64,000 nucleotides of DNA, from positions 192,001 through 256,000 of the forward strand of contig CAXVYR010000004.1 of assembly GCA_963666975.2 (NCBI GenBank), written 5' to 3'. The stretch comes from Terriglobia bacterium. GTDB lineage: Bacteria > Acidobacteriota > Terriglobia > 2-12-FULL-54-10. Positions 1 to 64,000 of this stretch are shown piece after piece. The notes beneath the pieces are model-generated. The model was given only the letters and a program-made list of their open reading frames with translations. It was not told where the DNA came from and made no database searches. Both the position numbers and the translations under genes were made by a program. How positions within the stretch are numbered: the first letter of the stretch is position 1; every line of letters starts with the position of its first letter.

Positions 1-1986
1 AATATTCAATTCCAGCAAATCCGACCCCGCGATATGGGGACGCAATACCACACGCAAGTTCTCGCCGACTTTATAGTGTTTCGACCATAGTTCAATCCAG
101 CCTTCCAGCAATTTGGGTGGAACTTCCGTTTGAATTAAATGTTGATACTGCGTGGAACCTTTGCCCATTGCCTTGGTTGTCGCCGTGCGCCCGGACGTCG
201 CCATCAGGGCCCCGTCTGCGCGAGGTCCGCCGACATAGGTTTGAGGTTCCTGATACGGTGAATCGATCAGCCGGAATTGCCGTTGCAGTCGCGCCAAAGC
301 AAGCATTCCATCTTCCAGTAAAGCGTTGGCGAATTGCTCAGAGGCCAGTCCGTCGATTTGATGACCGCCATAGGTGATGAAGTTAAAAGCGAATCCGAGC
401 TTTCCCAACTCTTCCGGGAAAGCCGCCATTTCGTCCTCGCTCATGCCTGTCGTGTCCCAGTTGAAGGAAGGGGACAAATTGTATGCCAGCATCTTTTCCG
501 GATAGACCGCATGAATCGCATCCGCATATTTTTTTGCATCAGCCAAAGCTGCCGTCTTCGTTTCCATCCACAGCATGTCCGCAAAGGGCGCCACGGCCAG
601 TGATTTTTCAATTGCGTAATCAATTCCGCCTTGCACCTGATAATATCCCTCTGGTGTTCTGGACAATTCACAATCCCAGGAAGCCTCAATCCCCATGAAC
701 CTGGCTCTATCGCGGGCCTCGGAATGTGAGACTGTCCTTGCAAAATGAAGCCATTCGTCAATGGCCGTATGATGCTGCCTTCCTTCTTCGATCTGGAATC
801 CGATCAATTCCGCTACAGCTTCTGCATAGGTCTTTAAGCCTGACTTCACTTCCCACATTTCGACAAACTTTGTGACAACGCTGTCCAATGGCTTCGTGAT
901 GCGCTCTGCCTTCCCTTCCTTTAATGCCTTGATGTTTTCATCAATGAAGGTCATCAGCCCTTCTTGCTCAAACCATTCATAGGCTTCTTCATATTCGGAA
1001 TTGGAGATTTTGTACAGCAAGTGGCCGTTCACATCCTTGATTCCCTTGTCATGGAACCTTTTGAGAATGGCAAGATAGCAATTCTTATAGCCCGGCAGGT
1101 CTGTTTTCGTCGCGCCTAATATGAAAGGATGGTCACGCTCATCGCCTCGTCCATCCAGCAGTGTCGCTGCTTCGGCATCCGTTCGGGCAACAATAATTCC
1201 AGGCACCATCATCAGATCCAGCTGAAACCGCGCGGCATTCAGCCTTTTGATTTGTTCATCCACCGGAACAAGAACCTTTCCGCCCTGATGCCCGCATTTT
1301 TTGGTGCCCGGTTTCTGATCTTCAATGTGGTATCCCGAGACTCCTGTTTCGACAAACCTGCGGATCAGGTTTCTGACATGAGATTCCCCTCCATGTCCCG
1401 TGTCCGCATCCGCGATGATCCATGGCCGGAAATCATATTTTCGTGCAGACTTCCGCTCCTGATCCGTCATCCTTGCTCGCATAAACTTTTGATTTTTGTC
1501 TGCAGCAAGGAGGGCGCGAACCAGCGTAGCGGCATCATCCGGCACTTGGCTGAGCGGGTAAGTTGCTAAATCGGGGCCTGGGTCCTCCGTAGTGGATCCC
1601 TTGGCGGAAGTCGCCCAGCCACCTAAATAGATACCTTCTATGCCCGCCCTTTTTAGCATTACAGCTTGCCCCGGCGAATAAGGTCCAAAGGTGGTAATCT
1701 GCTCGCGCTTTGAGAACAACTCCCTTAAACGATCGTAAAATTCTTCCGAGGCTTTTCTTGCTATTGGATAGTCATTCTCAATCGTCCCGCGCTGCTGCAC
1801 GACTTGTGCCGCCGAGTAAAGACGCGTTATGTCTTTGAATCGAGGCTTGCCCATCCACCTCTTCATTTCCCGCACTTCGCGTTCAAACGAAGCTATTTCG
1901 TCTTCTGCTGCAGATTTAATTTGCTTGCGAGAGATAAAATCTAACTTCCCTGCAGTCCGGGCGTCACTTTTCTTGATAGCACGCAT
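1..1986 (-). CDS. aceA: Isocitrate lyase, long ICL2-type (3' end runs off the window; absent from the ORF track)
   Basis: Hand translation from ATG at 1986 stays open to base 1. It shows [41 protein letters not shown] (catalytic KKCGH at ~1285-1300), [24 protein letters not shown] and FITYGGHQ. Adjacent to malate synthase. Confidence 0.95.
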
Positions 1987-2112
1987 GTAAACTTGAATCC
2001 TTTTCTAGGCAATTAGCAAATCATAGTTGTTCAACGCAGTAAAGTATTAGCAGCGTTATGAAATCGCATTTTTTACTTCCTGCTCCCGAGCCCTGCACGC
2101 AGCGAGCGAAAC

Positions 2113-3774
2113 CTAACTCAAATGCTCATAAGCAGGAAGCGTTAAAAATTGAACCAACTCTTTACTCGTTATGAGCTGACTGAAAATCTCGCTGGCCGAT
2201 GCATACTGGCCCGCCTCATACTGCTCCTTCCCCATGATGGAGCGTATTCTGTCCATCTCTTCCTGGAGCAAGGCACGGACCAACGCAACAGTGATCTTCC
2301 GCCCGTCGGGCAAAGCGGCCCCATGCCGAATCCATTGCCAAACCTGCGCACGGGATATCTCCGAGGTCGCCGCGTCTTCCATCAGATGGTAGAGGGGGAC
2401 ACAGCCATTGCCGCGCAACCACGCTTCCAGATATTGCACGCCCACGCTGAGATTCGTCCGAAGCCCCCCTTCTGTGATCGTCCCTGCGGGAACGCGCAAA
2501 AGGTCGGCGGCGGTCACCTGTACGTCTTCGCGCGTCACGTGAATTTGGTTCGGGCCCGGCATGGCAGCGTCAAATACCTGCGCGGCCACCGGCACCAGCC
2601 CGGGATGCGCTACCCAGGTTCCATCATGCCCGTCGCCCGCTTCGCGGTCCTTGTCGTCGATCACCTTGCCGATGGCTTGCGCATTGGCCTCCGTATCGTT
2701 CTTAATCGGTATCTGCGCGGCCATGCCGCCGATGGCATGGATCCCGCGCCGGTGGCATGTCTGGATGGAAAGCAGCGAATAGCTCCTTAGAAAATGCCTG
2801 GCCATCGTCACCTGAGCGCGGTCCGGCAGCATGAAGCGGGGATATTTGTGAAATTTCTTGATGAAGCTGAATATGTAATCCCAGCGCCCGCAATTCAGCC
2901 CGGCGGAATGCTTCCTCAATTCGTATAGGATTTCGTGCATTTCAAAGGCTGCCAGGATGGTTTCGATCAGCACGGTGGCCTTGATGGTGCCCTGCGGAAT
3001 CCCAAGTTCCTTCTGCGCCATCACAAAAACATCGTTCCACAGCCGTGCTTCCAAATGGTTTTCCAATTTGGGCAGATAAAAATACGGTCCGGCGCCCTTT
3101 TCGAGCAGCGTTCTGGCGTTGTGAAAAAAGTACAAACCAAAATCGAAAATTCCGGCAGGCGCAGGCTTCCCATCGATCAGCAGATGCTTTTCCACCAAGT
3201 GCCAGCCGCGCGGACGAACCAGCATTGTGGCCAAATTTTCCTTTAAGGAATAGGTCACGCCTTGCGGATTGACGAACTGGATCGTACGATGGACGGCGTC
3301 GCGAACATTCACCTGCCCCTGAATCGTGGACTCCCATCCTGGAGAGTGAGCATCCTCGAAATCTGCCATGTAGACTTTTGCACCGGAATTCAGGGCGTTG
3401 ATGACCATCTTCCGGTCCACCGGGCCGGTGATTTCCACGCGCCTGTCTTCCAGGTCCGGCGGAACAGCGGCAACCGTCCAGGAACCCTTGCGAAGCTCCT
3501 CGGTCTCCGGCAGAAAATCCGGCATCACGCCGGAATCAATCTCCGTCTGCCTCTCGACTCTCTTTTGCAGCAGGGATTCACGAGTCCCGGAAAAATTCCT
3601 CACCAGCTTCGCCACAAAACGCACGGCGTCCGGAGTTAGGATTTCAGCCAACTGTGCGGAGACGGCCCCCCGAACTTCGATCCCTTCCGGCTGCAAAGTG
3701 CGATTCAACTCCGCGCCCGGGCTGGCTCCGTCTTTGCTTTCCCCCCCTGGACCAGGTTTCAACTTAGCTTCCAT
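2113..3774 (-). CDS. aceB: Malate synthase A
   Basis: Motifs RRVEITGP, ADFED, VRPRGWH, YLPK, LIET, GLNCGRWDYIFS, GGMAAQIP, GHDGTWVAHP and LMEDAATSEISRAQVWQW; ~550 aa. Confidence 0.96.
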   Translation of the reverse strand: MEAKLKPGPGGESKDGASPGAELNRTLQPEGIEVRGAVSAQLAEILTPDAVRFVAKLVRNFSGTRESLLQKRVERQTEIDSGVMPDFLPETEELRKGSWTVAAVPPDLEDRRVEITGPVDRKMVINALNSGAKVYMADFEDAHSPGWESTIQGQVNVRDAVHRTIQFVNPQGVTYSLKENLATMLVRPRGWHLVEKHLLIDGKPAPAGIFDFGLYFFHNARTLLEKGAGPYFYLPKLENHLEARLWNDVFVMAQKELGIPQGTIKATVLIETILAAFEMHEILYELRKHSAGLNCGRWDYIFSFIKKFHKYPRFMLPDRAQVTMARHFLRSYSLLSIQTCHRRGIHAIGGMAAQIPIKNDTEANAQAIGKVIDDKDREAGDGHDGTWVAHPGLVPVAAQVFDAAMPGPNQIHVTREDVQVTAADLLRVPAGTITEGGLRTNLSVGVQYLEAWLRGNGCVPLYHLMEDAATSEISRAQVWQWIRHGAALPDGRKITVALVRALLQEEMDRIRSIMGKEQYEAGQYASASEIFSQLITSKELVQFLTLPAYEHLS

Positions 3775-4224
3775 GCTCTCTTCCCATCCCTTTCTTCTTC
3801 TTCGCTAAAAGTAGCTCCCCTCCCTAAAAACTTACTGTGATCCTGCCTCCCATCGCCCGACCAGAGCGGAGGGTGCGGAGGGTTAATGATAACTGCGCTT
3901 CCTTAAATTACCATGATCCCGTTGCGATAATTCCGCCAATGAAAAGTGCCCCTTCGCTGAAGTCAGTAAAGGCTGGCCGCTGCCAGTAAAAAATTCAGAT
4001 TCCCTGCTACCCCTAAGTCATTGTCCCGATTGACTATTTCCCAATAAAAATCATGTCTTTGCTATTACTTGCCGCTATTACACACTACTCAGCCATATTT
4101 GTAAAACTAATAATTGTTATATGTTTAATAAAAATAATTTATACGCAGCCGGGACCCCCTTCTCCCCTCCGGTTTGCCAAACAGGCTACTTTTAGGACCC
4201 ATGACCGGTGAGCGTGCAGTTCTA

Positions 4225-4265
4225 TTGACAGAGCCCCACCCTGGCGGTACCCTTTCCAAAGGAGG
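4225..4265 (+). promoter_or_regulatory. Putative sigma70 promoter and RBS of the 4271 gene
   Basis: TTGACA (4225-4230), 17-bp spacer, TACCCT (4248-4253); AAGGAGG just upstream of ATG 4271. Confidence 0.55.
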
Positions 4266-4270
4266 CTTTT

Positions 4271-5380
4271 ATGCTACGGTTCTCAGGAATTAGCCTGTGT
4301 TTGCTGGCACTTTTGATGGCTCCTGCGGAAGCCTGGGCTCAGGGGCAACGTGGCTTTGCCGGTGGCTCACGGGGAACGGCAAATAATCGAACTGGCTTCC
4401 AGCGCGGAGTTCGCAGCTCGGGCGGGTCGGCAAGAAGAGGAGCGGCAGGAAGAGTATCGCAAGAACGTTCCGGAGACCGAACAGGCACTCGTGCTCGCAC
4501 AACTGCCCGAGGAGCTTCCGTTTCAGCCGGAGCCGTCCGCAATCACCAGAACAACCGCCAGCACAATCGCCAAGATGTTACACGGAATCAAGGCGGCAAC
4601 CGGAATCAAGGACGTACTCCGAATCAGGCAGGCCGTGGTCGCCACTCAAGCTTTGCCTCCAGGTTGGGAAACAATGTAAGGCTGCGCGCGGTTCCCCCCG
4701 TGACAATGCATCCAAGTGTTGGGCATCCAGGTTTCGGGCATTCAGGTGTCGGGAACATTAACCGGCCCGGAGTTGCACCGAACGGCTCCCCTTCCCATAT
4801 TCCCAATATCAATCGACCAAGTGGTGGACGGACGCGTAGAGGATTTACAGCGTCTGACCTTCACAACCAAAATTCCTACAGCAATTCCTATCGCGGCTCT
4901 CAGCACCACCGCCGCGGCGGCTATTCGCGCCGGGGTTCCAATGGCTCCAGTATCGTTTTCTACTATGGCATACCCTATGCCTTGCCCTACTACGAGCCTT
5001 ATGGATATTCGACTTATAGCGTATATAGCGGGGGGGGATACTATAGCGCCCCGCCGCCTCAACCGCCGGAGCCTGCCGCTCCCGGTACGCCTGGCGACCC
5101 AGCGGATGTTCGACTGTGGCCTTGGGAGTATCAATCGTCAGAACAGCCGCCCGAACAGCCAACCAGCCAGCAACCCACCGTTGGCACGCTTACCCTGCTG
5201 GCCTTCCAGGACCACACTATTCTAGCTGTCACGGATTATTGGCTGGAGGGCGACATACTCTATTACGAAACCAGCTACGGCCTGCAGGGCTCAATCCCCT
5301 TAGACCGTCTGGATCTTCCTCTCACACAACAGTTGAACCAAGAGCGCAATATTCCGTTTGTGCTGGAGTCGCGCCGCTAG
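4271..5380 (+). CDS. Secreted hypothetical protein with Gly/Arg/Asn-rich disordered N-half, Tyr-rich and Pro-rich linkers, and a small C-terminal globular domain
   Basis: Strong RBS; signal peptide ending AEAWA|Q; low-complexity composition; ordered C-terminus LLAFQDHTILAVTDYWLEGD...LDLPLTQQLNQER. Confidence 0.75.
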   Translation: MLRFSGISLCLLALLMAPAEAWAQGQRGFAGGSRGTANNRTGFQRGVRSSGGSARRGAAGRVSQERSGDRTGTRARTTARGASVSAGAVRNHQNNRQHNRQDVTRNQGGNRNQGRTPNQAGRGRHSSFASRLGNNVRLRAVPPVTMHPSVGHPGFGHSGVGNINRPGVAPNGSPSHIPNINRPSGGRTRRGFTASDLHNQNSYSNSYRGSQHHRRGGYSRRGSNGSSIVFYYGIPYALPYYEPYGYSTYSVYSGGGYYSAPPPQPPEPAAPGTPGDPADVRLWPWEYQSSEQPPEQPTSQQPTVGTLTLLAFQDHTILAVTDYWLEGDILYYETSYGLQGSIPLDRLDLPLTQQLNQERNIPFVLESRR

Positions 5381-5455
5381 CAGGTTGTTGAAAAACACTA
5401 TTTGTCCGCTCCCTCACAGCCTGCCCTGAGCGAAGCCGAAGGGGTCGCGGCTCGG
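5377..5455. repeat. REP/MITE-like composite palindrome
   Basis: CTAGCAGGTTGTTGAAAAA end (inverse copy at ~20264-20284). Host REP CCGCTCCCTCAC..GGTCGCGGCTCGG is interrupted by GCCTGCCCTGAGCGAAGCCGAAGG. Confidence 0.65.
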
Positions 5456-5653
5456 CTTCCGGTGAACCTTGGTCTACACACAACAACAGCTCTAATAGTT
5501 TCTCAGCCTAATTGTTTGTTTATTGCTGCACCGCATGATGTGTTCCTGCGCTCAGAAGAGCATTCGCCCTTTCCGGAAACGGGATGCTTCAATCGCAGAG
5601 GAAAATAGCCGGTGAGCCTATCCGCAATTTTTCAGTTTGTAGCGCCTCCCCCA

Positions 5654-6112
5654 TTAACTTTCCGGCGCCAGGGTGTAGCACCATGCTTCCCCTTCGAGCA
5701 CAACTTCCCCGCTCTCTCGCTTTACGGTTACTTGCAGTTGCGTGACGGGTTTGCTCTCATGAATTTTCACTATCTCCGCCTCAGCCGTGATGGTGTCTCC
5801 AATGTAGACCGGCGCTGTAAATTTCCAATTCTGGCTGAGAAAGACCGTGCCCGGACCGGGCATGCGATTAGCGACCAAGGCGTGCAGCAGGCCGGTGGTT
5901 AACCCTCCCTGCACAACAAGCCGTTTGAATTTCGTTTTCTCCGCAAAGGCGGGGTCGAAATGAAGCGGGTTGTAGTCCCCTGAAATCTCTGCGTACTTCC
6001 TCACGTGTTCCTCACTCAGCGTAGCGCTGAGAGTGGCCTTCTGGCCGACATGGAGTTTCACAACAGCCTCCTCATTCACATCCTCTGGCACATCCTCTGG
6101 GAATTCGGGCAC
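5654..6112 (-). CDS. MaoC family (R)-specific enoyl-CoA hydratase/dehydratase
   Basis: Hydratase motif YAEISGDYNPLHFD, plus PGPGTVFLSQNWKFTAPVYIGDT (hotdog fold). Confidence 0.9.
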   Translation of the reverse strand: MPEFPEDVPEDVNEEAVVKLHVGQKATLSATLSEEHVRKYAEISGDYNPLHFDPAFAEKTKFKRLVVQGGLTTGLLHALVANRMPGPGTVFLSQNWKFTAPVYIGDTITAEAEIVKIHESKPVTQLQVTVKRESGEVVLEGEAWCYTLAPES

Positions 6113-6295
6113 GCGCTTTGTGACTATACTGGAATCAGCGCCGGTGCTTCAATAGGCGGCAGCGGTCCAGCGGACAGTTCGTTTTGTCCGAAAAAATTCC
6201 TTCAAAAAGCTATTTCCGTTCTGGCAGGTGGCGTATGATCTTGCAGCAAGGCAAAACCAATTCCGATGTGGAGCAACAACAGGCCAGGAGGTCAT

Positions 6296-7675
6296 ATGAA
6301 ACTCAGGAATTCTCATCTGTCATTGCTGCCGGTGATCCTTCTTTTGCTTGTCTCTTGCCAGCCGGCGCAACCACCGGGGCCCTCATCGCAGATCACGGTG
6401 ATTGAAGGAGCCACTGTGATAGACGGCGTGTCCGAAGCTCCAACCGAAGATGCGATTCTGGTGATTTCCGGCGATACAATCCAAGCCATCGGCAAGCGCG
6501 GCAGCTTCCCCATTCCCGCCGGCGCGCGCATCGTGAACGCAGCCGGAAAGGTGATCCTGCCCGGAATGTTCAGCCTCCACGGCCACGTGGGGAGAACGGA
6601 AGGCATGGAATCCAGCGAAGAGAATTTCAACCGGGAACGGGTCCAGCGCAACGCCAATGCATATCTCTACTATGGCGTGACTCATGTGCTTTCGCTCGGG
6701 CATGACCAAGAACTCATGGCAGAGTTCCTGGCCGGCCAGCGCGCAGGCACCACCGGCGGAGCACGGCTTTATACGGCCGGGCTGGGATTCGGCGCAAAGG
6801 GCGGATGGCCCCGGAACCCCTACGTCAACCGTCCCACGACCCCGGAGGAGGCTCGGGCCATGGTGCAGAAGGAAGCCGCGAAGCATCCCCGCGTCTTAAA
6901 GATTTGGGCGGATAACAGGCTCGGAGAGCTTCCCGATTTCTCCCCGGATCTCTACGGCCCCGTTATCGAAGAAGCGCGCCGGCACAATCTGCGGGTGGTG
7001 GCGCACGCCTTCTACCTGGAGGACGCCAAGGAACTCATCCGCCGCGGCGTGGTTGCTCTGGCGCACAGTATTTTGGACAAAGAAGTGGATGAGGAATTTC
7101 TGACGCTGGCGAAGGAAAACCGGATTACGCAAGTGACGACGCTTGCGGGCCATCACGTCAACCTATCCTATGCAGACGGCGCGGCGTTTCTTGACGACCC
7201 AGGGCTGCCGCTGCTGTTTCCTGCTATCGTGCTTGAAACCGCCGGCAGCAAGGAGTACCGGGAAAAGCTGGCCGGGAACCCGAACATGCCAAGATGGCGC
7301 CGGGAATATGCAATAGCGGCCAAGAACACGGCCCAGGTCGCCGCCGCCGGGATTCCCATTGCCGTGGGAACCGATTCCGGACTTCCCCTGCGGTTTCCCG
7401 GACTGTGGGAACACCGCGAGATGGAGTTATTGGTGCAAGCGGGCCTGACGCCGATGGAGGCCATTCAAGCGGCAACGGTCAATGCTGCCAGATTTTTGGG
7501 AGTGGACAGCCAATACGGAACGCTCGCGCCGGGAAAGGTGGCCGACTTCCTTGTGCTCCATGCCGACCCGCTTGCCGACATCACCAATTCGCGCAAGATA
7601 GACGCCGTTTGGATGAACGGCAAGCCCGTCAATCGCGCCGCGCTCGCCTCCGGCGGCGGCGCCCCTCCTCATTAA
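6296..7675 (+). CDS. Exported (lipoprotein) metal-dependent amidohydrolase, a distant relative of the tandem-array enzymes
   Basis: AGGAGG before ATG 6296; lipobox LLVSC; SLHGH (HxH), LKIW, VAHA, LAHS, GTDSG, GTLAPGKVADFLVL. Confidence 0.88.
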   Translation: MKLRNSHLSLLPVILLLLVSCQPAQPPGPSSQITVIEGATVIDGVSEAPTEDAILVISGDTIQAIGKRGSFPIPAGARIVNAAGKVILPGMFSLHGHVGRTEGMESSEENFNRERVQRNANAYLYYGVTHVLSLGHDQELMAEFLAGQRAGTTGGARLYTAGLGFGAKGGWPRNPYVNRPTTPEEARAMVQKEAAKHPRVLKIWADNRLGELPDFSPDLYGPVIEEARRHNLRVVAHAFYLEDAKELIRRGVVALAHSILDKEVDEEFLTLAKENRITQVTTLAGHHVNLSYADGAAFLDDPGLPLLFPAIVLETAGSKEYREKLAGNPNMPRWRREYAIAAKNTAQVAAAGIPIAVGTDSGLPLRFPGLWEHREMELLVQAGLTPMEAIQAATVNAARFLGVDSQYGTLAPGKVADFLVLHADPLADITNSRKIDAVWMNGKPVNRAALASGGGAPPH

Positions 7676-7734
7676 ACGCCCGCAGAAAGCCGCCGGGAAT
7701 TCGATCACGCGAGGTTTGTCCAGTTGGCAGACGG

Positions 7735-7814
7735 TGACCTGCCCCCCTTAAAACGGTCCAGTTGGTAAGTTAGAGTTTAGAGTTAGGACTGGACTTGGAA
7801 AGGGGGACAGGTCA
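7735..7814. mobile_element. 80-bp miniature element with IS3-family-like ends and no transposase
   Basis: Left end TGACCTGCCCCCCTT..GTCCAGT; right end reverse-complements to TGACCTGTCCCCCTTT..GTCCAGT; TG...CA termini. Confidence 0.65.
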
Positions 7815-7867
7815 ATCCGCGCCTACGCGTGTATGGGCACCTGGATGTGCGCGTCCTAAAATAAATA

Positions 7868-8588
7868 GGGGCTGTCCTAGCTAAGCAGATTGCTTAGGGA
7901 TAGGATGGCGATATGTACGAACGGCGTAGTCGGCTGAGCAAGGCGAAGCGGGATCGGTTGGTGGAGCACTTCGTTGCCGGGACGACGGCACGGGCGGCGG
8001 CTGAGCTTGTCGGGGTTCATCGGAACACGGCCGCTTCGTTCTATACACGGATTCGCACGGTGATTGCCGAGGAGACCCAGAAAGCCTCTTCGGTTTGCGG
8101 CGAAATCGAAGTGGACGAGAGTTACTTCGGTGGTCGCCGCAAGGGCAAACGCGGTCGTGGTGCTGGCGGGAAAGTCCCGGTTTTCGGGCTTTTGAAGCGT
8201 GGAGGAAGGGTCTACACGGTGATGATCCCCAATGCCCGTACGGACACGTTGATGCCGATCATGGAGCGCCTGATCCAGCCCGACAGCATCGTCTACACGG
8301 ATGGCTTTTCGAGCTACGATGCTCTGGATGTGTCGGACTTCCACCATGTTCGGATCAACCACTCGGAACGGTTCGTCGACGAACGGAACCACATCAATGG
8401 GATCGAGAACTTCTGGAACCAGGCAAAGCGGCATCTTCGGCGCTTCAACGGGGTGCCCAAACAGAGTTTTCACCTCTTCCTGAAGGAGTGCGAATGGCGC
8501 TTCAATGGCGGTAACCACCGGACACTGCTTAACCAATTGAAGACATGGATCAAATCGAGACAGAATCACCCTTAGCTATGACAGCCCC
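7868..8588 (+). mobile_element. IS1595-family insertion sequence, IS1016 group, complete (721 bp)
   Basis: 18-bp terminal inverted repeats GGGGCTGTCCTAGCTAAG / CTTAGCTATGACAGCCCC; perfect 8-bp target duplication AATAAATA (7860-7867 and 8589-8596). Confidence 0.95.
7913..8575 (+). CDS. IS1016-group DDE transposase
   Basis: SRLS..LVEHFVAGTTARAAAELVGV N-terminus; EVDESYFGG..GRGAGGKVPVFG; YTDG; HINGIENFW; FLKECEWRFN. Confidence 0.95.
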   Translation: MYERRSRLSKAKRDRLVEHFVAGTTARAAAELVGVHRNTAASFYTRIRTVIAEETQKASSVCGEIEVDESYFGGRRKGKRGRGAGGKVPVFGLLKRGGRVYTVMIPNARTDTLMPIMERLIQPDSIVYTDGFSSYDALDVSDFHHVRINHSERFVDERNHINGIENFWNQAKRHLRRFNGVPKQSFHLFLKECEWRFNGGNHRTLLNQLKTWIKSRQNHP

Positions 8589-8630
8589 AATAAATATATA
8601 TAAATTCGCAGAGGTCAGGTTGTCAAGTGA

Positions 8631-9878
8631 TCAGTCTCGGAAATTTGCTTTTAATTCTCTCTTCAGCTCATTATGAGCCAATTCCTTGCCGCCGCGGATA
8701 ACCCAGGCGGGGGGTTGCTGGAGCCGCAGGACGTGTTGAACCGTGGGAGCAGCCAGCACGTTCAGATCGGCCTGGCAACCCGGAGCCAACCCGTAGCCGG
8801 GAAGACGAAGGGCCTGCGCAGCGTTGTAGGTGACGAACCGGAACGCTGCCTGGATCTCATCGGGAAAGGTCATGTGGGCAGCGTGGCAGAGGTGTGAGGC
8901 TACCTCCTGCTGGTCGTTTCGGCCGAAGGGATAGTACGGATCGTTGACATCGTCCTGGCTGGAGAACAGGTTGATCCCCATCTGCCACATCTGCTTGATC
9001 CGGGTGATGCCGCGTCGGATCGGCTCCTGGTCGGAGCGAGCTTGTAAGGCCAGGCTGATGTGCGGGTTGGTGGATATGTTCAAGCCGGCCTCCTTGACCA
9101 GGCCCATCACCTTCTGCGCGTGGAGCTCGTCATAGGCGGCCAGGGCCTCACAGTGGCTGGCGGTGACCCGGCCCTGATATCCCTCACGAATCGTCTTCAC
9201 TGCCAGATACTCCAAGGAGCGGCTGTTCGGGTTCAAGGTGTCGTCTACCAGCATATGGATGTCCTTGTCATATCTGTTGGCAAGCTCAAAGCAAAAGTCG
9301 ATGTGCGCTTTTGCATCTTCGTCCAGGTGCTCGTGCCAGGGAAGTCCACCGACCACGTCGGCCCCCAGTCGCATGCCTTCCTCCATGAGCTCCTTGGTTC
9401 CCGGGTCTCGGATGATGGCCTCCTGGGGGAAGTCTACAGCCTCGATACGGGCGATGCCGCGCCACTTCTCCCGCAAGGCCAGGATGCCTTCCAGGGGTCG
9501 CAGTCCCCCGATGGTGTCCACATCGGCAAAGACCCGAAACACGGTGGTCCCGTTGAGCACCCCCTCCTGAACCGCTCTGCCGGCCCGCTCCACAATGTCT
9601 TCCACCGTGTAGGCACGCTTGTGCTCCCAGGTTATCTCCAAACACTCCTGGAAGCTATAGGTCCGGTTAGGACGCATGATGTCTCCCAGATTGCACTTGT
9701 CCAGGTGCACATGGCCGTTGACGTAGGTAGGCGCTACCAGTCGTCCCTCCGCTGCGATCTCCTGCAGACCCTTCTCCTCGATGCGATCGGCCAAGGCGGC
9801 GATGCGGTCCCCTTGCACGCCGATATCCCAGATGCCTTGACGGTCCAGAAGTCGTGCCCCGCGTATAACTAGATTCAT
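8631..9878 (-). CDS. Cytosine deaminase (CodA)-like metal-dependent deaminase
   Basis: NGHVHLDK, FPQE, DVVGGLP, DIHMLVDD, VTASH, SQDDVNDPYYPFG; no signal peptide. The true substrate cannot be determined from sequence. Confidence 0.85.
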   Translation of the reverse strand: MNLVIRGARLLDRQGIWDIGVQGDRIAALADRIEEKGLQEIAAEGRLVAPTYVNGHVHLDKCNLGDIMRPNRTYSFQECLEITWEHKRAYTVEDIVERAGRAVQEGVLNGTTVFRVFADVDTIGGLRPLEGILALREKWRGIARIEAVDFPQEAIIRDPGTKELMEEGMRLGADVVGGLPWHEHLDEDAKAHIDFCFELANRYDKDIHMLVDDTLNPNSRSLEYLAVKTIREGYQGRVTASHCEALAAYDELHAQKVMGLVKEAGLNISTNPHISLALQARSDQEPIRRGITRIKQMWQMGINLFSSQDDVNDPYYPFGRNDQQEVASHLCHAAHMTFPDEIQAAFRFVTYNAAQALRLPGYGLAPGCQADLNVLAAPTVQHVLRLQQPPAWVIRGGKELAHNELKRELKANFRD

Positions 9879-9965
9879 AAAACCATCTCTTCCCCTGATG
9901 AAGGCAATACTGAGGACGGCGGCGTAACGTGCTCCCGGAAGCTGGCGCTCTAGACCACTTTTAGG

Positions 9966-10169
9966 GTTTGTGTATCCCGTCAGGGCACGGCTTCAGCCGT
10001 GCCGAAACGCTCTCCAGCCAAATGCGCTTTAGCGCCTGAGGTAAGTCTTGAACTCTGATTGTTCCAGTAACTTAACCCCGACCTCAGCGGCTGAAGCCGC
10101 TGCCGTGATCCAGGTGGCGGCACGGTTAAAACCGTGCCCTGACAAGAGCGCAATATGGGATACACGAAC
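9966..10169. repeat. Nested inverted-repeat (REPIN-like) element
   Basis: Three concentric inverted-repeat pairs: GTTTGTGTATCCC/GGGATACACGAAC, TCAGGGCACGGCTTCAGCCGTGCCG/CGGCACGGTTAAAACCGTGCCCTGA, and GCTTTAGCGCCTGAGGT/ACCTCAGCGGCTGAAGC. Confidence 0.8.
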
Positions 10170-10352
10170 TGCGAAACAGGTCTATAGCATTTCTCTTCTT
10201 GGTGTATATCTGGCAGTGGTAGCCACGACGAGCGCTTTCCTCGTCGTGGGTCGTTGCGGTCAATGAAAAGCCCACGGCGAAAAAACAATTCGCCGTGGCT
10301 ACCAAAGATTAGTCAGACTACACCAACAGGTGAAACGCTATAGCCGTCACTA

Positions 10353-10593
10353 TAGCACTTTCACAGTTCGTGTATAGTCAAAGCCGCGCGCCTTTCGGCA
10401 AGCTCCCTTCGGCTGCGCTCAGGGCAGGCAGGGCAGGCTCTCAGCAAGCGGTCTCCGAACGTTGGACGATTCAGCAGTTTGGGGGGGGACGCTCTCTGAC
10501 CCCTCGACTCTTCCCTCGGTTTCGCTCGGGACAAGGCTCGGGGCAGGCTCTCGCGGCTCAGATACTCTCTAAAACAACTGTAGAACCGGCTTA
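10353..10593. repeat. MITE/REPIN-like element, copy 1 (homologous to 16657-16866)
   Basis: Shares the CACTTTCACAGTTCG start, the AGCCGCGCGC..CAAGCG arm and an identical 64-bp block (10496-10559 = 16753-16816) with copy 2. Confidence 0.85.
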
Positions 10594-12540
10594 GAAGCCT
10601 TGGATCCTCTCCTTGAACTCCACGAATGTTGGATGGAGGAGCCTCCTCTCGTAACCTGCGGGGAGTTCTTTCTCCATGTCCTTATTCACCCAAGTAATCT
10701 TTCCTCCCAGGATCGTCATCAACACTTGAATTCTGTCAATCTGCTCCTCAGGGACTGTGAAATAGTCCTTATCGAGAACCATCAGATCACCGAAGTACCC
10801 GGGCTTCAGATCGCCAATCACATCCTCCCGCATCATGTAGCGGGCCGACCAGGCGGTAACCGTCTTCAGAGCCGTGGCCCGATCGACAGCCTCCTTGGCA
10901 TTGTACAGTTTGCCTCTGAAGTTTCGGGTAACCAGGAACTCTAACTCCCAAAAGTAGGGCACGTCATCCGTCGGGATTCTGTCCAGATTAACCGTGATCG
11001 GGATGCCGCCCTCTACGAAGCTACCGACCCGGAACATCCAGTCCTCGGTTTCCGGGCCAAACAGATCGAGCATCTCGTCACCCTGATAGATGTACAGCGG
11101 CGTCAGGGAAGGAATCATCTCGAATTCCTTCAGCCTCGCGATCTGCTCCGGTCGGACAAACAAGACGTGGTCGAAAGTAATCCTCATCTTCCGTATATCA
11201 TCCATAGTCAAGCCGCCTGCTTTCATTCCCTCAAGCGTCGCTGCCATCAGTTCGTCGATGGTCCTGTCTGCCACGCCGTGGAACTGTGCGGCTCTCACGC
11301 GGTTGGCAATCATCGCGGCCACTGCTTCCCGGAGAGGCGTGCCCGGGTCCAAGCCGCAGATCGGGAAATAATCCTTCCGGTACTTCTCCCTCACAGGCGC
11401 CATGGTGCAGAACACTCGGGCGAACGGAAGATCGCTGGCGCCCTCGCCACCCACTCCGATGTTCCAAAAAAGCTCGCTGCCGATTCCCGCAAAGTCACCG
11501 ACCAAAGGCAAGGTCAGTTTGGGATCGACGACATCTAGCACTTCACTCCGCAGTCCCATCAATTGGTGCGACCATCCTACCCGGACGGGCGCTGTTCCCT
11601 CCCGGGCCAAGTCTGCATGGGCGGAAAGGTCCGTTGTGTAGTTGACCCTTGTCCCGATCGTCGTTGCCCCGTAAGCGGCCAACTCCAGCATTACGTAATT
11701 GAGGCTTTGCTTAAACTCCTGGAAGTGCTTCTGCGCAATGACATGAATCGCCATATACAGCCGGAGCGGTACGGCCGATTTCGCGGTCCCATTCTTTTCC
11801 ACCTCGTCCAGATGACGTTTTGCCAACGGGCCAGGGTCCCTTTCTCGAGATGCTTGGATCGCCAACGTGTTGGCCGTGATCTCCAGCGGGATAAAATCTT
11901 CGGAAACGACAACCGGGTTATTCGGGACAACCCGGTCCAGCCAATCCTTATTAACGATCGGGCCGAAAAGATTTCTCCCCTGGCGGCTGACCAGCCCCAG
12001 AATCCACTTGTCGGGTCCTGGGCCCAGATCCTCGGCGGCCTTCTTCAAGTCGGCTTCGAGAGTTTCCACCATTGCTCTCGGGGGGTTATCCAGAATCGGT
12101 CCAAAGCCCCACGAGATGTCCGGCCTGAGTTCCTGGTAGCGATCGTCCGGCCCCGGGACATAGACCAACTTTACGTCCGGAATGAAAGAGTCAAACCGGA
12201 AGTAGTGTGCCCATTCGTTCGGGTGATTATGGGGATCCACAAACCCAGGCAAGACTGTCTTCCCTTTCAAATCGATCGCCAGTGTTTCCGGTCCCTTGAG
12301 CCGCAAAATCTCCTGGTCCGTGCCCACCGCTAAGACCTTGCCATCTCTAATGGCGATTGCCTGATGGAAGGAGACTATTTCCTTCATCAAAGGACCATCA
12401 AAGGTAGCTATCTTGCCGTTCCAGAGCACTGTTTCCGGATAGTGCAGGACTTCTGAGGGAATCTCTTGAGAGGACACGGGTTGAGAAAAGCCCATCAGGA
12501 ACGCAAAGACGAGAGTGAGGAAAATATTTGCTCTTTTCAT
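10591..12540 (-). CDS. Secreted Amidohydro_3 (YtcJ-like) metal-dependent hydrolase
   Basis: Signal peptide; DLKGKTVLPGFVDPHNH, FHGVAD, ITFDH, NLD, IGDLKPGYFGDLMVLDKD. Close paralog of 54781-56715. Confidence 0.88.
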   Translation of the reverse strand: MKRANIFLTLVFAFLMGFSQPVSSQEIPSEVLHYPETVLWNGKIATFDGPLMKEIVSFHQAIAIRDGKVLAVGTDQEILRLKGPETLAIDLKGKTVLPGFVDPHNHPNEWAHYFRFDSFIPDVKLVYVPGPDDRYQELRPDISWGFGPILDNPPRAMVETLEADLKKAAEDLGPGPDKWILGLVSRQGRNLFGPIVNKDWLDRVVPNNPVVVSEDFIPLEITANTLAIQASRERDPGPLAKRHLDEVEKNGTAKSAVPLRLYMAIHVIAQKHFQEFKQSLNYVMLELAAYGATTIGTRVNYTTDLSAHADLAREGTAPVRVGWSHQLMGLRSEVLDVVDPKLTLPLVGDFAGIGSELFWNIGVGGEGASDLPFARVFCTMAPVREKYRKDYFPICGLDPGTPLREAVAAMIANRVRAAQFHGVADRTIDELMAATLEGMKAGGLTMDDIRKMRITFDHVLFVRPEQIARLKEFEMIPSLTPLYIYQGDEMLDLFGPETEDWMFRVGSFVEGGIPITVNLDRIPTDDVPYFWELEFLVTRNFRGKLYNAKEAVDRATALKTVTAWSARYMMREDVIGDLKPGYFGDLMVLDKDYFTVPEEQIDRIQVLMTILGGKITWVNKDMEKELPAGYERRLLHPTFVEFKERIQGF

Positions 12541-12893
12541 AGCACCTCCACGCAGAATATTCGTAGATGTTATCGGTAAAGCTCTGTGATCACCTGCTTC
12601 GGACGCTTTTGTTATGGGCGACCATACTCCCCGCCTGCCTATCTATCAAGGCGTTTCCTGATTCCAGCTGTAGTTGTGCTGAATCGAGCTGCCGTATCCA
12701 TCAGGAAGTTTCTCCTTCGGGAAAAAACCTGTAGCTCGGCAGCAAGCGGTCCGTCAGCGGAACAAAAGCGTCGAACATCTCAACATAGGCCTGAAATGAG
12801 TGAACTTGACAATTCATCAGTATACTGTCTCCACTTCACTGATGGGACCCACAAGGCGGACTCCTACAACTCCTATTCTTGACGGTTGCGGTT

Positions 12894-14822
12894 TCAGTAA
12901 CTTGGGTGCCTGAAAACGGTCTTTCCTCCAACAGAGGTGAGCAAGGTCTGGATGGTCCCTATCTGGTTGTCGGGAATCACGAAGTAATCCTTGTCAATTA
13001 CAATAAAATCAGCCAGCTTCCCTACCTCCAGTGAGCCGATGTTTTTCTCGTTCAGCACCTGCTCAGCTCCCCAAATGGTAGCCGCCTTCATCAGGGTCAC
13101 TTTATCCAATGCTTCGCTTGGGTTGTAGGTGATCCCGTCATGGGGCATCACGCGGGTGGCAAAGAATTCCATAAAACCCCAAATGTTCCCGTCCCACTGC
13201 GGCGGGTAGTCCATGTCCTTCGACTCGGGAAGCACCTTGTGCAAGTGCGCGTCGGTGTTGAACACCACCTTCACGCCGGCGTCCGCCAGAGTCTTCACCG
13301 GGACAATCCAGGGCATGTACTGCTCGCCGTAGGCTTTCAGGAAAGCTCCGCCCTTGATGTCTCCCTGAACTTGGTACCCGTTAAAACTGGGCATGATCCC
13401 ATACCGGGCCATCTTCGCGGCCTGATCGGGGCGAAGAATCGGGTTATGTTCCGTGCTGATCCGGGCGGCCTGCACCTGCTCCAGTGTCAGGTTGCCGTTG
13501 GACATCGTCTCTTCAATCACGCTGAATAATGCGTCCATAGCCCCATCGCTATACACATGCAAGTAGCCGATCCGCAAACCGGCTTCCAGCGCCGCCCGCA
13601 CATTCCGGTAGCCTCCATACTGCTCGTAATCAGTCGCTCTGGGGTCCGAACAGGCCATGAAAAGTTCCACCGGGTTATTGGGATTCGGTTTGGCAGCGGT
13701 ACAGGTACCAACCCCTCCCTGCCCCTGAGGTCCCCATTCCCAGACTTCATTGGAAAGCCCGGCGTTCCAGATGTAATCGTTCCCGATTCCGCGGAAGTCT
13801 CCCAGGTTGCGATAAAAGAAACCGAGATCGTCCTTCTCATTGTCCCAATCGGTGCCCACAAACCACGCCCACCGGACGGGCAGCTCACCCCGCTGGTAGA
13901 GCAGATTGTGGGCTTTCATGATGGAAGGGGAGGCGTAATAATGGTTGCCAAAAGTAGTGACTCCCTGGGCCGCCAAACATTCCAGCAGTTCCCGCTTGAG
14001 AAAGTCCATCGTCTCCTCTATCCGCCCCCGGAGAAGAATGTCATATAAGACTCCGGTACGGGAGTATAGTCCCACTTTTTCGCGGCCCAGATACTTTTCC
14101 ATCTCCTGTTTGGCTTGGGTATTGTTGGCGGCGGGACCGATGGCCTCTCCGACCATCACCATGAGCGGGTTGTTCGGCGCCAGAGTGTCCAAGAATTCAC
14201 GGGTAAGCGGCGCAGATGACATTCCCCTCCCCTCCGCCCATCCCGCTTGCGGAAAGAGGGCATTGACGATCTTTCTCGATTCGACCAGGCTGTTCCCTCC
14301 AAACAGATTCACCCAAATCCACTTGCCGGGGCCCAATGCCCTGGCCCTCTGCCGGACAATCCGTTCCAGTTCCCGCAGCACCGTGGCCTGGTCATCACCC
14401 TTGGCGTAGAAGATCTGCAATTGGGGATCGTTGTACTTCTTGGCGGCAAAGTCTCCTTCCGAACCCAACCAGTGCTCCACAGCCCAGAGATGCGGATGGG
14501 TATGACCATCGATCAGGCCCGGCAGCACCCGCCGTCCCTTCGCGTCCATGACCTCGGTGTTGGGACCGGCCAGAAACCGGATCTCGTCATTCGTTCCCAA
14601 CTCCAGAATCCGGTTGTTCTTCACCGCCATGGCCTCCACCTCGGTCAACCGCGCGTCCATGGTGGAAATCTTGCCGTTGACGACAACCAGCTCCGGATAG
14701 GCATTGAGCCGGTCCAGCTTCCGCATCAAATCTGCCGCGCTTTGCCCCTGGGCCCTGCCAGGCAGGAGAAGAAAAACCAGGGCCCACAAAATCGACCCGC
14801 TCAAAAAGCTGAACCGTCTCAT
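12894..14822 (-). CDS. Secreted Amidohydro_3 (YtcJ-like) metal-dependent hydrolase
   Basis: Signal peptide; DAKGRRVLPGLIDGHTH, LHVYSD, ISTEH, NTDAH, GSLEVGKLADFIVIDKD. Confidence 0.88.
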   Translation of the reverse strand: MRRFSFLSGSILWALVFLLLPGRAQGQSAADLMRKLDRLNAYPELVVVNGKISTMDARLTEVEAMAVKNNRILELGTNDEIRFLAGPNTEVMDAKGRRVLPGLIDGHTHPHLWAVEHWLGSEGDFAAKKYNDPQLQIFYAKGDDQATVLRELERIVRQRARALGPGKWIWVNLFGGNSLVESRKIVNALFPQAGWAEGRGMSSAPLTREFLDTLAPNNPLMVMVGEAIGPAANNTQAKQEMEKYLGREKVGLYSRTGVLYDILLRGRIEETMDFLKRELLECLAAQGVTTFGNHYYASPSIMKAHNLLYQRGELPVRWAWFVGTDWDNEKDDLGFFYRNLGDFRGIGNDYIWNAGLSNEVWEWGPQGQGGVGTCTAAKPNPNNPVELFMACSDPRATDYEQYGGYRNVRAALEAGLRIGYLHVYSDGAMDALFSVIEETMSNGNLTLEQVQAARISTEHNPILRPDQAAKMARYGIMPSFNGYQVQGDIKGGAFLKAYGEQYMPWIVPVKTLADAGVKVVFNTDAHLHKVLPESKDMDYPPQWDGNIWGFMEFFATRVMPHDGITYNPSEALDKVTLMKAATIWGAEQVLNEKNIGSLEVGKLADFIVIDKDYFVIPDNQIGTIQTLLTSVGGKTVFRHPSY

Positions 14823-14970
14823 CGTTTTTACCTCCTAGGGGGGAAGAATCTCCTAACTTCCAAAGCAAGCTTCTTAGCTGATCCTGCTCATGGTTTCATC
14901 ACATGGTGAACGTGGGTCTATGGTCACGAACTTCCCTCCCTTGCCCGCCAGGAAAACTGCAATCAGAACC

Positions 14971-16599
14971 TTATCCGGGATCCAGTGAGCCAATTTTTCC
15001 GGTCCAGAATTGTGGAAACCAGATTCTTCCCTGCGCATCCTCTCCCAAAAACCTGGAAATGGCGTCAAAGGTGGGAATAGGATACTCGGTAAATTCCTCG
15101 GTCTCCGGATTGAACCTTGTGAGCTGGTTGCCGGAAAAATCACTCACCCAAATGTGCCCGCTTCTCGCTACCAGGAGCCCGTACGGCGTCGCATGACGAG
15201 TAGGGAACGAATACTGCGTGATTTCCCCGGTTTTCGGGTCTAGTTTTCCGAGCTTGTGTCCCAGAAAGTTTGCGAACCATACATTGTCTTCCGAATCCAC
15301 ACCCACTCCACGAACGGCAGCCATCCCGGGCACTTCGTACTCGGTGAACTTGCCCGTCGGAGGGTCCAACTTCAGAATCTTGCCCGTGCTATACAGGCTA
15401 AACCAGACCTTGTCTTGAGAATCTACGCTGATTCCGTAGGGGAATGTTTCGATCCTATCCGGAGTCCGCTCTCCCGTCGCAGTCTGGGCGGACAGGCTGG
15501 TGTCCTCCGGAATCGTTTTGGGAACCGGCACGAGGAACTCCTCGAACTCCTCCGTCCGGGGATCGAACTTGGCGACTTTATTGGCAGTTCCCCCCTCTGT
15601 AAACCAGATGTTCCCCGCCGAGTCAATGGCTGGAATGTGAGAGCCTGATGAAGGCGTCGGGCCAGGGTATTCGGTTATTTCCCCAGTTTGGGGATCGACA
15701 ACGCCCAGGCTGCCTGCTCCGCTCATTGTCACCCAGACTCTTCCATCTTCGGCGACAGCCAGGGTGTGCGGCGCTGCTTTCGGCGTGGAAATGGGATACT
15801 CCTGAAAAGTTTCCGTCTGGATATCAAACCGTCCGATCTTGTTGGAAAAATAATCATACTCTCCGAACCAGACATTCCCTTTCGAATCCACCGTCAGGCT
15901 GTGGGGCTTGGATTTGGTAGGAATCACATATTCGCGGTATGTAGCCTGCAAAGCCGCGTCGCTGATGGGTGGACGCTGAATCTGCTCTCGTGCCGGAAGT
16001 GGAGAGTCCGATCCAAAATGTTTTTCCAGAATGGAGCTGATATAAGCCAGACGGGGCGCGGGCAAGCGGGGAATAATGAAACTGCTTCCCATTCCCAAGA
16101 TCAAGCCACTCCATTGCGCCGCCGTCAGTCCTCTCCTGTCGATGATGGGATTCAAGCTATGACAACCTAAGCAGGCCGCCTCCAATGCCAGCACATCCCG
16201 ATCTTCCGGGAGGAACGTGAGCCAGTCGGTGGTGGAGATTCGGTGTACATCCCAACTATCTTTCAACCGAAAACTAGCCTCCGCGGACTGGCCCGCTTCG
16301 ATACTCTGGATCTCCGTGCCCGGGGCGAACGCCCAGGCGGAGGCAGACACCACCCAGTTGCCGGGTTCCAGTCCTGTGATCTTGTATTGCCCCGTCTGGT
16401 CGGTAAAGCGGGAGATACTTTTGTCGTCCGCTGTGACTTTTACGATTGCCCCCCGCAATGGTTTGCCCCCCTCATCGGTCACCGTACCACGAATAGAAGC
16501 ACCCATTGCGGAACCACCGGAATGATCGCGGAGCCTGACGGCGAGCCAGCCCGCGGCGATCAGAATTACAATGGCGAGAACCGTTGTCTTCGTTTTCAT
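14971..16599 (-). CDS. N-anchored protein: carboxypeptidase-regulatory-like domain, monoheme cytochrome c, and virginiamycin B lyase (Vgb)-like beta-propeller
   Basis: N-terminal hydrophobic helix; GTVTDEGGKPLRGAIV..TDQTGQY; CLGCH..W..M heme module; repeated P(H/Y)x(L/I)xVDxxGxVWF..KIGxFDPxTxxFxEY blades. Confidence 0.85.
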   Translation of the reverse strand: MKTKTTVLAIVILIAAGWLAVRLRDHSGGSAMGASIRGTVTDEGGKPLRGAIVKVTADDKSISRFTDQTGQYKITGLEPGNWVVSASAWAFAPGTEIQSIEAGQSAEASFRLKDSWDVHRISTTDWLTFLPEDRDVLALEAACLGCHSLNPIIDRRGLTAAQWSGLILGMGSSFIIPRLPAPRLAYISSILEKHFGSDSPLPAREQIQRPPISDAALQATYREYVIPTKSKPHSLTVDSKGNVWFGEYDYFSNKIGRFDIQTETFQEYPISTPKAAPHTLAVAEDGRVWVTMSGAGSLGVVDPQTGEITEYPGPTPSSGSHIPAIDSAGNIWFTEGGTANKVAKFDPRTEEFEEFLVPVPKTIPEDTSLSAQTATGERTPDRIETFPYGISVDSQDKVWFSLYSTGKILKLDPPTGKFTEYEVPGMAAVRGVGVDSEDNVWFANFLGHKLGKLDPKTGEITQYSFPTRHATPYGLLVARSGHIWVSDFSGNQLTRFNPETEEFTEYPIPTFDAISRFLGEDAQGRIWFPQFWTGKIGSLDPG

Positions 16600-16656
16600 A
16601 GACTTCTCCTTCCCTTAGGGAACTAAAGGGCCCTTCCCTTAGCGGGCATGTGCTTT

Positions 16657-16866
16657 ACATCACTTTCACAGTTCGCGTGTAGTCAGAGCCGCGCGCGTAA
16701 TCAAGCGCTCTCCGAACGTCAGGTAAGCAAGCAAAGTTTGATGGACCGCTCCCTGACCCCTCGACTCTTCCCTCGGTTTCGCTCGGGACAAGGCTCGGGG
16801 CAGGCTCTCGCGGCTCGGATGGATTCACCGACAACGCACTTTACAGCAACTCTGAAACCGGCCTAG
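16657..16866. repeat. MITE/REPIN-like element, copy 2
   Basis: See copy 1. Imperfect terminal inverted repeat TTTCACAGTT / AACTCTGAAA. Confidence 0.85.
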
Positions 16867-16946
16867 CCGGCTTCAAAGTGAAAGGTGTTTGTCGCTTGAG
16901 GAAACCTCAGCGATCAGGAGGCAGGCCGCTTCTTGCACTGCCTCGG

Positions 16947-18401
16947 CTAGTCTGGGAACAGCAGCTTCTCTTGATCCCTGGATCTGGACGGGCGTGGAAT
17001 TTGGTCGACGAAATCTCCGTGCAAAGTGGTATCCAGAACGCGCCCGCTCTGGATTACCCTGTGAATCTTCTGAGTGTTCCGGATGTCCTCCAGCGGGTTT
17101 GCATCCAGAATCACGAAATCCGCATACTTGCCCGGCTCCACGCTCCCCACCTCGTGCCATTTCCGGAACTTCTCAGCCGCATACCGTGTCGCCCCCAAAA
17201 GCGCCTTCATTGGAGTGAGTCCCGCATCGACCAGCAACTCCATCTCCCGGTGGAGGTTGATGCCGTACATCTCATAGGGCGTGGCATCGGACCCGGCCAC
17301 AATCTTACCGCCCGCCTCGGAAAACTGTTTCAGGAACAACTGCAGGTTCTTATACCCTTGCTGATACCTGGCGCCTGACTTGATCCGGCCAAAAGAATCG
17401 TAGGCCATGAAAATCCAGCGGCGGTCCAGCTCCGGGACGAAAGCGTAACTCGGGTCTGCCAACAAGGCCCGGTCCTCCTGCTCATACTGCTTGGAGAAGC
17501 GGTGGCCTCCCAGCCAGTAGCAGACCAGTGTCGGGGTGACGGAAGTCCCTTTCTCCACGAACAGTTTGATCAAGTCCCCGTACATCTCGGGTTTCATGTA
17601 ATAGAAGCTTTCCGGGAGGGTGGAGTGATCCACCATATACCCCGTTTCGGTGTACCTTTTTTCTTCGATTTCGTTCAGTTTTTCCCGATCGGTCATGGTG
17701 GCGATTTGAATGCCGCTGGCGTGCTCGATGGAATCCAGACCCATCAGGACGGCCTCCCGGGCGCTGATGGCAATATGGCCCGTTACGGGAATACCATTCA
17801 GGTGGGCTTCTTCAATGACCACCCGCAGCAGGTTCGGCCGCAGCTTTTTGTAAACCTTGATTGCATTCGCCCCCTGCGCCGCCAGAGTGCTGACGGCTTC
17901 TCGGGCGGCCGCCTCCGTGTCGACAACATACCCATAGCCGAAGGTGGACGGCGGGTTATCCACCATAGACCCGGTGGTATACACCCTCGGCCCGGGAAGC
18001 CGTCCCGTTTCGATGGCCTGCTTTTGAGAGAGAATCCACGCGCCGATGTTTCCCGTGTCCACGACGGTTGTGATTCCGTAGTGAAGATAGATGGGGGCGG
18101 AATAGCCGGCATAGTGCGTGTGGCCGTCAATCAAGCCGGGAAGGACGTATTTCCCACGGGCGTCAACCACGCGGGCTCCCGGAGGGACCGGCTGGTTCGC
18201 GTCGCCAGAAATGCGCAGAATTTTGTTATCGCGAACAACGATGACACCGTTTGTCACGGGCGGGGCGCCGGTGCCGTCGATGAGGGTTCCTCCTCGGATC
18301 ACCAGAAACGGGCTTTCTGCTCCCTCCTGGGCCTGCTGAGCGAAGGAGGCTGAGAAGTTTGCAAGAAACAGGACGACGAAGAAGGCGGTTAAGCGCTTCA
18401 T
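16947..18401 (-). CDS. Secreted amidohydrolase, tandem paralog A6
   Basis: Signal peptide ASFA|Q; IDGHTHY, AIKVYK, TGHIA, SIEHAS, AGSD, GSVEPGKYADFVILDANPL. Start placed at MKRLT after an RBS. Confidence 0.92.
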   Translation of the reverse strand: MKRLTAFFVVLFLANFSASFAQQAQEGAESPFLVIRGGTLIDGTGAPPVTNGVIVVRDNKILRISGDANQPVPPGARVVDARGKYVLPGLIDGHTHYAGYSAPIYLHYGITTVVDTGNIGAWILSQKQAIETGRLPGPRVYTTGSMVDNPPSTFGYGYVVDTEAAAREAVSTLAAQGANAIKVYKKLRPNLLRVVIEEAHLNGIPVTGHIAISAREAVLMGLDSIEHASGIQIATMTDREKLNEIEEKRYTETGYMVDHSTLPESFYYMKPEMYGDLIKLFVEKGTSVTPTLVCYWLGGHRFSKQYEQEDRALLADPSYAFVPELDRRWIFMAYDSFGRIKSGARYQQGYKNLQLFLKQFSEAGGKIVAGSDATPYEMYGINLHREMELLVDAGLTPMKALLGATRYAAEKFRKWHEVGSVEPGKYADFVILDANPLEDIRNTQKIHRVIQSGRVLDTTLHGDFVDQIPRPSRSRDQEKLLFPD

Positions 18402-18516
18402 GAGTGTTTTCTCTCCTTCCGTTGAAAAGCAGCTGCCGGACACGAATAAAATTGCGGGATTGGTTCGCGGCGGGCCGCTCTCCGCTTCCCAGGCTCGCTT
18501 TTTTGAAGCGTCCCGC

Positions 18517-19980
18517 CTACCCCCCGAAAAGTAGCTTTTCCATCGAGGGAATGGCCTCTTCGTCCGCTTGTGGCGGTGGATACTTGTCGATGAAGTCCCC
18601 GTGCAACGTGGTGTCTACGACCCGTCCGTTTTGAATCACCATGTGAATCTTCTGCGTGTTCCGGATGTCCTCCAGCGGGTTTGCATCCAGAATCACAAAA
18701 TCCGCGTACTTCCCCGGTTCTACGCTGCCCACTTCGTCCCACTTTTGGAACTTCTCGGCCGCGTACCGGGTGGCCCCCAAGAGCGCCTTCATGGGAGTCA
18801 GGCCCGAGTCCACCAATAATTCCAATTCCCGGTGGAGGTTAATGCCATGCATCTCATAGGGTGTTGCATCTGAACCCGCCACAATCTTTCCTCCTGCCTC
18901 GGAAAACTGTTTCAGAAATAACTGAAGGTTCTTATATGCCTGTTGGTATTTGGGCGTCATTTTGTACTCGCCGAACTTATCATACGCCATGAAAATCCAG
19001 CGGCGATCCAGTTCCGGAATAAAGGCGTAAGCCGGGTCTGCCAACAGGGCCCGGTCCTCCTCCTCATACTGCTTGGAGAAGCGGTGGCCCCCGAGCCAGT
19101 AGCAGACCAGCGTGGGAGTTATCGAAGTTCCCCTCTCCACGAACAACTGGATCAAGTCTGCATACAACTCCGGCTGCATGTAGTAAAAGCTCTCCGGCAG
19201 CGTTGAATGACTCACCATGTAGTGCGTGTCCGTGTACCGGTTCTCTTCGATTTCCTTCAGCTTTTGCGGATCGGTCATGGTCGCGATTGAAATTCCGCTG
19301 GCGTGCTCAATCGAGTCCATGCCCATCTGGACGGCGTCCCGGGCGCTGAGAGCGATGTGGCCGGTTACGATAACCCCCTGGGCGTGGGCTTCCTCAATGA
19401 CCGCCTGAAGTAGTTCGGGCCGCAGTTGTTTGTAGATCTTAATGGCGTCGGCCCCCTTCGCCACGTGGTCTCTCACAGAGGCTCTGGCGGCTTCCTCCGT
19501 TTCGACGGTGAATATGACGCCATACAGAAAGACCGGCGGAGGGTTATCAATCACGGATCCTGCCGTGTAAATCCTGGGTCCCGGAACTTCCCCCTGTTCG
19601 ATGGCTTTTCTCATGGTGTAAATCCAAGGAGATACGTTGCCCGTATCCACAACCGACGTGATTCCGTTGTGCAGGTACAACGGCCCAGCATAGCCGGCGT
19701 AGTGTGTGTGCCCGTCGATCAGGCCCGGAAGCACGAACTTGCCCTCCGCATTAATCACCCGGGCTCCCTCAGGAGCTGGCTGATTCGCGTCCTCGGAGAC
19801 GCTCTGGATCCGGTTGCCGCGGACAACAATGGTCCCGTTCATCCTGGGTTCGGCTCCCGTGCCGTCGATGAGCGTCCCACCTCGGATGACCAGGGATGTG
19901 GCATCCGGCGGACCCTCGGTGGGAGGGGCGGAGCAACTTGCCAACAACAGGATAGGCAGCAAAGCCGTCAGGTACTTCAT
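18517..19980 (-). CDS. Lipoprotein amidohydrolase, tandem paralog A5
   Basis: Lipobox LLASC; same HxH/K/H/H/D metal ligands as A6. Confidence 0.92.
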   Translation of the reverse strand: MKYLTALLPILLLASCSAPPTEGPPDATSLVIRGGTLIDGTGAEPRMNGTIVVRGNRIQSVSEDANQPAPEGARVINAEGKFVLPGLIDGHTHYAGYAGPLYLHNGITSVVDTGNVSPWIYTMRKAIEQGEVPGPRIYTAGSVIDNPPPVFLYGVIFTVETEEAARASVRDHVAKGADAIKIYKQLRPELLQAVIEEAHAQGVIVTGHIALSARDAVQMGMDSIEHASGISIATMTDPQKLKEIEENRYTDTHYMVSHSTLPESFYYMQPELYADLIQLFVERGTSITPTLVCYWLGGHRFSKQYEEEDRALLADPAYAFIPELDRRWIFMAYDKFGEYKMTPKYQQAYKNLQLFLKQFSEAGGKIVAGSDATPYEMHGINLHRELELLVDSGLTPMKALLGATRYAAEKFQKWDEVGSVEPGKYADFVILDANPLEDIRNTQKIHMVIQNGRVVDTTLHGDFIDKYPPPQADEEAIPSMEKLLFGG

Positions 19981-20079
19981 AATGGTTTCCTCTCTTCCTC
20001 TGAAAAACGGCTCGGGGGGGCGGCCAACCTTTATAGCGACCTGTCCATCGGACCCGGTTTAGGCTCGCTGGAACCCGGC

Positions 20080-20284
20080 GAGCCCGGATTTTTCACCAGC
20101 GCCGGCAGGTGCGGCTGAAATGCCGTAGCGGGCGATTTCTTTCGCCCCTGCCGGCGCTCGCTCCCCATTTGGAAACGCATACCCCCGGCCTCACGCCCGG
20201 GACTACATTCTGTCGTAGGGCACTTGCCGCGCCGCGCGAGTTAGCAAGCGGTTCATTAGACCACTTTTTCAACAAGCTGCCTAG
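20080..20284. repeat. REP-type palindromes between A5 and A4
   Basis: GCGCCGGCAGG/CCTGCCGGCGC inverted repeat; CCCGGCCTCACGCCCGGG hairpin; uninterrupted GCCGCGCGAGTTAGCAAGCGG arm; TTTTTCAACAAGCTGCCTAG end matching 5377. Confidence 0.6.
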
Positions 20285-21753
20285 GGCGAAAGCTCCCTGC
20301 CAAAAAGCAATATTTCCTCTTTGGCGGCTGCCCCCTCTGGAAAGGGCGGATGCGGAATCTCGTCCATGCGCTGTGGATCCAGGCGGGTGTCCAAAATGCG
20401 CCCGCCTTGAATGACCATGTGAATCTTCTGGGTGTTCCGTATGTCCTGGAGCGGGTTCGCATCCAGAATCAGGAAATCTGCATACTTGCCCGGTTCCACG
20501 CTCCCCACTTCGTCCCACGCCTGGAACTTCTCGGCCGCATACCGGGTGGCTGCCAGGAGCGCCTTCATGGGAGTCAGACCCGCGTCCACCAGAAGCTCTA
20601 TCTCCCGGTGGAGGTTGATGCCGTGCATTTCATAGGGTGTGGCGTCGGAGCCGGCCACGATCTTCCCTCCCGCCTCGGAGAATTCTTTCAGGAACAACTG
20701 CAGGTTCTTGTATGCCTGTTGGTATCGCTCAGCCGATTTGACCTGGCCGAAGTGACGATAGGCCTCAAGAATCCACCGGCGGTCGAGTTCCGGAACAAAG
20801 GCGTAAGCGGGATCGGCAAACAGAGCACGATCCTCTTGCTCGTACTGCTTGGAGAAACGGTGGCCTCCGAGCCAGTAGCAGACCAGCGTGGGGGTCACCG
20901 ACGTTCCCCTCTCCACAAACAGCTGGATCAAGTCCCCGTACAGCTCCGGCTTCATGTAATAGAAGCTTTCCGGCACGGTAAGGTGATCGACCAGGTAGTT
21001 GATATCGGTGTACCTCTTTTCTTCGATCTCCCTCAGTTTTTCCCGGTCCGTCATGGTGGCGATGGGAATTCCGGTAGCATGCTCGAACGAGTCGATCCCC
21101 ATCATGACGGCATCCCGGGCGCTGATGGCAATATGGCCCGTTACCGGAAGTCCATTCGCGTGGGCTTCTTCAATCACGGCCCGCATCAGGTCCGGCCTCA
21201 GTTGCTTATAAACCTTGATGGCATCCACGCCTTCCGCCGCCTGGCGTCGGACGGCGGCTCTGGCGGCCTCCTCCGTCTCGACGAGGATGGTGCTGTCGCC
21301 AAAGATTGCCGGAGGATTGTCGATCATAGCCCCGACAGAGTAAATCCGGGGGCCGGCGAGCAAGCCCCGCCGGATGGCGTCTTTCTGCACGAGAATCCAG
21401 GGATTCGTATTTCCCGTATCCACGATGGAGGTAATTCCATAGTGCAGATAGAGCTGCGCCGCATAGCCCGCGTAGTGGGTGTGTCCGTCCACCAGCCCGG
21501 GGAGAACGTACTTACCCCGGGCGTCCACCAGGCGGATGCCTTCCGGAAGCGGTTGGACCCTGTTCGGCAGGACGCTCAGGATTTTGTCGCCGCGGACTAC
21601 AATAGTCCCGTTTTCTCTCGGTGCGGCTCCCGTGCCATCGATGAGCGTACCCCCTTGCAGGACGAGGGTCGGCGATCCTGCGTTCTGAGCAAACAAGACC
21701 GAGGCACTGGTTACAAATAGAACTGCTACCCGCAAGACATTGTAAAGTTTCAT
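20281..21753 (-). CDS. Secreted amidohydrolase, tandem paralog A4
   Basis: Start MKLYN after GAAGGAG; signal peptide VLFA|Q; conserved metal ligands. Confidence 0.92.
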   Translation of the reverse strand: MKLYNVLRVAVLFVTSASVLFAQNAGSPTLVLQGGTLIDGTGAAPRENGTIVVRGDKILSVLPNRVQPLPEGIRLVDARGKYVLPGLVDGHTHYAGYAAQLYLHYGITSIVDTGNTNPWILVQKDAIRRGLLAGPRIYSVGAMIDNPPAIFGDSTILVETEEAARAAVRRQAAEGVDAIKVYKQLRPDLMRAVIEEAHANGLPVTGHIAISARDAVMMGIDSFEHATGIPIATMTDREKLREIEEKRYTDINYLVDHLTVPESFYYMKPELYGDLIQLFVERGTSVTPTLVCYWLGGHRFSKQYEQEDRALFADPAYAFVPELDRRWILEAYRHFGQVKSAERYQQAYKNLQLFLKEFSEAGGKIVAGSDATPYEMHGINLHREIELLVDAGLTPMKALLAATRYAAEKFQAWDEVGSVEPGKYADFLILDANPLQDIRNTQKIHMVIQGGRILDTRLDPQRMDEIPHPPFPEGAAAKEEILLFGRELSP

Positions 21754-21797
21754 GAACAGTTTCTCCTTCGAGGGGGAGGGGTCATCCGGCGGAAATG

Positions 21798-23279
21798 TCA
21801 ACGACCCGGGTAATCCTCATCTTCAAAGAGCAGCTTCCCAAGGTTCGTCACTTCATCCCCGGGCCGAGGTGGCACCGGAATCTGGTCGACGAAGTTTGGG
21901 TCCAATGTGGTATCCAAAATCCGCCCGTTCTGGATCACCATGTGAATCTTCCGGGTGTTCCGTATGTCCTCCAGTGGATTAGCATCCAGGATCACGAAAT
22001 CCGCATACTTTCCCGGCTCTACGCTTCCCACCTCGTCCCATTTCCAATACTTCTCGGCCGCATGTTTCGTTGCCCCTAGAAGTGTCTGCATGGGAGTCAG
22101 CCCCGCATCCACCCAAAGCTCCATCTCCCGGTGGAGATTGACGGCGTGCATCTCGTAGGATGTAGAATCTGTCCCAACCACGACCTTCCCACCCGCATCA
22201 GCAAATTGTTTCAGGAACATCTGCAGGTTGCTGTACGCTTGCTGATAGCGGGGGGTTGTCTTGGTCCGGCCAAAAAAGTCATGGGCCAGAGGAATCCAGC
22301 GACGCGGCAACTCAGGGATCGCAGCATAAGCCGGATCCGCCAACACGGCCTCATCCTCCCTCTTATACTCCTCTGCGAAGCGGTGGGTTCCAATCCAGTA
22401 GCCGGCCAGATTGGGAGTCACTGAGGTTCCCTTCTCCATAAACAGTTTCACCAAGTCCGGGACCATCTCGGGTTTCATAAAGGAGAAAATGCCCCGCACC
22501 GTGGCGTGGTCCGCCAGGTAGCCCCGGACGGTGTATCTTTTTTGCTCCACCTCATTCAGTTTTTCCCGGTCCGTCATCGTGGCGATGGCAATGCCGCTGG
22601 CGTGCTCGATGGAGTCTATTCCCATCATGACGGCATCCCGAGCGCTGCTCGCCAGATGGGCCGTTACGGGAATCCCGTGGAAGTGCGCTTCCTCCACGAC
22701 CGCCCGCATCAGGTTGGGCCGCAATTGTTTGTAGACCTTGATCGCATCGGCGCCTGCTGCCACCTCGCGGCGGACTGCCTCTCTTGCCTCCTCCTCCGTC
22801 TCCACGAGGTGCCATCCACTGATGTACAAGGATGGCGGGGGGTTATCTATCATGTTCCCCGCTGCGTAAATCCTCGGGCCGGGGATCAGCCCTTTTTCGA
22901 TCGCCCATTTCTGAGCGAAAATCCAGGGGCTGGCGTTTCCTACGTCAATGACGGTGGTAATTCCGTAATGAAGGTAGAGTTGAGCGGCCCAGCTGGCGTA
23001 GTGCGCGTGGCCGTCGATCAGGCCGGGAATGATGTATTTGCCCCGCGCATCCACCACGCGGGCGCCCTCCGGCAATGGCTGGTTCGCGTCGCGAAGGACG
23101 CTCAGAATCTTGTTGCCGCGAGCCACAATCCGCCCGTTCTCCCTGGCATCGGCTCCGGTGCCGTCGATGAGCGTACCCCCTTGCAGGACGAGGGTCGGCG
23201 ATCCTGCGTTCTGAGCAAACGAGACCGAGGCACTGGTTAGAAATAGAACTGCTAACCGCAAAGCATTGCAAAGTTTCAT
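21798..23279 (-). CDS. Secreted amidohydrolase, tandem paralog A3 (mosaic)
   Basis: Start MKLCN; IDGHAHY, TAHLA, VGTD; catalytic body nearly identical to A2. Confidence 0.92.
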   Translation of the reverse strand: MKLCNALRLAVLFLTSASVSFAQNAGSPTLVLQGGTLIDGTGADARENGRIVARGNKILSVLRDANQPLPEGARVVDARGKYIIPGLIDGHAHYASWAAQLYLHYGITTVIDVGNASPWIFAQKWAIEKGLIPGPRIYAAGNMIDNPPPSLYISGWHLVETEEEAREAVRREVAAGADAIKVYKQLRPNLMRAVVEEAHFHGIPVTAHLASSARDAVMMGIDSIEHASGIAIATMTDREKLNEVEQKRYTVRGYLADHATVRGIFSFMKPEMVPDLVKLFMEKGTSVTPNLAGYWIGTHRFAEEYKREDEAVLADPAYAAIPELPRRWIPLAHDFFGRTKTTPRYQQAYSNLQMFLKQFADAGGKVVVGTDSTSYEMHAVNLHREMELWVDAGLTPMQTLLGATKHAAEKYWKWDEVGSVEPGKYADFVILDANPLEDIRNTRKIHMVIQNGRILDTTLDPNFVDQIPVPPRPGDEVTNLGKLLFEDEDYPGR

Positions 23280-23335
23280 GAACAGTTTCTCCTTCGAGGA
23301 GGAGAGGTCATCCGGCGGAAATGTCAACGACCCGG

Positions 23336-24817
23336 CTAGTCTTCATCTTCAAAGAGCAACTTCCCTAGATTAGTAATTATTTCCTCGGACCAGGACGGTT
23401 GCGGAATCTGATCGACGAAGTTTGGATCCAACGTGGTATCCAAAATGCGCCCGTTTTGGATCACCATGTGAATCTTCCGGGTGTTCCGTATGTCCTCAAG
23501 TGGATTAGCGTCCAGGATCACAAAATCCGCATACTTTCCCGGCTCTACGCTTCCCACTTCGTTCCATTTCCGGTACTTCTCGGCCGCGTGTTTCGTTGCT
23601 CCCAGAAGTGTCTGCATGGGAGTCACGCCCGCATCCACCCAAAGCTCCATCTCCCGGTGGAGATTGACGGCGTGCATCTCGTAGGATGTAGAATCTGTCC
23701 CAACGACGGCCTTCCCACCCGCATCAGCAAATTGTTTCAGGAACATTTGCATGTTTCTGTACGCTTGCTGATAGCGGGGAGTTGTCTTGGTACGGCCAAA
23801 AAAGTCATGGGCCAGAGGAATCCAGCGACGCGCCAACTCAGGGACCGCAGCATAAGCTGGATCTGCCAACAAAGCTTCATCCTCCCTCTTATACTCATCG
23901 GCGAAGCGGTGGGTTCCAATCCAGTAGCCGGCCAGATTGGGAGTCACTGAGGTTCCCTTCTCCACAAAGAGTCTCACCAAATCCGGGACCAGCTCGGGTT
24001 CCATGTAGTAGAAAATTCCGCGGACAGTGGAATGTTCCGCCAGATAGCCCCGATCGGTATATCTTTTTTGCTCCACCTCATTCAGTTTTTCCCGATCAGT
24101 TGTCGTGGCGATGGCAACTCCGCTGGCGTGCTCGAGCGAGTCCACTCCCATCATGACGGCATCCCGAGCGCTGCTCGCCAGATGGGCTGTAACGGGAATT
24201 CCATGGAAGTGCGCTTCCTCAACGACAACCCGCATCAGGTTGGGCCGCAATTGTTTGTATACCTTGATCGCATCGGCGCCTGCTGCCACCTCGTGGCGGA
24301 CTGCGGCCCTGGCCTGCTCCGGCGTCTCCACGAGGTGCCAATCACTGATGTACAAGGATGGCGGGGGGTTATCTATTATGTTCCCCGCTGCGTAAATCCT
24401 TGGGCCGGGGATCAGCCCGTTTTCGATTGCCCATTGCTGAGCGAAAATCCAGGGGCTGGCGTTTCCTACGTCAACGACAGTGGTAATTCCGTAGTGAAGG
24501 TAGAGTTGGGCGGCCCAGCCAGAGTAGTGCGCGTGCCCGTCGATCAGGCCGGGAAGGACATATTTACCCCGAGCATCCACCACGCGTGCACCCTGCGGCG
24601 CCGGGCGAGCGGTTCCCCGAGAGACGCGGAGGATCTTGTTGCCGCGGACGACAATGGTCGCATCTACTACGGGGTCGGCCCCGGTACCGTCAATGAGCGT
24701 TCCCCCTTGAATGAAAAGGGTAGGCTCTCCCGCTGCCTCCTGGGCGAAAGAAGGCACGCCATTTGCGAAGAACAGGATAAAGAACAAAGCGGTGAAATGT
24801 CTCGTAATGATTATCAC
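23336..24817 (-). CDS. Secreted amidohydrolase, tandem paralog A2
   Basis: GTG start after AAGGAGG; signal peptide PSFA|Q; conserved ligands. Confidence 0.92.
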   Translation of the reverse strand: MIIITRHFTALFFILFFANGVPSFAQEAAGEPTLFIQGGTLIDGTGADPVVDATIVVRGNKILRVSRGTARPAPQGARVVDARGKYVLPGLIDGHAHYSGWAAQLYLHYGITTVVDVGNASPWIFAQQWAIENGLIPGPRIYAAGNIIDNPPPSLYISDWHLVETPEQARAAVRHEVAAGADAIKVYKQLRPNLMRVVVEEAHFHGIPVTAHLASSARDAVMMGVDSLEHASGVAIATTTDREKLNEVEQKRYTDRGYLAEHSTVRGIFYYMEPELVPDLVRLFVEKGTSVTPNLAGYWIGTHRFADEYKREDEALLADPAYAAVPELARRWIPLAHDFFGRTKTTPRYQQAYRNMQMFLKQFADAGGKAVVGTDSTSYEMHAVNLHREMELWVDAGVTPMQTLLGATKHAAEKYRKWNEVGSVEPGKYADFVILDANPLEDIRNTRKIHMVIQNGRILDTTLDPNFVDQIPQPSWSEEIITNLGKLLFEDED

Positions 24818-24923
24818 TTCCCTCCTTCAGTCGAAAAGCGGCTGACGGCCCTGGTTAGAATTTCAGCTTCCCCGTCCGTGCCACCTTCTTGCGAGTTCAG
24901 ACAATCGCTTGTTGGAGGACCGG

Positions 24924-26390
24924 CTACTTTCCATACATCCACTTTTCTCGTTCGGTAATTGCCTCCTGAGTCATGGATGGTTTGGGAATCTGGTTGACAA
25001 AGTTTCCATCCAGGCGGGTATCCAGAATCCCCCCGTTTTGAATCACCATGTGAATCTTCGTAGTGTTCCGAATGTCCTCCAGCGGGTTCGCATCCAGAAT
25101 CACGAAATCCGCGTACTTCCCCGCTTCCACGCTTCCCACTTCGTTCCACTTCCGGTACTTCTCGGCTGCATACCTGGTGGCCCCCAAAAGCGCCTGCATG
25201 GGTGTGAGACCCGCATCGACCAGCAACTCCATCTCCCGGTGGAGGTTGATGCCGTACATCTCGTATGGCGTAGAGTCCGAGCCTGCCACAATCTTGCCGC
25301 CTGCCTCCGAGAACTGCTTCAGGAACGCCTGCAGGTTCTTATACCCTTGCTGATACTTGGGACCTGACTTGATCTGGCCAAAATAATCGTAGGCCAGGAA
25401 AATCCAGCGACGATCCAATTGGGGGACAAAAGCATAAGCCGGGTTTGCCAACAAGGCCCGATCCTCTTTCTCATACCGGTCCGAAAAGCGGTGGCCTCCC
25501 AGCCAGTAACACACCAGAGTTGGTGTCACCGACGTCCCCTTCTCCACAAAGAGCTGAATCAAGTCCCCATACAACTCAGGTTTCATATAGTAGAAACTTT
25601 CCGGCAGGGTGGCATGATCCACCATGTAGAACGTGTCGGCGTACCTCTTTTCTTCGATCTCCTTCAGTTTTTCCTGATCTGTCATGGTAGCGATTTGAAT
25701 GCCACTGGCGTGCTCCAGCGAGTCAATTCCCATCATGACGGCATCCCGAGCACTGATCGATAGATGGCCGGTTACGGGAATCCCATGGAGGTGGGCCTCC
25801 TCGATGACCGCCCGCAGCAGATCCGGACGCAATTTCTTATAAACTTTGATCGCATCCAAACCATCTGCCACGTTGCGTCTCACGGCAGCCCGGGCGGCCT
25901 CGGGTGTCTCGACCATAAACCCATAACCAAAGGTCGAGGGCGGACTATCAATGTGAGATCCTGCGCTGTAAATCCTCGGTCCGGGAACCAGCCCTTTGTC
26001 AATAGCCCATCTCTGTGTGACAATCCATGCGGTTGAGCTTCCCGTGTCAACAACAGTTGTGATTCCGTAGTGAAGGTATATTGGCCCGGCATAGCCGGCA
26101 TAATGGGTGTGTCCGTCAATCAGGCCGGGAATGATGTATTTGCCCCGCGCATCCACCACGCGGGCGCCTTCCGGCAATGGCTGGTTCGCGTCGCGAAGGA
26201 CGCTCAAAATCTTGTTGCCGCGAGCCACAATCCGCCCGTTCTCCCTGGCATCGGCCCCGGTGCCGTCGATGAGTGTTCCCCCTTCAATGACCAGAGCGGG
26301 GCTTCCCGCTCTCTCCCCGGCCTGCTGTGCGAAGGAGACAGCACCGGTCAGAAGAAACAGCACGAGGAACAAGGAGAGAGATTGCTTCAT
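24924..26390 (-). CDS. Secreted amidohydrolase, tandem paralog A1
   Basis: Signal peptide VSFA|Q; conserved ligands; first gene downstream of the TonB receptor. Confidence 0.92.
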   Translation of the reverse strand: MKQSLSLFLVLFLLTGAVSFAQQAGERAGSPALVIEGGTLIDGTGADARENGRIVARGNKILSVLRDANQPLPEGARVVDARGKYIIPGLIDGHTHYAGYAGPIYLHYGITTVVDTGSSTAWIVTQRWAIDKGLVPGPRIYSAGSHIDSPPSTFGYGFMVETPEAARAAVRRNVADGLDAIKVYKKLRPDLLRAVIEEAHLHGIPVTGHLSISARDAVMMGIDSLEHASGIQIATMTDQEKLKEIEEKRYADTFYMVDHATLPESFYYMKPELYGDLIQLFVEKGTSVTPTLVCYWLGGHRFSDRYEKEDRALLANPAYAFVPQLDRRWIFLAYDYFGQIKSGPKYQQGYKNLQAFLKQFSEAGGKIVAGSDSTPYEMYGINLHREMELLVDAGLTPMQALLGATRYAAEKYRKWNEVGSVEAGKYADFVILDANPLEDIRNTTKIHMVIQNGGILDTRLDGNFVNQIPKPSMTQEAITEREKWMYGK

Positions 26391-26432
26391 GACGCTTCTT
26401 TCCTTTCGCTTCTTGCGGTAAAAGTTTGTGGA

Positions 26433-26469
26433 AAAGGGCTATCGGTCAGCCAGCGATCGATAGCCCTTT
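26433..26469 (-). terminator. Stem-loop after the TonB receptor (possible partial terminator or mRNA stabiliser)
   Basis: AAAGGGCTATCG ... CGATAGCCCTTT perfect 12-bp stem, ending in a short T run on the minus strand. Confidence 0.55.
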
Positions 26470-26500
26470 ACCTGAGGAATTAGCCCCGCAGCACCCAAGG

Positions 26501-29500
26501 TCAGAACACGACTTTGAGCGCAAACTGGATTTGGCGCGAGGTGGTTGATGTCGAGGCAATTACCCCTGCATTAGGCAGGCGGGTATTGGTGGCATCACCG
26601 AGAACACTGGTTTGGGGCACGTCAAAATTCGGGCGATTGAACATGTTGAAGACCTGCGATTCGAACTCCAGGCGGACTCGTTCCGTAAGCGGCGTTGCTT
26701 TTTTTATCGCAAAGTCGAAGGTGAACAAGCCCGGCCCTACCACGGTATTTCTGCCGGAATTTCCGTAGAACCCCGGCTCCTGCTGCTCGAAGGCGCAGGG
26801 ATCAAACCAACGGGTAGGGTCTTGCAGCTTCTGGCCAGCCGGTATTCCCTGGCAACCGGCAGTAACCCCGCTGGTTGGGTTATTGCTGAAGCCCGGCCTC
26901 AAGTTTGGACGATGCCCCGTATTTACGCCAGGCGCTGTCCCAGAGCGAGCCGTATCGAATTCCATCGTCACGTTGATAGGAAAACCCGAGTAGGCGTTAA
27001 TGATGGATGAGATCTGCCATCCATCCAACAGCTTTCCCGCCGCTCCTGTCAAATCGCGGCCAAAAGGCAGGTCATAGGCCACGTTGGTGTTGAAGATGTT
27101 CCTCCGGCTGAAAGTGCCGACGCTCCGGCTTGAAGCGAAATCGTGGCGATTATGCACGTTCTTTCGCGAGCTCCGGCTGGTAACCGTGTACTCCTCTGAG
27201 CTGTCATCAACATTTTTGGAAAAGGTGTAGTTGATCTGCGTTGCCAGTCCCTGGCTGAACCGTCGCTCTAAGCTCAGGATGAGCCCATGGTAGGTGGAGT
27301 GAGCGCCAGTCTGTTTGATGGAACTCTCGCCGATATTGGGGCTGAGCCGCGGGTACAGAGGATTACCCATTGCATCTGCCGGGTTAAACCACCGCCCATC
27401 CGCCAGCCTGTCGGCCGGGCGCGACCCCGCGTCCACCGGGATGACCAGATGGACACCGTTGGAACCCGCGTATCCGATGGAGAACGACATGCTGTTGCTG
27501 AGCTGTTGCTGTATGTTCAGATTGAAGTGCATCATATACGGCATATGGTTGTAAAGGTCGGATTCTATCTGGTAGGGCCCCGATATGCCAGGCACAGTCT
27601 CGTTGGGAAAATCTGCCTTGGGGAAACCCGGAACTCCAAGGCCTGCGAGGAACAACACGAACTTGCGTCCGGCCTTAGGAGGCAGGCCGGTTGTGTAATG
27701 AGCGGGGCCCAACTGGTCAAAAAAGAGACCAAAACCGCCGCGAACGGAGGTCTTGCCGGAGTTGGTGGGATCCCAGGAGATCCCGACCCGGGGAGCGAAG
27801 CAGTAGGTGCAAAAGTCTTCGTAGTACGGGCCTTTCCCGTTGTTCGGTGCAATGGTGGGTTCCATTTCTGTGAGGTCGTACCAATGGGCAAGTTTGCCAT
27901 TGGTTTCCATTGGAGCCCTCATGTTTTCGTAACGTACCCCCAGCGAGAGGGAAAGATTGGGCAGGACTCGGATGTCATCCTGAATGAAGGCCCCATACAT
28001 CGTGTGGCGCAGGCTCCTGTCCGTATCGGAAACCAGCGACTCCCCGAAAAACCCCAAAGGATTCGCCGTTAACACGTTTTCTATATTCGAAAAGAAATAC
28101 AGCCATGACGGGAACACCTTGATACTGTTGTTGTTGCGGAGACGCGAGAGCTTAAAGCCCGTTTTGATCGTATGGCGACCTTTGGTCCAATCAATAGTGT
28201 TGGCGTATTCAAAGTTGTTTAAAACCGAGTCTATGGGATTGAGGACGCCATTCTCCAACGGGGAGCCACGAACGCCCGCTGCTAACGCCGGAATATTTAG
28301 CCCGCCACCCACACCAAACGGAAACTTATCATTGAAATCCAGCGAGGGATCGAGCGGCTTCAATTGAATGGAATTCATATTGCGCGCGTTCCGGGCAAAG
28401 CCGAAGCGAGCCGTATTCAGCAACGTGGGAGAAAAGATATGGGTATGTTGAATTGTCAAAAAATGAAGTCGGATGCCCTCGTCCGCTCCAAATGTGGGCA
28501 GCAGGTAGGGCGGCAGCAACTCGGAGTCTGAAAACGTATAGCGCCCAAAGATGGTATCATTATCTGAAATATTGTAATCCAACCTTGCCGAAATAAAGTC
28601 TTCGGTCCCCGGCTGGCTTGAGCCACCTAACCATTCGCCGACGTTGGGTCCTAGCGTTCTGGGACTGTTGGGGAGAGGCAAAATGTCCAGGTAGGGCCGC
28701 ATTTTGGGATCGACCCCGACGAAGCGTTCGCCCGCTGCCGCACCCGGGCCGCATCCACCAGGACAGGCCTCATCCTCCAAGAAACCTTGCTGGGCCCGTG
28801 CAGTCAGCACCGGGGACGCGTGGCTGATGCCCAGGCGTTCCCGGAATCCTTCGTAGTTGACGTGGAAGAACAACTTGTCCTGTCGGATGGGACCGCCCAC
28901 GGCGACTCCAAACTGATTTCGTCTGAAGGGTGGGATCGGTTGCGTAGCGTCATCGAAAAAGTTCTTGGCGTCGAGTTTGTCGTTGCGGAAGTACTCGTAA
29001 ATCGATCCGTGGAGCGTGTTCGTCCCCCCCAGCGTGACTACGTTGATGACCCCGCCGGCATTTTTGCCGTATTCGGAGCTGTAGTTGTTGACTAAAACCT
29101 TGAATTCCCTGATCGTATCTACGCCCAACAGGAAGCCCTTCGCGCCGCCGGGACCGCTGTTGTATGAATTGTCAATGGCCGTTCCATCCAGCAAAAAGGT
29201 GTTCATTGACCCCCGTGCGCCCCCGACAGAAAGCTTTGTGGCTCGCCCGATCAAGAATTCTCCTCCGGACTGGGTGTTGGGGACTACCCCGGGTGTCAAC
29301 GTGGCAAGCTGCGCGAAGCTGCGGCCGTTTAACGGCAGGTCTCGCACCGCCTGGCTGGTCACCAAACCGCCCATCGTGGACATCCCGGTGGTTTCCACCA
29401 GCGGCGCCTCGCCCGTGACCGTAACGCTCTCGGTGACGTCGCCCACCTCCAGAACCAGATCGATGGTCGCTGCCTGACCTACGGTCAGCGTGATTCCCGT

Positions 29501-29821
29501 CCGGATCTGGACCTTAAATCCCGGCGAGGTGGCCTGCACCCGGTAGTTGCCCAGAGGAAGCTGTGGAGCAACATAGGTGCCACTTGCATTGCTCTCTACC
29601 GTACGGGTTGCGCCGGTATCGACATTCCTGACTTCCACAGTCGCCCCGGGAATTACCGCACCCGTCGTATCCTCTACGGTGCCCAGGATGGTGGCGGTAA
29701 TCGTCTGGGCCCGGCCTACGGAACCGAGCAGAAACACTATGCAGAGCGCCGTCAAAACCATCTTGCTAATCGCTTGTCGAACCGGGAAAGAAACCAACGT
29801 CGGGCAAAAGCTGAGCCGCAT
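26501..29821 (-). CDS. TonB-dependent receptor (Oar/Acidobacteria type with N-terminal carboxypeptidase-regulatory-like domain)
   Basis: GTVEDTTGAVIPGATV, DLPLNGRSFAQLATLTPGV, IREFKVLVNNYSSEYG, RRNQFGVAVGGPI, FAPRVGISWDP, C-terminal RQIQFALKVVF; strong RBS. Confidence 0.95.
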   Translation of the reverse strand: MRLSFCPTLVSFPVRQAISKMVLTALCIVFLLGSVGRAQTITATILGTVEDTTGAVIPGATVEVRNVDTGATRTVESNASGTYVAPQLPLGNYRVQATSPGFKVQIRTGITLTVGQAATIDLVLEVGDVTESVTVTGEAPLVETTGMSTMGGLVTSQAVRDLPLNGRSFAQLATLTPGVVPNTQSGGEFLIGRATKLSVGGARGSMNTFLLDGTAIDNSYNSGPGGAKGFLLGVDTIREFKVLVNNYSSEYGKNAGGVINVVTLGGTNTLHGSIYEYFRNDKLDAKNFFDDATQPIPPFRRNQFGVAVGGPIRQDKLFFHVNYEGFRERLGISHASPVLTARAQQGFLEDEACPGGCGPGAAAGERFVGVDPKMRPYLDILPLPNSPRTLGPNVGEWLGGSSQPGTEDFISARLDYNISDNDTIFGRYTFSDSELLPPYLLPTFGADEGIRLHFLTIQHTHIFSPTLLNTARFGFARNARNMNSIQLKPLDPSLDFNDKFPFGVGGGLNIPALAAGVRGSPLENGVLNPIDSVLNNFEYANTIDWTKGRHTIKTGFKLSRLRNNNSIKVFPSWLYFFSNIENVLTANPLGFFGESLVSDTDRSLRHTMYGAFIQDDIRVLPNLSLSLGVRYENMRAPMETNGKLAHWYDLTEMEPTIAPNNGKGPYYEDFCTYCFAPRVGISWDPTNSGKTSVRGGFGLFFDQLGPAHYTTGLPPKAGRKFVLFLAGLGVPGFPKADFPNETVPGISGPYQIESDLYNHMPYMMHFNLNIQQQLSNSMSFSIGYAGSNGVHLVIPVDAGSRPADRLADGRWFNPADAMGNPLYPRLSPNIGESSIKQTGAHSTYHGLILSLERRFSQGLATQINYTFSKNVDDSSEEYTVTSRSSRKNVHNRHDFASSRSVGTFSRRNIFNTNVAYDLPFGRDLTGAAGKLLDGWQISSIINAYSGFPINVTMEFDTARSGTAPGVNTGHRPNLRPGFSNNPTSGVTAGCQGIPAGQKLQDPTRWFDPCAFEQQEPGFYGNSGRNTVVGPGLFTFDFAIKKATPLTERVRLEFESQVFNMFNRPNFDVPQTSVLGDATNTRLPNAGVIASTSTTSRQIQFALKVVF

Positions 29822-30361
29822 ATCTCCTCCTTAAAGTTTTCACACCCCAGATGTAGGGACCCGGACCAAAGTCATCCCACGCCAGCAGGATTGGACACAC
29901 CAAACAGGCTCACTCGAACCCCACTTACCTGCCCGGGAGCGCCCTTTCCTCCGGAAATGCATCGATCATCCGGAAAAAGGAAACCTTTTGTTGCCGGAAT
30001 TAACGTGACAGTTCCAGCTCTGTTATCGAAAGACTCACCAAAAAAGAATTAGGTCAGGCAAAAAACCGTAAGCCTCAGTCATTTTCTCGAAAGGAACAGC
30101 AATGTTGTAAAATCTACTTTCCCCTGTGATCAGGGCAAGCCAACGCGACGCCGTTATCCAAAGCATTTTCCGTGAAGGTATAGACCGGAATTAACTTTTT
30201 GGCTCTCCGGCGGTTGAGAATAAAGCCGGTTTCCCCATTGGTATGAATGGTGGTGCGATTGCGGCGTTGTCGGAAATTAAGGGCCTCAGGAACCATAATA
30301 GTTCGTGTTCGATGCGATGCTTAATTGCGTCAGAGTTAATTTCATAGCCACCGACTAGCAA

Positions 30362-30390
30362 AATTTACGCGGGTCCCTCTGGCTTGTCAA
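30362..30390 (-). promoter_or_regulatory. Putative sigma70 promoter oriented toward the TonB receptor
   Basis: Minus strand TTGACA, 17 bp, TAAATT, about 540 bp upstream of the receptor ATG. Confidence 0.45.
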
Positions 30391-30636
30391 GTCTTTTTTG
30401 TGTTATCACAGCTATCCGGTTAAAAGTCGAACAAAGTCAACTGGCTGTGATCTACAACTAAATTGTCCTGGCAGTTCGATGCTTCCAACACCTGTAGAAT
30501 GGTAACCGGCCCCTGGTTTTTTGAGCCAGATGGAGAGTGCGTTTTGCGGAAAATCGAGGACTTGAGGGTGCTTCCGCCACTGCCTAGCTCGACGCTCTTG
30601 CATCCGGGACGGGTCCATATATGCCCCCCCCCCGAG

Positions 30637-31684
30637 CTACGATTGTAACCGGGGCATGACTTCTTCGGCCAGCAGCTCCAATTGGTCCTTATCGAAGCTG
30701 AGAGGATTCAGTATGATATGATCCATGCCACCCACTGCGGAGATGCGGTCCCGGATGTGGCTGCTGATTTCTTCTGCTGTTCCTAGCAGGTAGTGCTGCT
30801 GATTCCAAATTCATCCCGGAGAACCGTGAGAAGTAGTGCTGCTGCCAATATTCCAAATTCATCCCGGAGAACCGTGAGAAGTACGGCGCCGCCTTTTCCG
30901 GAGCTTCTCCTTTCTGAAGCACGTAGACGAAATTCGAGTAAGCGAGTTGGATATCCCTTGGGGCGTCGCGGCCGTACTCAGTGGCGTAGGTGCAGATCCG
31001 GTCCCAGTCTTCCCGCGCCCCTTCGGCGGTAACGGAAGAGTGTGGCACCCAGACATCAGCAAAACGGGCAATTCGGCGGAGCACTGGCCCCAGATCGGGT
31101 GTCTTTTGACCGTAGATGAGCTCAAAGGGCTGGCTGCCTCCCCCGATCCAGATCGGCGGGTGGGGTTTCTGCGTCGGCTTGGGTTCGATAGAAAGATTCT
31201 CGAAACGATAAAATTTTCCTTGATAGGTTACGTTATTCGCAGTCCAGAGTTCCTTTAGAATCTGGAGACACTCCGTTGTCCGCTTTCCCCTCTCCGTCCA
31301 GGGAACCTCCATCAGTTCGAATTCTTCTTGGTTCCATCCCACCCCAATGCCCATGATGAATCTCCCGCCACAGAGGAAGTCGAGTGTCGCGGTTTGTTTT
31401 GCCAGATACATGGGGTTCCGGATCGGCAGCACCATCACAAGAGGCCCGACGCGCATCTTCCGGGTCCTGCTGGCAATTGCCGTCAGCAGGACCATGGGCT
31501 CCAACCAGGTACATGCGTATGCAGGAGGCGTAATGACAAAGTGGTCAATGGTAAAGGCCGACTCAAAGCCGAGTTGTTCGGCGCGTTCCAAGTAGTTCAC
31601 GATTGTGTCTAGCCCGTCGGTCTCATCTCCCAGGACGAAGGTGGGAAGCCTCAGTCCGAAGCTGGTACCCTTTGCTTTCGCCAT
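30637..31684 (-). pseudogene. LLM-class (probably F420- or FMN-dependent) oxidoreductase, frameshifted near the C-terminus
   Basis: LLM motifs DHFV..WLEP, ATLDFLCGGRFIMGIGVGW..EF, PKPTQKPHPPIWIGG. A 43-bp imperfect duplication at 30790-30883 shifts the frame; the natural tail LLGTAEEISSHIRDRI..QLELLAEEVMPRLQS* ends at 30637 in another frame. Confidence 0.85.
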
Positions 31685-31806
31685 CGATTCTTCCTCCTTC
31701 ATTCGGAATCTCTTCCGCTCTCAATTCGCAGGAAATTCTGCCGCGATCTTCCCGATCCCGGACAGGAAAGACATCTTGCTGTGAGGTTCCGGCTTCTGGT
31801 CGGGAA

Positions 31807-32400
31807 TCATTTCAAGCCGTCCTCTTTCTTGGCCTCCTCCTTCTTCAGGCCACCGACCCGGGGATGCGGCCGGCCCGAGTTGGTGACGGCCAGAGCCACC
31901 AGGATTTCGTTCGCTTTCGGCGCGTCATGGACTCGGACCTCCATGGCGTCGAAGTGGGAGCGAACAAAGGCGGCGTCCTTGTAATTGAGGGGAATATCAA
32001 TCGAACTTCCCGGTCCTCCCAGTTTTTTGCTGGATGGAATCAGCGATTTGCCGCCGCCCACGGCTGAGCGAAAGGGACCGCCCAGCTTGGGATGCAGGAT
32101 GGCCGCCGCGTGCTCGTATTCCCCGTCCACTCCCACGATCGCCGCCTTGCCGTAGCTTTCCACTTCCCCCTTGCCGCCGGCGTCTCGGAGTGCACGGACG
32201 GCTTCCTCCCCCAGCAGACCACCCAACTCCTCCCCGATCTCCGTGAGAGGGGACAAGTCCTCGATGAACTGTCCAGCAAAAGGATTGGTGATCACGGCTA
32301 TGGCCGCGACCTTCGTGACGGGTTTGCCCTCGACTTGGCGGCCGCCGTCGGCGAGAATCTCTTCCACGACGATGACCTTTTTTCGAATCTTCGACTTCAT
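31807..32400 (-). CDS. Amino acid synthesis family protein (AA_synth/DUF1185)
   Basis: AAIAVITNPFAG, VESYGKAAIVGVDGEYEHAAA, IDIPL..VRSHFDAMEV..DAPKANEI..GRPHPR. Confidence 0.88.
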   Translation of the reverse strand: MKSKIRKKVIVVEEILADGGRQVEGKPVTKVAAIAVITNPFAGQFIEDLSPLTEIGEELGGLLGEEAVRALRDAGGKGEVESYGKAAIVGVDGEYEHAAAILHPKLGGPFRSAVGGGKSLIPSSKKLGGPGSSIDIPLNYKDAAFVRSHFDAMEVRVHDAPKANEILVALAVTNSGRPHPRVGGLKKEEAKKEDGLK

Positions 32401-32645
32401 GGTTGTACCCTCCGCGGACAGCGCTCATTGGAGGCCGATTTGGTGACGGTCGCCTAGCCCGACCAGTCTTTCGATCTATGTTCTCGGAACCACAACCTGG
32501 GGAGGAGCCTCGCGCAGCAGCATACACTACTCCAGGCGAGTATGGAAAAGTAAGAGCTGTTTCCATTTTCAGGAAGCCTGGAAACGATTCTCGCAGGTAA
32601 GAAGCAGCAATCGACGCGGTGCTCGTGCCTGGACGCCTCCCAGGT

Positions 32646-33812
32646 TTACTGGCCTGCCACTTTGGCCATGCGCCGGGCCGGCGGAGTATTGCGGCTTCGC
32701 TGCGCGCGAACGGCGCCGTCGATCATGACCAGCGAAATTCCGGGGATATCCCCCAGTTCGATTGCCTGCAAAGCTGTCTCGGCCATTGAACCTTGCGGGG
32801 CGTCCATCACGATCAGGTCCGCATCGCCCCCCTCTTGAAGGATCCCGCACGAGAGCCCGTGAACGCGTCTCGTGTTACCCGTGGCAAATGCGACACACTG
32901 CTCGGCGGGAATTCCTCCAAAGCAAGCTAGAAAATTCAGAGTGCGCAGGATGCCAAGGGGAATTACGCCGGAGCCCGACGGCGCGTCATTGCCTACGATC
33001 ACACGGGCCAGCGCCCCGTGCTCTCCGGCTGCGCGAATGGTATCCAGAGCGCGGTGAAAGTTGCCGCACTGGACGATCTCCAGCATGAAATCGCTTTCTT
33101 GAACCAGCCGCTCGACGTCCTCCTTGGGAATCGCGGTCGGTCCCCCATTGATGTGCCCGACGATATCGGGACGGATGCGGAACACCTCGTCGGCGCCGTA
33201 TCGTGTGCTGCCGGGAATGGAGGGTCCCCCGGTGTGGATGGTCACTCGCATATTGTATTTTTTGGCCCAGCGCACCATCTCCGCGGCCTCTTCCGGATCC
33301 TTCACCGTGCCCAACCCCACCTCTCCCACCAAGTGGACTCCCTCGGCAGCGAGTTCCTGAAAATCATGTTCTTGGAGGCCTTTCTCTAGCATAACCGCGC
33401 CAGCATGGACTTTCACTCCTGCGGGTCTCAAATTGGAAAAGGATTTGTGCGCCACCAGGGCCAGGGCTTTGGCGCCGGAAGGATCTCGGGGCCGGCCCGG
33501 GTAATGTACTTCTCCGGCGGAGATCATGGCGGTGACGCCGCCCTGGAGCGCGCTGTCGATGAAGTCGAGCGTTCGCTGTCGCGGCGTGAAATCTCCCGCC
33601 ACGGGATGCACATGAGAATCGATCAAGCCGGGGGTGACCGTGGTCCCAGCGGCGTCGATGATCAGCGGGTCGCTGCGGGAAGACAGCTTACTTTCCGGTC
33701 CGATCTTGGCGATCTTTCCCTCCTCAATCAGAATAGCATCGGCATCCAATAGGGGCTTGGCGAGATCGCCTGAAACGAGGACTCCAATGTTTCGTAGGAT
33801 AATGGATTTCAT
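32646..33812 (-). CDS. ena: Enamidase (nicotinate-pathway THON hydrolase homolog)
   Basis: IDSHVHPVAGDFTPRQ, GVTAMISAGEVHYPGRP, AGVKVHAGAV, GEVGLG, HTGGPSIPGS, HINGGPTA, GNDAPSGSGVIPLGILR, SRNTPPA; these recall the Eubacterium barkeri enamidase family. Confidence 0.88.
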   Translation of the reverse strand: MKSIILRNIGVLVSGDLAKPLLDADAILIEEGKIAKIGPESKLSSRSDPLIIDAAGTTVTPGLIDSHVHPVAGDFTPRQRTLDFIDSALQGGVTAMISAGEVHYPGRPRDPSGAKALALVAHKSFSNLRPAGVKVHAGAVMLEKGLQEHDFQELAAEGVHLVGEVGLGTVKDPEEAAEMVRWAKKYNMRVTIHTGGPSIPGSTRYGADEVFRIRPDIVGHINGGPTAIPKEDVERLVQESDFMLEIVQCGNFHRALDTIRAAGEHGALARVIVGNDAPSGSGVIPLGILRTLNFLACFGGIPAEQCVAFATGNTRRVHGLSCGILQEGGDADLIVMDAPQGSMAETALQAIELGDIPGISLVMIDGAVRAQRSRNTPPARRMAKVAGQ

Positions 33813-33870
33813 GGATTTCTCATTATAGAAAGCATTCAGAAGTCTTCGGAAAGTTCATCGCAATCGACCC

Positions 33871-33897
33871 AGAGATAAAAGAGATAAAAGAGATAAA
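33871..33897. repeat. Tandem 9-bp repeat (AGAGATAAA)x3 between the ALDH gene and ena
   Basis: Directly visible in the sequence. Confidence 0.8.
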
Positions 33898-33902
33898 GGG
33901 GT

Positions 33903-35366
33903 TCAGCGCTCCAGTGGAGTGTGCCATGTGCTGACGATGACCTTCTTATCTGTATAGAATGACACCGCATCATTGGCTCGTCCGCGAAGGGAGCCGAAAA
34001 ACGAGAGTTTCCGGCCCCCCACCGGGTAGAAAGCGATCGGCGCGGGGGTCCCCACGTTAACTCCGACCTGCCCTGTATTAACCCGGCGGGCGAACTCCCG
34101 GGCCAGAGAGCCATTCTCTGTATAGATCACCGCGGTATGGCCGTAAGAGCTTCGGTTGATGATGGAGATGGCTTCCGACAGATCTCTCACCTTCTTCAGG
34201 CACCGAACCGGCCCGAACAGCTCCTGATCGAACACCTTCATCCCGGGCTCGGCCTCGAGGAGGGTAGGGCCCAAGAAGTATCCCTTGGGGTACTTTGGCA
34301 CTTTCGGGTTCCGGCCATCCAGAACCATTTTCGCGCCTTCCTTGAGCGCGTCGTCGATCTCGGCATGAAACCTATCCAGGGAAGCGCGCGAGATCACCGG
34401 GCCCATATTGACTTCCTTGTCCACGCCGTAACCGAGGACAAACTCCTTGGTTGCGGCCACGAGCCGCTCTTTTAGTTGCTCATAGATGCTAGCAACCATG
34501 AGGAGGTTCGACCCGGCAAAACAACGCTGCGAACTGGCGCCAAAGCAGGAGTTGACGAGATTCGGCATGCACTCGTCCAGCCGGGCACTGTCGGTGACCA
34601 CCAGGTGGTTCTTGGCCCCTCCCTGGCACTGGGCCCTCTTGCCCTGGAGTGAGGCAGCTTTGAAGACCTCTTCGGCCACGCGGGATGAGCCGACAAAGCT
34701 GATGCCAACCATGTCGGGGTGGGTCGCCAAACGTTGCACCGCGTCTGCCCCGCCCAGCACGACGTTCAATACCCCGCGGGGAAAGCCGCATTCCTGAGCC
34801 ATCTCCGCAATCCGTATCATCGTCAGCGGGCAGATCTCGCTGGGCTTGACGATCACCGGGTTTCCGCAAGCCACCGCCCAGGAAAAATAGAGCGGGATCA
34901 TAGCCGGAAAGTTAAACGGCGCGACAATGGCGAATGGACCGAGCGGCTCGTGGATATAGCAAGTGTCCACCCCCGTACCCACATCTTCGGAAATGGAACC
35001 CTTCAGAAGTTCCGGGGCCGCACATGCATGTTCCACATACTCCAGTGCGCGGGCTATCTCTCCTTGGGCGTCTGGATAGTTCTTTCCGTTCTCGTCAATG
35101 ATAATCCGTGTCAACTCTTCCCGGGACTGATCCAGCTTGTGGCGAAGCCGGAACAGAAGGTCCGCCCGCTTCGTGCTAGGCGTAGTCCGCCAACCCCAGA
35201 AGGCTTCCTGGGCCGCAGCGACAGCGGCGTCCACCTCCTCCATCTTCGACATGGGGCACAAGGCGATCACCTCGTCCAGACTCGGATTCCTCACCTCGCT
35301 CCAATCTGTCGCCTTCGACTCGACCCATACACCGTTGATCAGATTGCAGAGTTTTCGTGCTTTCAT
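33903..35366 (-). CDS. mmsA: CoA-acylating methylmalonate-semialdehyde dehydrogenase-like ALDH
   Basis: APFNFPAMIP, KPSE, ISFVGSS, QCQGGAKNH, ASSQRCFA (catalytic Cys), ELFGPV, GQVGVNVGTPAP. Confidence 0.8.
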   Translation of the reverse strand: MKARKLCNLINGVWVESKATDWSEVRNPSLDEVIALCPMSKMEEVDAAVAAAQEAFWGWRTTPSTKRADLLFRLRHKLDQSREELTRIIIDENGKNYPDAQGEIARALEYVEHACAAPELLKGSISEDVGTGVDTCYIHEPLGPFAIVAPFNFPAMIPLYFSWAVACGNPVIVKPSEICPLTMIRIAEMAQECGFPRGVLNVVLGGADAVQRLATHPDMVGISFVGSSRVAEEVFKAASLQGKRAQCQGGAKNHLVVTDSARLDECMPNLVNSCFGASSQRCFAGSNLLMVASIYEQLKERLVAATKEFVLGYGVDKEVNMGPVISRASLDRFHAEIDDALKEGAKMVLDGRNPKVPKYPKGYFLGPTLLEAEPGMKVFDQELFGPVRCLKKVRDLSEAISIINRSSYGHTAVIYTENGSLAREFARRVNTGQVGVNVGTPAPIAFYPVGGRKLSFFGSLRGRANDAVSFYTDKKVIVSTWHTPLER

Positions 35367-36031
35367 AGGAATGCTTTCCTCTTAGCGGCCACTCTGGTGC
35401 ACGCCTTAGCAGCCAGCAGTTCTAAGGATCTTGCCTGCGAGGTGGACCGCCGCCACCGGTTCGCGCCAGATCCAGTTTGGGTTGAAGCTCCGATTGTGGC
35501 GGCATGGGAGACGAGGAAGATATGGATCTGCATTTAGGAGCCGGGCAAGTATCGATCCTCCGTCGTGGAATGTTTCCTCGAGGATGCAGAAGAATTTGCT
35601 GATCTGATTGGCCGCTTCGTTATAGTGTCCCCCCCGTGGCGCAGCGAGGAATCCTGAGGATGTTTTGAAACTTCGATACCCGCTGATTTTTACAGTGCGC
35701 GTGTTCGGCGCGAGGCAGATTATGACTTTGCGCGGCCCCGGTTGTCAACGACCAAGTCGGCTCCGCGATGCACGCCCTCCGGGGTGCTCTGCCGCGATTG
35801 CATCCAGAGAACCAAGCGCGATGCACAAAAACAAACTTTACTTTCACGTGCCTTGGCGCTATCTTGCCGGAATGGCTTACCGCTTCCCGAAAGGCTGTTT
35901 CCTGAAGGTGCCAGCGGCCCTTGGCGAATCTCAATCCGGCTGGTACTCAGCGCGGGAAATGCTCGCAAACAGAAGGCGCTCAACCCGAACCAGACCATGG
36001 GTATTCTGCCTCAAGATTCTCCGGAGAAAAT

Positions 36032-38419
36032 ATGCCCATGGCTGAGCGCTATGTTGGATGCCCCATCAGAAGGCTTGAGGATACGAGGTATCTGCTGGGA
36101 TGTGGCCAGTTTATCGACGATCTTCGACTTCCGGGCATGGTGTGCGCGCATTTTCTCCGAAGCCCGCACGCGCACGCTCGCATCCTAAGGATCGACTCCA
36201 AACAAGCTCTGAAGGCCCCTGGAGTGCTGGGCGTATGGACGGGCCAGGAAATCGGTTCGAAAGTGAAGCCGCTGCGGCCACACGTGGAATCCAAGGGTTA
36301 TCGGGCCTCTGACTGGCATCCTTTGGCTAAAGGCAAGGTGCGCTACGTGGGGGAGGCCGTTGCTGTCGTCGTTGCCACGGATCGTTATCGGGCGGAGGAC
36401 GCCGCCGAATCCGTCTCCGTGGAATACTTTCCTCTGATTCCGGTGCCGGATGTCGATACCAGCTTGAATGCCAAGGACAACGCGATCCATGAGGAACTGG
36501 AGAGCAATATTCTTTTCGAGTTCGAGCACGCGGGCGGCGATGTGGACAAAGCGTTTGAAAAGGCCGACGTCAAAATCAGCAGGTCCTTCAAACACCCTCG
36601 GTGCACCGGACTGGCGATCGAAAACCGGGGCGTCGTGGCGCAATACGACGCATCCAAGCAAGTCCTGACCGTCTGGTCCTCCACCCAGGCGCCCGATCTG
36701 CTGCGCAAGACGGTGGCCGAATGCCTGGGACATCCCGAGCACAGGGTGCGCGTCATCGCCCCCGATGTCGGGGGCGGCTTCGGAATAAAAATGCACGTGT
36801 TTCCCGAAGAATTGATCGTGTCTCACCTGGCTCGCGAGCTTCGGCAACCGGTCAAGTGGATCGAGGATCGGCGCGAGAATCTCATGGCCAGCATGCACGC
36901 CCGGGACCACGTTTTGCATGCGGAAATCGCCGCCCGCAACGATGGCACGATACTCGCTCTCAAAGTGCAGGATTTTTGTGATGTCGGGGCCTACTCAGCC
37001 TACCCGGTCACGGCTGCTCTGGAACCGCTCAGTTGTGCCAGCGTTATGCCCGGACCCTACAAGATCGGCAATTACTATTTCCGGAGCATGGCGGTGGCCA
37101 CGAACAAATGTCCGGTAGGGGCCTACCGGGGTGTTGGATTTGCGCTGAGTCCTTTCGTCACCGAAGCGCTGATGGATTTGGTCGCGCGGGAAGTCCGGAT
37201 AGATCCTGCGGAAATCCGGCGCCGAAATTTCATCCCACCGGAGGAGTTTCCGTTCACCGCCGCCAGCGGCACTATTTATGACAGCGGAAATTACCGTCCC
37301 AGCTTGGAACAGGCTCTGAAATTGGCCGATTACGAAGGAGTGAGAAGCAGCCAGCAACAGCTACGGGGACAAAATCGCTACGTAGGACTCGGCCTCTCCA
37401 GTTTCATTGAACCGACCGGAATGGGACGAAAAGTTTACAGGCGGCGGGGGATGGTGGAGGTTCCGGCTTTCGATTCGGCCACCATCAAGGTGGATTCGTC
37501 GGGAACAGTGCGGGCCTACTTGAGCACCCCGTCCCAGGGTCAAGGCCAGGAGACGACCTTTGCCCAGCTGCTCGCAGAGGAATTGGGGTTCCGGATGGAG
37601 GACATTGCCGTCTTCCTCGGGGATACGGAGACATGTCCTGCCGGAAACGGCACGTTTGCCAGCCGCAGTATTGTCAGTGCAGGGAGCGCGTTGGTGCTGG
37701 TGGCGAGGCAGATTCGGCAGAAGCTGCTGGCCGCCGCAGCCCACCTGCTGCAGGTCCCGGCCGGCGAACTGGAGATCCAGGAGGGGCGGGTTTTCGCGAA
37801 GGCCCGCCCCGATGAGGGCCTCTCCATCCGGGAGTTGGCTCAGGAGTTCCATTCTCCTTTGCATGAATTTCCTGAAGAACTAAGCCCAGGCCTGGAAGCC
37901 ACTCAGTCGTTTTCCTTGACGGGAGCGGCGGTTTCCAGCGGCACCCACGTGGCGATCGTGGAAGTGGATATCGAGACGGGGATCGTCAATATATTGCGGT
38001 ATGTCGCGGTGGAGGATTGCGGCAAGATCATCAATCCAACCATCGTCGATGGCCAGATCCGGGGGGGAGTGGCCCAAGGGGTCGGCTCCGCGCTGTACGA
38101 AGAACTCGTGTATGACGACCAGGGTCAGCTTCTGACCGCCACGCTGATGGACTACCTGGTTCCCGGTTCCACCGAAGTGCCCTCGGTGGAGATTCGCCAC
38201 CTCGAGACCCTTTCTCCGCTGACCCCGAACGGCAGCAAAGGCGTAGGAGAAAGCGGCATCATAGCTTCTCCCGCCGCCATCAACAATGCCATTGCCGATG
38301 CGTTGACTCCTTTCGGCATATCCTTCACGAAATTGCCGGTCTCGCCCCAGAACATCCTGGACGCTCTCCGAGAAAACTCCAAAGTTCGGGCGGGAATAAA
38401 TAAGGAGGGACAGGAATGA
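36032..38419 (+). CDS. Xanthine dehydrogenase/CoxL-family molybdopterin-binding large subunit
   Basis: FLRSPHAHARI, PDVGGGFGIK, AYRGVG (not the CO-dehydrogenase AYxCSFR motif), SQGQGQET, GTFASRS, DCGKIINP, GSKGVGESG. Start uncertain (36032 or 36038). Confidence 0.92.
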   Translation: MPMAERYVGCPIRRLEDTRYLLGCGQFIDDLRLPGMVCAHFLRSPHAHARILRIDSKQALKAPGVLGVWTGQEIGSKVKPLRPHVESKGYRASDWHPLAKGKVRYVGEAVAVVVATDRYRAEDAAESVSVEYFPLIPVPDVDTSLNAKDNAIHEELESNILFEFEHAGGDVDKAFEKADVKISRSFKHPRCTGLAIENRGVVAQYDASKQVLTVWSSTQAPDLLRKTVAECLGHPEHRVRVIAPDVGGGFGIKMHVFPEELIVSHLARELRQPVKWIEDRRENLMASMHARDHVLHAEIAARNDGTILALKVQDFCDVGAYSAYPVTAALEPLSCASVMPGPYKIGNYYFRSMAVATNKCPVGAYRGVGFALSPFVTEALMDLVAREVRIDPAEIRRRNFIPPEEFPFTAASGTIYDSGNYRPSLEQALKLADYEGVRSSQQQLRGQNRYVGLGLSSFIEPTGMGRKVYRRRGMVEVPAFDSATIKVDSSGTVRAYLSTPSQGQGQETTFAQLLAEELGFRMEDIAVFLGDTETCPAGNGTFASRSIVSAGSALVLVARQIRQKLLAAAAHLLQVPAGELEIQEGRVFAKARPDEGLSIRELAQEFHSPLHEFPEELSPGLEATQSFSLTGAAVSSGTHVAIVEVDIETGIVNILRYVAVEDCGKIINPTIVDGQIRGGVAQGVGSALYEELVYDDQGQLLTATLMDYLVPGSTEVPSVEIRHLETLSPLTPNGSKGVGESGIIASPAAINNAIADALTPFGISFTKLPVSPQNILDALRENSKVRAGINKEGQE

Positions 38420-38868
38420 ATCTCAAAGGGACGCACCGGATGAAGGCCAAGCGAGAGCGTGTCTGGGTGTTCTTAAATGACCCCGAGGTTCTTCGGCAGT
38501 GCAGCCCCGGTTGCCAGCAGATGACCCCGGCGGCGGATGGTTCTAATGATTCCTACGATGTCCTGATGGAAGTGGGCATTGGTGCCGTGAAAGGACGCTA
38601 TACCGGAAAGATCCAGATTACCGACCGAATTCCGGGTACTCAGTACAAGCTGGCAGTGACAGGCAACGGAAGTGCCGGGTTTCTGAGCGCTGAGGGCGTC
38701 ATTCGACTGGAAGAAGTGGGAGAGGAAACACTGATCGAGTACTCCGGCCAGGCTCAAGTGGGGGGTCTGATTGCTGGAGTAGGCCAGCGCATTATGGCCG
38801 GTGTGGCCAAGCAGATGGTAGGGCAGTTCTTCCAATGCTTGGAGAAGGCTGTGCTCAAGCCTCAGTGA
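38416..38868 (+). CDS. coxG: CoxG/SRPBCC family accessory protein
   Basis: VWVFLNDPEVLRQCSPGC, VGIGAVKGRYTG, AQVGGLIAGVGQR; 4-bp ATGA overlap with the large subunit. Confidence 0.88.
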   Translation: MNLKGTHRMKAKRERVWVFLNDPEVLRQCSPGCQQMTPAADGSNDSYDVLMEVGIGAVKGRYTGKIQITDRIPGTQYKLAVTGNGSAGFLSAEGVIRLEEVGEETLIEYSGQAQVGGLIAGVGQRIMAGVAKQMVGQFFQCLEKAVLKPQ

Positions 38869-38988
38869 GAAGGCGGCATCAGGCCTGGGGCGGGACGTGA
38901 ACTGGCTGAAGCTGGCACGGTAGCTCTGGGGAGCGTGCGGTCCTGCCGAAAAGGAGTCCAACACCGACTCGCTAGGATATTTGAACAT

Positions 38989-39182
38989 TATACCGTTTTT
39001 GCAATTGGTGTAGACTGCTCCGCCATCGGGACCAGACCTCTTCATTTTGCTGTCATCCCGAGCGGAGCGAGGGATCTGCTTTTGTACGTGTGGATGAATC
39101 CGTTCCCGGCGGAAAAGCAGATTCCTCGCTCCGCTCGGAATGACATCGCGTTGTGGTTTACACCAATTGTGAAAACGCTCTA
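38989..39182. repeat. TA-flanked MITE-like element containing a long REP hairpin
   Basis: Outer inverted repeat CGTTTTTGCAATTGGTGTAGAC / GTTTACACCAATTGTGAAAACG; inner 33-bp inverted repeat TGTCATCCCGAGCGGAGCGAGGGATCTGCTTTT (39051-39083) / AAAAGCAGATTCCTCGCTCCGCTCGGAATGACA (39113-39145). Confidence 0.85.
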
Positions 39183-39941
39183 GAATGTAACCTGCCGTCT
39201 CCATCGCGTGACCCAGGAATCGATAGCTCCGAAGATCCCGATCTCAATGACGATCAGGACGACGGCAAAGATCAGGGTCCAGGAGAAGACCCCTGCCAAG
39301 TCGAATAAGCTGCCTGCGTGCTTGATTTGAAAGCCGACGCCGGTCTCGCGCGTCAGGAACTCGGCCGTGGCAGTGATCTTCCATGCCAGACCGAGCCCGT
39401 AACGCGATCCCGCCAGGAGGTGAGGGATCAGATGCGGAAGGACGATTTGGCGCACGACTTCGTGACGGGGAATCTGGAAGACGTTGGCCATCCGCAACAG
39501 GTCCCGATCCAGGGCCTGTGTCCCTTTCCAAATATCAAGGGTCAAGAAGGGAATCACGACCAAGGCCACAGGGACATAGACGGCCATCTCCGATAGACGG
39601 AAGAACATGACCCCGAGGAATGCCCAGGACATTCCGGGGATGGTCAACCCCACCAGGACCCATACGCCGAAGGAGTTCTCGACCTCCTTTACGAAGCCCA
39701 TTCCGAGTCCGAGGGGAACACTGATCAGGACGGCCAAGAGAAACCCCACAAAAGTCCGTTGCAGCGAGAACAGCAGATGGTAAAGCGCGTTGCCGGTAGA
39801 TAAATTCTGGTAAGTAAGCTGAAGCACCTCTAGAGGCCGGGGGAAAAAGGCTGGAGGAAAAAACAGGGAGGCCAAATACCAGACTAAAAAGAATAGCCCG
39901 AGCGAGGCAATTTGCACCGGGGAAAACCGCAGCTGTTTCAT
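39180..39941 (-). CDS. NitT/TauT-family ABC transporter permease
   Basis: Multiple TM segments; EAA-like loop LLRMANVF..IVLPHLIP; GLAWKITATAEF. Confidence 0.9.
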   Translation of the reverse strand: MKQLRFSPVQIASLGLFFLVWYLASLFFPPAFFPRPLEVLQLTYQNLSTGNALYHLLFSLQRTFVGFLLAVLISVPLGLGMGFVKEVENSFGVWVLVGLTIPGMSWAFLGVMFFRLSEMAVYVPVALVVIPFLTLDIWKGTQALDRDLLRMANVFQIPRHEVVRQIVLPHLIPHLLAGSRYGLGLAWKITATAEFLTRETGVGFQIKHAGSLFDLAGVFSWTLIFAVVLIVIEIGIFGAIDSWVTRWRRQVTF

Positions 39942-39983
39942 CGTGGATCTTTCTGCTGCAAGCCGCTCATAGTTCCAGGTTTC

Positions 39984-40754
39984 TTAATCAGGAAGGTTCT
40001 CCCACTGTGACAGAGCCAGCGTCATGACGTGGTGCTCAAGCTTATAGATGCTTTCGGCCCTGTAATCTCGAGGCCTTGGGATATCGACTTGCACTACTTC
40101 AAAGACTCGTCCCGGGGAGGATGTCATCAACAGAATTCGCTCCGAGAGAAAGACGGCTTCGCTGATGTCATGGGTGACAAAGATGATGGTTTTTCCTGTC
40201 TTCTCCCAGATGGTCAGCAGTTCTGCCCGCATCCGCCGGGAGGTCATCTCATCCAGGGTGCTGAACGGCTCGTCCATCAGGACGTAATCCGGATTGACGG
40301 CCAGCGCCCGCGCAATCCCAATCCGATGCCTCTGGCCGCCGGAGAGGGTCAACGGCCAAGCCTTTTCGCATTCTTCCAGCCCCACCATTTTCAAATGACG
40401 TCGGACCACTTCGGTCTGCTGGTGTCGGGACTGGTTGTCCCGGAGATTCTTACCGAGCAACCCCAGACGCACGTTTTCCCCCACCGTCCGCCAGGGAAGA
40501 ATTCGCGGTTCCTGAAACACGTAGCCGACCTTGACAGTGGAAAGGGCCTGGAAGAGATCTTTACCACCCACCTCCACTCGTCCGGTAGTCGGTGCGAGAA
40601 CTCCGCCCAGGATGTTCAGCAGAGTAGACTTACCACAACCGGAAGGCCCGAGGATGGAGAGGAACTCTCCCTGGCGAACCTCCAGATCCGTCTGGTCCAG
40701 GGCCACCTTCTCACCGTATCGCTTGCTTACACCGCTGATTCGAATATAGGCCAT
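39984..40754 (-). CDS. NitT/TauT-family ABC transporter ATP-binding protein
   Basis: Walker A GPSGCGKS, LSGGQ, LMDEPF, VTHD. Confidence 0.95.
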   Translation of the reverse strand: MAYIRISGVSKRYGEKVALDQTDLEVRQGEFLSILGPSGCGKSTLLNILGGVLAPTTGRVEVGGKDLFQALSTVKVGYVFQEPRILPWRTVGENVRLGLLGKNLRDNQSRHQQTEVVRRHLKMVGLEECEKAWPLTLSGGQRHRIGIARALAVNPDYVLMDEPFSTLDEMTSRRMRAELLTIWEKTGKTIIFVTHDISEAVFLSERILLMTSSPGRVFEVVQVDIPRPRDYRAESIYKLEHHVMTLALSQWENLPD

Positions 40755-40766
40755 AGGGTTTGCGTC

Positions 40767-41564
40767 CTATTCTGACGCCCTCCTGTACCGGGTCAGGTAG
40801 TTCTCTAGTTGGCTGAAGCCGCCGATCTCCATTGCCATCATTACTGCAATGAAGATGGCCGTCCAAGCCACCGTCGAGGCTGGCTGAATCAGCCGGTACG
40901 AGCTCTGCATTTCGACGCCAACTCCCTGCGATGCCGCAATAACCTCCACGATCACGACGACTTTCCACGCCATGCCGAACCCGTACCGCAGGGTGGCAAA
41001 GAAATAAGGGTAAAGCTGGGGGAGAACGATATCGAGGATGATCCTGAAGCGGCGAAGCTGGAAGAGCTGCCCCATCTCCACCAGACTCATATCCAATGCT
41101 TTAACTCCTTGCCAAAACTGATTGATCATGAAAGGGATGATTGTTACGGTCACGGCAAAGATCAGGGTCCACTCTCCCAACCCAAACCAGATCAACCCCA
41201 TCATCCCCATGGCCGGCGCAGGGATGCTGAGTCCGAAGACTACCCAGAAGCCGAACAGGTCCTCCGCCCACCGTCTGCTTCCCAGCAGAATGCCGCCCAG
41301 GAGGCTGAAGGCCAAACCCAGAATGGCGCTGACGATCACTCGGAAGAACGTCACCCAGAGGGTCTCATAGGTGCCTTTGCTCTGGAGGAGGGCGAAGGTA
41401 GCCGAGGCGACCTCAACGGGCGTCGGCAGGAATGGCAGGTCGCTGGCGAGCGACGTGAGCTGCCAGATCCCGACAAGGCTCGCCACTGAAATGATCTGAT
41501 AGAATGCTTTTCTGCGGAGCAAAAGCCACAAACTGCCAGGCTGCCGCGCCGCTTCCATTTCCAT
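40767..41564 (-). CDS. NitT/TauT-family ABC transporter permease
   Basis: FLPTPVEV, TM segments, LVEMGQLF..IVLPQLYP, GMAWKVVVIVE. Confidence 0.9.
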   Translation of the reverse strand: MEMEAARQPGSLWLLLRRKAFYQIISVASLVGIWQLTSLASDLPFLPTPVEVASATFALLQSKGTYETLWVTFFRVIVSAILGLAFSLLGGILLGSRRWAEDLFGFWVVFGLSIPAPAMGMMGLIWFGLGEWTLIFAVTVTIIPFMINQFWQGVKALDMSLVEMGQLFQLRRFRIILDIVLPQLYPYFFATLRYGFGMAWKVVVIVEVIAASQGVGVEMQSSYRLIQPASTVAWTAIFIAVMMAMEIGGFSQLENYLTRYRRASE

Positions 41565-41615
41565 TCTGGTTCCTCGATTGGAAGCAGTAGAACACTTTGG
41601 GACCGGATTCGCTCT

Positions 41616-42650
41616 CTAGGCGAAGTCCTCAAGATCCGCCAAAACCATATCCGGAGCAGAGGGGAGGATCCCCTGTTGGGCGGCGGCCCTGAGGTATTTT
41701 CTCTGCGTCTCTTTCATGGCTTGGTCCCACCGTGCGACGAGCAGCGGCAACTTGATGGTGCGCTCGATGAGCCGAGTGATGGCCGCGTCTTCCCGGATGC
41801 CCGTTAGCTCCTGAAACCGATTTTCCCGAAAGAACTCGTACCCGTTGCGGGACGCCCAATCAACCGTGTCGATCCAGGCGTCTCGGAACCGCCTCATGAT
41901 GTCCATGTTGTTCCGGACGTAGTTGACCGTGACGGTGATTCCGGAGAGGATCTTTGGTGTTCCCCACATTTTCTCGAACTCTTGTGAGTATGGGCCGAAG
42001 ATGATCTTGGCATCCGCTGCGATCTCGGCCCGCAGGGCCAGGGGATCAAACAACGTTGCGGCGTCAATATCCCCCCGCTGCAGCAGAGGAATGAGTCCTG
42101 GCGGGGAGGCTTCGGCCAGATCGAAGATTTGTTCCAGTCGGGGACGGTCCACCCCGAACTTCACTGCCAGCAGGACGGAGAGTTCGTTAAAGTTGGAGGA
42201 ATCGCGGCCAAAGATGCCGAGCTTCGGTTTGCGTCCCCGCCTTTGCTGGAAATTCAGCAGACCGTCCATGCTGTCTATCCCCGAATCGGTCCGGGCGATC
42301 ACGACGTTCGGGCTGCACAGAACACTGTTCAGCATGGTTACGGCGAATCTGGAGGAAGAAATGGCCAACTGGCTCGGACCGAAGTCGAAGGAAACATCCG
42401 ACAGCCCCTGCAGGAAGTTTTGGACGGAGAGATCGGCTCCAAAGGGTTTCACTTCCACGTTGAGTCCCTGCCTTCGTGCCGCTCCGGAGCGGACCAAAAG
42501 GTTGGCTGCCACGGCCGTCATGCCGCCCGACAGGCCGCTGACACGCACGGTGGGCATGGTTTGCCCGAACAGCAGCCCCGATCCGGATTTGCTGAAGGCC
42601 GCCGCCCCTAAGTTCAACCCGCTGTACTTGAAAAACTGTCTGCGATTCAT
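41616..42650 (-). CDS. ABC transporter substrate-binding protein (NMT1/SsuA-like), Tat-exported
   Basis: Twin-arginine signal MNRRQFFK; LQRGDIDAA..DP; operon position. Alternative start 42686. Confidence 0.82.
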   Translation of the reverse strand: MNRRQFFKYSGLNLGAAAFSKSGSGLLFGQTMPTVRVSGLSGGMTAVAANLLVRSGAARRQGLNVEVKPFGADLSVQNFLQGLSDVSFDFGPSQLAISSSRFAVTMLNSVLCSPNVVIARTDSGIDSMDGLLNFQQRRGRKPKLGIFGRDSSNFNELSVLLAVKFGVDRPRLEQIFDLAEASPPGLIPLLQRGDIDAATLFDPLALRAEIAADAKIIFGPYSQEFEKMWGTPKILSGITVTVNYVRNNMDIMRRFRDAWIDTVDWASRNGYEFFRENRFQELTGIREDAAITRLIERTIKLPLLVARWDQAMKETQRKYLRAAAQQGILPSAPDMVLADLEDFA

Positions 42651-42756
42651 ACCCTTCCCAAAAGGACTCCTTTCCAGATTCACCATGGAGGGGTGGTTCG
42701 AGCTATCGATCCATTCGACCGATAAGAATCGGAAGACGGAGTTCCACGCTCCCCCA

Positions 42757-44169
42757 TTAAAGGCCGTTGCGGGTCAGCTTCTTCAGCGCCTGCTCCAATA
42801 GGGGGCTGATCTCACAGCCGCCCTGCGGCATCACCCGTTCAAACCGCTTCCGCTCTTCTTTCCGCCATAGAGGCGGCTTGGTGGCGTCGATGGCCATTTT
42901 CCCCCCGACCCGCATCACGGTGACCTCATCGGAGACCTTCGGTACGGAGATGTCCAGAGGATGAATGCGCTCGTGAGGAAGGATGATCACGTCTTTCTCC
43001 GGGTTCACGCGGGTTGAGATCGCCCAGAAGACGTCCCGGGGATCGTGGACGTTCACATCCTCGTCAACGGCGATGACGATCTTCGGATGCAGGTGAGTGC
43101 CGGTCAGCGCCGAAAGCAAAACGTCGCGGGCCTGGCCATCCCACTGGGGCGTCATCTGAACGAAGACGATGAACATGGTCACCCAGGGCGGGATGAAGAC
43201 CTCATGGATCGTGCTGTGCCCGTGGACTTCCCGCATCCGTCGATACAGGCTGGCTTCCATGGGCAGGGAAACGAGCATCTGGTGATCGGTGAACCGCGTG
43301 GCTTGGACATGCCGGAAGATGGGCTCACGGCGGTGCGTGATAGCCGTGATCTGCCAGACCGGGGTTGGGCCCTCGGCCCCTGCGCCGTAGTTGGTGAACT
43401 CCCCGAAAGGGCCTTCCATCTCCCGTTCGGTGGGATGGACCAGTCCTTCGATAATGATCTCGGCTTGAGCGGGAACTTCCAGATCGATGGTCTCGCACTT
43501 CACCAACTCCAGTGTCTCGTTCAGGACGCCGGCGCCCAATTCCAACTCATCCCAGCCCTCGTGGGGTCCGCTGAAGTTCGCAAAAATTTCGTAGGCGGGA
43601 TGCACGCCGATGGCATAAGCCATAGGCATCGGTTTTCCCCGCTCCTGGTATTTTAAGAAGTGGTTCCAATTATGGCGGGCCGCCATCCAGAAGGGCACGC
43701 GGCGCGGGTGCCGAACCAGGGCCCGCACCATTGCCTCGTTTCGCACCCCGGTGTCGGGATCCTTGGTGATGGTTATTCCGGAGCCGATATACCGTCCGGC
43801 GTCCCCTATGGAGTGGACCGGAATCGGCAGTTTAGTCACATCCGCCTGATCTCCGAGCAGCTTCACTTCCTTGCAGGGTCCAGTAGAGACAATGACGGCC
43901 CGGCCCGGCCCGTGGTTAAACATGCGATCGGCTACGTACGGAACCAGATTTTCAACCGGTGCCCCCAGAGCGAGAGCCTGCAATTCCCGTGTGCTCACCA
44001 ACCGGTCACAGAGGCGCCACCCCTCAAAGCCCTTCAGTTTGTGGAGCAGGAAGGGATGTTTGCTCTCCGAGGAAAGAATGCCGACTTCCCGGAGCGGGTC
44101 GATCTCTTCCTCGATGTTGACCAGCCGCCCCCCCAACTCCGCCAGAAATCCGCGCAGTGTAGCCGCCAT
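42757..44169 (-). CDS. UbiD-family prFMN-dependent (de)carboxylase
   Basis: LPIPVHSIGDAGRYI, DPDTGVRN..R, VPAQAEIIIEG, EGPFGEFTNY, KIVIAVDEDV, WAISTRV, GKMAIDATKP. Confidence 0.93.
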   Translation of the reverse strand: MAATLRGFLAELGGRLVNIEEEIDPLREVGILSSESKHPFLLHKLKGFEGWRLCDRLVSTRELQALALGAPVENLVPYVADRMFNHGPGRAVIVSTGPCKEVKLLGDQADVTKLPIPVHSIGDAGRYIGSGITITKDPDTGVRNEAMVRALVRHPRRVPFWMAARHNWNHFLKYQERGKPMPMAYAIGVHPAYEIFANFSGPHEGWDELELGAGVLNETLELVKCETIDLEVPAQAEIIIEGLVHPTEREMEGPFGEFTNYGAGAEGPTPVWQITAITHRREPIFRHVQATRFTDHQMLVSLPMEASLYRRMREVHGHSTIHEVFIPPWVTMFIVFVQMTPQWDGQARDVLLSALTGTHLHPKIVIAVDEDVNVHDPRDVFWAISTRVNPEKDVIILPHERIHPLDISVPKVSDEVTVMRVGGKMAIDATKPPLWRKEERKRFERVMPQGGCEISPLLEQALKKLTRNGL

Positions 44170-44639
44170 TGCATGTCCCCCTAAAAGATTCGCTTTCGCC
44201 CCGCAGAGCTTTCCTTAAGGCCTATGCCCCGTTTTTGCATGCTCCAAGCCGAGCTTTCGATTTTAGCTTTCGCTGTGCGAAATCATACGCCAGCCGTCCA
44301 GTCTTTTCCAGCTTAGATTGCTGCGGAAAGGCAGTTGGACTCACAGAACTCAAAACATTTCAAAAATTGACTCCAACATTGCTCTGTTCCATTATTAGAG
44401 TTGCTCAGCGGATGATCCCCTTCTGGTCGTCCGGTATTGGGGAAAAGAAAGTGTTCGCAAGGGATTCCCGAGCCTTGCGCTTCCTTTCTTCGGGATCAGC
44501 AATGTACAATCCTCTATCCGAGGGTGCCGACTCTCAGGACCAGAAATCCATGAGAAGGGGCGATGCGCCGGGAGCTGAAACCGGCGGAGCTTTTGCAAGC
44601 AGTTGCCAGAGGCCCCTTTTCTTGACCTAAGGAGTCATC

Positions 44640-46094
44640 ATGAAACTTTCCTCCGTTCTTCTCTTCGTGTTGTCAGTCGTTGCTTGCTCGGTTGCGCTTG
44701 CCCAGATGGCCGAAGAGACCGGCCGGTCCCCCTTCCTGATCATTCAGGGGGGAACGCTCATCGATGGTACCGGAGCCTCTCCCACAAGCAACGGAAGAAT
44801 TGTTGTTCGTGGCAATAAGATCCTGAGTGTTGTTGGTGACACCGACGAGCCACTTCCGGATGGAGCCCGCCTGGTTGACGCGCGAGGAAAATATATTCTT
44901 CCCGGCCTGATCGACGGACATGCGCATTATGCAGGTTATGCCGAGCCTCTCTACCGTTCTAACGGGATTACATCGGTTGTTGACGTAGGAAACCCAACCC
45001 CGTGGATTCTGTCTCAGAAATGGGCCATCGAAAGAGGCTTGCTTCCCGGACCGAGGATCTATGCGACGGGATCTCAGATCGACAATCCCCCGCTGACATT
45101 CGGCTATGGGATCGCCGTCGAGACGGTGGAGGCGGCCAGAAGCGCCGTCCGACGCCAGGTGGAAGCCGGGGTAGACGCAATTAAAGTTTATAAGAAAATC
45201 CGCCCGGAATTATTGCGGGCGGTCATTGAAGAAGCGCACTTCTATGGGATTCCCGTAACCGGGCATATCGCCATGAGCGCTCGGGAGGCCCTCTTGATGG
45301 GGATCGACTCCATCGAGCACGCCGTTGGAATTCACATCCCCACGATGAGGAATCGGGAAAAATTGAAGGAGTTCCAGGAAAAAAGGTATACGGACGTGAA
45401 CTACCTGGCGGCTCATGACACCGTTACGGGAAGTTTCTACTACATGGAACCGGATCTGGTCCCGGACCTGGTAAAGCTCTTCGTGGAAAAGGGAACGTCG
45501 GTAACACCGACATTGGCGTCCTATTGGATCGGAGGCCACGGCTTTGCGGAGCGCTATGCCAGGGAGGATCAAGACCTGTTGTCGAGTCCTGCGTATGCCT
45601 TTGTCCCCGAATTCGATCGTAGGTGGATCATGCAGGCCCACAGTTACTTTGCCCGCATGAAGGCGGGACCCAAATATCGACAAGCCTACAAAAACCTGCA
45701 GTCGTTTCTGAAACAACTGGCCCAGGCGGGAGGAAAGATCGTAGCTGGGACGGATTCTACGGTCTACGAAATGCACGGCATTAACATCCACCGGGAAATG
45801 GAACTTCTGGTGGATGCCGGGTTGACTCCCATGCAGGCGCTTCTGGGAGCCACACGATATGCGGCGGAGAAGGTCCGGAAGTGGAACGAAGTGGGAAGCG
45901 TGGAGTCGGGCAAGTACGCGGACCTTCTGATCCTGGATGCGAACCCGATGGAGGACATCCGGAACACTCGGAAGATTCACATGGTGATCCAGAATGGGGT
46001 TATCTTGGATACGGAGTTGAACCCAAACTTTGTGAATCAGCTTCCCCGCCCGGCACGCGACCCCGAGAAACTGGAGAAGCTGATTTTTCCTTGA
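44640..46094 (+). CDS. Secreted amidohydrolase, paralog B1
   Basis: Signal peptide VALA|Q; IDGHAHY, AIKVYK, TGHIA, IEHAV, AGTD; same subfamily as A1-A6. Confidence 0.92.
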   Translation: MKLSSVLLFVLSVVACSVALAQMAEETGRSPFLIIQGGTLIDGTGASPTSNGRIVVRGNKILSVVGDTDEPLPDGARLVDARGKYILPGLIDGHAHYAGYAEPLYRSNGITSVVDVGNPTPWILSQKWAIERGLLPGPRIYATGSQIDNPPLTFGYGIAVETVEAARSAVRRQVEAGVDAIKVYKKIRPELLRAVIEEAHFYGIPVTGHIAMSAREALLMGIDSIEHAVGIHIPTMRNREKLKEFQEKRYTDVNYLAAHDTVTGSFYYMEPDLVPDLVKLFVEKGTSVTPTLASYWIGGHGFAERYAREDQDLLSSPAYAFVPEFDRRWIMQAHSYFARMKAGPKYRQAYKNLQSFLKQLAQAGGKIVAGTDSTVYEMHGINIHREMELLVDAGLTPMQALLGATRYAAEKVRKWNEVGSVESGKYADLLILDANPMEDIRNTRKIHMVIQNGVILDTELNPNFVNQLPRPARDPEKLEKLIFP

Positions 46095-46166
46095 GGAGGC
46101 TCTGGCCCCAGTGGGAATTTCACCCTGGAAGCACGTTTCCACTCTAGCCGCAGGAAGGACAATCAC

Positions 46167-47630
46167 ATGAAGCAACTCACCGTTCTTTTGGCAATCCTGT
46201 TCCTGGTTCATTGCTCCGCGCGCCCCCCGGAGGGCGAGGAGGTGCGAGGGGGAATCCCGACCCTGGTCATTCGAGGGGGAACGCTCATTGATGGCACCGG
46301 GGCCGGGCCCAGGGAGAACGGGATTATCGTTGTTAGCGACAAGAGAATCCTGAGCGTTTCTCAAAATCCAAACCAGCCCGCACCGGAAGGAGCTCGCCTG
46401 GTTGACGCACAAGGCAAGTACATTCTTCCCGGCCTGATCGACGGACACACGCACTACGACGGAAATGCCGCGCTCCTTTATCTTTCCAATGGGATCACAT
46501 CGGTCATTGACACGGGAAACACCGCCCCCTGGATCTACGCCCAGAAATGGGCGATCGAAAAAGGGCTAGTTCCTGGACCGAGGATCTTTGCGGCGGGGCC
46601 TCATGTCAATTCTCCGCCTGAAATCTTTGCCTCGATGATCATCGAGACCGTGGATGCCGCCAGGACCGCAACGCGGCAAATGATTGAGGACGGGTCGGAT
46701 CTGATCAAGGTTTATAAGCAGCTGCGGCCGGAGCTGCTCCAGGCAGTCATTGAGGAAGCGCACCTCCATGGGATTCCCGTAACAGGCCATCTGGCCATGA
46801 GCGCTCGGGAGGCCGTCTTGATGGGCATTGACTCGCTCGAACACGCCAGCGGAGTTCCCATCGCCACAATGACCGACGAGGAAAAGTTAAAAGAGGTCGA
46901 GGAAAAAAGATACACCGACGCGAACTACCTGGTGGATCATGCCACCCTGCCGGAAAGCTTCTACTATATGCAGCCCGAGCTGGTTTCAGAATTGGTTGAT
47001 CTTTTCATCGAGAAGGGAACGTCGGTGACCCCCACATTGATTTGTTACTGGATGGGAGCAACCGGCTTTGAGGAAGAATATGAAAAGGCTGATCGGGCGT
47101 TCTTTGCGGACTCGGCCTACGGCTTTGTTCCTGAGTTGGAGCGTCGCTGGATTCTCCGGGCCTACGATCATTTCAGCCGCATCAAAGCGGGTCCCAAATA
47201 CGAGCAGGGGTATAAGAATCTGCAGTCGTTTCTCAAACAATTCGCTCAAGCGGGCGGCAAGATCGTGGCTGGGTCCGATGCTTCCGGCTACGGGATGCAC
47301 GGTGTCAGTCTCCACCGCGAGCTGGAGCTTTTGGTTGCCGCCGGCCTCACTCCCATGCAAGCGCTTCTGGGAACCACCCGATATGCGGCGGAGAAGGTCC
47401 GGAAATGGGACGAGGCGGGAAGCGTGGAACCCGGCAAGTACGCGGACCTTCTGATTCTGGAGGCGAACCCGCTGGAGGACATCCGGAACACCCGGAAGAT
47501 TCACATGGTGATACAGAACGGGGTCGTATTGGACACGACCTTGGACCCGAACTTTATCAACCAGATCCCGCGCCCAGCCCCGACAGAGCAGTATATGACG
47601 ATGTATGAGAAGTTACTCTTTGGGAACTAA
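46167..47630 (+). CDS. Probable lipoprotein amidohydrolase, paralog B2
   Basis: FLVHC-SARPPEG N-terminus resembling that of A5; conserved ligands. Confidence 0.92.
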   Translation: MKQLTVLLAILFLVHCSARPPEGEEVRGGIPTLVIRGGTLIDGTGAGPRENGIIVVSDKRILSVSQNPNQPAPEGARLVDAQGKYILPGLIDGHTHYDGNAALLYLSNGITSVIDTGNTAPWIYAQKWAIEKGLVPGPRIFAAGPHVNSPPEIFASMIIETVDAARTATRQMIEDGSDLIKVYKQLRPELLQAVIEEAHLHGIPVTGHLAMSAREAVLMGIDSLEHASGVPIATMTDEEKLKEVEEKRYTDANYLVDHATLPESFYYMQPELVSELVDLFIEKGTSVTPTLICYWMGATGFEEEYEKADRAFFADSAYGFVPELERRWILRAYDHFSRIKAGPKYEQGYKNLQSFLKQFAQAGGKIVAGSDASGYGMHGVSLHRELELLVAAGLTPMQALLGTTRYAAEKVRKWDEAGSVEPGKYADLLILEANPLEDIRNTRKIHMVIQNGVVLDTTLDPNFINQIPRPAPTEQYMTMYEKLLFGN

Positions 47631-47703
47631 TCGGTCCAGGCGAGATGCACAAACTTTCAGGGTGACAGAGGATCTGTTGCCAACTTCAGGAGAGAAAAGC
47701 GTC

Positions 47704-49182
47704 ATGAAACACCACACTTTCATTTTTTTCCTCGTCTTCTTCTGCGTAAGTAGCTCTGGCTCTTTCGCTCAGCAGGCCGAGAAGAAAGCGGGAACTGCCT
47801 CCTTGATCATTCAAGGCGGGACTCTCATCGACGGCACCGGGGCCGGGCCAAGGGAAAACGGGACCATCGTAGTTCAAGACAACAAGATTCTCACCGTCTC
47901 TCGCGACCCCATCCAACCATTGCCGGAAGGAGCCCGTGTGATTGATGCGCGGGGCAAATACGTCCTTCCCGGCTTGATTGACGGACATACGCACTATGGC
48001 GGCTATGCCGCGCAACTTTACCTGCACTACGGAATCACATCGGTTGTTGACACAGGCAACACCAGACCGTGGATTCTGGTTCAGAAATGGGCCATTGAAA
48101 GAGGCCTAATTCCCGGACCGAGGATTTACGCTGCGGGGGCCATGATGGATCACCCTCCACTGGTCTTTTTCGATGGGAATACATTCCTGGTCGAGACGGC
48201 GGAGGCCGCTAAAGCTGCCGTGCGACGCCAGGTGTCGGAAGGGGTAGACGCCATCAAGGTTTACAAGCACATGCGGCCGGAGCTGGTGCAGGCGGTCATC
48301 GAGGAAGCGCATTTTCAGGGGGTTCCCGTGACCGGCCATATTTCGTTCAGTGCTCGCGATGCCGTCATGATGGGAATTGACTCGCTCGAGCACGCCAGCG
48401 GAATTCCCATGGCAACGATGACCGATCTGGAAAAACTGAAGGAGATCGAAGAAAGACGGTATACGGATGCAAACTACCTGGTGGATCATGCCTCTCTCCC
48501 CGAAATTTTCTACTATATGCAGGACGAACTGGTGGAGGATTTGGTTGAGCTCCTGGTGGAGAAAGGAACTTCTGTGACGCCCACTTTGGTGTGTTACTGG
48601 ATGGGAGTCCACCGCTTCTCCGAGCGATACGAACAGGAGGATCGAGCCTTCTTATCCAACCCGGCTTATGCTTTTGTCCCAGAATTGGACCGTCGCTGGA
48701 TCTTCCAGGCATATGATCATTTCGGCCGGATCAAGGCAGGCCCTAAATATCAGCAAGCCTACAAGAACCTGCAGGCGTTTCTTAGGAAATTCGCTCAGGC
48801 AGGAGGCAAGATCGTGGCAGGCTCGGATTCCAATCCCGGCTACGAAATGCACGGCGTCAGCCTCCACCGGGAGCTGGAACTCTTGGTGGACGCAGGTCTG
48901 ACTCCGATGCAGGCACTTTTGGGGGCGTCCAAGTATGCGGCTGAGAAATTCCGGAAATGGAACGAAGTAGGCAGCGTCGAGGCGGGCAAGTATGCGGATT
49001 TCGTGATCCTGGATGCCAATCCGTTGGAAGACATCCGGAACACCACAAAGATCCACATGGTGATTCAAAACGGCCGGGTTCTGGATACGGACCTGCACGG
49101 AAACTTCACGGATCAGATCCCTCACCCTCTTCTCAAGGAGGAGGAGATCGGCAGACAGGAGAAACTCCTCTTTGGCGATTAG
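47704..49182 (+). CDS. Secreted amidohydrolase, paralog B3
   Basis: Start MKHHT after AGGAG; signal peptide GSFA|Q; conserved ligands. Confidence 0.92.
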   Translation: MKHHTFIFFLVFFCVSSSGSFAQQAEKKAGTASLIIQGGTLIDGTGAGPRENGTIVVQDNKILTVSRDPIQPLPEGARVIDARGKYVLPGLIDGHTHYGGYAAQLYLHYGITSVVDTGNTRPWILVQKWAIERGLIPGPRIYAAGAMMDHPPLVFFDGNTFLVETAEAAKAAVRRQVSEGVDAIKVYKHMRPELVQAVIEEAHFQGVPVTGHISFSARDAVMMGIDSLEHASGIPMATMTDLEKLKEIEERRYTDANYLVDHASLPEIFYYMQDELVEDLVELLVEKGTSVTPTLVCYWMGVHRFSERYEQEDRAFLSNPAYAFVPELDRRWIFQAYDHFGRIKAGPKYQQAYKNLQAFLRKFAQAGGKIVAGSDSNPGYEMHGVSLHRELELLVDAGLTPMQALLGASKYAAEKFRKWNEVGSVEAGKYADFVILDANPLEDIRNTTKIHMVIQNGRVLDTDLHGNFTDQIPHPLLKEEEIGRQEKLLFGD

Positions 49183-49270
49183 CCGGGACAACTCCGAACA
49201 GCTGACCGGTTCTGTTCTCATTCCATTCATGCCCGGAGTGGCGCCGTCGGTAGTTGAATTGTCAGATCGC

Positions 49271-51091
49271 TCAGTGAGTGTCAAATGCTGCCTGATACTG
49301 AGCTATCGTGGTTCGGATCGCTTCCAATTCGGATTTTGTCGGATTGTCGGGATCAACCGGCACCGGCAGGGCGCCGAACTTCATCAGGCAAGCCATCAGG
49401 AGCAGGCGAGCTTTGGTAGCGGTCAGATTATTACCTTCGATATATAAGTCGTCTGGATTGGTGGGCGTAATTCCGCCGTGGTTGCCCCGGCCCACTCGGG
49501 CTACAGGAATCCCCCGCAAGACGGCCCCTGTCAAAGCCGCCATTTTCGGTTCGTCAAAAACGCCATATGGCGATTTCCCCTCGACCACAAAACCGGCGAG
49601 AGGAAAATGTTGTAGATTCTTCTCGATCCGAGCCAGGATCTCTACCTCGCTGGCAGCGTCATCAGAATGGTCCGGGGGCGCATACCTGGCGTGTTTCACG
49701 AAGGTTACCATAGGAATCGCCGTCGGGAGCAAGTCTCCCTTCTCATCCTTGATCGAAACCGAAACATTTCTGATCCCATCGCCGATTCGCTGCACCCCCT
49801 GAACGGCGGCAGCCAGCCTCGTCACATTGAACTCGGAAGAATACGTGTGTTGCTTCACAGGCAAGAAAGTAAGCTCCAGGGGATTGAGGCTGCCGATGAT
49901 CCCTCCGTGCCCGCCGGTTGCAATGTAACCGCCGGGCCGATCGTCCCCTTTTTGGACGTCCCGCGCCGTGAAAATCTGTTCTTCCTGAATCATCACGGCG
50001 CCAATCTTGTCGAGCCCGCTTGCATCCTTCCAGACACCGGACACAATGTAGTCGACCGAGTCTACAATATTACGGTCGCCGTCGTTACTCAGCATGCCGT
50101 GCACTCGCTGTGAGGAGTTGCCCACGATGGGCACGGTGGTATCAATCAGCAAGCTGAGCCAGTAAATTGTTTCTTCCGTCGATGGACTCCCCTCCAGCCA
50201 AATCGCACCCGCATAGTCGCCTTTGGCCAGTGCCCGCTGCACCACATTCGTCAAATGCGCCAGAGTTGGCATTGCGGGCTCCTGCCGGAAGGATTCGTAA
50301 GTGAAGAAGTCTTCACCCCACGTTTCATCCGGGATATCCTCCGCACCTACGTCCGTACGCGTACGCTGGGCGGCCGGCAAGCCTTTCCGATACCCACCCG
50401 ACGGAGCAGGCCGGAAGAAATGGAAATCGGCTTTAGAGCTGAGCAGGCCGTTGGTCGCGTTGACCCCAAGGCCGAAACGGTCAATCTCCTCGAAGACACG
50501 TGAGGCATCCGGGTAAAACGACAACCGGCACTTTTCAGGGGGGGCTCCGGGTTGCGCACAATGTCCGTTCCAAGCACTCCCGTCGGCCTGGCGAGCCATG
50601 TAAGGCAGCAAGTACGGTCCGTCTCCCGGGTCCAGTGTGACTTCGAAAACCGGGATGTCGTCAGGCGTTTGGCGTACCCTGCTAAAAGCGCGGGTTTGGG
50701 GGGTGACGTACCCGTCGGGTGGCGCGTAAAGTTCGCTCATGTCTTGCTCCAGGGGATGCGCGCTATATGCTTCAATGTATACCGTCACTGGAGCCGCCAA
50801 GCGTTGAGGTCTCAGGGCGTCAAAGCGCAGGGATGTTCCGTCCCGATGCGTGAGAGGCGGTAGCCCGTATTTCTCCCTCGCCTTATTGCTGGTGACAAGA
50901 GGTTCGCTGTTCAGTATGGTTGCGGTCGGCCCTGAAAACACAGCGATCCTTGGTTTGGCATCCTGCCCGTAGGTCGACAGGGCAACTCCGGCAAAGATCA
51001 TCACGAGTGGCAGTATGCGGGCAGAAATAAGCGAACAGGGACGTCTAATTCCACTCGAGCAGCGATTGCTTTTCCTTAAATTCCTGGACAT
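49271..51091 (-). CDS. Secreted asparaginase/glutaminase-fold protein, divergent
   Basis: IWLEGSPSTEETIYWLSLLIDTTVPIVGNSSQR..SNDGDRN; GIPVARVGRG; GNNLTATKARLLLMACL; large N-terminal insertion; signal-like segment ending STYG|Q. Confidence 0.75.
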   Translation of the reverse strand: MSRNLRKSNRCSSGIRRPCSLISARILPLVMIFAGVALSTYGQDAKPRIAVFSGPTATILNSEPLVTSNKAREKYGLPPLTHRDGTSLRFDALRPQRLAAPVTVYIEAYSAHPLEQDMSELYAPPDGYVTPQTRAFSRVRQTPDDIPVFEVTLDPGDGPYLLPYMARQADGSAWNGHCAQPGAPPEKCRLSFYPDASRVFEEIDRFGLGVNATNGLLSSKADFHFFRPAPSGGYRKGLPAAQRTRTDVGAEDIPDETWGEDFFTYESFRQEPAMPTLAHLTNVVQRALAKGDYAGAIWLEGSPSTEETIYWLSLLIDTTVPIVGNSSQRVHGMLSNDGDRNIVDSVDYIVSGVWKDASGLDKIGAVMIQEEQIFTARDVQKGDDRPGGYIATGGHGGIIGSLNPLELTFLPVKQHTYSSEFNVTRLAAAVQGVQRIGDGIRNVSVSIKDEKGDLLPTAIPMVTFVKHARYAPPDHSDDAASEVEILARIEKNLQHFPLAGFVVEGKSPYGVFDEPKMAALTGAVLRGIPVARVGRGNHGGITPTNPDDLYIEGNNLTATKARLLLMACLMKFGALPVPVDPDNPTKSELEAIRTTIAQYQAAFDTH

Positions 51092-51549
51092 TGTTTGGCC
51101 TCCTAACTTTAGGGAAATCTGGGTAGCCTATTTTAGGCCCGATTGAAATCAAGGTGGCCTTTTCTTTAAGATGTTGCCAATTCGCAGGCGTGTTACGTAA
51201 GACGCGCAAGAATCTGGCTGCTTTGTCCCGATGCAGTAGCTTTACTGCGAATTATGGATTTAAACTTCTCTCGGCTCAAGATTGTACGCCAGTAACTCTG
51301 TCAGTTCGGGGAAAATCTGGGAGTGTGATGCAACCCTGATGTCCCGGCTCCTGAACTGGATATAGGAGGAGGGCTGGTGTATGATGTGCGGAAGATGACT
51401 GGAACATGGAAATTCCGATTGGGTATTTGCCGGATGTCATTAAATTGCTGGTCTGACGAGTTCCACAGGACTGCGGAAGTTCCTGCCTAGATTCCGGAAT
51501 GCTGTGGCATTGGAGAATCCGGAACTTGGCTCCGTGGAGGGAGGCTAGG

Positions 51550-53148
51550 ATGTTACGAGAGAGTTTGTATGACGTAATTATTGTCGGAGCTGGATTTGCT
51601 GGTTCGATCGTTGCCGCCAAAATCGCCCAGAAGGGGGTGAATCCCAGCAACGGCGAGCGGCTGAAGGTTGCGCTGATCGAAGGGGGGCATTACTTCAAAG
51701 GAAGACCCCAATGGGGCTACGGAACCCCTTTGAGACGTCAAATGTTTACTCACATCCCTCAGGATATGATGCAAGGGGATCGATCCAGCCGGTACGCGGA
51801 TGGACAGAGGTTTAAGGGGGTCGGGGGTGGGTCCCTCATGTGGGGCGCGAAGGGACATCCTCCGCACGACAACGATTACGAGTGGTGGGCGCGGGAGACG
51901 GGCGTCGACTGGACCAAAGAGAATATGGCAGGAGCGGTGCAAGAGGTTCTGCGAATGTTTTATTCGCACACGGTTCCCGACGAACTATTATCGGAATACC
52001 ATTTCCGCTTTCGGGATGTGGTCCACTCGTTGGGATACAAAACGGAGAAGATGCTGATTCACAAGAGAAACTGCATCATGTGCGGCACCCACGTGGAATC
52101 TCAACCGCAGTGCCGTTACGACGCCAAGGTCAGTACGCTGCTGACGCATATCCCGATTGCAGAAGACAACGGCGCCGAGATTGTGCCGGATACGAAGGTG
52201 GAGCAGGTCGTTGTCGAAAAGAAGGGCAGCCAGTGGACGGCAACGGGTGTGTGGTACAGAGAAGCCGGAGCCTCTCCGCAAAAGGTCGAAGCAAAGAACG
52301 TGATTCTGGCGGGTTCGGATGGAAATTCCTTGCTGCTGTATGCCTCCGGCTATGGGCCGAAGGATCTCTTGGGGGACAAGCTGCTCGTCGAGAATCCCAA
52401 TGTGGGAGCCAATGTGGATGGACATCCATGGTCCACGATGCTTCCCGTCAGCGCCCGCTTTGAGGACCTGATCGTGCATGAACCGCGGGACGGCAACTTC
52501 GGGTTTTGGTTTCTGGATGACAGTGACAGCACGGGCGCCGACCGTTTGTTCATCTTGAGCGGGGCGGATACGACGGACCACGCTCTGTTCGCCGGAGCAC
52601 ATTCGTACGCTCAAAGCCAATGGGCTCCGGAATTCGGGCACAAACACAAGGATTGGATGCGAAACAACTGGAAAGGATGGCGACACATGTTGGGCAATCC
52701 TTTCTACTTTGGCCCTGCTGTAGCCTACTCGCATTGGTCAGCCCCGAAAGGGCGCATGCTTCCTAACGGAAGGCTCGAATTTGACACGGAACACCCCCTG
52801 CTCAAAAAGCGGGAAAGAGAATGCGTAGAGCTGCTGCGGGCTATTCTCGAAAAAATAGGGGCAGCGGAGATACGGGACGATACTGCGCAGCCGTGGGTGA
52901 AAATCGGCGCAACGATCATTCACGAAACAGGTGCTTGCCGGGCGGGAACAGACCCGAAGAACTCTGTCATTAACCCCAACTTCGAGTGCCACGACATCGA
53001 TAACCTATTCGTCGTGGATTCAACCTCCCACCCGCGAGTCACGAGTCTGTGGAGCGGTGGGACAGTGGCGGCTGTAGTGGGAACGTTCGCTGCGGATCGC
53101 ATCATAGCCAACCATTTCCGGCGAAGCCGGATCAGCCAGGATATGTAG
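51550..53148 (+). CDS. GMC-family FAD oxidoreductase (dehydrogenase flavoprotein subunit)
   Basis: YDVIIVGAGFAGS, LIEGG, GVGGGSLMWG, CIMCG..C.YDAK, HETGACRAG, DNLFVVDSTSHP. Confidence 0.88.
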   Translation: MLRESLYDVIIVGAGFAGSIVAAKIAQKGVNPSNGERLKVALIEGGHYFKGRPQWGYGTPLRRQMFTHIPQDMMQGDRSSRYADGQRFKGVGGGSLMWGAKGHPPHDNDYEWWARETGVDWTKENMAGAVQEVLRMFYSHTVPDELLSEYHFRFRDVVHSLGYKTEKMLIHKRNCIMCGTHVESQPQCRYDAKVSTLLTHIPIAEDNGAEIVPDTKVEQVVVEKKGSQWTATGVWYREAGASPQKVEAKNVILAGSDGNSLLLYASGYGPKDLLGDKLLVENPNVGANVDGHPWSTMLPVSARFEDLIVHEPRDGNFGFWFLDDSDSTGADRLFILSGADTTDHALFAGAHSYAQSQWAPEFGHKHKDWMRNNWKGWRHMLGNPFYFGPAVAYSHWSAPKGRMLPNGRLEFDTEHPLLKKRERECVELLRAILEKIGAAEIRDDTAQPWVKIGATIIHETGACRAGTDPKNSVINPNFECHDIDNLFVVDSTSHPRVTSLWSGGTVAAVVGTFAADRIIANHFRRSRISQDM

Positions 53149-53199
53149 CTGATCGGCTGAATCCGGATCTTGGACTTCCACGAACGAAGGAGCATACAA

Positions 53200-53853
53200 A
53201 TGAGCCGTAAAGATGTTTCGAGAAGAGCCTTTTTGAAAACAAGCGCCTTAAGCAGCGCCGCGCTGGCTGGTGGGAGCGCAATAGCGGTCGCCCAAACCCC
53301 TGCAGGTGCAGAACTATCCGCGGACCGCTATGCCATCGTTGCTGCTCTGGGCGACACCCTGGTTCCTTCCACACCTGATCCCGGCTATAAGAGCTTGGAA
53401 CCTTACAATATCACCGCTGAGGCACTGAAGGGCCTGACCATCTTACGGGATGCTGAGTTGCAAGACTTTAATGAAGGGAGTCGCCCCTATTTTGGAGGGA
53501 AGTTATTCGTTCAGCTCAGTGAGGTCGAGCGAGAGCAGTATCTCAATACGATTATAGAGGGCAGTCCAATCAAAGACGCCAGGCTGCTCCGGACCTTGCA
53601 GAAAGTTTATCGGTTGACCCGGAACCGGATTTTCACCGTGTACTACAGTAATTATCCGGAGCACGTGGTCCCGCGCGACGAAAACGATGTCCCCATACTT
53701 CCACCGGGAGATCAACACCAAATAACAAACCCCAATAGCAAGCGCATAACGACTGGGTGGGACATAGCCGGTTATGAGCCACAGCTAAGCTGGGAACACG
53801 AAGAAGAAAGGAGAGCGAGGGCCAAGAAGCTGGGGATGTGGGACGGTGAGTGA
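53200..53853 (+). CDS. Tat-signal gluconate-2-dehydrogenase subunit 3-like small subunit
   Basis: SRRAFLK twin-arginine motif; ALGDTLVP..PG; FVQLSEVEREQYL; YYSN..GWDIAGY; directly after the GMC gene. Confidence 0.75.
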   Translation: MSRKDVSRRAFLKTSALSSAALAGGSAIAVAQTPAGAELSADRYAIVAALGDTLVPSTPDPGYKSLEPYNITAEALKGLTILRDAELQDFNEGSRPYFGGKLFVQLSEVEREQYLNTIIEGSPIKDARLLRTLQKVYRLTRNRIFTVYYSNYPEHVVPRDENDVPILPPGDQHQITNPNSKRITTGWDIAGYEPQLSWEHEEERRARAKKLGMWDGE

Positions 53854-54010
53854 TCGAACACTGGCCGGGTGCTTGTTGCGGAATGCAATTGACGGTGCTG
53901 TCTTTACTCCGCTGTGACCCGGCTGGGAAACCAAGGATCGAATCAGTATCCACTGCTTGCTGAGCAGGCAGTAACGGCGGATCCGAAGAGGCAGGGCGAA
54001 AGGGTGCGTT

Positions 54011-54607
54011 ATGTTTTCCAGGAAAGTTTGGGATTGTCTCTTGGTTTTGCTGCTTCTTTCGATGTTGCTTGTTTCCCCCAGAAGCTATGGCGAAAGTCGC
54101 ATCGCATCGCTTTCCACTCAAAGGGATTCATATCTGCCTCCGGGAGAAGGCAAAGAACTGCTCAAGGTTTTGTGTAGTTCTTGTCATGATATAGCCAGAG
54201 TAATTACCCAGAGGAGGGACAGTGAAACATGGAAACGAACCGTTGACGAAATGCTGGCTGGTTGGGATCCCCGTTATTCAGAATATCTTGGAGATGACGT
54301 GGAAGCCTTATCGAGATATTTAGCGCTGTATTTTGGTCCCCTCATTCCTTCCCATGAAACCCTCCAAAGGGACGCTAAGCTTCGAGAGAAATACTTGAGA
54401 GGAGAAATACAATCTCTCATTAATATCAATACCGCTTCGCTCGCTGAGTTGACAAAGCTCCCGGGCATCAGTAAACACACGGCAGAAATGATTATTCAGT
54501 ATCGGAAAACACAAGGCTCATTCAAATCGAGTGAGGATCTGAGAACACTAATGGGAATCGGCGAACCGGAGTTTGAGAAGCTGAGCTTGCTCATCACAGT
54601 GGATTAG
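54011..54607 (+). CDS. Secreted monoheme cytochrome c fused to a ComEA-type helix-hairpin-helix domain
   Basis: Signal peptide; LPPGEGKELL..CSSCH..WKRTVDEM; ININTASLAELTKLPGISKHTAEMIIQYRKTQGSFKSSEDL..MGIG. Confidence 0.88.
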   Translation: MFSRKVWDCLLVLLLLSMLLVSPRSYGESRIASLSTQRDSYLPPGEGKELLKVLCSSCHDIARVITQRRDSETWKRTVDEMLAGWDPRYSEYLGDDVEALSRYLALYFGPLIPSHETLQRDAKLREKYLRGEIQSLININTASLAELTKLPGISKHTAEMIIQYRKTQGSFKSSEDLRTLMGIGEPEFEKLSLLITVD

Positions 54608-54780
54608 GTTCTTTTTCTCGGTTGCCAGGAGAGAGGCCGCTGGGGGAATCCACCGGCTCCAAATAGAGACCAAACAGAGCACGGCGAATTACGGGAATTA
54701 AGGGCGAAATTCGGGAATATCGAAACGGAGCCCCAATAGCCGTTCCGTCGAAGCTGCTTTCCTATACAAGGAGGTTGATC

Positions 54781-56715
54781 ATGTCAGCAAGGTTTGTGGT
54801 CGCTTTGTTTCTCATCATACTTTTTCCGACCAGCCTGTTTTCACAGGCGCAGGTTCCTCCGGAGCTGGTGAGCTACCCGGAAATCATACTGTTCAACGGC
54901 AAGATCGCGACGTTCGATGGGCCTCTTATGAATGAGGAGATCGTCTTCTATCAAGCGATTGCAATTCGGGACGGCAAGGTTCTGTCGGCGGGAAGGGATG
55001 AGGAAGTTCTCCGACTGAAGGGGTCGCAGACGTCGGTCATGGACCTGAAGGGCAAAACCGTCTTGCCGGGTTTTGTGGACAACCACAACCATCCTCATGA
55101 GTGGGTTCATTACTTCCGGTATGACACTTTCTTCCCCAACGTCAAACTCATCTTTGTACCTGGCCCGGATGACGAGATCCGAGAAAACCGCCCGGATATG
55201 TTCTATGGGTGGGGACCGGTGCTGGAGAACCCTCCGGCAGAAATCGCTCAGAGCCTGGAAGCCCGGTTGAAAAATGCGGCGGCGGAACTGGGGCCTGGAA
55301 AAGACAAATGGATCCTCGCCACTGTGACCCGCCAAGGCAAGAATCTCATTGGGGAAGTCATCAATAAGGATTGGCTGGATCGAGTTGTGCCGGATAATTC
55401 CGTCCTGGTCGTTGCGGATTTTATCCCGAATCCGATCACGATGAATACAACGGGACTGGCGGCCATTCGTGAAAGCGATCCAGACCCCTACATGGCGGCT
55501 TTGTTTGAAGATCTGGAACAAAATGGCAGCAACCCATCCTGGGCTGTAACCATGCGTCTCTACGCGGGAATCCAAGCCATTGGTGCTCGGAACTTCGAGG
55601 CTTTCCAGCAAAGCCTGAAGTATGTCATGCTGGAAATCGCCCGATATGGCGCTACCAGCATCGCCGGAAGAGTTGATTATCCAACCGACCTTTCCGCGCA
55701 CGCCGAACTGGCCAGAACGGGAGCAGCACCGCTCCGGTACGGGTGGTCCCACCACTTGATGCGGCGGTTGCTGGGCACCGACGAGGCTCCTCGCGCCTTT
55801 TCTCTGGTGGGCGACTTCAACAATATTGGCAACGAGCTGTTCTGGAATATCGGAGTCGGCGCAGAAGGCCCTCCGGACTTGCCCTTTGCCCAGGTCTTCT
55901 GCACGTCGGCCCGCTTTCGGGAAGAATCCAACCACGCATTTTCTCCTTACTGCGGCCTGGAACCGGGTACTCAGATGAGAGAAGGCATTGTCCGGATGGT
56001 CGCGAACCGCGTCAGGGTCTCCGGAATACACGGTTCCGCGGACATGACCGTCGATTACCTCATGGAAGCGGTGCTCGAAGGAATGAAGATCGGGAATCTG
56101 ACCATGGAAGAGGTGAGAAAGTTGAGAATCACTTTTGATCATGTGATCCTTGCCAGACCCGATCAAATTGAGAAGGTGAAATACTTTGGCATGATCCCTG
56201 CCGTGACACCCCTCTACATCTATCAGGGGGAACAGATTCTTGAAATGTTTGGTCCGGAGTCGGAAGAATGGTTGTTCTTGATCAATAGCTTCGTCAAGAA
56301 CGGTATTCCGGTAACGGTTAATCTGGACCGGATACCCACGCCCGATCATCCATATTTTGAAGAGGTCGAATTATTAGTTACCAGGAACTTTCGCGGGAAA
56401 GTATACAACGCGAAGGAGGCAGTAGACAGGACAACAGCGCTGAAGACAGTGACAACGTGGGGCGCCAGGTACTTGATGCGCGAGGCCGTGATTGGCAACC
56501 TCAAACCCGGCTACTTTGCGGATTTGATGGTTCTGGACAAGGATTACTTTTCTGTTCCAGAGAATCAGATTCACGATATCAAAGTACTGATGACCATACT
56601 GGGAGGCAGGATCACCTGGGTCGAGAAGAGCTTTGAGACCGGACTTTTAGAAAGCTATGAGAAGCTCCTACACCCGACATTCATTGAGTTTAAGGAGCAA
56701 CTCCAAGGCCCCTGA
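54781..56715 (+). CDS. Secreted Amidohydro_3 (YtcJ-like) hydrolase, close paralog of 10591-12540
   Basis: AGGAGG RBS; signal peptide; FVDNHNH, IHGSAD, ITFDH, NLD; alignable end to end with the 10.6-kb gene. Confidence 0.88.
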   Translation: MSARFVVALFLIILFPTSLFSQAQVPPELVSYPEIILFNGKIATFDGPLMNEEIVFYQAIAIRDGKVLSAGRDEEVLRLKGSQTSVMDLKGKTVLPGFVDNHNHPHEWVHYFRYDTFFPNVKLIFVPGPDDEIRENRPDMFYGWGPVLENPPAEIAQSLEARLKNAAAELGPGKDKWILATVTRQGKNLIGEVINKDWLDRVVPDNSVLVVADFIPNPITMNTTGLAAIRESDPDPYMAALFEDLEQNGSNPSWAVTMRLYAGIQAIGARNFEAFQQSLKYVMLEIARYGATSIAGRVDYPTDLSAHAELARTGAAPLRYGWSHHLMRRLLGTDEAPRAFSLVGDFNNIGNELFWNIGVGAEGPPDLPFAQVFCTSARFREESNHAFSPYCGLEPGTQMREGIVRMVANRVRVSGIHGSADMTVDYLMEAVLEGMKIGNLTMEEVRKLRITFDHVILARPDQIEKVKYFGMIPAVTPLYIYQGEQILEMFGPESEEWLFLINSFVKNGIPVTVNLDRIPTPDHPYFEEVELLVTRNFRGKVYNAKEAVDRTTALKTVTTWGARYLMREAVIGNLKPGYFADLMVLDKDYFSVPENQIHDIKVLMTILGGRITWVEKSFETGLLESYEKLLHPTFIEFKEQLQGP

Positions 56716-56801
56716 ATGGATTGGGATTCAGCGGGGGCTATGGCTGTCGAGTCCTTGCATGACGTCTAACATTTCGCTTGGACCATGAATTGTCTTTCCT
56801 C

Positions 56802-58277
56802 CTAGGTGATTGTCACTATTGCTTCTGCTCGCTTTTCTTCCTCCACTGAAGGCGGCCTCCCCAGGCTGCCGATCACGAAAATCCCCGTTCCGGCCACCAG
56901 ACCCAGCAGGCCAGGAGAAAGGCCTCCCAGCAGAGGCGCGTCCAGAGCCCAGTTCGTGAGGGAAAAGACCGCCGTGCCGACAACCATGCTTGCCAGCGCT
57001 CCTGTCCTGTTTGCTCGCTTCCAGTAAAGCCCGCCGACAAATGCCGGCGCCAGTTGCATTGTGCCGGCAAAGGAGTCGATGGCAAGCTCTACAATCAACT
57101 GGGGGGGACGGATGCTCAGTAAAATCGCGATACCCGCCGCCAGCATTACAGCCAATCGTCCTACCCATAATTGGGCCGCATCGCTCGGCCGCCAATCGCG
57201 CCGCATGTTCAAGTACAGGTCTTTTGCCACCAGCGATCCTAAAGCCAGCAATTGCCCGCTCACTGTGGACATCGACGCCGCCACAACACCGCAGATCACC
57301 AAACCAGTCAAAGCTGCTGAAACATGACTGCTCAGGATCTGACCCAGGACCATATCGCCGGAGGCCAGGTTCGGGAAGACGGCGGCGGCGCCCAGGCCAA
57401 GGATCATCGCCGGGATCAACATCAGGAAGGCATAGACCGGTGTGGCTGCCATCATGAACCGCATGGATTGCACCGAGCGCGGGATGAAGAACCGTGTGGA
57501 CATCTGCGGCTGGGTGATGGGAATGCAGATAATCATAAAAAAGTAAGAAATCATGATTGGATAAGTGAAATAGTTCTGCGGGCCCGGAACCGAAAGCAAG
57601 GCCGGTTCGGTTTGCTCCACGGTCCGGAACATCGCTTCCGGGCTGCTCCAGTTGGCAAAGAGGAAGACGAGGGCAACCGTGAAACTCATGACGAACAGAA
57701 GCACTCCCTGGACGGCGTCGTTCCAGACAACCGCTCGCATCCCACCCATGCTCGTGTAGACCAGTACGATGGCTAGGAACACCAACGAGGCGGGGAGATA
57801 GGGAAGTTCTCCCCCGGTGGTTGTTTCGACGATTTTCCCGATGCCGACAACCTGCGTCGCCACGTACGGCAGTAGAAATACAAAACTGATCAGGACGCCG
57901 ACAACCATCACGGAGTTACTGATGTAGCGATACCGTAGGAACTCGGTCGGCGTGACAAAATTGAACTTTTTCCCCAGCAGCCAGAATTTCCGGCCAAAGT
58001 AGTAAATCAGCACCGCCTGGAAGACGTCGGCAAACCCGATGAACGCCCACGAGCCGATGCCGTGAGTGTAGAAAAAGGCTGGCATGCCCACCAGGGCGAA
58101 AGCGCTGAAGAGGGTGGCACTGTAGGTGAGGAATGCGAGGACCGGTCCGATCTGTCGGTCCGCAACGAAATAGCCGGTTAGGCCTCGGCTCCTTTTCCAA
58201 CCCACATAACCGAAATACAAGAAGACAGCCATGAAGGCGCCCAGCTCCAGGAGGAGAATCCCTGTCTTCTGATTCAA
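56802..58277 (-). CDS. Sodium:solute symporter family protein (PanF/PutP-like)
   Basis: YFVADRQIGP, ATLFSAFALVG, TPTEFLRYRY, GGMRAVVWNDAVQG, AASMST, GLYWKRAN; many TM helices. Confidence 0.92.
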   Translation of the reverse strand: MNQKTGILLLELGAFMAVFLYFGYVGWKRSRGLTGYFVADRQIGPVLAFLTYSATLFSAFALVGMPAFFYTHGIGSWAFIGFADVFQAVLIYYFGRKFWLLGKKFNFVTPTEFLRYRYISNSVMVVGVLISFVFLLPYVATQVVGIGKIVETTTGGELPYLPASLVFLAIVLVYTSMGGMRAVVWNDAVQGVLLFVMSFTVALVFLFANWSSPEAMFRTVEQTEPALLSVPGPQNYFTYPIMISYFFMIICIPITQPQMSTRFFIPRSVQSMRFMMAATPVYAFLMLIPAMILGLGAAAVFPNLASGDMVLGQILSSHVSAALTGLVICGVVAASMSTVSGQLLALGSLVAKDLYLNMRRDWRPSDAAQLWVGRLAVMLAAGIAILLSIRPPQLIVELAIDSFAGTMQLAPAFVGGLYWKRANRTGALASMVVGTAVFSLTNWALDAPLLGGLSPGLLGLVAGTGIFVIGSLGRPPSVEEEKRAEAIVTIT

Positions 58278-58391
58278 TTTCGATCCCCTTCTTCGCCCGT
58301 TTCCGCCCCGTAAACACTACGAACAGCAAAATGCTCAACCGCGAGGGAAGGGAATGCAGCGGCCCGCTTCCCTTCGACGCTCACGCTTCGC

Positions 58392-60035
58392 CTACGCGCC
58401 TTCCCGAATACGCTGAGCAACATCGGCCCGCAAGGCGAACTTCTGTATCTTGCCACTCAGTGTCCGCGGTAACTCGCCATACAATTCCACGCGCTCCGGC
58501 CAAAACGGTCGCGCCACTTTCTGGCCAGCCAGGAACTCTCTCATTTCAGTCAGGTCCAGGTGTTGCTTGTGTCGTGGAACAATACACGCACAGGCCTTCT
58601 CTCCTAATCGATTATCAGCCATCGCCACAATTGCTACGTCGAGAATTCCCGGGTGCAGAAAGAGGATATCCTCAATCTCTTTGACCGGAACGTTTTCGCC
58701 GCCGCGCACGATGATGTCCTTCATCCTCCCGGTTATCCGGAGGTAGCCATCTTTGTCCAGATAGGCGAGGTCGCCGGTATCAAACCACCCGTCTTCCCGG
58801 AAAAAGCGGTTCGTGAACTCACGGCCCTGGATGTATCCGACGAAGTTGAACGGCCCTCGGGCCAGCAGCACGCCTTCCTGCCCGGGTGGCAGGTCACGCC
58901 CCTCCCCGTCCACAATTTTAAGTTCTACTTCAGGTTGCGGGGAGCCATCTGTGGACACGACCTTTTCAAGCGGCGAGAATTCATCGGTCCCCGTACAGAC
59001 GCCCATCTCCGTCATTCCCCACAGCGGGCACAGCCGCCCTGGGAGTCGGTTCACCACCTCCGCCGCCAATGAAGGAGGGATGTTCGCTCCACCACACTGG
59101 CTAAGACGAAGGGAGCTGAGATCGTGCGATGCCAGATCCGGCACGTTGAGCAGATCAACGAACATAGCCGTCGAACCACTCGTATATGTCACCCGCTCGG
59201 CTTCGAAAAGGCGAACGGCCTCCGACGCATCCCACACATCCTGATACACAGCGGTCCCGCCGACTTGTAACGGCATGCGGACGCCCCAGTAGTAGCCCAC
59301 GCCATGTCCAACGGTCGATGCCATGTGCACGACCTCGTCTGAACGAAGCTTCTGCCGACGAATCGACGAATTCACCATTGCGATGAGCGTATTATGTGTT
59401 TGCATGACCCCCTTAGGCTCGCCCGTCGTCCCGGAAGTGAACGCCAGCATCACGACTGCGTTCGGATCCGGCTGCAAAAACTCGAGACATCGCTTGTCGA
59501 GCTTTCTTTCCCGGGCGGCGTCTACGAAGTCAACCCAGCGGATGCAGCCCTCCGGCACGGCCCCGCCGACAACGATTACGTGGTCAAGATCAGGACTTCC
59601 TGACCGCAACTTCAATGCCATACCGGCGTGATCAAACTCTTTGAACGCATCCGGTACGATCAAGGCCCGCGACCGGGCGACAGAAAGCATTCCTGACACT
59701 TCCCGCTCACGCATTAATGGAGATATCGGGTTGATTACGCCGCCGATTCGCTCCAGGGCCAGTGCGATAATTGGGAATTCGTTCCAGTTGGGCAGCTGGA
59801 CGCTCACCACATCGCCTGGTCGAATACCCATCTCGAGAAAACCCAGCGCGACGCGGTCTGATAAGTCAACCAGCTGACGGTACGAGTACCGCGATTTACG
59901 ATCCGCTACGGCAATCTTTTCTGGAGTATTCATGGCATGCTGCAGGAAGTAATCATGGAGAACGAGGTTCTTCCAGTAACCGGATGCGCTGTATTTATCA
60001 ATAAGAGCGCGGGTGAGTCGGGTTTCTAGGAACAC
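58392..60035 (-). CDS. Acyl-CoA synthetase (cyclohexanecarboxylate-CoA ligase/FadK-like)
   Basis: FTSGTTGEPKG, WGMTE, GWFDTGDL, ITGRMKDIIVRGGEN, LPRTLSGKIQK. Confidence 0.9.
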   Translation of the reverse strand: MFLETRLTRALIDKYSASGYWKNLVLHDYFLQHAMNTPEKIAVADRKSRYSYRQLVDLSDRVALGFLEMGIRPGDVVSVQLPNWNEFPIIALALERIGGVINPISPLMREREVSGMLSVARSRALIVPDAFKEFDHAGMALKLRSGSPDLDHVIVVGGAVPEGCIRWVDFVDAARERKLDKRCLEFLQPDPNAVVMLAFTSGTTGEPKGVMQTHNTLIAMVNSSIRRQKLRSDEVVHMASTVGHGVGYYWGVRMPLQVGGTAVYQDVWDASEAVRLFEAERVTYTSGSTAMFVDLLNVPDLASHDLSSLRLSQCGGANIPPSLAAEVVNRLPGRLCPLWGMTEMGVCTGTDEFSPLEKVVSTDGSPQPEVELKIVDGEGRDLPPGQEGVLLARGPFNFVGYIQGREFTNRFFREDGWFDTGDLAYLDKDGYLRITGRMKDIIVRGGENVPVKEIEDILFLHPGILDVAIVAMADNRLGEKACACIVPRHKQHLDLTEMREFLAGQKVARPFWPERVELYGELPRTLSGKIQKFALRADVAQRIREGA

Positions 60036-60157
60036 GGGAGACCTCCTTCCATCTCGCCCTCAGAAACACGTACGATCATGGAATAGGTTTCGCGGAATTC
60101 CTTTTCGGGTGGCGAACCCAACAAATGCCAGGGAACCGCCGGCCGTGCAAAACGAAC

Positions 60158-61156
60158 TTAGCTGGAAGGTGTGTGCAGTCGCAGGCACCGGGCGGCGTTG
60201 CCCCCCATGATCAGTTGCATCTCCTCGTCGGTGAAGCTGATCCCGAGCTTCGCCGCACGCTCGGGCAGATCCTCGAACCAGCGGACGATCTTGGGGAGAA
60301 AAGCGCGACCTCTCACGCGGGCTCCCGAGACATGATCACTGCCGAACAGAAGCCGGTGTGGGCCCAGCCGATCCCTCGCCAAAGCCAGCCGTCGGAGAAA
60401 CAGCTCCTCTTCTTCCTCCGTGGTGTCATGGTAGATCCAGACGGACAGTTCCAAATAGGAATTGACGCCGTTCGCGGCGACCGTGACAGCCTCGTCCCAC
60501 CAGAGCTTTGCTCCCGCGTGCCCTAGCCATACGATCAGCCGAGGGAAGCGCGCTTGCACCTCCTGCACATATAGGGGATTCGCAAATCGGGGCGCCGTAA
60601 TCGCCAGAGATAGTTCGCCCGTGTGGAACAGAACGGGCAACTCCTCGGCTTCACAGAGTTCGTACAACGGGTAAGCGGCCTTGTCGTAGGGGTAAAATCC
60701 CATCGGTGGATAGAGCTTGAGACCCCGGACTCCGAGCTTGCGTATGGCCCACTCCAGCAACTCGGGAGCTTTCGGGCGACGCGGATCGATGCCCGCAAAC
60801 GCAATGAAACGCCCGGGGTATTTCGCCTGCAGGCCAGCGGCATGCTCCACAACTCTATCGGGCGGCACACTTCGTCCCTGGTCAAAGTCCGGGCCCCAGT
60901 CGATCGGCAGGATGACCGCCGTGTCTACGCCCGCGGCGTCCATGTCCGCCACCATACGACTGCCGTCTGGATCGGTCAAACCGGATTCGATCCTGGGCCG
61001 AACGACGGCAGGGTCACGATATGGAGGTCTGCTTCGGGCCCAACTGTACGCAACCCAGTCGAACCACTGTGCCGGCCAGAAGCCCTCGTCAAGAATGTGG
61101 ACGTGCGCGTCGATGATCAGGGAATTCTCCACTCCAGCAAAGCGTTGTCGCGGCAC
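60158..61156 (-). CDS. Amidohydro_2 family metal-dependent hydrolase/decarboxylase
   Basis: IIDAHVH, GLKLYP, PVLFHTG, LGHAG, LLFGSD, MGGNAAR. Confidence 0.88.
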   Translation of the reverse strand: MPRQRFAGVENSLIIDAHVHILDEGFWPAQWFDWVAYSWARSRPPYRDPAVVRPRIESGLTDPDGSRMVADMDAAGVDTAVILPIDWGPDFDQGRSVPPDRVVEHAAGLQAKYPGRFIAFAGIDPRRPKAPELLEWAIRKLGVRGLKLYPPMGFYPYDKAAYPLYELCEAEELPVLFHTGELSLAITAPRFANPLYVQEVQARFPRLIVWLGHAGAKLWWDEAVTVAANGVNSYLELSVWIYHDTTEEEEELFLRRLALARDRLGPHRLLFGSDHVSGARVRGRAFLPKIVRWFEDLPERAAKLGISFTDEEMQLIMGGNAARCLRLHTPSS

Positions 61157-61162
61157 TGGCTT

Positions 61163-61570
61163 CTATGCCGGTTCGAACATGGGTATATTCCACGTCGCAT
61201 CGGCCCTTACAAACGTGAGTTGCACGGACAGACCAATGTTCACCCTTTCCGGCGCGCAATTAATAATGTTACTCAGAACCTTGACGCCTTCGTCGAGTTC
61301 CACGAGGGCAACGACATAGGGAACCTCCTCCTGGAACCCCGGCATGCGAGTTCGATGCACAACCGTGTAGGACCACACTCTCCCGCGACCACTGGCCTCC
61401 ACGTCCTCAATCTTCCCTGTCCAGCAGTGCGAGCAGAATCCCCTGTAGTGGTATTGATACTTCCCACACGTCCTGCAACGCTGAATGAGAAATCGTCCTT
61501 CTCGACAGGCGTCCCAAAAGGGCTTCGTCTCGCCACTCTCGACAGGCAACGGCTTCTTCCATGCAGGCAT
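61163..61570 (-). CDS. DUF35 Zn-ribbon/OB-fold acyl-CoA-binding protein
   Basis: PFWDACREG..QRCRTCG..CSHC, SGRGRVWSYT, VPYVVALVELDEG. Confidence 0.92.
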   Translation of the reverse strand: MPAWKKPLPVESGETKPFWDACREGRFLIQRCRTCGKYQYHYRGFCSHCWTGKIEDVEASGRGRVWSYTVVHRTRMPGFQEEVPYVVALVELDEGVKVLSNIINCAPERVNIGLSVQLTFVRADATWNIPMFEPA

Positions 61571-61573
61571 CGG

Positions 61574-62776
61574 TCAATCCCTCGCCAGGATGTGGACAGC
61601 GCTCCCCCGACGAGCAAGAAACGCTGCGCCGGTTGCAGTGCAGGCCGCGATCTTACAATTCGGCACTTGGCGTGCTCCCGCCTCGCCACGCAGTTGTTTG
61701 GTCGCTTCGACGAACAGGAAGATGCCGCGACGTCCTGGGTGCGTTGAGGAGAGCCCGCCACCGTCGGGATTGACGGGCAGCCGCCCGGCGAGCTCAATGT
61801 GGCCCTCTTCCACGAAGGCGCCGCCTTGTCCGACCGGACAGAACCCCATGCCCTCCAGATCGATCGGCACATTCAGCGTAAAGGCGTCATACACCATTGC
61901 CGTATCGATATCGTCTGGGGTTAAGCCCGCCATCCCAAACGCGTGCGTCGCCGCCCGATGGACCATCTGTCGGGTTCCTTTCGCCCAATCCCCGTAACCC
62001 GCTTCATGATGCATGAAGGACTCTCCAAACCCGAGAATCCAAACCGGCGGTTTCTTGCAACTGCGAGCGAACTCCGGTGAGGCAACGATCACCGCGGCTC
62101 CGCCGTCTGTGATGACACAACAGTCCAGCCTGTGCAACGGCGACGCGATCACCGGCGAGTTCAACACATCGTCCACGGTGATCGGATCGCGAAACATCGC
62201 AACCGGGTTTAACGATGCATGCTTCCGCATCGTCACGGCCACTCGTGCTAATTGTTCCGAGGTGAGCCCGTAATCGTGCATGTACCGTTGCGCGATGATC
62301 CCCATGAGACCTACAACGGTCAGCCCGTAGGGTTCCTCAAAACTGTCCGGAGTCGGCGACATCTCTTTCCCGACAAGCCGGTTGTACCCGATAGTTCCTA
62401 TGGGCACCTTGCGCGACCGTGCGGTCGCTCCATACGCGATCAAGGCGCACCGGAACAGGCCTGCATGGATCCCAATCACTGCGCGATTCAGGTAGTAGCC
62501 GAACGACGCGCCTCCGACGTCTGTTTCGTCAATGAACGCAGGATGGATGTTCAGGTAATCCGCCATCATGATGGCGGCGTGCGGGCCAAGATATCCCCCC
62601 TCCGGCGCCGTTGCTGAGGTAAAGTACGCATCGATGTCGCCCGGCTTGAGCCCTGCATCTTCGAGCGCTCCGATCGCCGATTCGGCCTGAATCAGCCATT
62701 CGCTTTTTTCTGGCGCGTATCGACTCGGATGCTCGTACACGCCGACAATCGATGCCGATTTCTTCAGGTCAGCCAT
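61574..62776 (-). CDS. SCP2/Ltp2-type thiolase-fold protein lacking the nucleophilic Cys
   Basis: TDVGGASF in place of xxGCAS; HASLNP, DCCVITDGGAA, YDAFT, LEGMGFC, NPDGGGLSSTHPG; paired with DUF35. Confidence 0.88.
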   Translation of the reverse strand: MADLKKSASIVGVYEHPSRYAPEKSEWLIQAESAIGALEDAGLKPGDIDAYFTSATAPEGGYLGPHAAIMMADYLNIHPAFIDETDVGGASFGYYLNRAVIGIHAGLFRCALIAYGATARSRKVPIGTIGYNRLVGKEMSPTPDSFEEPYGLTVVGLMGIIAQRYMHDYGLTSEQLARVAVTMRKHASLNPVAMFRDPITVDDVLNSPVIASPLHRLDCCVITDGGAAVIVASPEFARSCKKPPVWILGFGESFMHHEAGYGDWAKGTRQMVHRAATHAFGMAGLTPDDIDTAMVYDAFTLNVPIDLEGMGFCPVGQGGAFVEEGHIELAGRLPVNPDGGGLSSTHPGRRGIFLFVEATKQLRGEAGARQVPNCKIAACTATGAAFLARRGSAVHILARD

Positions 62777-63818
62777 CGTGTGTGTTCCCGCGCACCGGCA
62801 GTGAGTTAGAAGGCCCGCTCTCGACGGCTCGGGCAACTTCAGCCAGCGCCTGAAGCCGGCTCAGCCGTCCACCCGATAGCAGGGACAAGGTGATGCGGTC
62901 GACGCCCAGCGAAGCCAGCGCATGCAACTTCGCAACGCAATGGCCGGCGTCGCCTGCGATAGCCATGACGTCGGCCATTTCGTCGCTCACCACCTCGCGG
63001 TGTGCCGCATGCAACGATAAGTGCTCCAGGTAATCGTACGTCCGGGTCGCCTGCTCGATTTCGGTGCCGCGCACTGCCGCAGCGACTTCGCGCGGCCAGT
63101 TCGTCGTCTTGCCCCACCACCACTTGGACTGACTCGCCACCCATGGTTTTACATCATCCAGAGCCTGCTGCCGATTGTCGGACACCGAAATCGTCTGCCA
63201 GAGATCGATACATATTTCGCTTCTCTTCCTGCCGGCTTCTCGTGCTCCGGCAATCACGGTGTCGATCTGCTCCTGTACCAGGCGCGGGGTGGAAGACCCC
63301 ATCAGAATCACCCCATCGCCCACCCGGCCCGCCAGACGGAGCATCTTGGGCTGGCTGGCGGAAATGAAGATCGGCACCCGTCCCTGAGTCGTAGCCAGAC
63401 GCACGTCCTGTCCCCGTTGCCGCACCGTCTCTCCAGCCAGCAACCTTCGTATCACGTTCACAGTTTCTTCAACCGTTTGCACACGAGCCGGTTTTAGCCC
63501 GATCCCTTCAACCGAAGTCATCCCAGCCCCTATCCCGAGGATGGCGCGACCCTTGCTCACCTCCTGGATCGCCGATATCGCACAGGCGGTCACCGTCGGA
63601 TCACGCGTGATGGGATTCGTGACACCGGTTCCCAGCTGAATCTGTTCCGTATTCATGGCGCAGAGCGCCAGCGTAACATAGACGTCCTTCATCGCGAGTT
63701 GAAAATCGATGAAGTACAAACGCTCGAATCCGCCTTTTTCCGCTTCGCGCGCGATCTCCGGCGCGCGCAGCAGCGGTTCTCGCGCACTAACGCCTACGGA
63801 AAGACCAAACGGTACCAT
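62769..63818 (-). CDS. LLM-class oxidoreductase (Mer/F420-dependent-like)
   Basis: AEKGGFE..D, LGTGVTNPITRDP, GRAILGIGAG, PIFISASQPKMLRLAGRVGDG; overlaps the thiolase start by 8 bp. Confidence 0.88.
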   Translation of the reverse strand: MVPFGLSVGVSAREPLLRAPEIAREAEKGGFERLYFIDFQLAMKDVYVTLALCAMNTEQIQLGTGVTNPITRDPTVTACAISAIQEVSKGRAILGIGAGMTSVEGIGLKPARVQTVEETVNVIRRLLAGETVRQRGQDVRLATTQGRVPIFISASQPKMLRLAGRVGDGVILMGSSTPRLVQEQIDTVIAGAREAGRKRSEICIDLWQTISVSDNRQQALDDVKPWVASQSKWWWGKTTNWPREVAAAVRGTEIEQATRTYDYLEHLSLHAAHREVVSDEMADVMAIAGDAGHCVAKLHALASLGVDRITLSLLSGGRLSRLQALAEVARAVESGPSNSLPVRGNTHDG

Positions 63819-64000
63819 ATGTGTCTCCACGCCGCCTTTGGAAGAATCGCGCAAAGTTCACGGCCGCAAACCCGAACTGGGTGCGCCAGCTCTCACGCAA
63901 CGGACGATTCGACGCCGGAGGAACCCGTCCCATCGCACGCCCTGATTTGCTCCAGACCCTCACCAAACTCTTGAGGTTCCCGATGCAGAACGTGTCGGGA

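What the first reader, a model, noticed from the sequence alone, without database searches (positions are those of the whole stretch)
10591..29821. PUL-like locus: TonB receptor followed by six tandem secreted amidohydrolases, a heme-Vgb protein and two more secreted amidohydrolases
Seen: ten co-oriented genes. After the outer-membrane receptor, each gene has an export signal or N-anchor, and eight are metal-dependent amidohydrolases with intact HxH/K(or E)/H/H/D ligands. No glycoside hydrolase, SusD-like protein or regulator is evident. Known: receptor-led loci in Bacteroidota and Acidobacteriota usually carry CAZymes. Inference: this is an 'amide-utilisation locus' that imports a class of N-acylated, cyclic-amide or peptide-like compounds and hydrolyses them in the periplasm with a panel of enzymes. 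I do not recognise a described system with this architecture.
Basis: partly seen in the sequence, partly recalled or inferred. Interest (0 to 1): 0.85.

Follow-up and report, generated by a model that had tools for sequence, protein, structure and literature searches.

The report
TonB transporter with amidohydrolase gene array
An uncultured Acidobacteria-type genome carries an outer-membrane transporter gene followed by six exported amide-cleaving enzyme paralogues, a haem-motif propeller protein and two more such enzymes; it is probably a nutrient-scavenging unit, one of many in this genome, and its substrate is unknown.

Summary
Ten co-oriented minus-strand genes (10591-29821) encode an Oar-class TonB-dependent transporter, six tandem COG1228-like binuclear amidohydrolases (A1-A6, 63-83% identical), a CarboxypepD_reg + CxxCH + Vgb-fold propeller protein, and two YtcJ-like amidohydrolases.

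All nine downstream proteins have signal-like N-termini. Metal ligands are intact. All 13 copy pairs tested, within this subfamily, are under purifying selection (dN/dS 0.14-0.26).

The locus is not unique. By my own gene call the 4.23 Mb genome holds 128 amidohydrolase ORFs among 3930. 15 of 42 receptor-like ORFs have one as direct neighbour, against 1.8 expected. The neighbouring receptors cluster on the receptor tree.

A congener keeps receptor-A3-A4-A5-A6-propeller-B1. Outside the genus the linkage is rare: 2 of 20 receptor loci sampled, plus two stray contigs with a receptor and three paralogues.

Metatranscriptome contigs from one study cover most of the locus and bridge three gene junctions.

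Most likely it is an uptake-plus-hydrolysis unit for N-acyl-amino-acid or peptide-type amides. Enzyme export through the Oar-type transporter is the main rival. Four literature searches found no description. The scan noted the YtcJ-type version earlier in this genome (e1-3104489) and in another genome (e1-1459696).

The parts
30362..30390 (-). Candidate sigma-70-type promoter (TTGACA-17-TAAATT, 10 of 12) about 540 nt upstream of the receptor start
   Evidence: One search found 1 site, against 0.7 expected in shuffles, so it is not significant by itself. It lies in a block of about 190 nt that is more than 90% identical between G000 and G001 while the flanks align poorly. RNA-library contigs reach at least 30168-30299.
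29822..30361 (-). Long leader; holds an insertion of about 325 nt relative to the congener G001
   Evidence: alignment; this intergenic stretch has 20 BLAST hits in the genome, so it is repeat-like. No Rfam family matches.
26501..29821 (-). Oar-class TonB-dependent transporter, 1106 aa (CarboxypepD_reg N-domain, weak Plug, OMP_b-brl_4 barrel)
   Evidence: The only orthologue is in G001 (94%); all other family hits are at most 44% identical. On the receptor tree it sits in a group where 7 of 8 receptors are amidohydrolase-adjacent.
26433..26469 (-). 12-bp hairpin followed by UUUUCC between the receptor and A1 (possible attenuator)
   Evidence: The whole-spacer fold has z = -1.39, which is not significant. 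An RNA-library contig reads through it (X15, 26256-28369).
24924..26390 (-). A1, exported COG1228-like amidohydrolase, 488 aa
   Evidence: No orthologue in the G001 array. A tract near its 5' end is 98% identical to A3, against 74% overall.
23336..24817 (-). A2, exported amidohydrolase, 493 aa; sister to the A3 pair
   Evidence: Absent from the G001 array.
21798..23279 (-). A3, exported amidohydrolase (ORF runs to 23327; probable start at the internal ATG behind AAGGAG)
   Evidence: 90% orthologue in G001.
20281..21753 (-). A4, exported amidohydrolase (ORF runs to 21801; probable internal start)
   Evidence: 92% orthologue in G001. Its 5' 200 nt are about 95% identical to A3.
18517..19980 (-). 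A5, lipoprotein-type amidohydrolase (lipobox LASC), 487 aa
   Evidence: AF2 model pLDDT 92.5. Foldseek best hits are 2qs8, 2p9b, 3mtw and 4ub9. It shares a 285-nt identical run with copy D1 on another contig.
16947..18401 (-). A6, exported amidohydrolase (ORF runs to 18443; probable internal start)
   Evidence: 92% orthologue in G001.
16600..16946 (.). Intergenic spacer filled by a dispersed REP/MITE-like repeat
   Evidence: 47 BLAST hits in the genome. It shares 121 nt at 84% with the spacer below B2.
14971..16599 (-). N-anchored CarboxypepD_reg + CxxCH helical domain + Vgb-fold seven-bladed propeller, 542 aa
   Evidence: 94% orthologue in G001.
12894..14822 (-). B1, exported YtcJ-like (Amidohydro_3) amidohydrolase, 642 aa
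   Evidence: 95% orthologue in G001.
10591..12540 (-). B2, exported YtcJ-like amidohydrolase, 649 aa
   Evidence: No orthologue found at the matching place in G001.
10289..10590 (.). REP/MITE-like repeat at the 3' end of the locus
   Evidence: 73 BLAST hits in the genome.

Best explanation
This is a lineage-specific nutrient-scavenging module.

Proposed mechanism:
[quoted passage not shown] The most likely class is small peptides or N-acylated amino acids and similar conjugates.
- The exported binuclear metallo-amidohydrolases encoded behind it cleave these in the periplasm or at the cell surface and release amino acids.
- The six A paralogues are diverged copies of one COG1228-like subfamily. 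Each is kept under purifying selection. They are shuffled by gene conversion and probably cover different side chains or acyl groups.
- The two YtcJ-like enzymes and the haem-motif propeller add further steps of unknown chemistry.

Shown: gene order, domains, ligands, signal-like N-termini, selection on each copy, non-random pairing in this genome, synteny in a congener, and presence in RNA libraries.

Inferred: direction of transport, cell compartment, substrate class, and co-transcription.
For: - Domains and intact ligands.
- 9 of 9 downstream proteins have signal-like N-termini and A5 has a lipobox.
- dN/dS is 0.14-0.26 in 13 of 13 pairs tested.
- Genome-wide pairing: 15 of 42 receptor-like ORFs have an amidohydrolase next to them, against a mean of 1.8 and a maximum of 7 in 2000 random placements. 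9 of 42 have one among the first two co-oriented downstream genes.
- The 'amidohydrolase-adjacent' label needs 7 changes on the tree of 39 receptors, against 12.9 in shuffles (0 of 500 as low). The window's receptor lies in a group with 7 of 8 adjacent (FastTree).
- G001 (92-95% orthologues) keeps receptor-A3-A4-A5-A6-propeller-B1.
- Three metatranscriptome runs hold 99-100% identical contigs over 24-28 of 30 bins. Contigs bridge the receptor/A1, A1/A2 and A5/A6 junctions.
- Spacers are short (44-115 nt) within A1-A4 and at A5/A6. The long spacers A4/A5 and A6/propeller are filled with dispersed repeats; B1/B2 (353 nt) has only its self-hit.
- The characterised structural neighbours of A5 are Xaa-Pro dipeptidases, a Lys/Arg carboxypeptidase and ochratoxin amidases.
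[quoted passage not shown] I take that to be the 3icj/3igh group that B1 and B2 hit (PMC13081902, passages read).
- Independent receptor-plus-three-paralogue contigs exist: L119 and L060.
Against: - No substrate, location or transport direction is shown.
- The A proteins are only 19-25% identical to any characterised enzyme. They score 137-149 bits against the NCBIfam prolidase equivalog, whose cut-off is 500.
- The best sequence hits in the PDB are phenylurea and molinate hydrolases, which act on xenobiotics.
- The linkage is not general. 10 of 78 genome loci of the wider family hold a receptor, and 4 of 24 metagenome loci of at least 10 kb do. 2 of 20 receptor loci in other genera of the same family have an adjacent amidohydrolase.
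- Three spacers of 300-353 nt could hold internal promoters. Consensus promoter and terminator scans are no better than shuffles.
- RNA evidence comes from assembled contigs of one study. No DNA-contamination control (a silent stretch) could be laid, and contigs do not prove one transcript.
- Kin share labels, so the tree clustering may reflect segmental duplication rather than function.
- At least 2 of the 42 'receptors' are Vgb-like proteins that were caught through the shared N-domain.
Confidence: 0.5

Rival explanations
1. Export instead of import. The Oar-class transporter moves the signal-peptide-bearing amidohydrolases from the periplasm to the cell surface or the medium, as Oar does for the protease PopC in Myxococcus xanthus. 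The enzymes then attack extracellular substrates and the products enter by other routes.
For: - The receptor has the Oar architecture: CarboxypepD_reg N-domain plus plug and barrel.
- PMC6434023 (abstract and passages read) shows that Oar and the Ton system are required for PopC secretion from the periplasm.
- All cargo candidates are exported across the inner membrane.
- The 600-aa relatives of the A family carry a C-terminal TIG/IPT domain (PF01833). From my own knowledge, this domain is common in surface proteins.
- The A subfamily ends in a conserved EKLLFG-type tail behind a hypervariable linker. This could be a sorting signal.
- The Bilophila metallo-hydrolases are secreted enzymes.
Against: - Only one TonB-dependent transporter has been shown to act in secretion, and its cargo lacks a signal peptide, unlike these proteins.
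- One receptor would have to handle nine different cargo proteins from three folds.
- Nothing here tests location.
Confidence: 0.17
2. Defence or detoxification. The module takes up or meets toxic amides, ureas, thiocarbamates or cyclic depsipeptide antibiotics and inactivates them. The Vgb-fold protein would open rings as streptogramin B lyase does, and the amidohydrolases would cleave the linear products.
For: - The best PDB sequence hits of A5 are phenylurea hydrolase B (6.9e-32) and molinate hydrolase. Ochratoxin amidases are structural neighbours.
- The propeller superposes on Vgb with TM 0.92 normalised to the target and rmsd 1.8 A.
- 4 of 9 Vgb-like paralogues in this genome sit next to an amidohydrolase.
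Against: - 128 amidohydrolase ORFs and 9 Vgb-like paralogues in one genome fit nutrition better than resistance.
- The Vgb-like protein scores 123-130 bits against the VgbA/VgbB models, whose cut-off is 600.
- It carries a haem motif and an N-domain that Vgb lacks.
- The register of Vgb's catalytic EPH motif could not be fixed because the blades align in several registers.
Confidence: 0.1
3. No functional coupling. The amidohydrolase families expand by tandem and segmental duplication, and happen to sit beside the equally numerous receptor genes. The genes are transcribed and used independently.
For: - Dispersed repeats lie in the spacers, an IS1595-type transposase lies 2 kb below the locus, and gene-conversion tracts between copies show a recombination-prone region.
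- A second array of three A-type copies (44640-49182) has no receptor.
- The linkage is rare outside the genus.
Against: - The excess of adjacency is eightfold over random placement.
- It concentrates in particular receptor clades.
- Order and orientation are conserved in G001.
- RNA-library contigs bridge the receptor/A1 junction.
- Receptor-led triplets recur on unrelated contigs L119 and L060.
Confidence: 0.15

Closest known systems
Receptor-led utilisation loci: SusC/SusD polysaccharide utilisation loci of Bacteroidota and the TonB-receptor 'CUT' loci of Xanthomonas (recalled from my own knowledge, not from a call)
   Same: An outer-membrane TonB-dependent transporter gene leads a co-oriented set of exported hydrolases. 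Paralogous modules are amplified within one genome.
   Different: There is no SusD-like lipoprotein, no CAZyme and no sensor or regulator. The hydrolases are metal-dependent amidohydrolases. The receptor is of the Oar class, not the SusC class.
COG1228 branch of the amidohydrolase superfamily: Xaa-Pro dipeptidases (2qs8, 3feq/3n2c), Lys/Arg carboxypeptidase Cc2672 (3mtw), ochratoxin amidases (4c5y, 8ihq), phenylurea hydrolase B (4whb) and molinate hydrolase (4ub9)
   Same: Same fold (Foldseek E 1e-29 to 1e-23) and the same HxH / Lys / His / His / Asp ligand set.
   Different: Identity is 19-25%. TM normalised to the query is only 0.60-0.64, because the query is about 60-80 residues longer than most neighbours. 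The proteins are exported. They fall far below the NCBIfam equivalog cut-off. No member of this subfamily carries a functional name.
Oar of Myxococcus xanthus (PMC6434023)
   Same: A TonB-dependent transporter with an N-terminal CarboxypepD_reg domain.
   Different: Oar is encoded with its own Ton system and exports a protease that has no signal peptide. Here the neighbours are signal-peptide enzymes, and no orthology to Oar was tested.
Metal-dependent bile salt hydrolases of Bilophila wadsworthia (preprint PMC13081902; passages read)
   Same: Their closest structural homologues include an uncharacterized Pyrococcus furiosus hydrolase, which I take to be the 3icj/3igh group that B1 and B2 hit. 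They are exported and encoded as co-located paralogues. They cleave the amide bond of glycine- and taurine-conjugated bile acids.
   Different: The bridging residue in B1/B2 and in 79 of 84 own-genome paralogues is Asp/Glu, not carboxylated Lys. Those enzymes are 945 aa and lie beside a type II secretion system, not a TonB receptor. I made no direct sequence comparison with them.
Virginiamycin B lyase Vgb (2z2n, 2qc5)
   Same: Seven-bladed propeller, TM 0.92 normalised to the target, rmsd 1.8 A, 25% identity.
   Different: This protein has an added N-terminal anchor, a CarboxypepD_reg sandwich and a helical CxxCH domain. It is below the VgbA/VgbB cut-offs. The catalytic register is unresolved.
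Receptor + YtcJ-type amidohydrolase arrays noted earlier by this scan (e1-3104489 in the same genome; e1-1459696 in another genome)
   Same: Same theme: a TonB receptor beside tandem exported amidohydrolase paralogues. I saw the seven-gene array myself at C2:321103.
   Different: The present array is built from a different amidohydrolase family (Amidohydro_1, COG1228-like). It also includes the haem-motif propeller.

Membership tests
TonB-dependent transporter, Oar-like class | Outer-membrane beta-barrel domain of TonB-dependent receptors | tested here: met
   PF25183 3e-174 over residues 263-1099; PF00593 9e-9.
TonB-dependent transporter, Oar-like class | Plug domain | tested here: inconclusive
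   PF07715 scores 20.6 bits, below the 23.9 cut-off.
TonB-dependent transporter, Oar-like class | N-terminal CarboxypepD_reg domain | tested here: met
   PF13620 3.5e-21, residues 44-125. The architecture is described in PMC6434023.
TonB-dependent transporter, Oar-like class | Role in protein secretion | not testable with these tools
   Needs fractionation and a knockout.
Amidohydrolase superfamily, COG1228-like binuclear subtype (A1-A6) | (beta/alpha)8 barrel with the small beta-sandwich domain | tested here: met
   AF2 pLDDT 92.5. Foldseek hits 2qs8, 3mtw, 3feq and 4c5y at E 1e-29 to 1e-23.
Amidohydrolase superfamily, COG1228-like binuclear subtype (A1-A6) | HxH, bridging Lys, His, His, Asp ligands | tested here: met
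   Invariant in 15 of 15 subfamily copies. H91, H93 and H226 are invariant, and K181, H208 and D371 are conserved in at least 90% of a 58-sequence alignment.
Xaa-Pro dipeptidase equivalog (NCBIfam NF051886) | Score above the curated cut-off (500 bits) | tested here: not met
   136.6-149.2 bits for A1-A6.
YtcJ-like amidohydrolases (Pfam Amidohydro_3; B1, B2) | Pfam PF07969 above the gathering score | tested here: met
   110.1 and 154.5 bits against a cut-off of 29.7. Weak PDB hits to 3igh and 3icj.
YtcJ-like amidohydrolases (Pfam Amidohydro_3; B1, B2) | Carboxylated Lys bridging the two metals (as KCX373 in the Bilophila enzyme) | tested here: not met
   No conserved Lys between the HxH and the next His ligand. 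Asp/Glu occupies the expected spacing (B2 E356, B1 D349; D 75 + E 4 of 84). This placement rests on spacing, not on a structure.
Virginiamycin B lyase | Seven-bladed propeller fold | tested here: met
   TM 0.92 normalised to the target, rmsd 1.8 A, to 2z2n.
Virginiamycin B lyase | NCBIfam VgbA/VgbB score (cut-off 600) | tested here: not met
   123.2 and 129.8 bits.
Virginiamycin B lyase | Catalytic His/Glu of the last blades (H270 is seen as the H-to-A difference between the 2z2n and 2z2p sequences) | tested here: inconclusive
   The blades align in several registers. The first two blades of the query carry PH motifs like Vgb's last two, but without the Glu.
c-type cytochrome | CxxCH haem-attachment motif in a helical domain | tested here: met
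   CLGCH at 143-147. C143, C146 and H147 are invariant in 61 sequences. The motif is present in 73 of 77 homologues. A helical domain spans 118-217 in the model.
c-type cytochrome | Match to a curated cytochrome c family | tested here: not met
   No Pfam family at E up to 5 for residues 100-221.
Bacteroidota-type polysaccharide utilisation locus | SusD-like lipoprotein next to the receptor, and CAZymes | tested here: not met
   No such family.

The most novel reading that the evidence does not exclude
'Amide utilisation loci': a modular system that parallels polysaccharide utilisation loci. In it, a sub-lineage of Oar-class TonB transporters has co-diversified with arrays of exported metallo-amidohydrolases drawn from two unrelated-looking subfamilies. 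A conserved haem-c/Vgb-fold propeller supplies a ring-opening or redox step. Together these would give this acidobacterial genus a broad-spectrum route for harvesting nitrogen and carbon from N-acylated, peptidic or cyclic amide compounds. Gene conversion between copies would act as the diversity generator.
Probability: 0.25. Interest if true: 0.8.

Novelty: new variant of a known kind. Interest (0 to 1): 0.58.

Why it matters
If the coupling is functional, TonB-receptor-led utilisation loci are not limited to glycans. A group of uncultured Acidobacteria would devote about 3% of its genes to exported amide hydrolases wired to outer-membrane transporters.

That points to a concrete and testable route for turnover of organic nitrogen, and to a large reservoir of uncharacterised amidases. 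Both enzyme families here have relatives used for mycotoxin, herbicide and N-acyl-amino-acid chemistry.

The locus also offers a natural test of whether Oar-class transporters import substrates or export enzymes.

Tried and rejected
- A single-protein scan of genome contigs with A5 found no relative. The alignment scan and the metagenome scan found only relatives of at most 49% and 40% identity. The close subfamily could therefore be followed only in G000, G001 and unnamed database clusters.
- Two promoter/terminator scan calls exceeded the size limit and were resent smaller. Over the locus, promoter and terminator counts were no better than shuffles: 7 against 9.0, and 20 against 21.7.
- Rfam found nothing in the window, nor in the leader at E up to 1.
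- The fold of the receptor/A1 spacer was not significant (z = -1.39).
- Fixing the register of Vgb's catalytic residues failed because of the repeated blades.
- Pfam did not name the CxxCH domain.
- The two Raushel-laboratory papers on COG1228 prolidases are not held. The substrate-carboxylate-binding residues could therefore not be checked in A1-A6.
- A 'quick' IQ-TREE run of the receptors did not finish. The FastTree result is used instead.
- Parts of the locus without RNA-contig cover (2-6 of 30 bins per run) are not interpreted. Depth was not used to rank genes. No silent control stretch could be laid because read laying allows one call only.
- No complex prediction was run. I make no binding claim, and the receptor exceeds the size limit.
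- I considered an assembly artefact and rejected it. The copies are 63-83% identical at protein level and distinct. DNA runs from four studies hold at least 0.69 of the sampled words (one of these may be the source sample). One such run covers all 30 bins.

Full report
WHAT IS THERE

Ten ORFs on the minus strand fill 10591-29821 exactly as reported. Pfam gives the following, in order of transcription.
- A 1106-aa TonB-dependent receptor: CarboxypepD_reg N-domain, a weak Plug match (20.6 bits, cut-off 23.9) and an OMP_b-brl_4 barrel (3e-174).
- Six Amidohydro_1 proteins of 487-509 aa, named A1-A6 here.
- A 542-aa protein with CarboxypepD_reg and Vgb_lyase matches.
- Two Amidohydro_3 proteins of 642 and 649 aa, named B1 and B2.

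Each gene is preceded by a GGAG-type Shine-Dalgarno. Its position shows that A3, A4 and A6 probably start at internal ATGs. GC content is even across the locus.

By a crude rule of my own, 9 of 9 downstream proteins have a signal-like N-terminus. That rule flags 399 of 2805 ORFs of at least 150 aa. A5 has a lipobox. No glycoside hydrolase, SusD-like or regulator family appears in these genes or in the 36 other window ORFs scanned.

THE A ENZYMES

A1-A6 are 63-83% identical to each other. H91, H93, K181, H208, H226 and D371 (A5 numbering) are invariant in 15 of 15 subfamily copies.

The AlphaFold model of A5 is confident (pLDDT 92.5). Its Foldseek neighbours are:
- Xaa-Pro dipeptidases (2qs8, 2p9b, 3feq/3n2c);
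- the Lys/Arg carboxypeptidase Cc2672 (3mtw);
- molinate hydrolase and phenylurea hydrolase B;
- ochratoxin amidases.

These hits have 19-25% identity and TM 0.60-0.64 normalised to the query. By sequence, the best PDB hits are phenylurea hydrolase B (6.9e-32) and molinate hydrolase.

The best NCBIfam model is the Caulobacter Xaa-Pro dipeptidase equivalog, but at 137-149 bits against a cut-off of 500. The proteins therefore belong to the COG1228-like branch of the superfamily and are not members of any characterised equivalog.

In the 5.8-billion-protein collection, about 19 clusters reach 56% identity or more. The only names given are 'amidohydrolase family protein' and 'imidazolonepropionase-like'.

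A listing of papers on COG1228 (titles and abstracts seen) shows characterised members acting on dipeptides, N-acyl amino acids, ochratoxin A and a leucinyl intermediate. All of these are amides whose leaving group is an amino acid. This is the basis for my substrate-class guess. It is an inference.

THE B ENZYMES

B1 and B2 hit the uncharacterised Pyrococcus YtcJ-type structures weakly (3igh 1.5e-11, 3icj).

In an alignment of 84 own-genome paralogues of 560-670 aa, the HxH pair, two further His and the Asp are invariant or nearly so. At the spacing where a bridging Lys is expected, Asp or Glu is found instead (75 D + 4 E of 84; B1 D349, B2 E356).

A 2026 preprint (PMC13081902, passages read) reports that secreted, co-located enzymes of Bilophila are metal-dependent bile-salt hydrolases, meaning amidases of N-acyl glycine/taurine conjugates. 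It gives an uncharacterized Pyrococcus furiosus hydrolase as their closest structural homologue. I take that to be the fold group that B1 and B2 hit.

THE PROPELLER PROTEIN

The model (pLDDT 93.3) shows four parts:
- an N-terminal helix (residues 2-23);
- a beta-sandwich (34-112);
- a helical domain (118-217) holding CLGCH at 143-147;
- a seven-bladed propeller that superposes on virginiamycin B lyase (TM 0.92 normalised to the target, rmsd 1.8 A, 25% identity).

The CxxCH motif is present in 8 of 9 paralogues in this genome and in 73 of 77 database homologues of 500-600 aa. It is invariant in a 61-sequence alignment. Pfam names no cytochrome family there.

The protein is far below the VgbA/VgbB cut-offs (123-130 bits against 600). 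The register of Vgb's catalytic motif could not be fixed. 'Haem-Vgb' is thus a fair description of the motifs and the fold, not of a function.

THE LOCUS IN ITS GENOME

The window alone holds eight further amidohydrolase genes, including a second tandem array of three A-type copies at 44640-49182 with no receptor.

In the 4.23 Mb genome (98.9% complete, 4 contigs), 11 places encode A-type copies of at least 63% identity. With my own simple gene call (3930 ORFs), phmmer finds 128 amidohydrolase ORFs, 42 receptor-like ORFs over 600 aa, and 9 Vgb-like proteins at E below 1e-20. At least 2 of the 42 'receptors' are really Vgb-like proteins caught through the shared N-domain.

Of the 42, 15 have an amidohydrolase as immediate neighbour, against a mean of 1.8 (maximum 7) in 2000 random placements. 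9 have one among the first two co-oriented downstream genes.

On a FastTree of the 39 receptors over 750 aa, the 'adjacent' label needs 7 changes against 12.9 in shuffles (0 of 500 as low). The window's receptor lies in a group in which 7 of 8 are adjacent. Related copies share labels, so this shows clustering and not co-evolution.

69% of the amidohydrolase ORFs of at least 350 aa (82 of 118) pass the signal rule.

HISTORY

G001, of the same genus, has receptor (94%), A3, A4, A5, A6 (90-92%), propeller (94%) and B1 (95%) in the same order. It lacks A1, A2 and B2 there.

On the tree, A2 is sister to the A3 pair, A1 stands alone, and the deeper forks are unresolved. Most copies therefore predate the split of the two genomes.

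dN/dS is 0.14-0.26 for 13 of 13 pairs.

There are mosaic tracts:
- A1/A3 are 98% identical over about 150 nt, against 74% overall.
- A3/A4 are about 95% identical over the first 200 nt, against 73% overall.
- A5 shares a 285-nt identical run with a copy on another contig.

The most variable mature block is residues 141-160.

HOW GENERAL IS THE LINKAGE?

- Among 41 genomes of the class, copies above 60% identity occur only in G000 and G001.
- The receptor has one orthologue (G001). All other hits in 14 family genomes are at most 44% identical.
- Of 20 receptor loci sampled from five genomes of other genera of the family, 2 have an adjacent amidohydrolase. Two others have Vgb-like genes beside the receptor.
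- Of 78 loci of the wider A family in species-representative genomes, 10 hold a receptor. Most record titles there read Acidobacteria, Acidobacteriota or Terriglobia. Of the 53 loci of at least 10 kb, 8 hold a receptor and 2 hold three A-type genes.
- Of 24 metagenome loci of at least 10 kb (out of 80 returned), 4 hold a receptor.
- Two unrelated contigs repeat the theme. L119 has a receptor followed at 16 nt by three co-oriented A-type genes. L060 has a divergent receptor plus three.

The pairing is thus a strong trait of this genus and an occasional one elsewhere.

EXPRESSION AND TRANSCRIPTION UNITS

Spacers are 110, 106, 56, 44, 300, 115, 347, 148 and 353 nt. Two long spacers (A6/propeller and below B2), and partly A4/A5, consist of a dispersed repeat with 13-73 BLAST hits in the genome.

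A 12-bp hairpin follows the receptor gene. Consensus scans over the locus are no better than shuffles.

About 540 nt upstream of the receptor lies a 10-of-12 sigma-70-like site. It sits inside a block of about 190 nt that is more than 90% conserved with G001, while the rest of the leader is not. G000 carries an extra 325 nt or so. No Rfam family matches.

Three metatranscriptome runs of one study hold 99-100% identical contigs over 28, 26 and 24 of 30 bins. Contigs bridge the receptor/A1 junction (26256-28369), the A1/A2 junction (24776-25154, in two runs) and the A5/A6 junction (17919-18753). They also reach 350-480 nt upstream of the receptor start.

Contigs cannot show a single transcript or the strand, DNA carry-over was not controlled, and one study is one observation.

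INTERPRETATION

The evidence fits best a receptor-led scavenging module for amide-linked compounds, with a panel of diverged exported hydrolases (confidence 0.5).

The main rival is that the Oar-class transporter exports the enzymes, as Oar does for PopC (PMC6434023). Detoxification of xenobiotic or antibiotic amides, and mere co-location, remain possible.

LITERATURE AND EARLIER NOTES

Four full-text searches found no paper describing TonB-receptor/amidohydrolase arrays. The library lacks most subscription journals.

The scan itself noted the YtcJ-type version earlier, in this genome (e1-3104489) and in another genome (e1-1459696). I confirmed the former's seven-gene array at C2:321103. Note e1-3052116 gave me the lead to the Oar paper.

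VERDICT

The feature is real and non-random, and it appears in RNA libraries. It is a new variant of receptor-led utilisation loci rather than a new kind of system. Its function is still inferred.

Noticed in passing
window 44640-49182 (+): A second tandem array of three A-type amidohydrolases (C1-C3, 63-73% identical to A1-A6) with no receptor beside it. An Asparaginase-domain protein of 606 aa and a GMC oxidoreductase follow.
   Followed up: partly
window 16600-16946, 10289-10590, 19981-20280 and 29822-30688: The long intergenic spacers carry a dispersed REP/MITE-like repeat family, with 47, 73, 13 and 20 BLAST hits in the genome. A short-read DNA run shows a false joint between two copies (10428 to 16784).
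   Followed up: partly
window 7913-8575 (+): An IS1595-type (ISXO2-like) transposase gene lies 2 kb below the locus. An 82% identical stretch, matched on the opposite-strand frame, lies near another A-type copy and receptor on contig C3 (L008).
   Followed up: partly
C-termini of A1-A6 (for example window 18517-18560 for A5): The subfamily ends in a conserved (E/G)K-L-L-F-(G/P/E) tail behind a hypervariable linker (entropy 2.3 at A5 residues 471-480). It is modelled as a terminal helix. It may be a sorting or docking signal; its role is unknown.
   Followed up: no
window 30200-30400 (-): A non-coding block of about 190 nt is more than 90% conserved with G001. It holds TTGACA-17-TAAATT and an imperfect ATCACAGC ... 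GCTGTGAT inverted repeat just upstream of it.
   Followed up: partly
own genome, e.g. C4:2227273-2231210 and C4:2137236-2138522; L089 and L093 in G003: CxxCH + Vgb-fold propeller paralogues recur next to amidohydrolases (4 of 9 in this genome). In another genus they lie next to TonB receptors (VVT.V in L093). This widespread family (hundreds of database homologues) has no known function.
   Followed up: partly
L003, L009 and L119 (relatives of about 40% identity): The 600-aa relatives of the A family carry a C-terminal TIG/IPT domain (PF01833) and also occur in tandem arrays. One 13-kb contig of G002 holds five to six copies.
   Followed up: partly
window 30689-44169: The neighbourhood looks like a catabolic island: luciferase-like monooxygenase, PF06684 'AA_synth', another amidohydrolase, an aldehyde dehydrogenase, a molybdopterin oxidoreductase, ABC transporter parts and a UbiD-type decarboxylase. 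The gene just upstream of the receptor differs in G001, so these genes are probably not part of the module.
   Followed up: no

Follow-up and report, generated by a model that had tools for sequence, protein, structure and literature searches.

Two tandem arrays of putative exported amidohydrolases predicted to differ in loops on the active-site face

The window considered here (the whole stretch of DNA that was analysed, 64,000 nt) comes from a probable acidobacterium and contains nine intact amidohydrolase paralogs of 61-84% identity, arranged in two tandem arrays, A1-A6 and B1-B3, with the six-gene A array sitting behind a TonB-dependent receptor gene (Table 1). Each of the nine is a full ORF with an RBS-like stretch and a leader; all nine N-termini resemble signal peptides, and the proteins are probably exported, A5 probably as a lipoprotein. 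Four genes probably begin at MK codons (18401 in A6, 21753 in A4, 23279 in A3, and 47704 in B3), each preceded by a purine-rich, RBS-like stretch, and not at the longer starts given by the ORF finder. Six of the nine paralogs have a full-length database counterpart at 94-99% identity. The receptor is a probable importer for the A array.

Table 1. Coordinates of the paralogs and associated features within the window.
Feature	Coordinates	Strand	Remarks
A6 amidohydrolase paralog	16947..18401	-	N-terminus resembling a cleavable signal peptide; counterpart P0003, 94%
A5 paralog	18517..19980	-	lipobox (Cys16); counterpart P0007, 99%
A4 paralog	20281..21753	-	counterpart P0005, 94%
A3-A4 spacer	21754..21797	-	near-identical to A2-A3 spacer (alignment)
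A3 paralog, three-way mosaic	21798..23279	-	
A3 segment 3, catalytic barrel and C-terminus	21798..23016	-	91% nt identity to A2 (without last 60 nt), 68-74% to other seven
A3 segment 2, N-terminal beta-sandwich	23029..23163	-	98% nt identity to A1, 67-78% to other seven
A3 segment 1, leader	23171..23279	-	94% nt identity to A4, 50-61% to other seven
A2-A3 spacer	23280..23335	-	
A2 paralog	23336..24817	-	GTG start after GGAGG motif
A1 paralog, used for structure model	24924..26390	-	predicted ligands H94, H96, K182, H209, H227, D372
A1 loop 3, residues 144-162	25905..25961	-	hypervariable, indel-bearing, after beta-3; equivalent loop in each paralog
TonB-dependent receptor	26501..29821	-	110 bp upstream of A1, same orientation
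Sigma-70-like site	30362..30390	-	upstream of receptor; 10/12 match, consensus match only
B1 paralog	44640..46094	+	
B2 paralog	46167..47630	+	Cys16 after hydrophobic stretch, without canonical lipobox; counterpart P0012, 94%
B3 paralog	47704..49182	+	counterpart P0004, 94%

A tenth copy at 6266-7675 was rejected: the ORF there is 31-34% identical to the paralogs and has a changed HxH motif. An origin of the two arrays in separate radiations was likewise rejected, B1 grouping with A2/A3 (85% support; deep nodes unresolved). Sigma-70-like sites numbered five against 7.0 expected by chance, and the numbers of promoters and terminators matched chance expectation; none of five intergenic folds reached significance (z -1.5 to 0.9), an Rfam search gave no match, and a tRNA search returned none.

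The structure model of A1, the one paralog modelled (pLDDT 91.7, pTM 0.90), is a TIM barrel ((beta/alpha)8) with a beta-sandwich domain, and the HxH, Lys, His, His, Asp ligand motif of binuclear amidohydrolases (HHKHHD) is complete in all nine proteins, the motif being as given in the available part of PMC4407906. Fold and ligand set together place the nine as putative binuclear-subtype amidohydrolases, with two bound metals bridged by a carboxylated Lys and hydrolytic activity predicted. The top structural matches of the model (Z 31-37) are binuclear amidohydrolases together with the molinate and phenylurea hydrolases. With the Cc2672/Xaa-Pro dipeptidase/ochratoxinase group (3MTW, 2QS8, 3BE7, 8IHQ, 4C5Y, 9KOV; subtype I), the paralogs share the fold (Z 32-37) and the full HxH-K-H-H-D set at a structural identity of 25-30%, and the best NCBIfam family for all nine is the Xaa-Pro dipeptidase/amino-acid carboxypeptidase group (NF051886, Cc2672, ochratoxinase), at scores of 133-149 bits that do not reach its curated cut-off of 500. 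Scores against the imidazolonepropionase HutI (TIGR01224) were 47-64 bits for all nine, below the cut-off of 298.

The paralogs nevertheless differ from the Cc2672/ochratoxinase group in having a loop 4 shorter by about 14 residues, long helical stretches in loops 6 and 7, and, in all nine, Ala or Ser in place of the second His after beta-5. In ochratoxinase His289, two residues past the beta-5 ligand, contacts the carboxylate in docking (PMC11342369, available part). A GGH His in loop 3, at the position aligned to 3MTW, is present in two of the nine and may be equivalent to ochratoxinase His191. None of the nine is a canonical dipeptidase or carboxypeptidase, and the substrate is probably something other than a canonically bound N-acyl amino acid or dipeptide with a free carboxylate. 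The top sequence matches, molinate hydrolase and phenylurea hydrolase B (4UB9, 4WHB; structural identity 25-28%), differ at the metal site: molinate hydrolase is mononuclear, with Asn instead of the M-alpha His and an uncarboxylated Lys (PMC4407906, in the portion available), and PuhB likewise has Asn at the M-alpha His position, whereas HxH is intact in all nine paralogs. Phenylurea hydrolase B also carries a C-terminal block similar to theirs. Because of these nearest relatives and the neighbouring catabolic genes, our best guess by analogy is that the substrates may be small aromatic or heterocyclic amides or ureas. An Atlas search returned generic amidohydrolase clusters only, and a scan of a genome collection yielded, among the matches listed, only distant relatives (best segment 23-48%); among the 80 loci listed, at least 10 carried multiple profile hits (two or more) scoring 60 bits or higher, some of them split ORFs, and at least one (L040) had three or more.

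An earlier note on this DNA had described a conserved scaffold with variable loops next to the metal ligands, and had proposed that the copies diversified in substrate range. Translation of the nine ORFs recovers all 36 motif strings that it quoted, in the order that it gave, and the C-terminal block is, as it held, nearly invariant (pairwise difference 0.10 vs 0.29 for the mature protein), but this is a trait of the family. Its suggested check by structure prediction places the four quoted segments in barrel loops 1, 3, 7, and 8, on the predicted active-site face; a position next to metal ligands holds for loops 1 and 8 but not for loop 3, which follows the ligand-less beta-3. When pooled, the four segments, which had been chosen after the data were seen, show a difference of 0.51, where the null gives 0.29-0.34 (p 0.004-0.008; eight paralogs, A3 left out). 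Their variability is clear for the hypervariable loop 3, but the other three lie near background (0.38 vs 0.29, p=0.21). An unbiased window of six residues past each of the eight strands gives 0.36, compared with 0.32 in both the helices and the back-face loops. Loops 2 (0.49) and 5 (0.46), absent from the earlier note, are also variable, and 12 of the 30 fastest sites fall in loops 2 and 3, with none in loops 1, 7a, or 8. Non-conservative changes on the pocket side include Gly/Ser/Cys after beta-7 and, in B2, a loop-1 Asp.

The leader (0.66) and the tail (0.58) also rank with the most variable regions, as would fit a reading in which loops and tails set oligomer partners and leaders decide between soluble and lipid-anchored forms, with substrate playing no part. 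Solved relatives are indeed tetramers or octamers with loop and C-terminal contacts (available parts of PMC4407906 and PMC11342369), A5 has its lipobox, and recombination mostly swaps leaders and sandwiches. We consider this reading, which is compatible with diversified substrate range, quite unlikely, as it leaves the changes right after beta-7 and beta-8 in A2/A3, B1, and B2 unexplained, and loop 3 gates substrate in a solved relative.

Face loops diverge faster than the rest of the protein among the paralogs (ratio 1.47; faster in 28/28 pairs) and not in the sister clade (0.84; 8/21 pairs), with corresponding ratios of 2.61 and 0.78 for the loop-3 tip; loops 2 and 3 supply most of the signal, in a face-loop set that excluded the long loop-6 and loop-7 insertions (omega 0.21). 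Because close sister-clade pairs show only 2 face-loop changes against 17.4 expected, such loops are normally constrained. For loop retention in close cross-genome counterparts, 8 non-independent pairs yielded p=0.046 and 0.021, but the effect was not significant with 6 independent pairs (p=0.10 and 0.11). Loops of the B2 lineage are still changing fast (ratio 1.69; excess p<0.01 for P0017 and P0019), which is equally expected under relaxed constraint if P0017 and P0019 are orthologs. The face loops of A2 and A3 differ in only 4 of 60 columns, and the paralogs therefore do not present nine distinct pockets, but at most eight pocket types.

Pairwise dN/dS is 0.09-0.24 in all 36 pairs, indicating purifying selection overall, and maximum-likelihood omega is 0.25 for loop 3, 0.22 for face loops, and 0.12 for the scaffold, with dS between copies mostly about 1 or more. 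The site-wise dN/dS check called for earlier returned no positive selection (M1a/M2a p=1, M7/M8 p=0.21, M8a/M8 p=1) and assigned about 6% of sites to a class whose omega is near 1; our own implementation of the site models has low power here because it was given eight divergent sequences with dS near saturation. Positive selection was rejected on these models, which found no sites with dN/dS above 1 at that power. It could instead be that the copies share one job, retained for dosage, and that loop 3 drifted freely once the family had expanded. The lack of omega above 1, the omega-near-1 class, the loop-3 indels, the near-duplicate A2/A3 pocket, and the non-significant loop retention would all fit. 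However, the copies are old by their dS yet intact, six of them with close counterparts in databases, sister-clade proteins show hardly any change in these loops, and the pocket-side changes noted above are non-conservative; we judge dosage with drift unlikely. The proposal of diversified substrate range is partly supported. For it stand the face-side position of the segments, the faster face loops, a loop-3 residue that alters substrate range in molinate hydrolase, and copies that are all intact and under purifying selection; against it, the signal lies mostly in loops 2 and 3, positive selection was not found, loop retention was not significant with independent pairs, and A2 and A3 have nearly the same face loops.

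On balance, we think it reasonably probable that the locus is a birth-and-death array, restricted to its lineage, of exported amide hydrolases with binuclear metal sites, the copies being kept through diverged, probably overlapping substrate preference. An old duplication burst would have been followed by retention of copies as their pockets came to favour different, probably overlapping substrates. The proteins would act in the periplasm on amides imported by the upstream TonB-dependent receptor, presumably by the metal-hydroxide mechanism with Asp as general base that is established chemistry in this superfamily, and unequal crossing-over would still alter copy number and re-pair leaders with barrels. 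The expansion probably widens the range of molecules that the cell breaks down. In molinate hydrolase, the Arg187Ala change brings thiobencarb activity, and loops act as gatekeepers (PMC4407906, available part); our own count puts Arg187 in the beta-3 loop, on a register taken from a weakly aligned segment (i-E 0.028).

Recombination within the array is seen in A3, a three-way mosaic, new here, of an A4 leader, an A1 beta-sandwich, and an A2 barrel joined at conserved motifs. The first breakpoint (23171-23163) falls within the GGTLIDGTG motif and the second (23029-23016) within PGLIDGH; third-position permutation gave 0/20000 for segment 1, and likewise for segment 2. The near-identical A3-A4 and A2-A3 spacers are the footprint of a block duplication. 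Four database proteins (P0009, P0006, P0008, and P0010) are chimeric and look like comparable fusions between adjacent paralogs; the sandwich tree disagrees with the barrel tree on A3, P0009, P0006, and P0008, and P0010 is a half-barrel hybrid. Loop shuffling was rejected as the main source of pocket diversity: in four of the five chimeras noted the breakpoint comes no later than HxH, and swaps mostly move whole barrels without shuffling loops. That A3 and the database chimeras are assembly artefacts across similar tandem genes might be suspected from breakpoints in conserved motifs and from P0006, a single sequence on a 2344-bp contig. It is very improbable, however: identity of the A3 segments to their donors is 94%, 98%, and 91%, short of 100%, and dS to A2 is 0.24; the exact A1 protein was found on a 4.5-Mb contig; and the P0008 cluster has 8 members and a 1.36-Mb contig, the P0009 cluster 12 members and a 153-kb contig.

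P0009 retains the A3-type read-through tail, and it, the A4 counterpart P0005, and a receptor counterpart (P0265, 94%) each have a longest contig of 152798. A3 may have arisen by an A1/A2 deletion-fusion like P0009, followed by a crossover with an intact array that brought in the A4 leader, a route that would explain its structure. The array would thereby record unequal crossing-over in a bacterial enzyme array, with P0009 as a plausible intermediate. A bolder reading, which we find rather doubtful, is that the arrays form a recombining, strain-variable enzyme library in which conserved motifs serve as crossover points, so that populations go on producing new leader-barrel pairings, soluble or lipid-anchored, and half-barrel hybrids with new pockets, such as P0010. 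If true, strains would carry specific sets of periplasmic hydrolases, supplied by one TonB-dependent receptor, for a chemically diverse class of amides, natural products for example. An uncharacterised amidohydrolase subfamily would then hold the metabolic equivalent of antigenic-variation arrays.

The nine genes offer a natural series on loop-set specificity, with one scaffold, identical ligands, up to eight pockets, and natural chimeras, and because the nearest solved relatives degrade ochratoxin, thiocarbamate, and phenylurea compounds, it makes sense to screen the set for biocatalysts that cleave amides. An earlier description of the array was not found in the literature searched (mostly non-subscription papers, without supplements). 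Shufflons, antigenic-variation cassettes, and diversity-generating retroelements place variable modules between conserved motifs and exchange them by recombination, features that these programmed systems share with the arrays. They differ in that exchanges here mostly shift whole barrels; moreover, the 48 ORFs of the window include no site-specific recombinase or reverse transcriptase, only an IS1595 transposase, and there are no silent or partial donor cassettes, all nine copies being full ORFs. The locus instead resembles the usual expansion of a gene family, a familiar process without a new mechanism, of the sort covered by the amplification-divergence model and by birth-and-death tandem families in bacteria. 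Duplication and divergence of promiscuous enzymes is treated in the available part of PMC8763031. Among acidobacteria, the paralog expansions of Solibacter usitatus are likewise old and under purifying selection, and were read by their authors as functional diversity (PMC3174227, in the part available, where the word "amidohydrolase" does not occur). Compared with those expansions, the present copies are tandem, probably exported, and beside a TonB-dependent receptor, with recent mosaics.

The nine amidohydrolase paralogs lie in two tandem arrays (A1 to A6 and B1 to B3; see the table), share 61-84% pairwise identity, and carry all 36 of the motif strings quoted in the earlier note, whose observation that the paralogs differ in their loops is real. 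All nine have a basic, then hydrophobic, signal-peptide-like N-terminus (judged by eye and lipobox pattern). The lipobox pattern is matched in A5 and also in B1, which however has an Ala-x-Ala site farther along, while B2 has Cys16 but lacks the canonical box. We consider it distinctly unlikely that divergence among the paralogs serves assembly or location. The gene upstream of A1, pointing the same way at a distance of 110 bp, encodes a TonB-dependent receptor. Among the 120 matches listed for each, every relative with a named organism is from Acidobacteria, both for the receptor (18/18) and for A1 (5/5), which makes an acidobacterial host probable. In our tree, the nine group with 16 database proteins in a single clade at 100% support (P0027, a fragment, was left out), and in the 50%-cluster library a single representative, P0008, stands at 891 bits, far ahead of the runner-up at 734; the clade of the nine is narrow.

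The earlier note had placed the differing loops next to the metal ligands. On the structure model, the four segments that it quoted do fall in loops on the active-site face (those after TIM-barrel strands 1, 3, 7, and 8), but hypervariability is mainly a property of loop 3. Pooled, these segments, which were chosen post hoc, have a variability of 0.51 vs 0.29-0.34 in random segments (p 0.004-0.008); without loop 3 the excess drops to p=0.21, and it is loop 3 that carries the pooled result. A blind comparison gave 0.36 in the six residues after each strand vs 0.32 in helices. (A3 was excluded from these barrel statistics, since its barrel was recently copied from that of A2.) The fastest sites are grouped in loop 3, loop 2 and the helix after it, and insertions in loops 6 and 7, whereas loops 1, 7a, and 8 contribute no site to the top 30.

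The strongest backing for a functional reading comes from a comparison with a seven-member sister clade. Among the paralogs, face-loop divergence is 1.47 times that of the rest, in 28/28 pairs, and 2.61 times at the loop-3 tip, whereas the corresponding ratios in the sister clade are 0.84 (8/21 pairs above the rest) and 0.78, and in two close sister-clade pairs only 2 face-loop changes are seen against an expectation of 17.4. This contrast implies that face loops are normally constrained in the family and that the regime changed in the expanded clade. Pairwise dN/dS among the paralogs is 0.09-0.24, with a maximum-likelihood omega that is 0.12 in the scaffold and 0.25 in loop 3; face loops as a set reach 0.22, or 0.15 once loop 3 is taken out. 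Site-wise dN/dS, which the earlier note had named as a check, gave no sign of positive selection, as no site class exceeded an omega of 1 in our custom, low-power implementation of site models. Since A2 and A3 differ at just 4 of 60 face-loop columns (other pairs, 13-32), there are at most eight pocket types. Close database counterparts tend to retain the loops of their paralog (p 0.02-0.05 on 8 overlapping pairs), a trend that weakens to p about 0.10 on 6 independent pairs. In the B2 lineage the loops are still changing faster than the rest, which fits either ongoing diversification or relaxed constraint. The earlier claim of diversified substrate range is partly supported: it gains from the sister-clade contrast and loses from the omega values, the near-redundancy of A2 and A3, and the weakened loop retention. 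Dosage with drift, a rival reading, remains unlikely. We lean toward a birth-and-death array, a process already known, in which the periplasmic amide hydrolases have come to differ in specificity, probably with overlap.

A point that the earlier note missed is that A3 is a mosaic. Its three tracts match different donors and are only 50-78% identical to all non-donor paralogs; third-position permutation gave 0/20000 for each of the two short tracts, and the A2-A3 spacer is nearly the same as the A3-A4 spacer. Chimeras also occur among database relatives: in P0009 an A1 N-terminus is followed by an A2/A3 barrel, in P0006 and P0008 a B2 N-terminus precedes a B3 barrel, and P0010 combines a C-terminal half of A5 type with a different N-terminal half. 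Sandwich and barrel trees conflict for P0009, P0006, P0008, and A3. An assembly artefact behind A3 and the database chimeras appears highly improbable. The donors of the three database chimeras among these four are adjacent genes in window order, as would be expected from unequal crossing-over. P0009, which has an A3-type tail, would fit a contracted array and is a plausible candidate intermediate toward A3. Four of the five chimeras break at or before HxH, so what recombination chiefly does is to combine intact barrels with new leaders and sandwiches; it does not account for the loop differences. In a further database protein, P0121 (974 aa), two amidohydrolase domains are fused. Additional paralogs (compare the P0010 and P0071 clusters) may sit elsewhere in this genome.

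The cluster between the arrays encodes a PF06684 protein, an enamidase homologue, an aldehyde dehydrogenase, a molybdenum-hydroxylase large subunit (with no FAD or 2Fe-2S subunit among the ORFs scanned in the window), CoxG, an ABC importer, and a UbiD decarboxylase, a set that we take to resemble pyridine or nicotinate-type catabolism. The window holds 16 amidohydrolase-fold genes, the nine paralogs and seven others, including a second, exported-looking Amidohydro_3 set, two of which (10591-12540 and 54775-56715) are 61% identical. This context hints that nitrogenous amides of aromatic or heterocyclic type are scavenged; any link to the nine would be putative.

Several further features were observed. 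Convergent with B3 is a long, exported-looking asparaginase-like protein, one more amide hydrolase at the locus. Downstream of A6, another exported-looking protein combines a carboxypeptidase-regulatory-like domain and a CxxCH motif with a Vgb-lyase-like beta-propeller, and scores far under streptogramin lyase cut-offs. In the luciferase-like monooxygenase gene, a near-tandem internal duplication shifts the frame, and a plausible C-terminus goes on in another frame, indicating a broken gene or an assembly slip. The Arg/Gly/Pro-rich protein has a signal peptide and no match in Pfam or NCBIfam. One copy of the ~120-nt intergenic repeat, which may be a mobile element of small size or REP-like (its fold is not significant), lies directly downstream of A6. 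An imperfect palindrome lies where the ABC importer genes end.

Coordinates of features in the window, with the tracts of A3
Feature	Position (nt)	Strand	Remarks
A1 to A6, full-length, in transcription order	26390 to 16947	-	
B1 to B3, full-length	44640 to 49182	+	
A3 tract 1			108 nt, 94% identical to A4
A3 tract 2			134 nt, 98% identical to A1
A3 tract 3, barrel			91% identical to A2
A3 breakpoints	23171-23163, 23029-23016		inside conserved motifs
Catabolic cluster between arrays	31807-44169		
Enamidase homologue, close	32646-33812		E 8e-144 to 2VUN
Amidohydro_3 gene	10591-12540	-	exported-looking
Amidohydro_3 gene	12894-14822	-	exported-looking
Amidohydro_3 gene	54775-56715	+	exported-looking
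Further amidohydrolase-fold genes	6266-7675, 8631-9878, 32646-33812, 60158-61156		
Asparaginase-like protein	49271-51091	-	
Beta-propeller protein	14971-16599	-	
Luciferase-like monooxygenase	30689-31702	-	duplication near 30790-30885
IS1595-family transposase	7913-8575	+	
Arg/Gly/Pro-rich protein	4271-5380	+	low complexity
~120-nt repeat	10445-10563, 16702-16820		74-nt core 97% identical
Additional repeat pair	10356-10391, 16661-16696		
Imperfect palindrome	39051-39145		95 nt, 77%

Among the 80 loci listed for distant relatives, one has at least three homologues nearby, so arrays this large look uncommon among the matches listed. On a 'Candidatus Marinacidobacterales' chromosome, distant amidohydrolase homologues, four full and one partial, are packed into 13.5 kb at locus L040 (553-13570), and two of the homologues share 69% identity; this cluster is a separate local expansion. 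A literature search, with most subscription papers and all supplements beyond its reach, returned no earlier description of the subfamily, the array, or the mosaics.

Pfam finds Amidohydro_1 in all nine paralogs, and their top NCBIfam family, Xaa-Pro dipeptidase, is reached at 133-149 bits, missing the cut-off of 500. An AlphaFold model of A1, built on a 33-sequence alignment (the nine and 24 of the 120 listed matches), is confident (pLDDT 91.7). It reaches Z 31-37 against Cc2672, prolidases, ochratoxin amidohydrolases, and molinate and phenylurea hydrolases, with which it shares 25-30% identity; bottromycin amidohydrolase falls in the same Z range at 19%. Six ligands (H94, H96, K182, H209, H227, and D372 in A1 numbering) are conserved in 9/9. 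Given this ligand set, the retained HxH, the missed cut-off, and the His results below, the nine would work like binuclear amide hydrolases, yet fall outside the named families tested. In docking of ochratoxinase, the substrate carboxylate is touched by a His that stands two residues past the beta-5 ligand (PMC11342369); all nine have Ala or Ser there, and a loop-3 His is found in 2/9. Molinate hydrolase gained thiobencarb activity with Arg187Ala (PMC4407906); our count on the alignment, which recovers His282 and Thr283 in its numbering, places Arg187, with uncertain register, in the loop after beta-3. Molinate hydrolase differs from the nine, which retain the HxH that it lacks.
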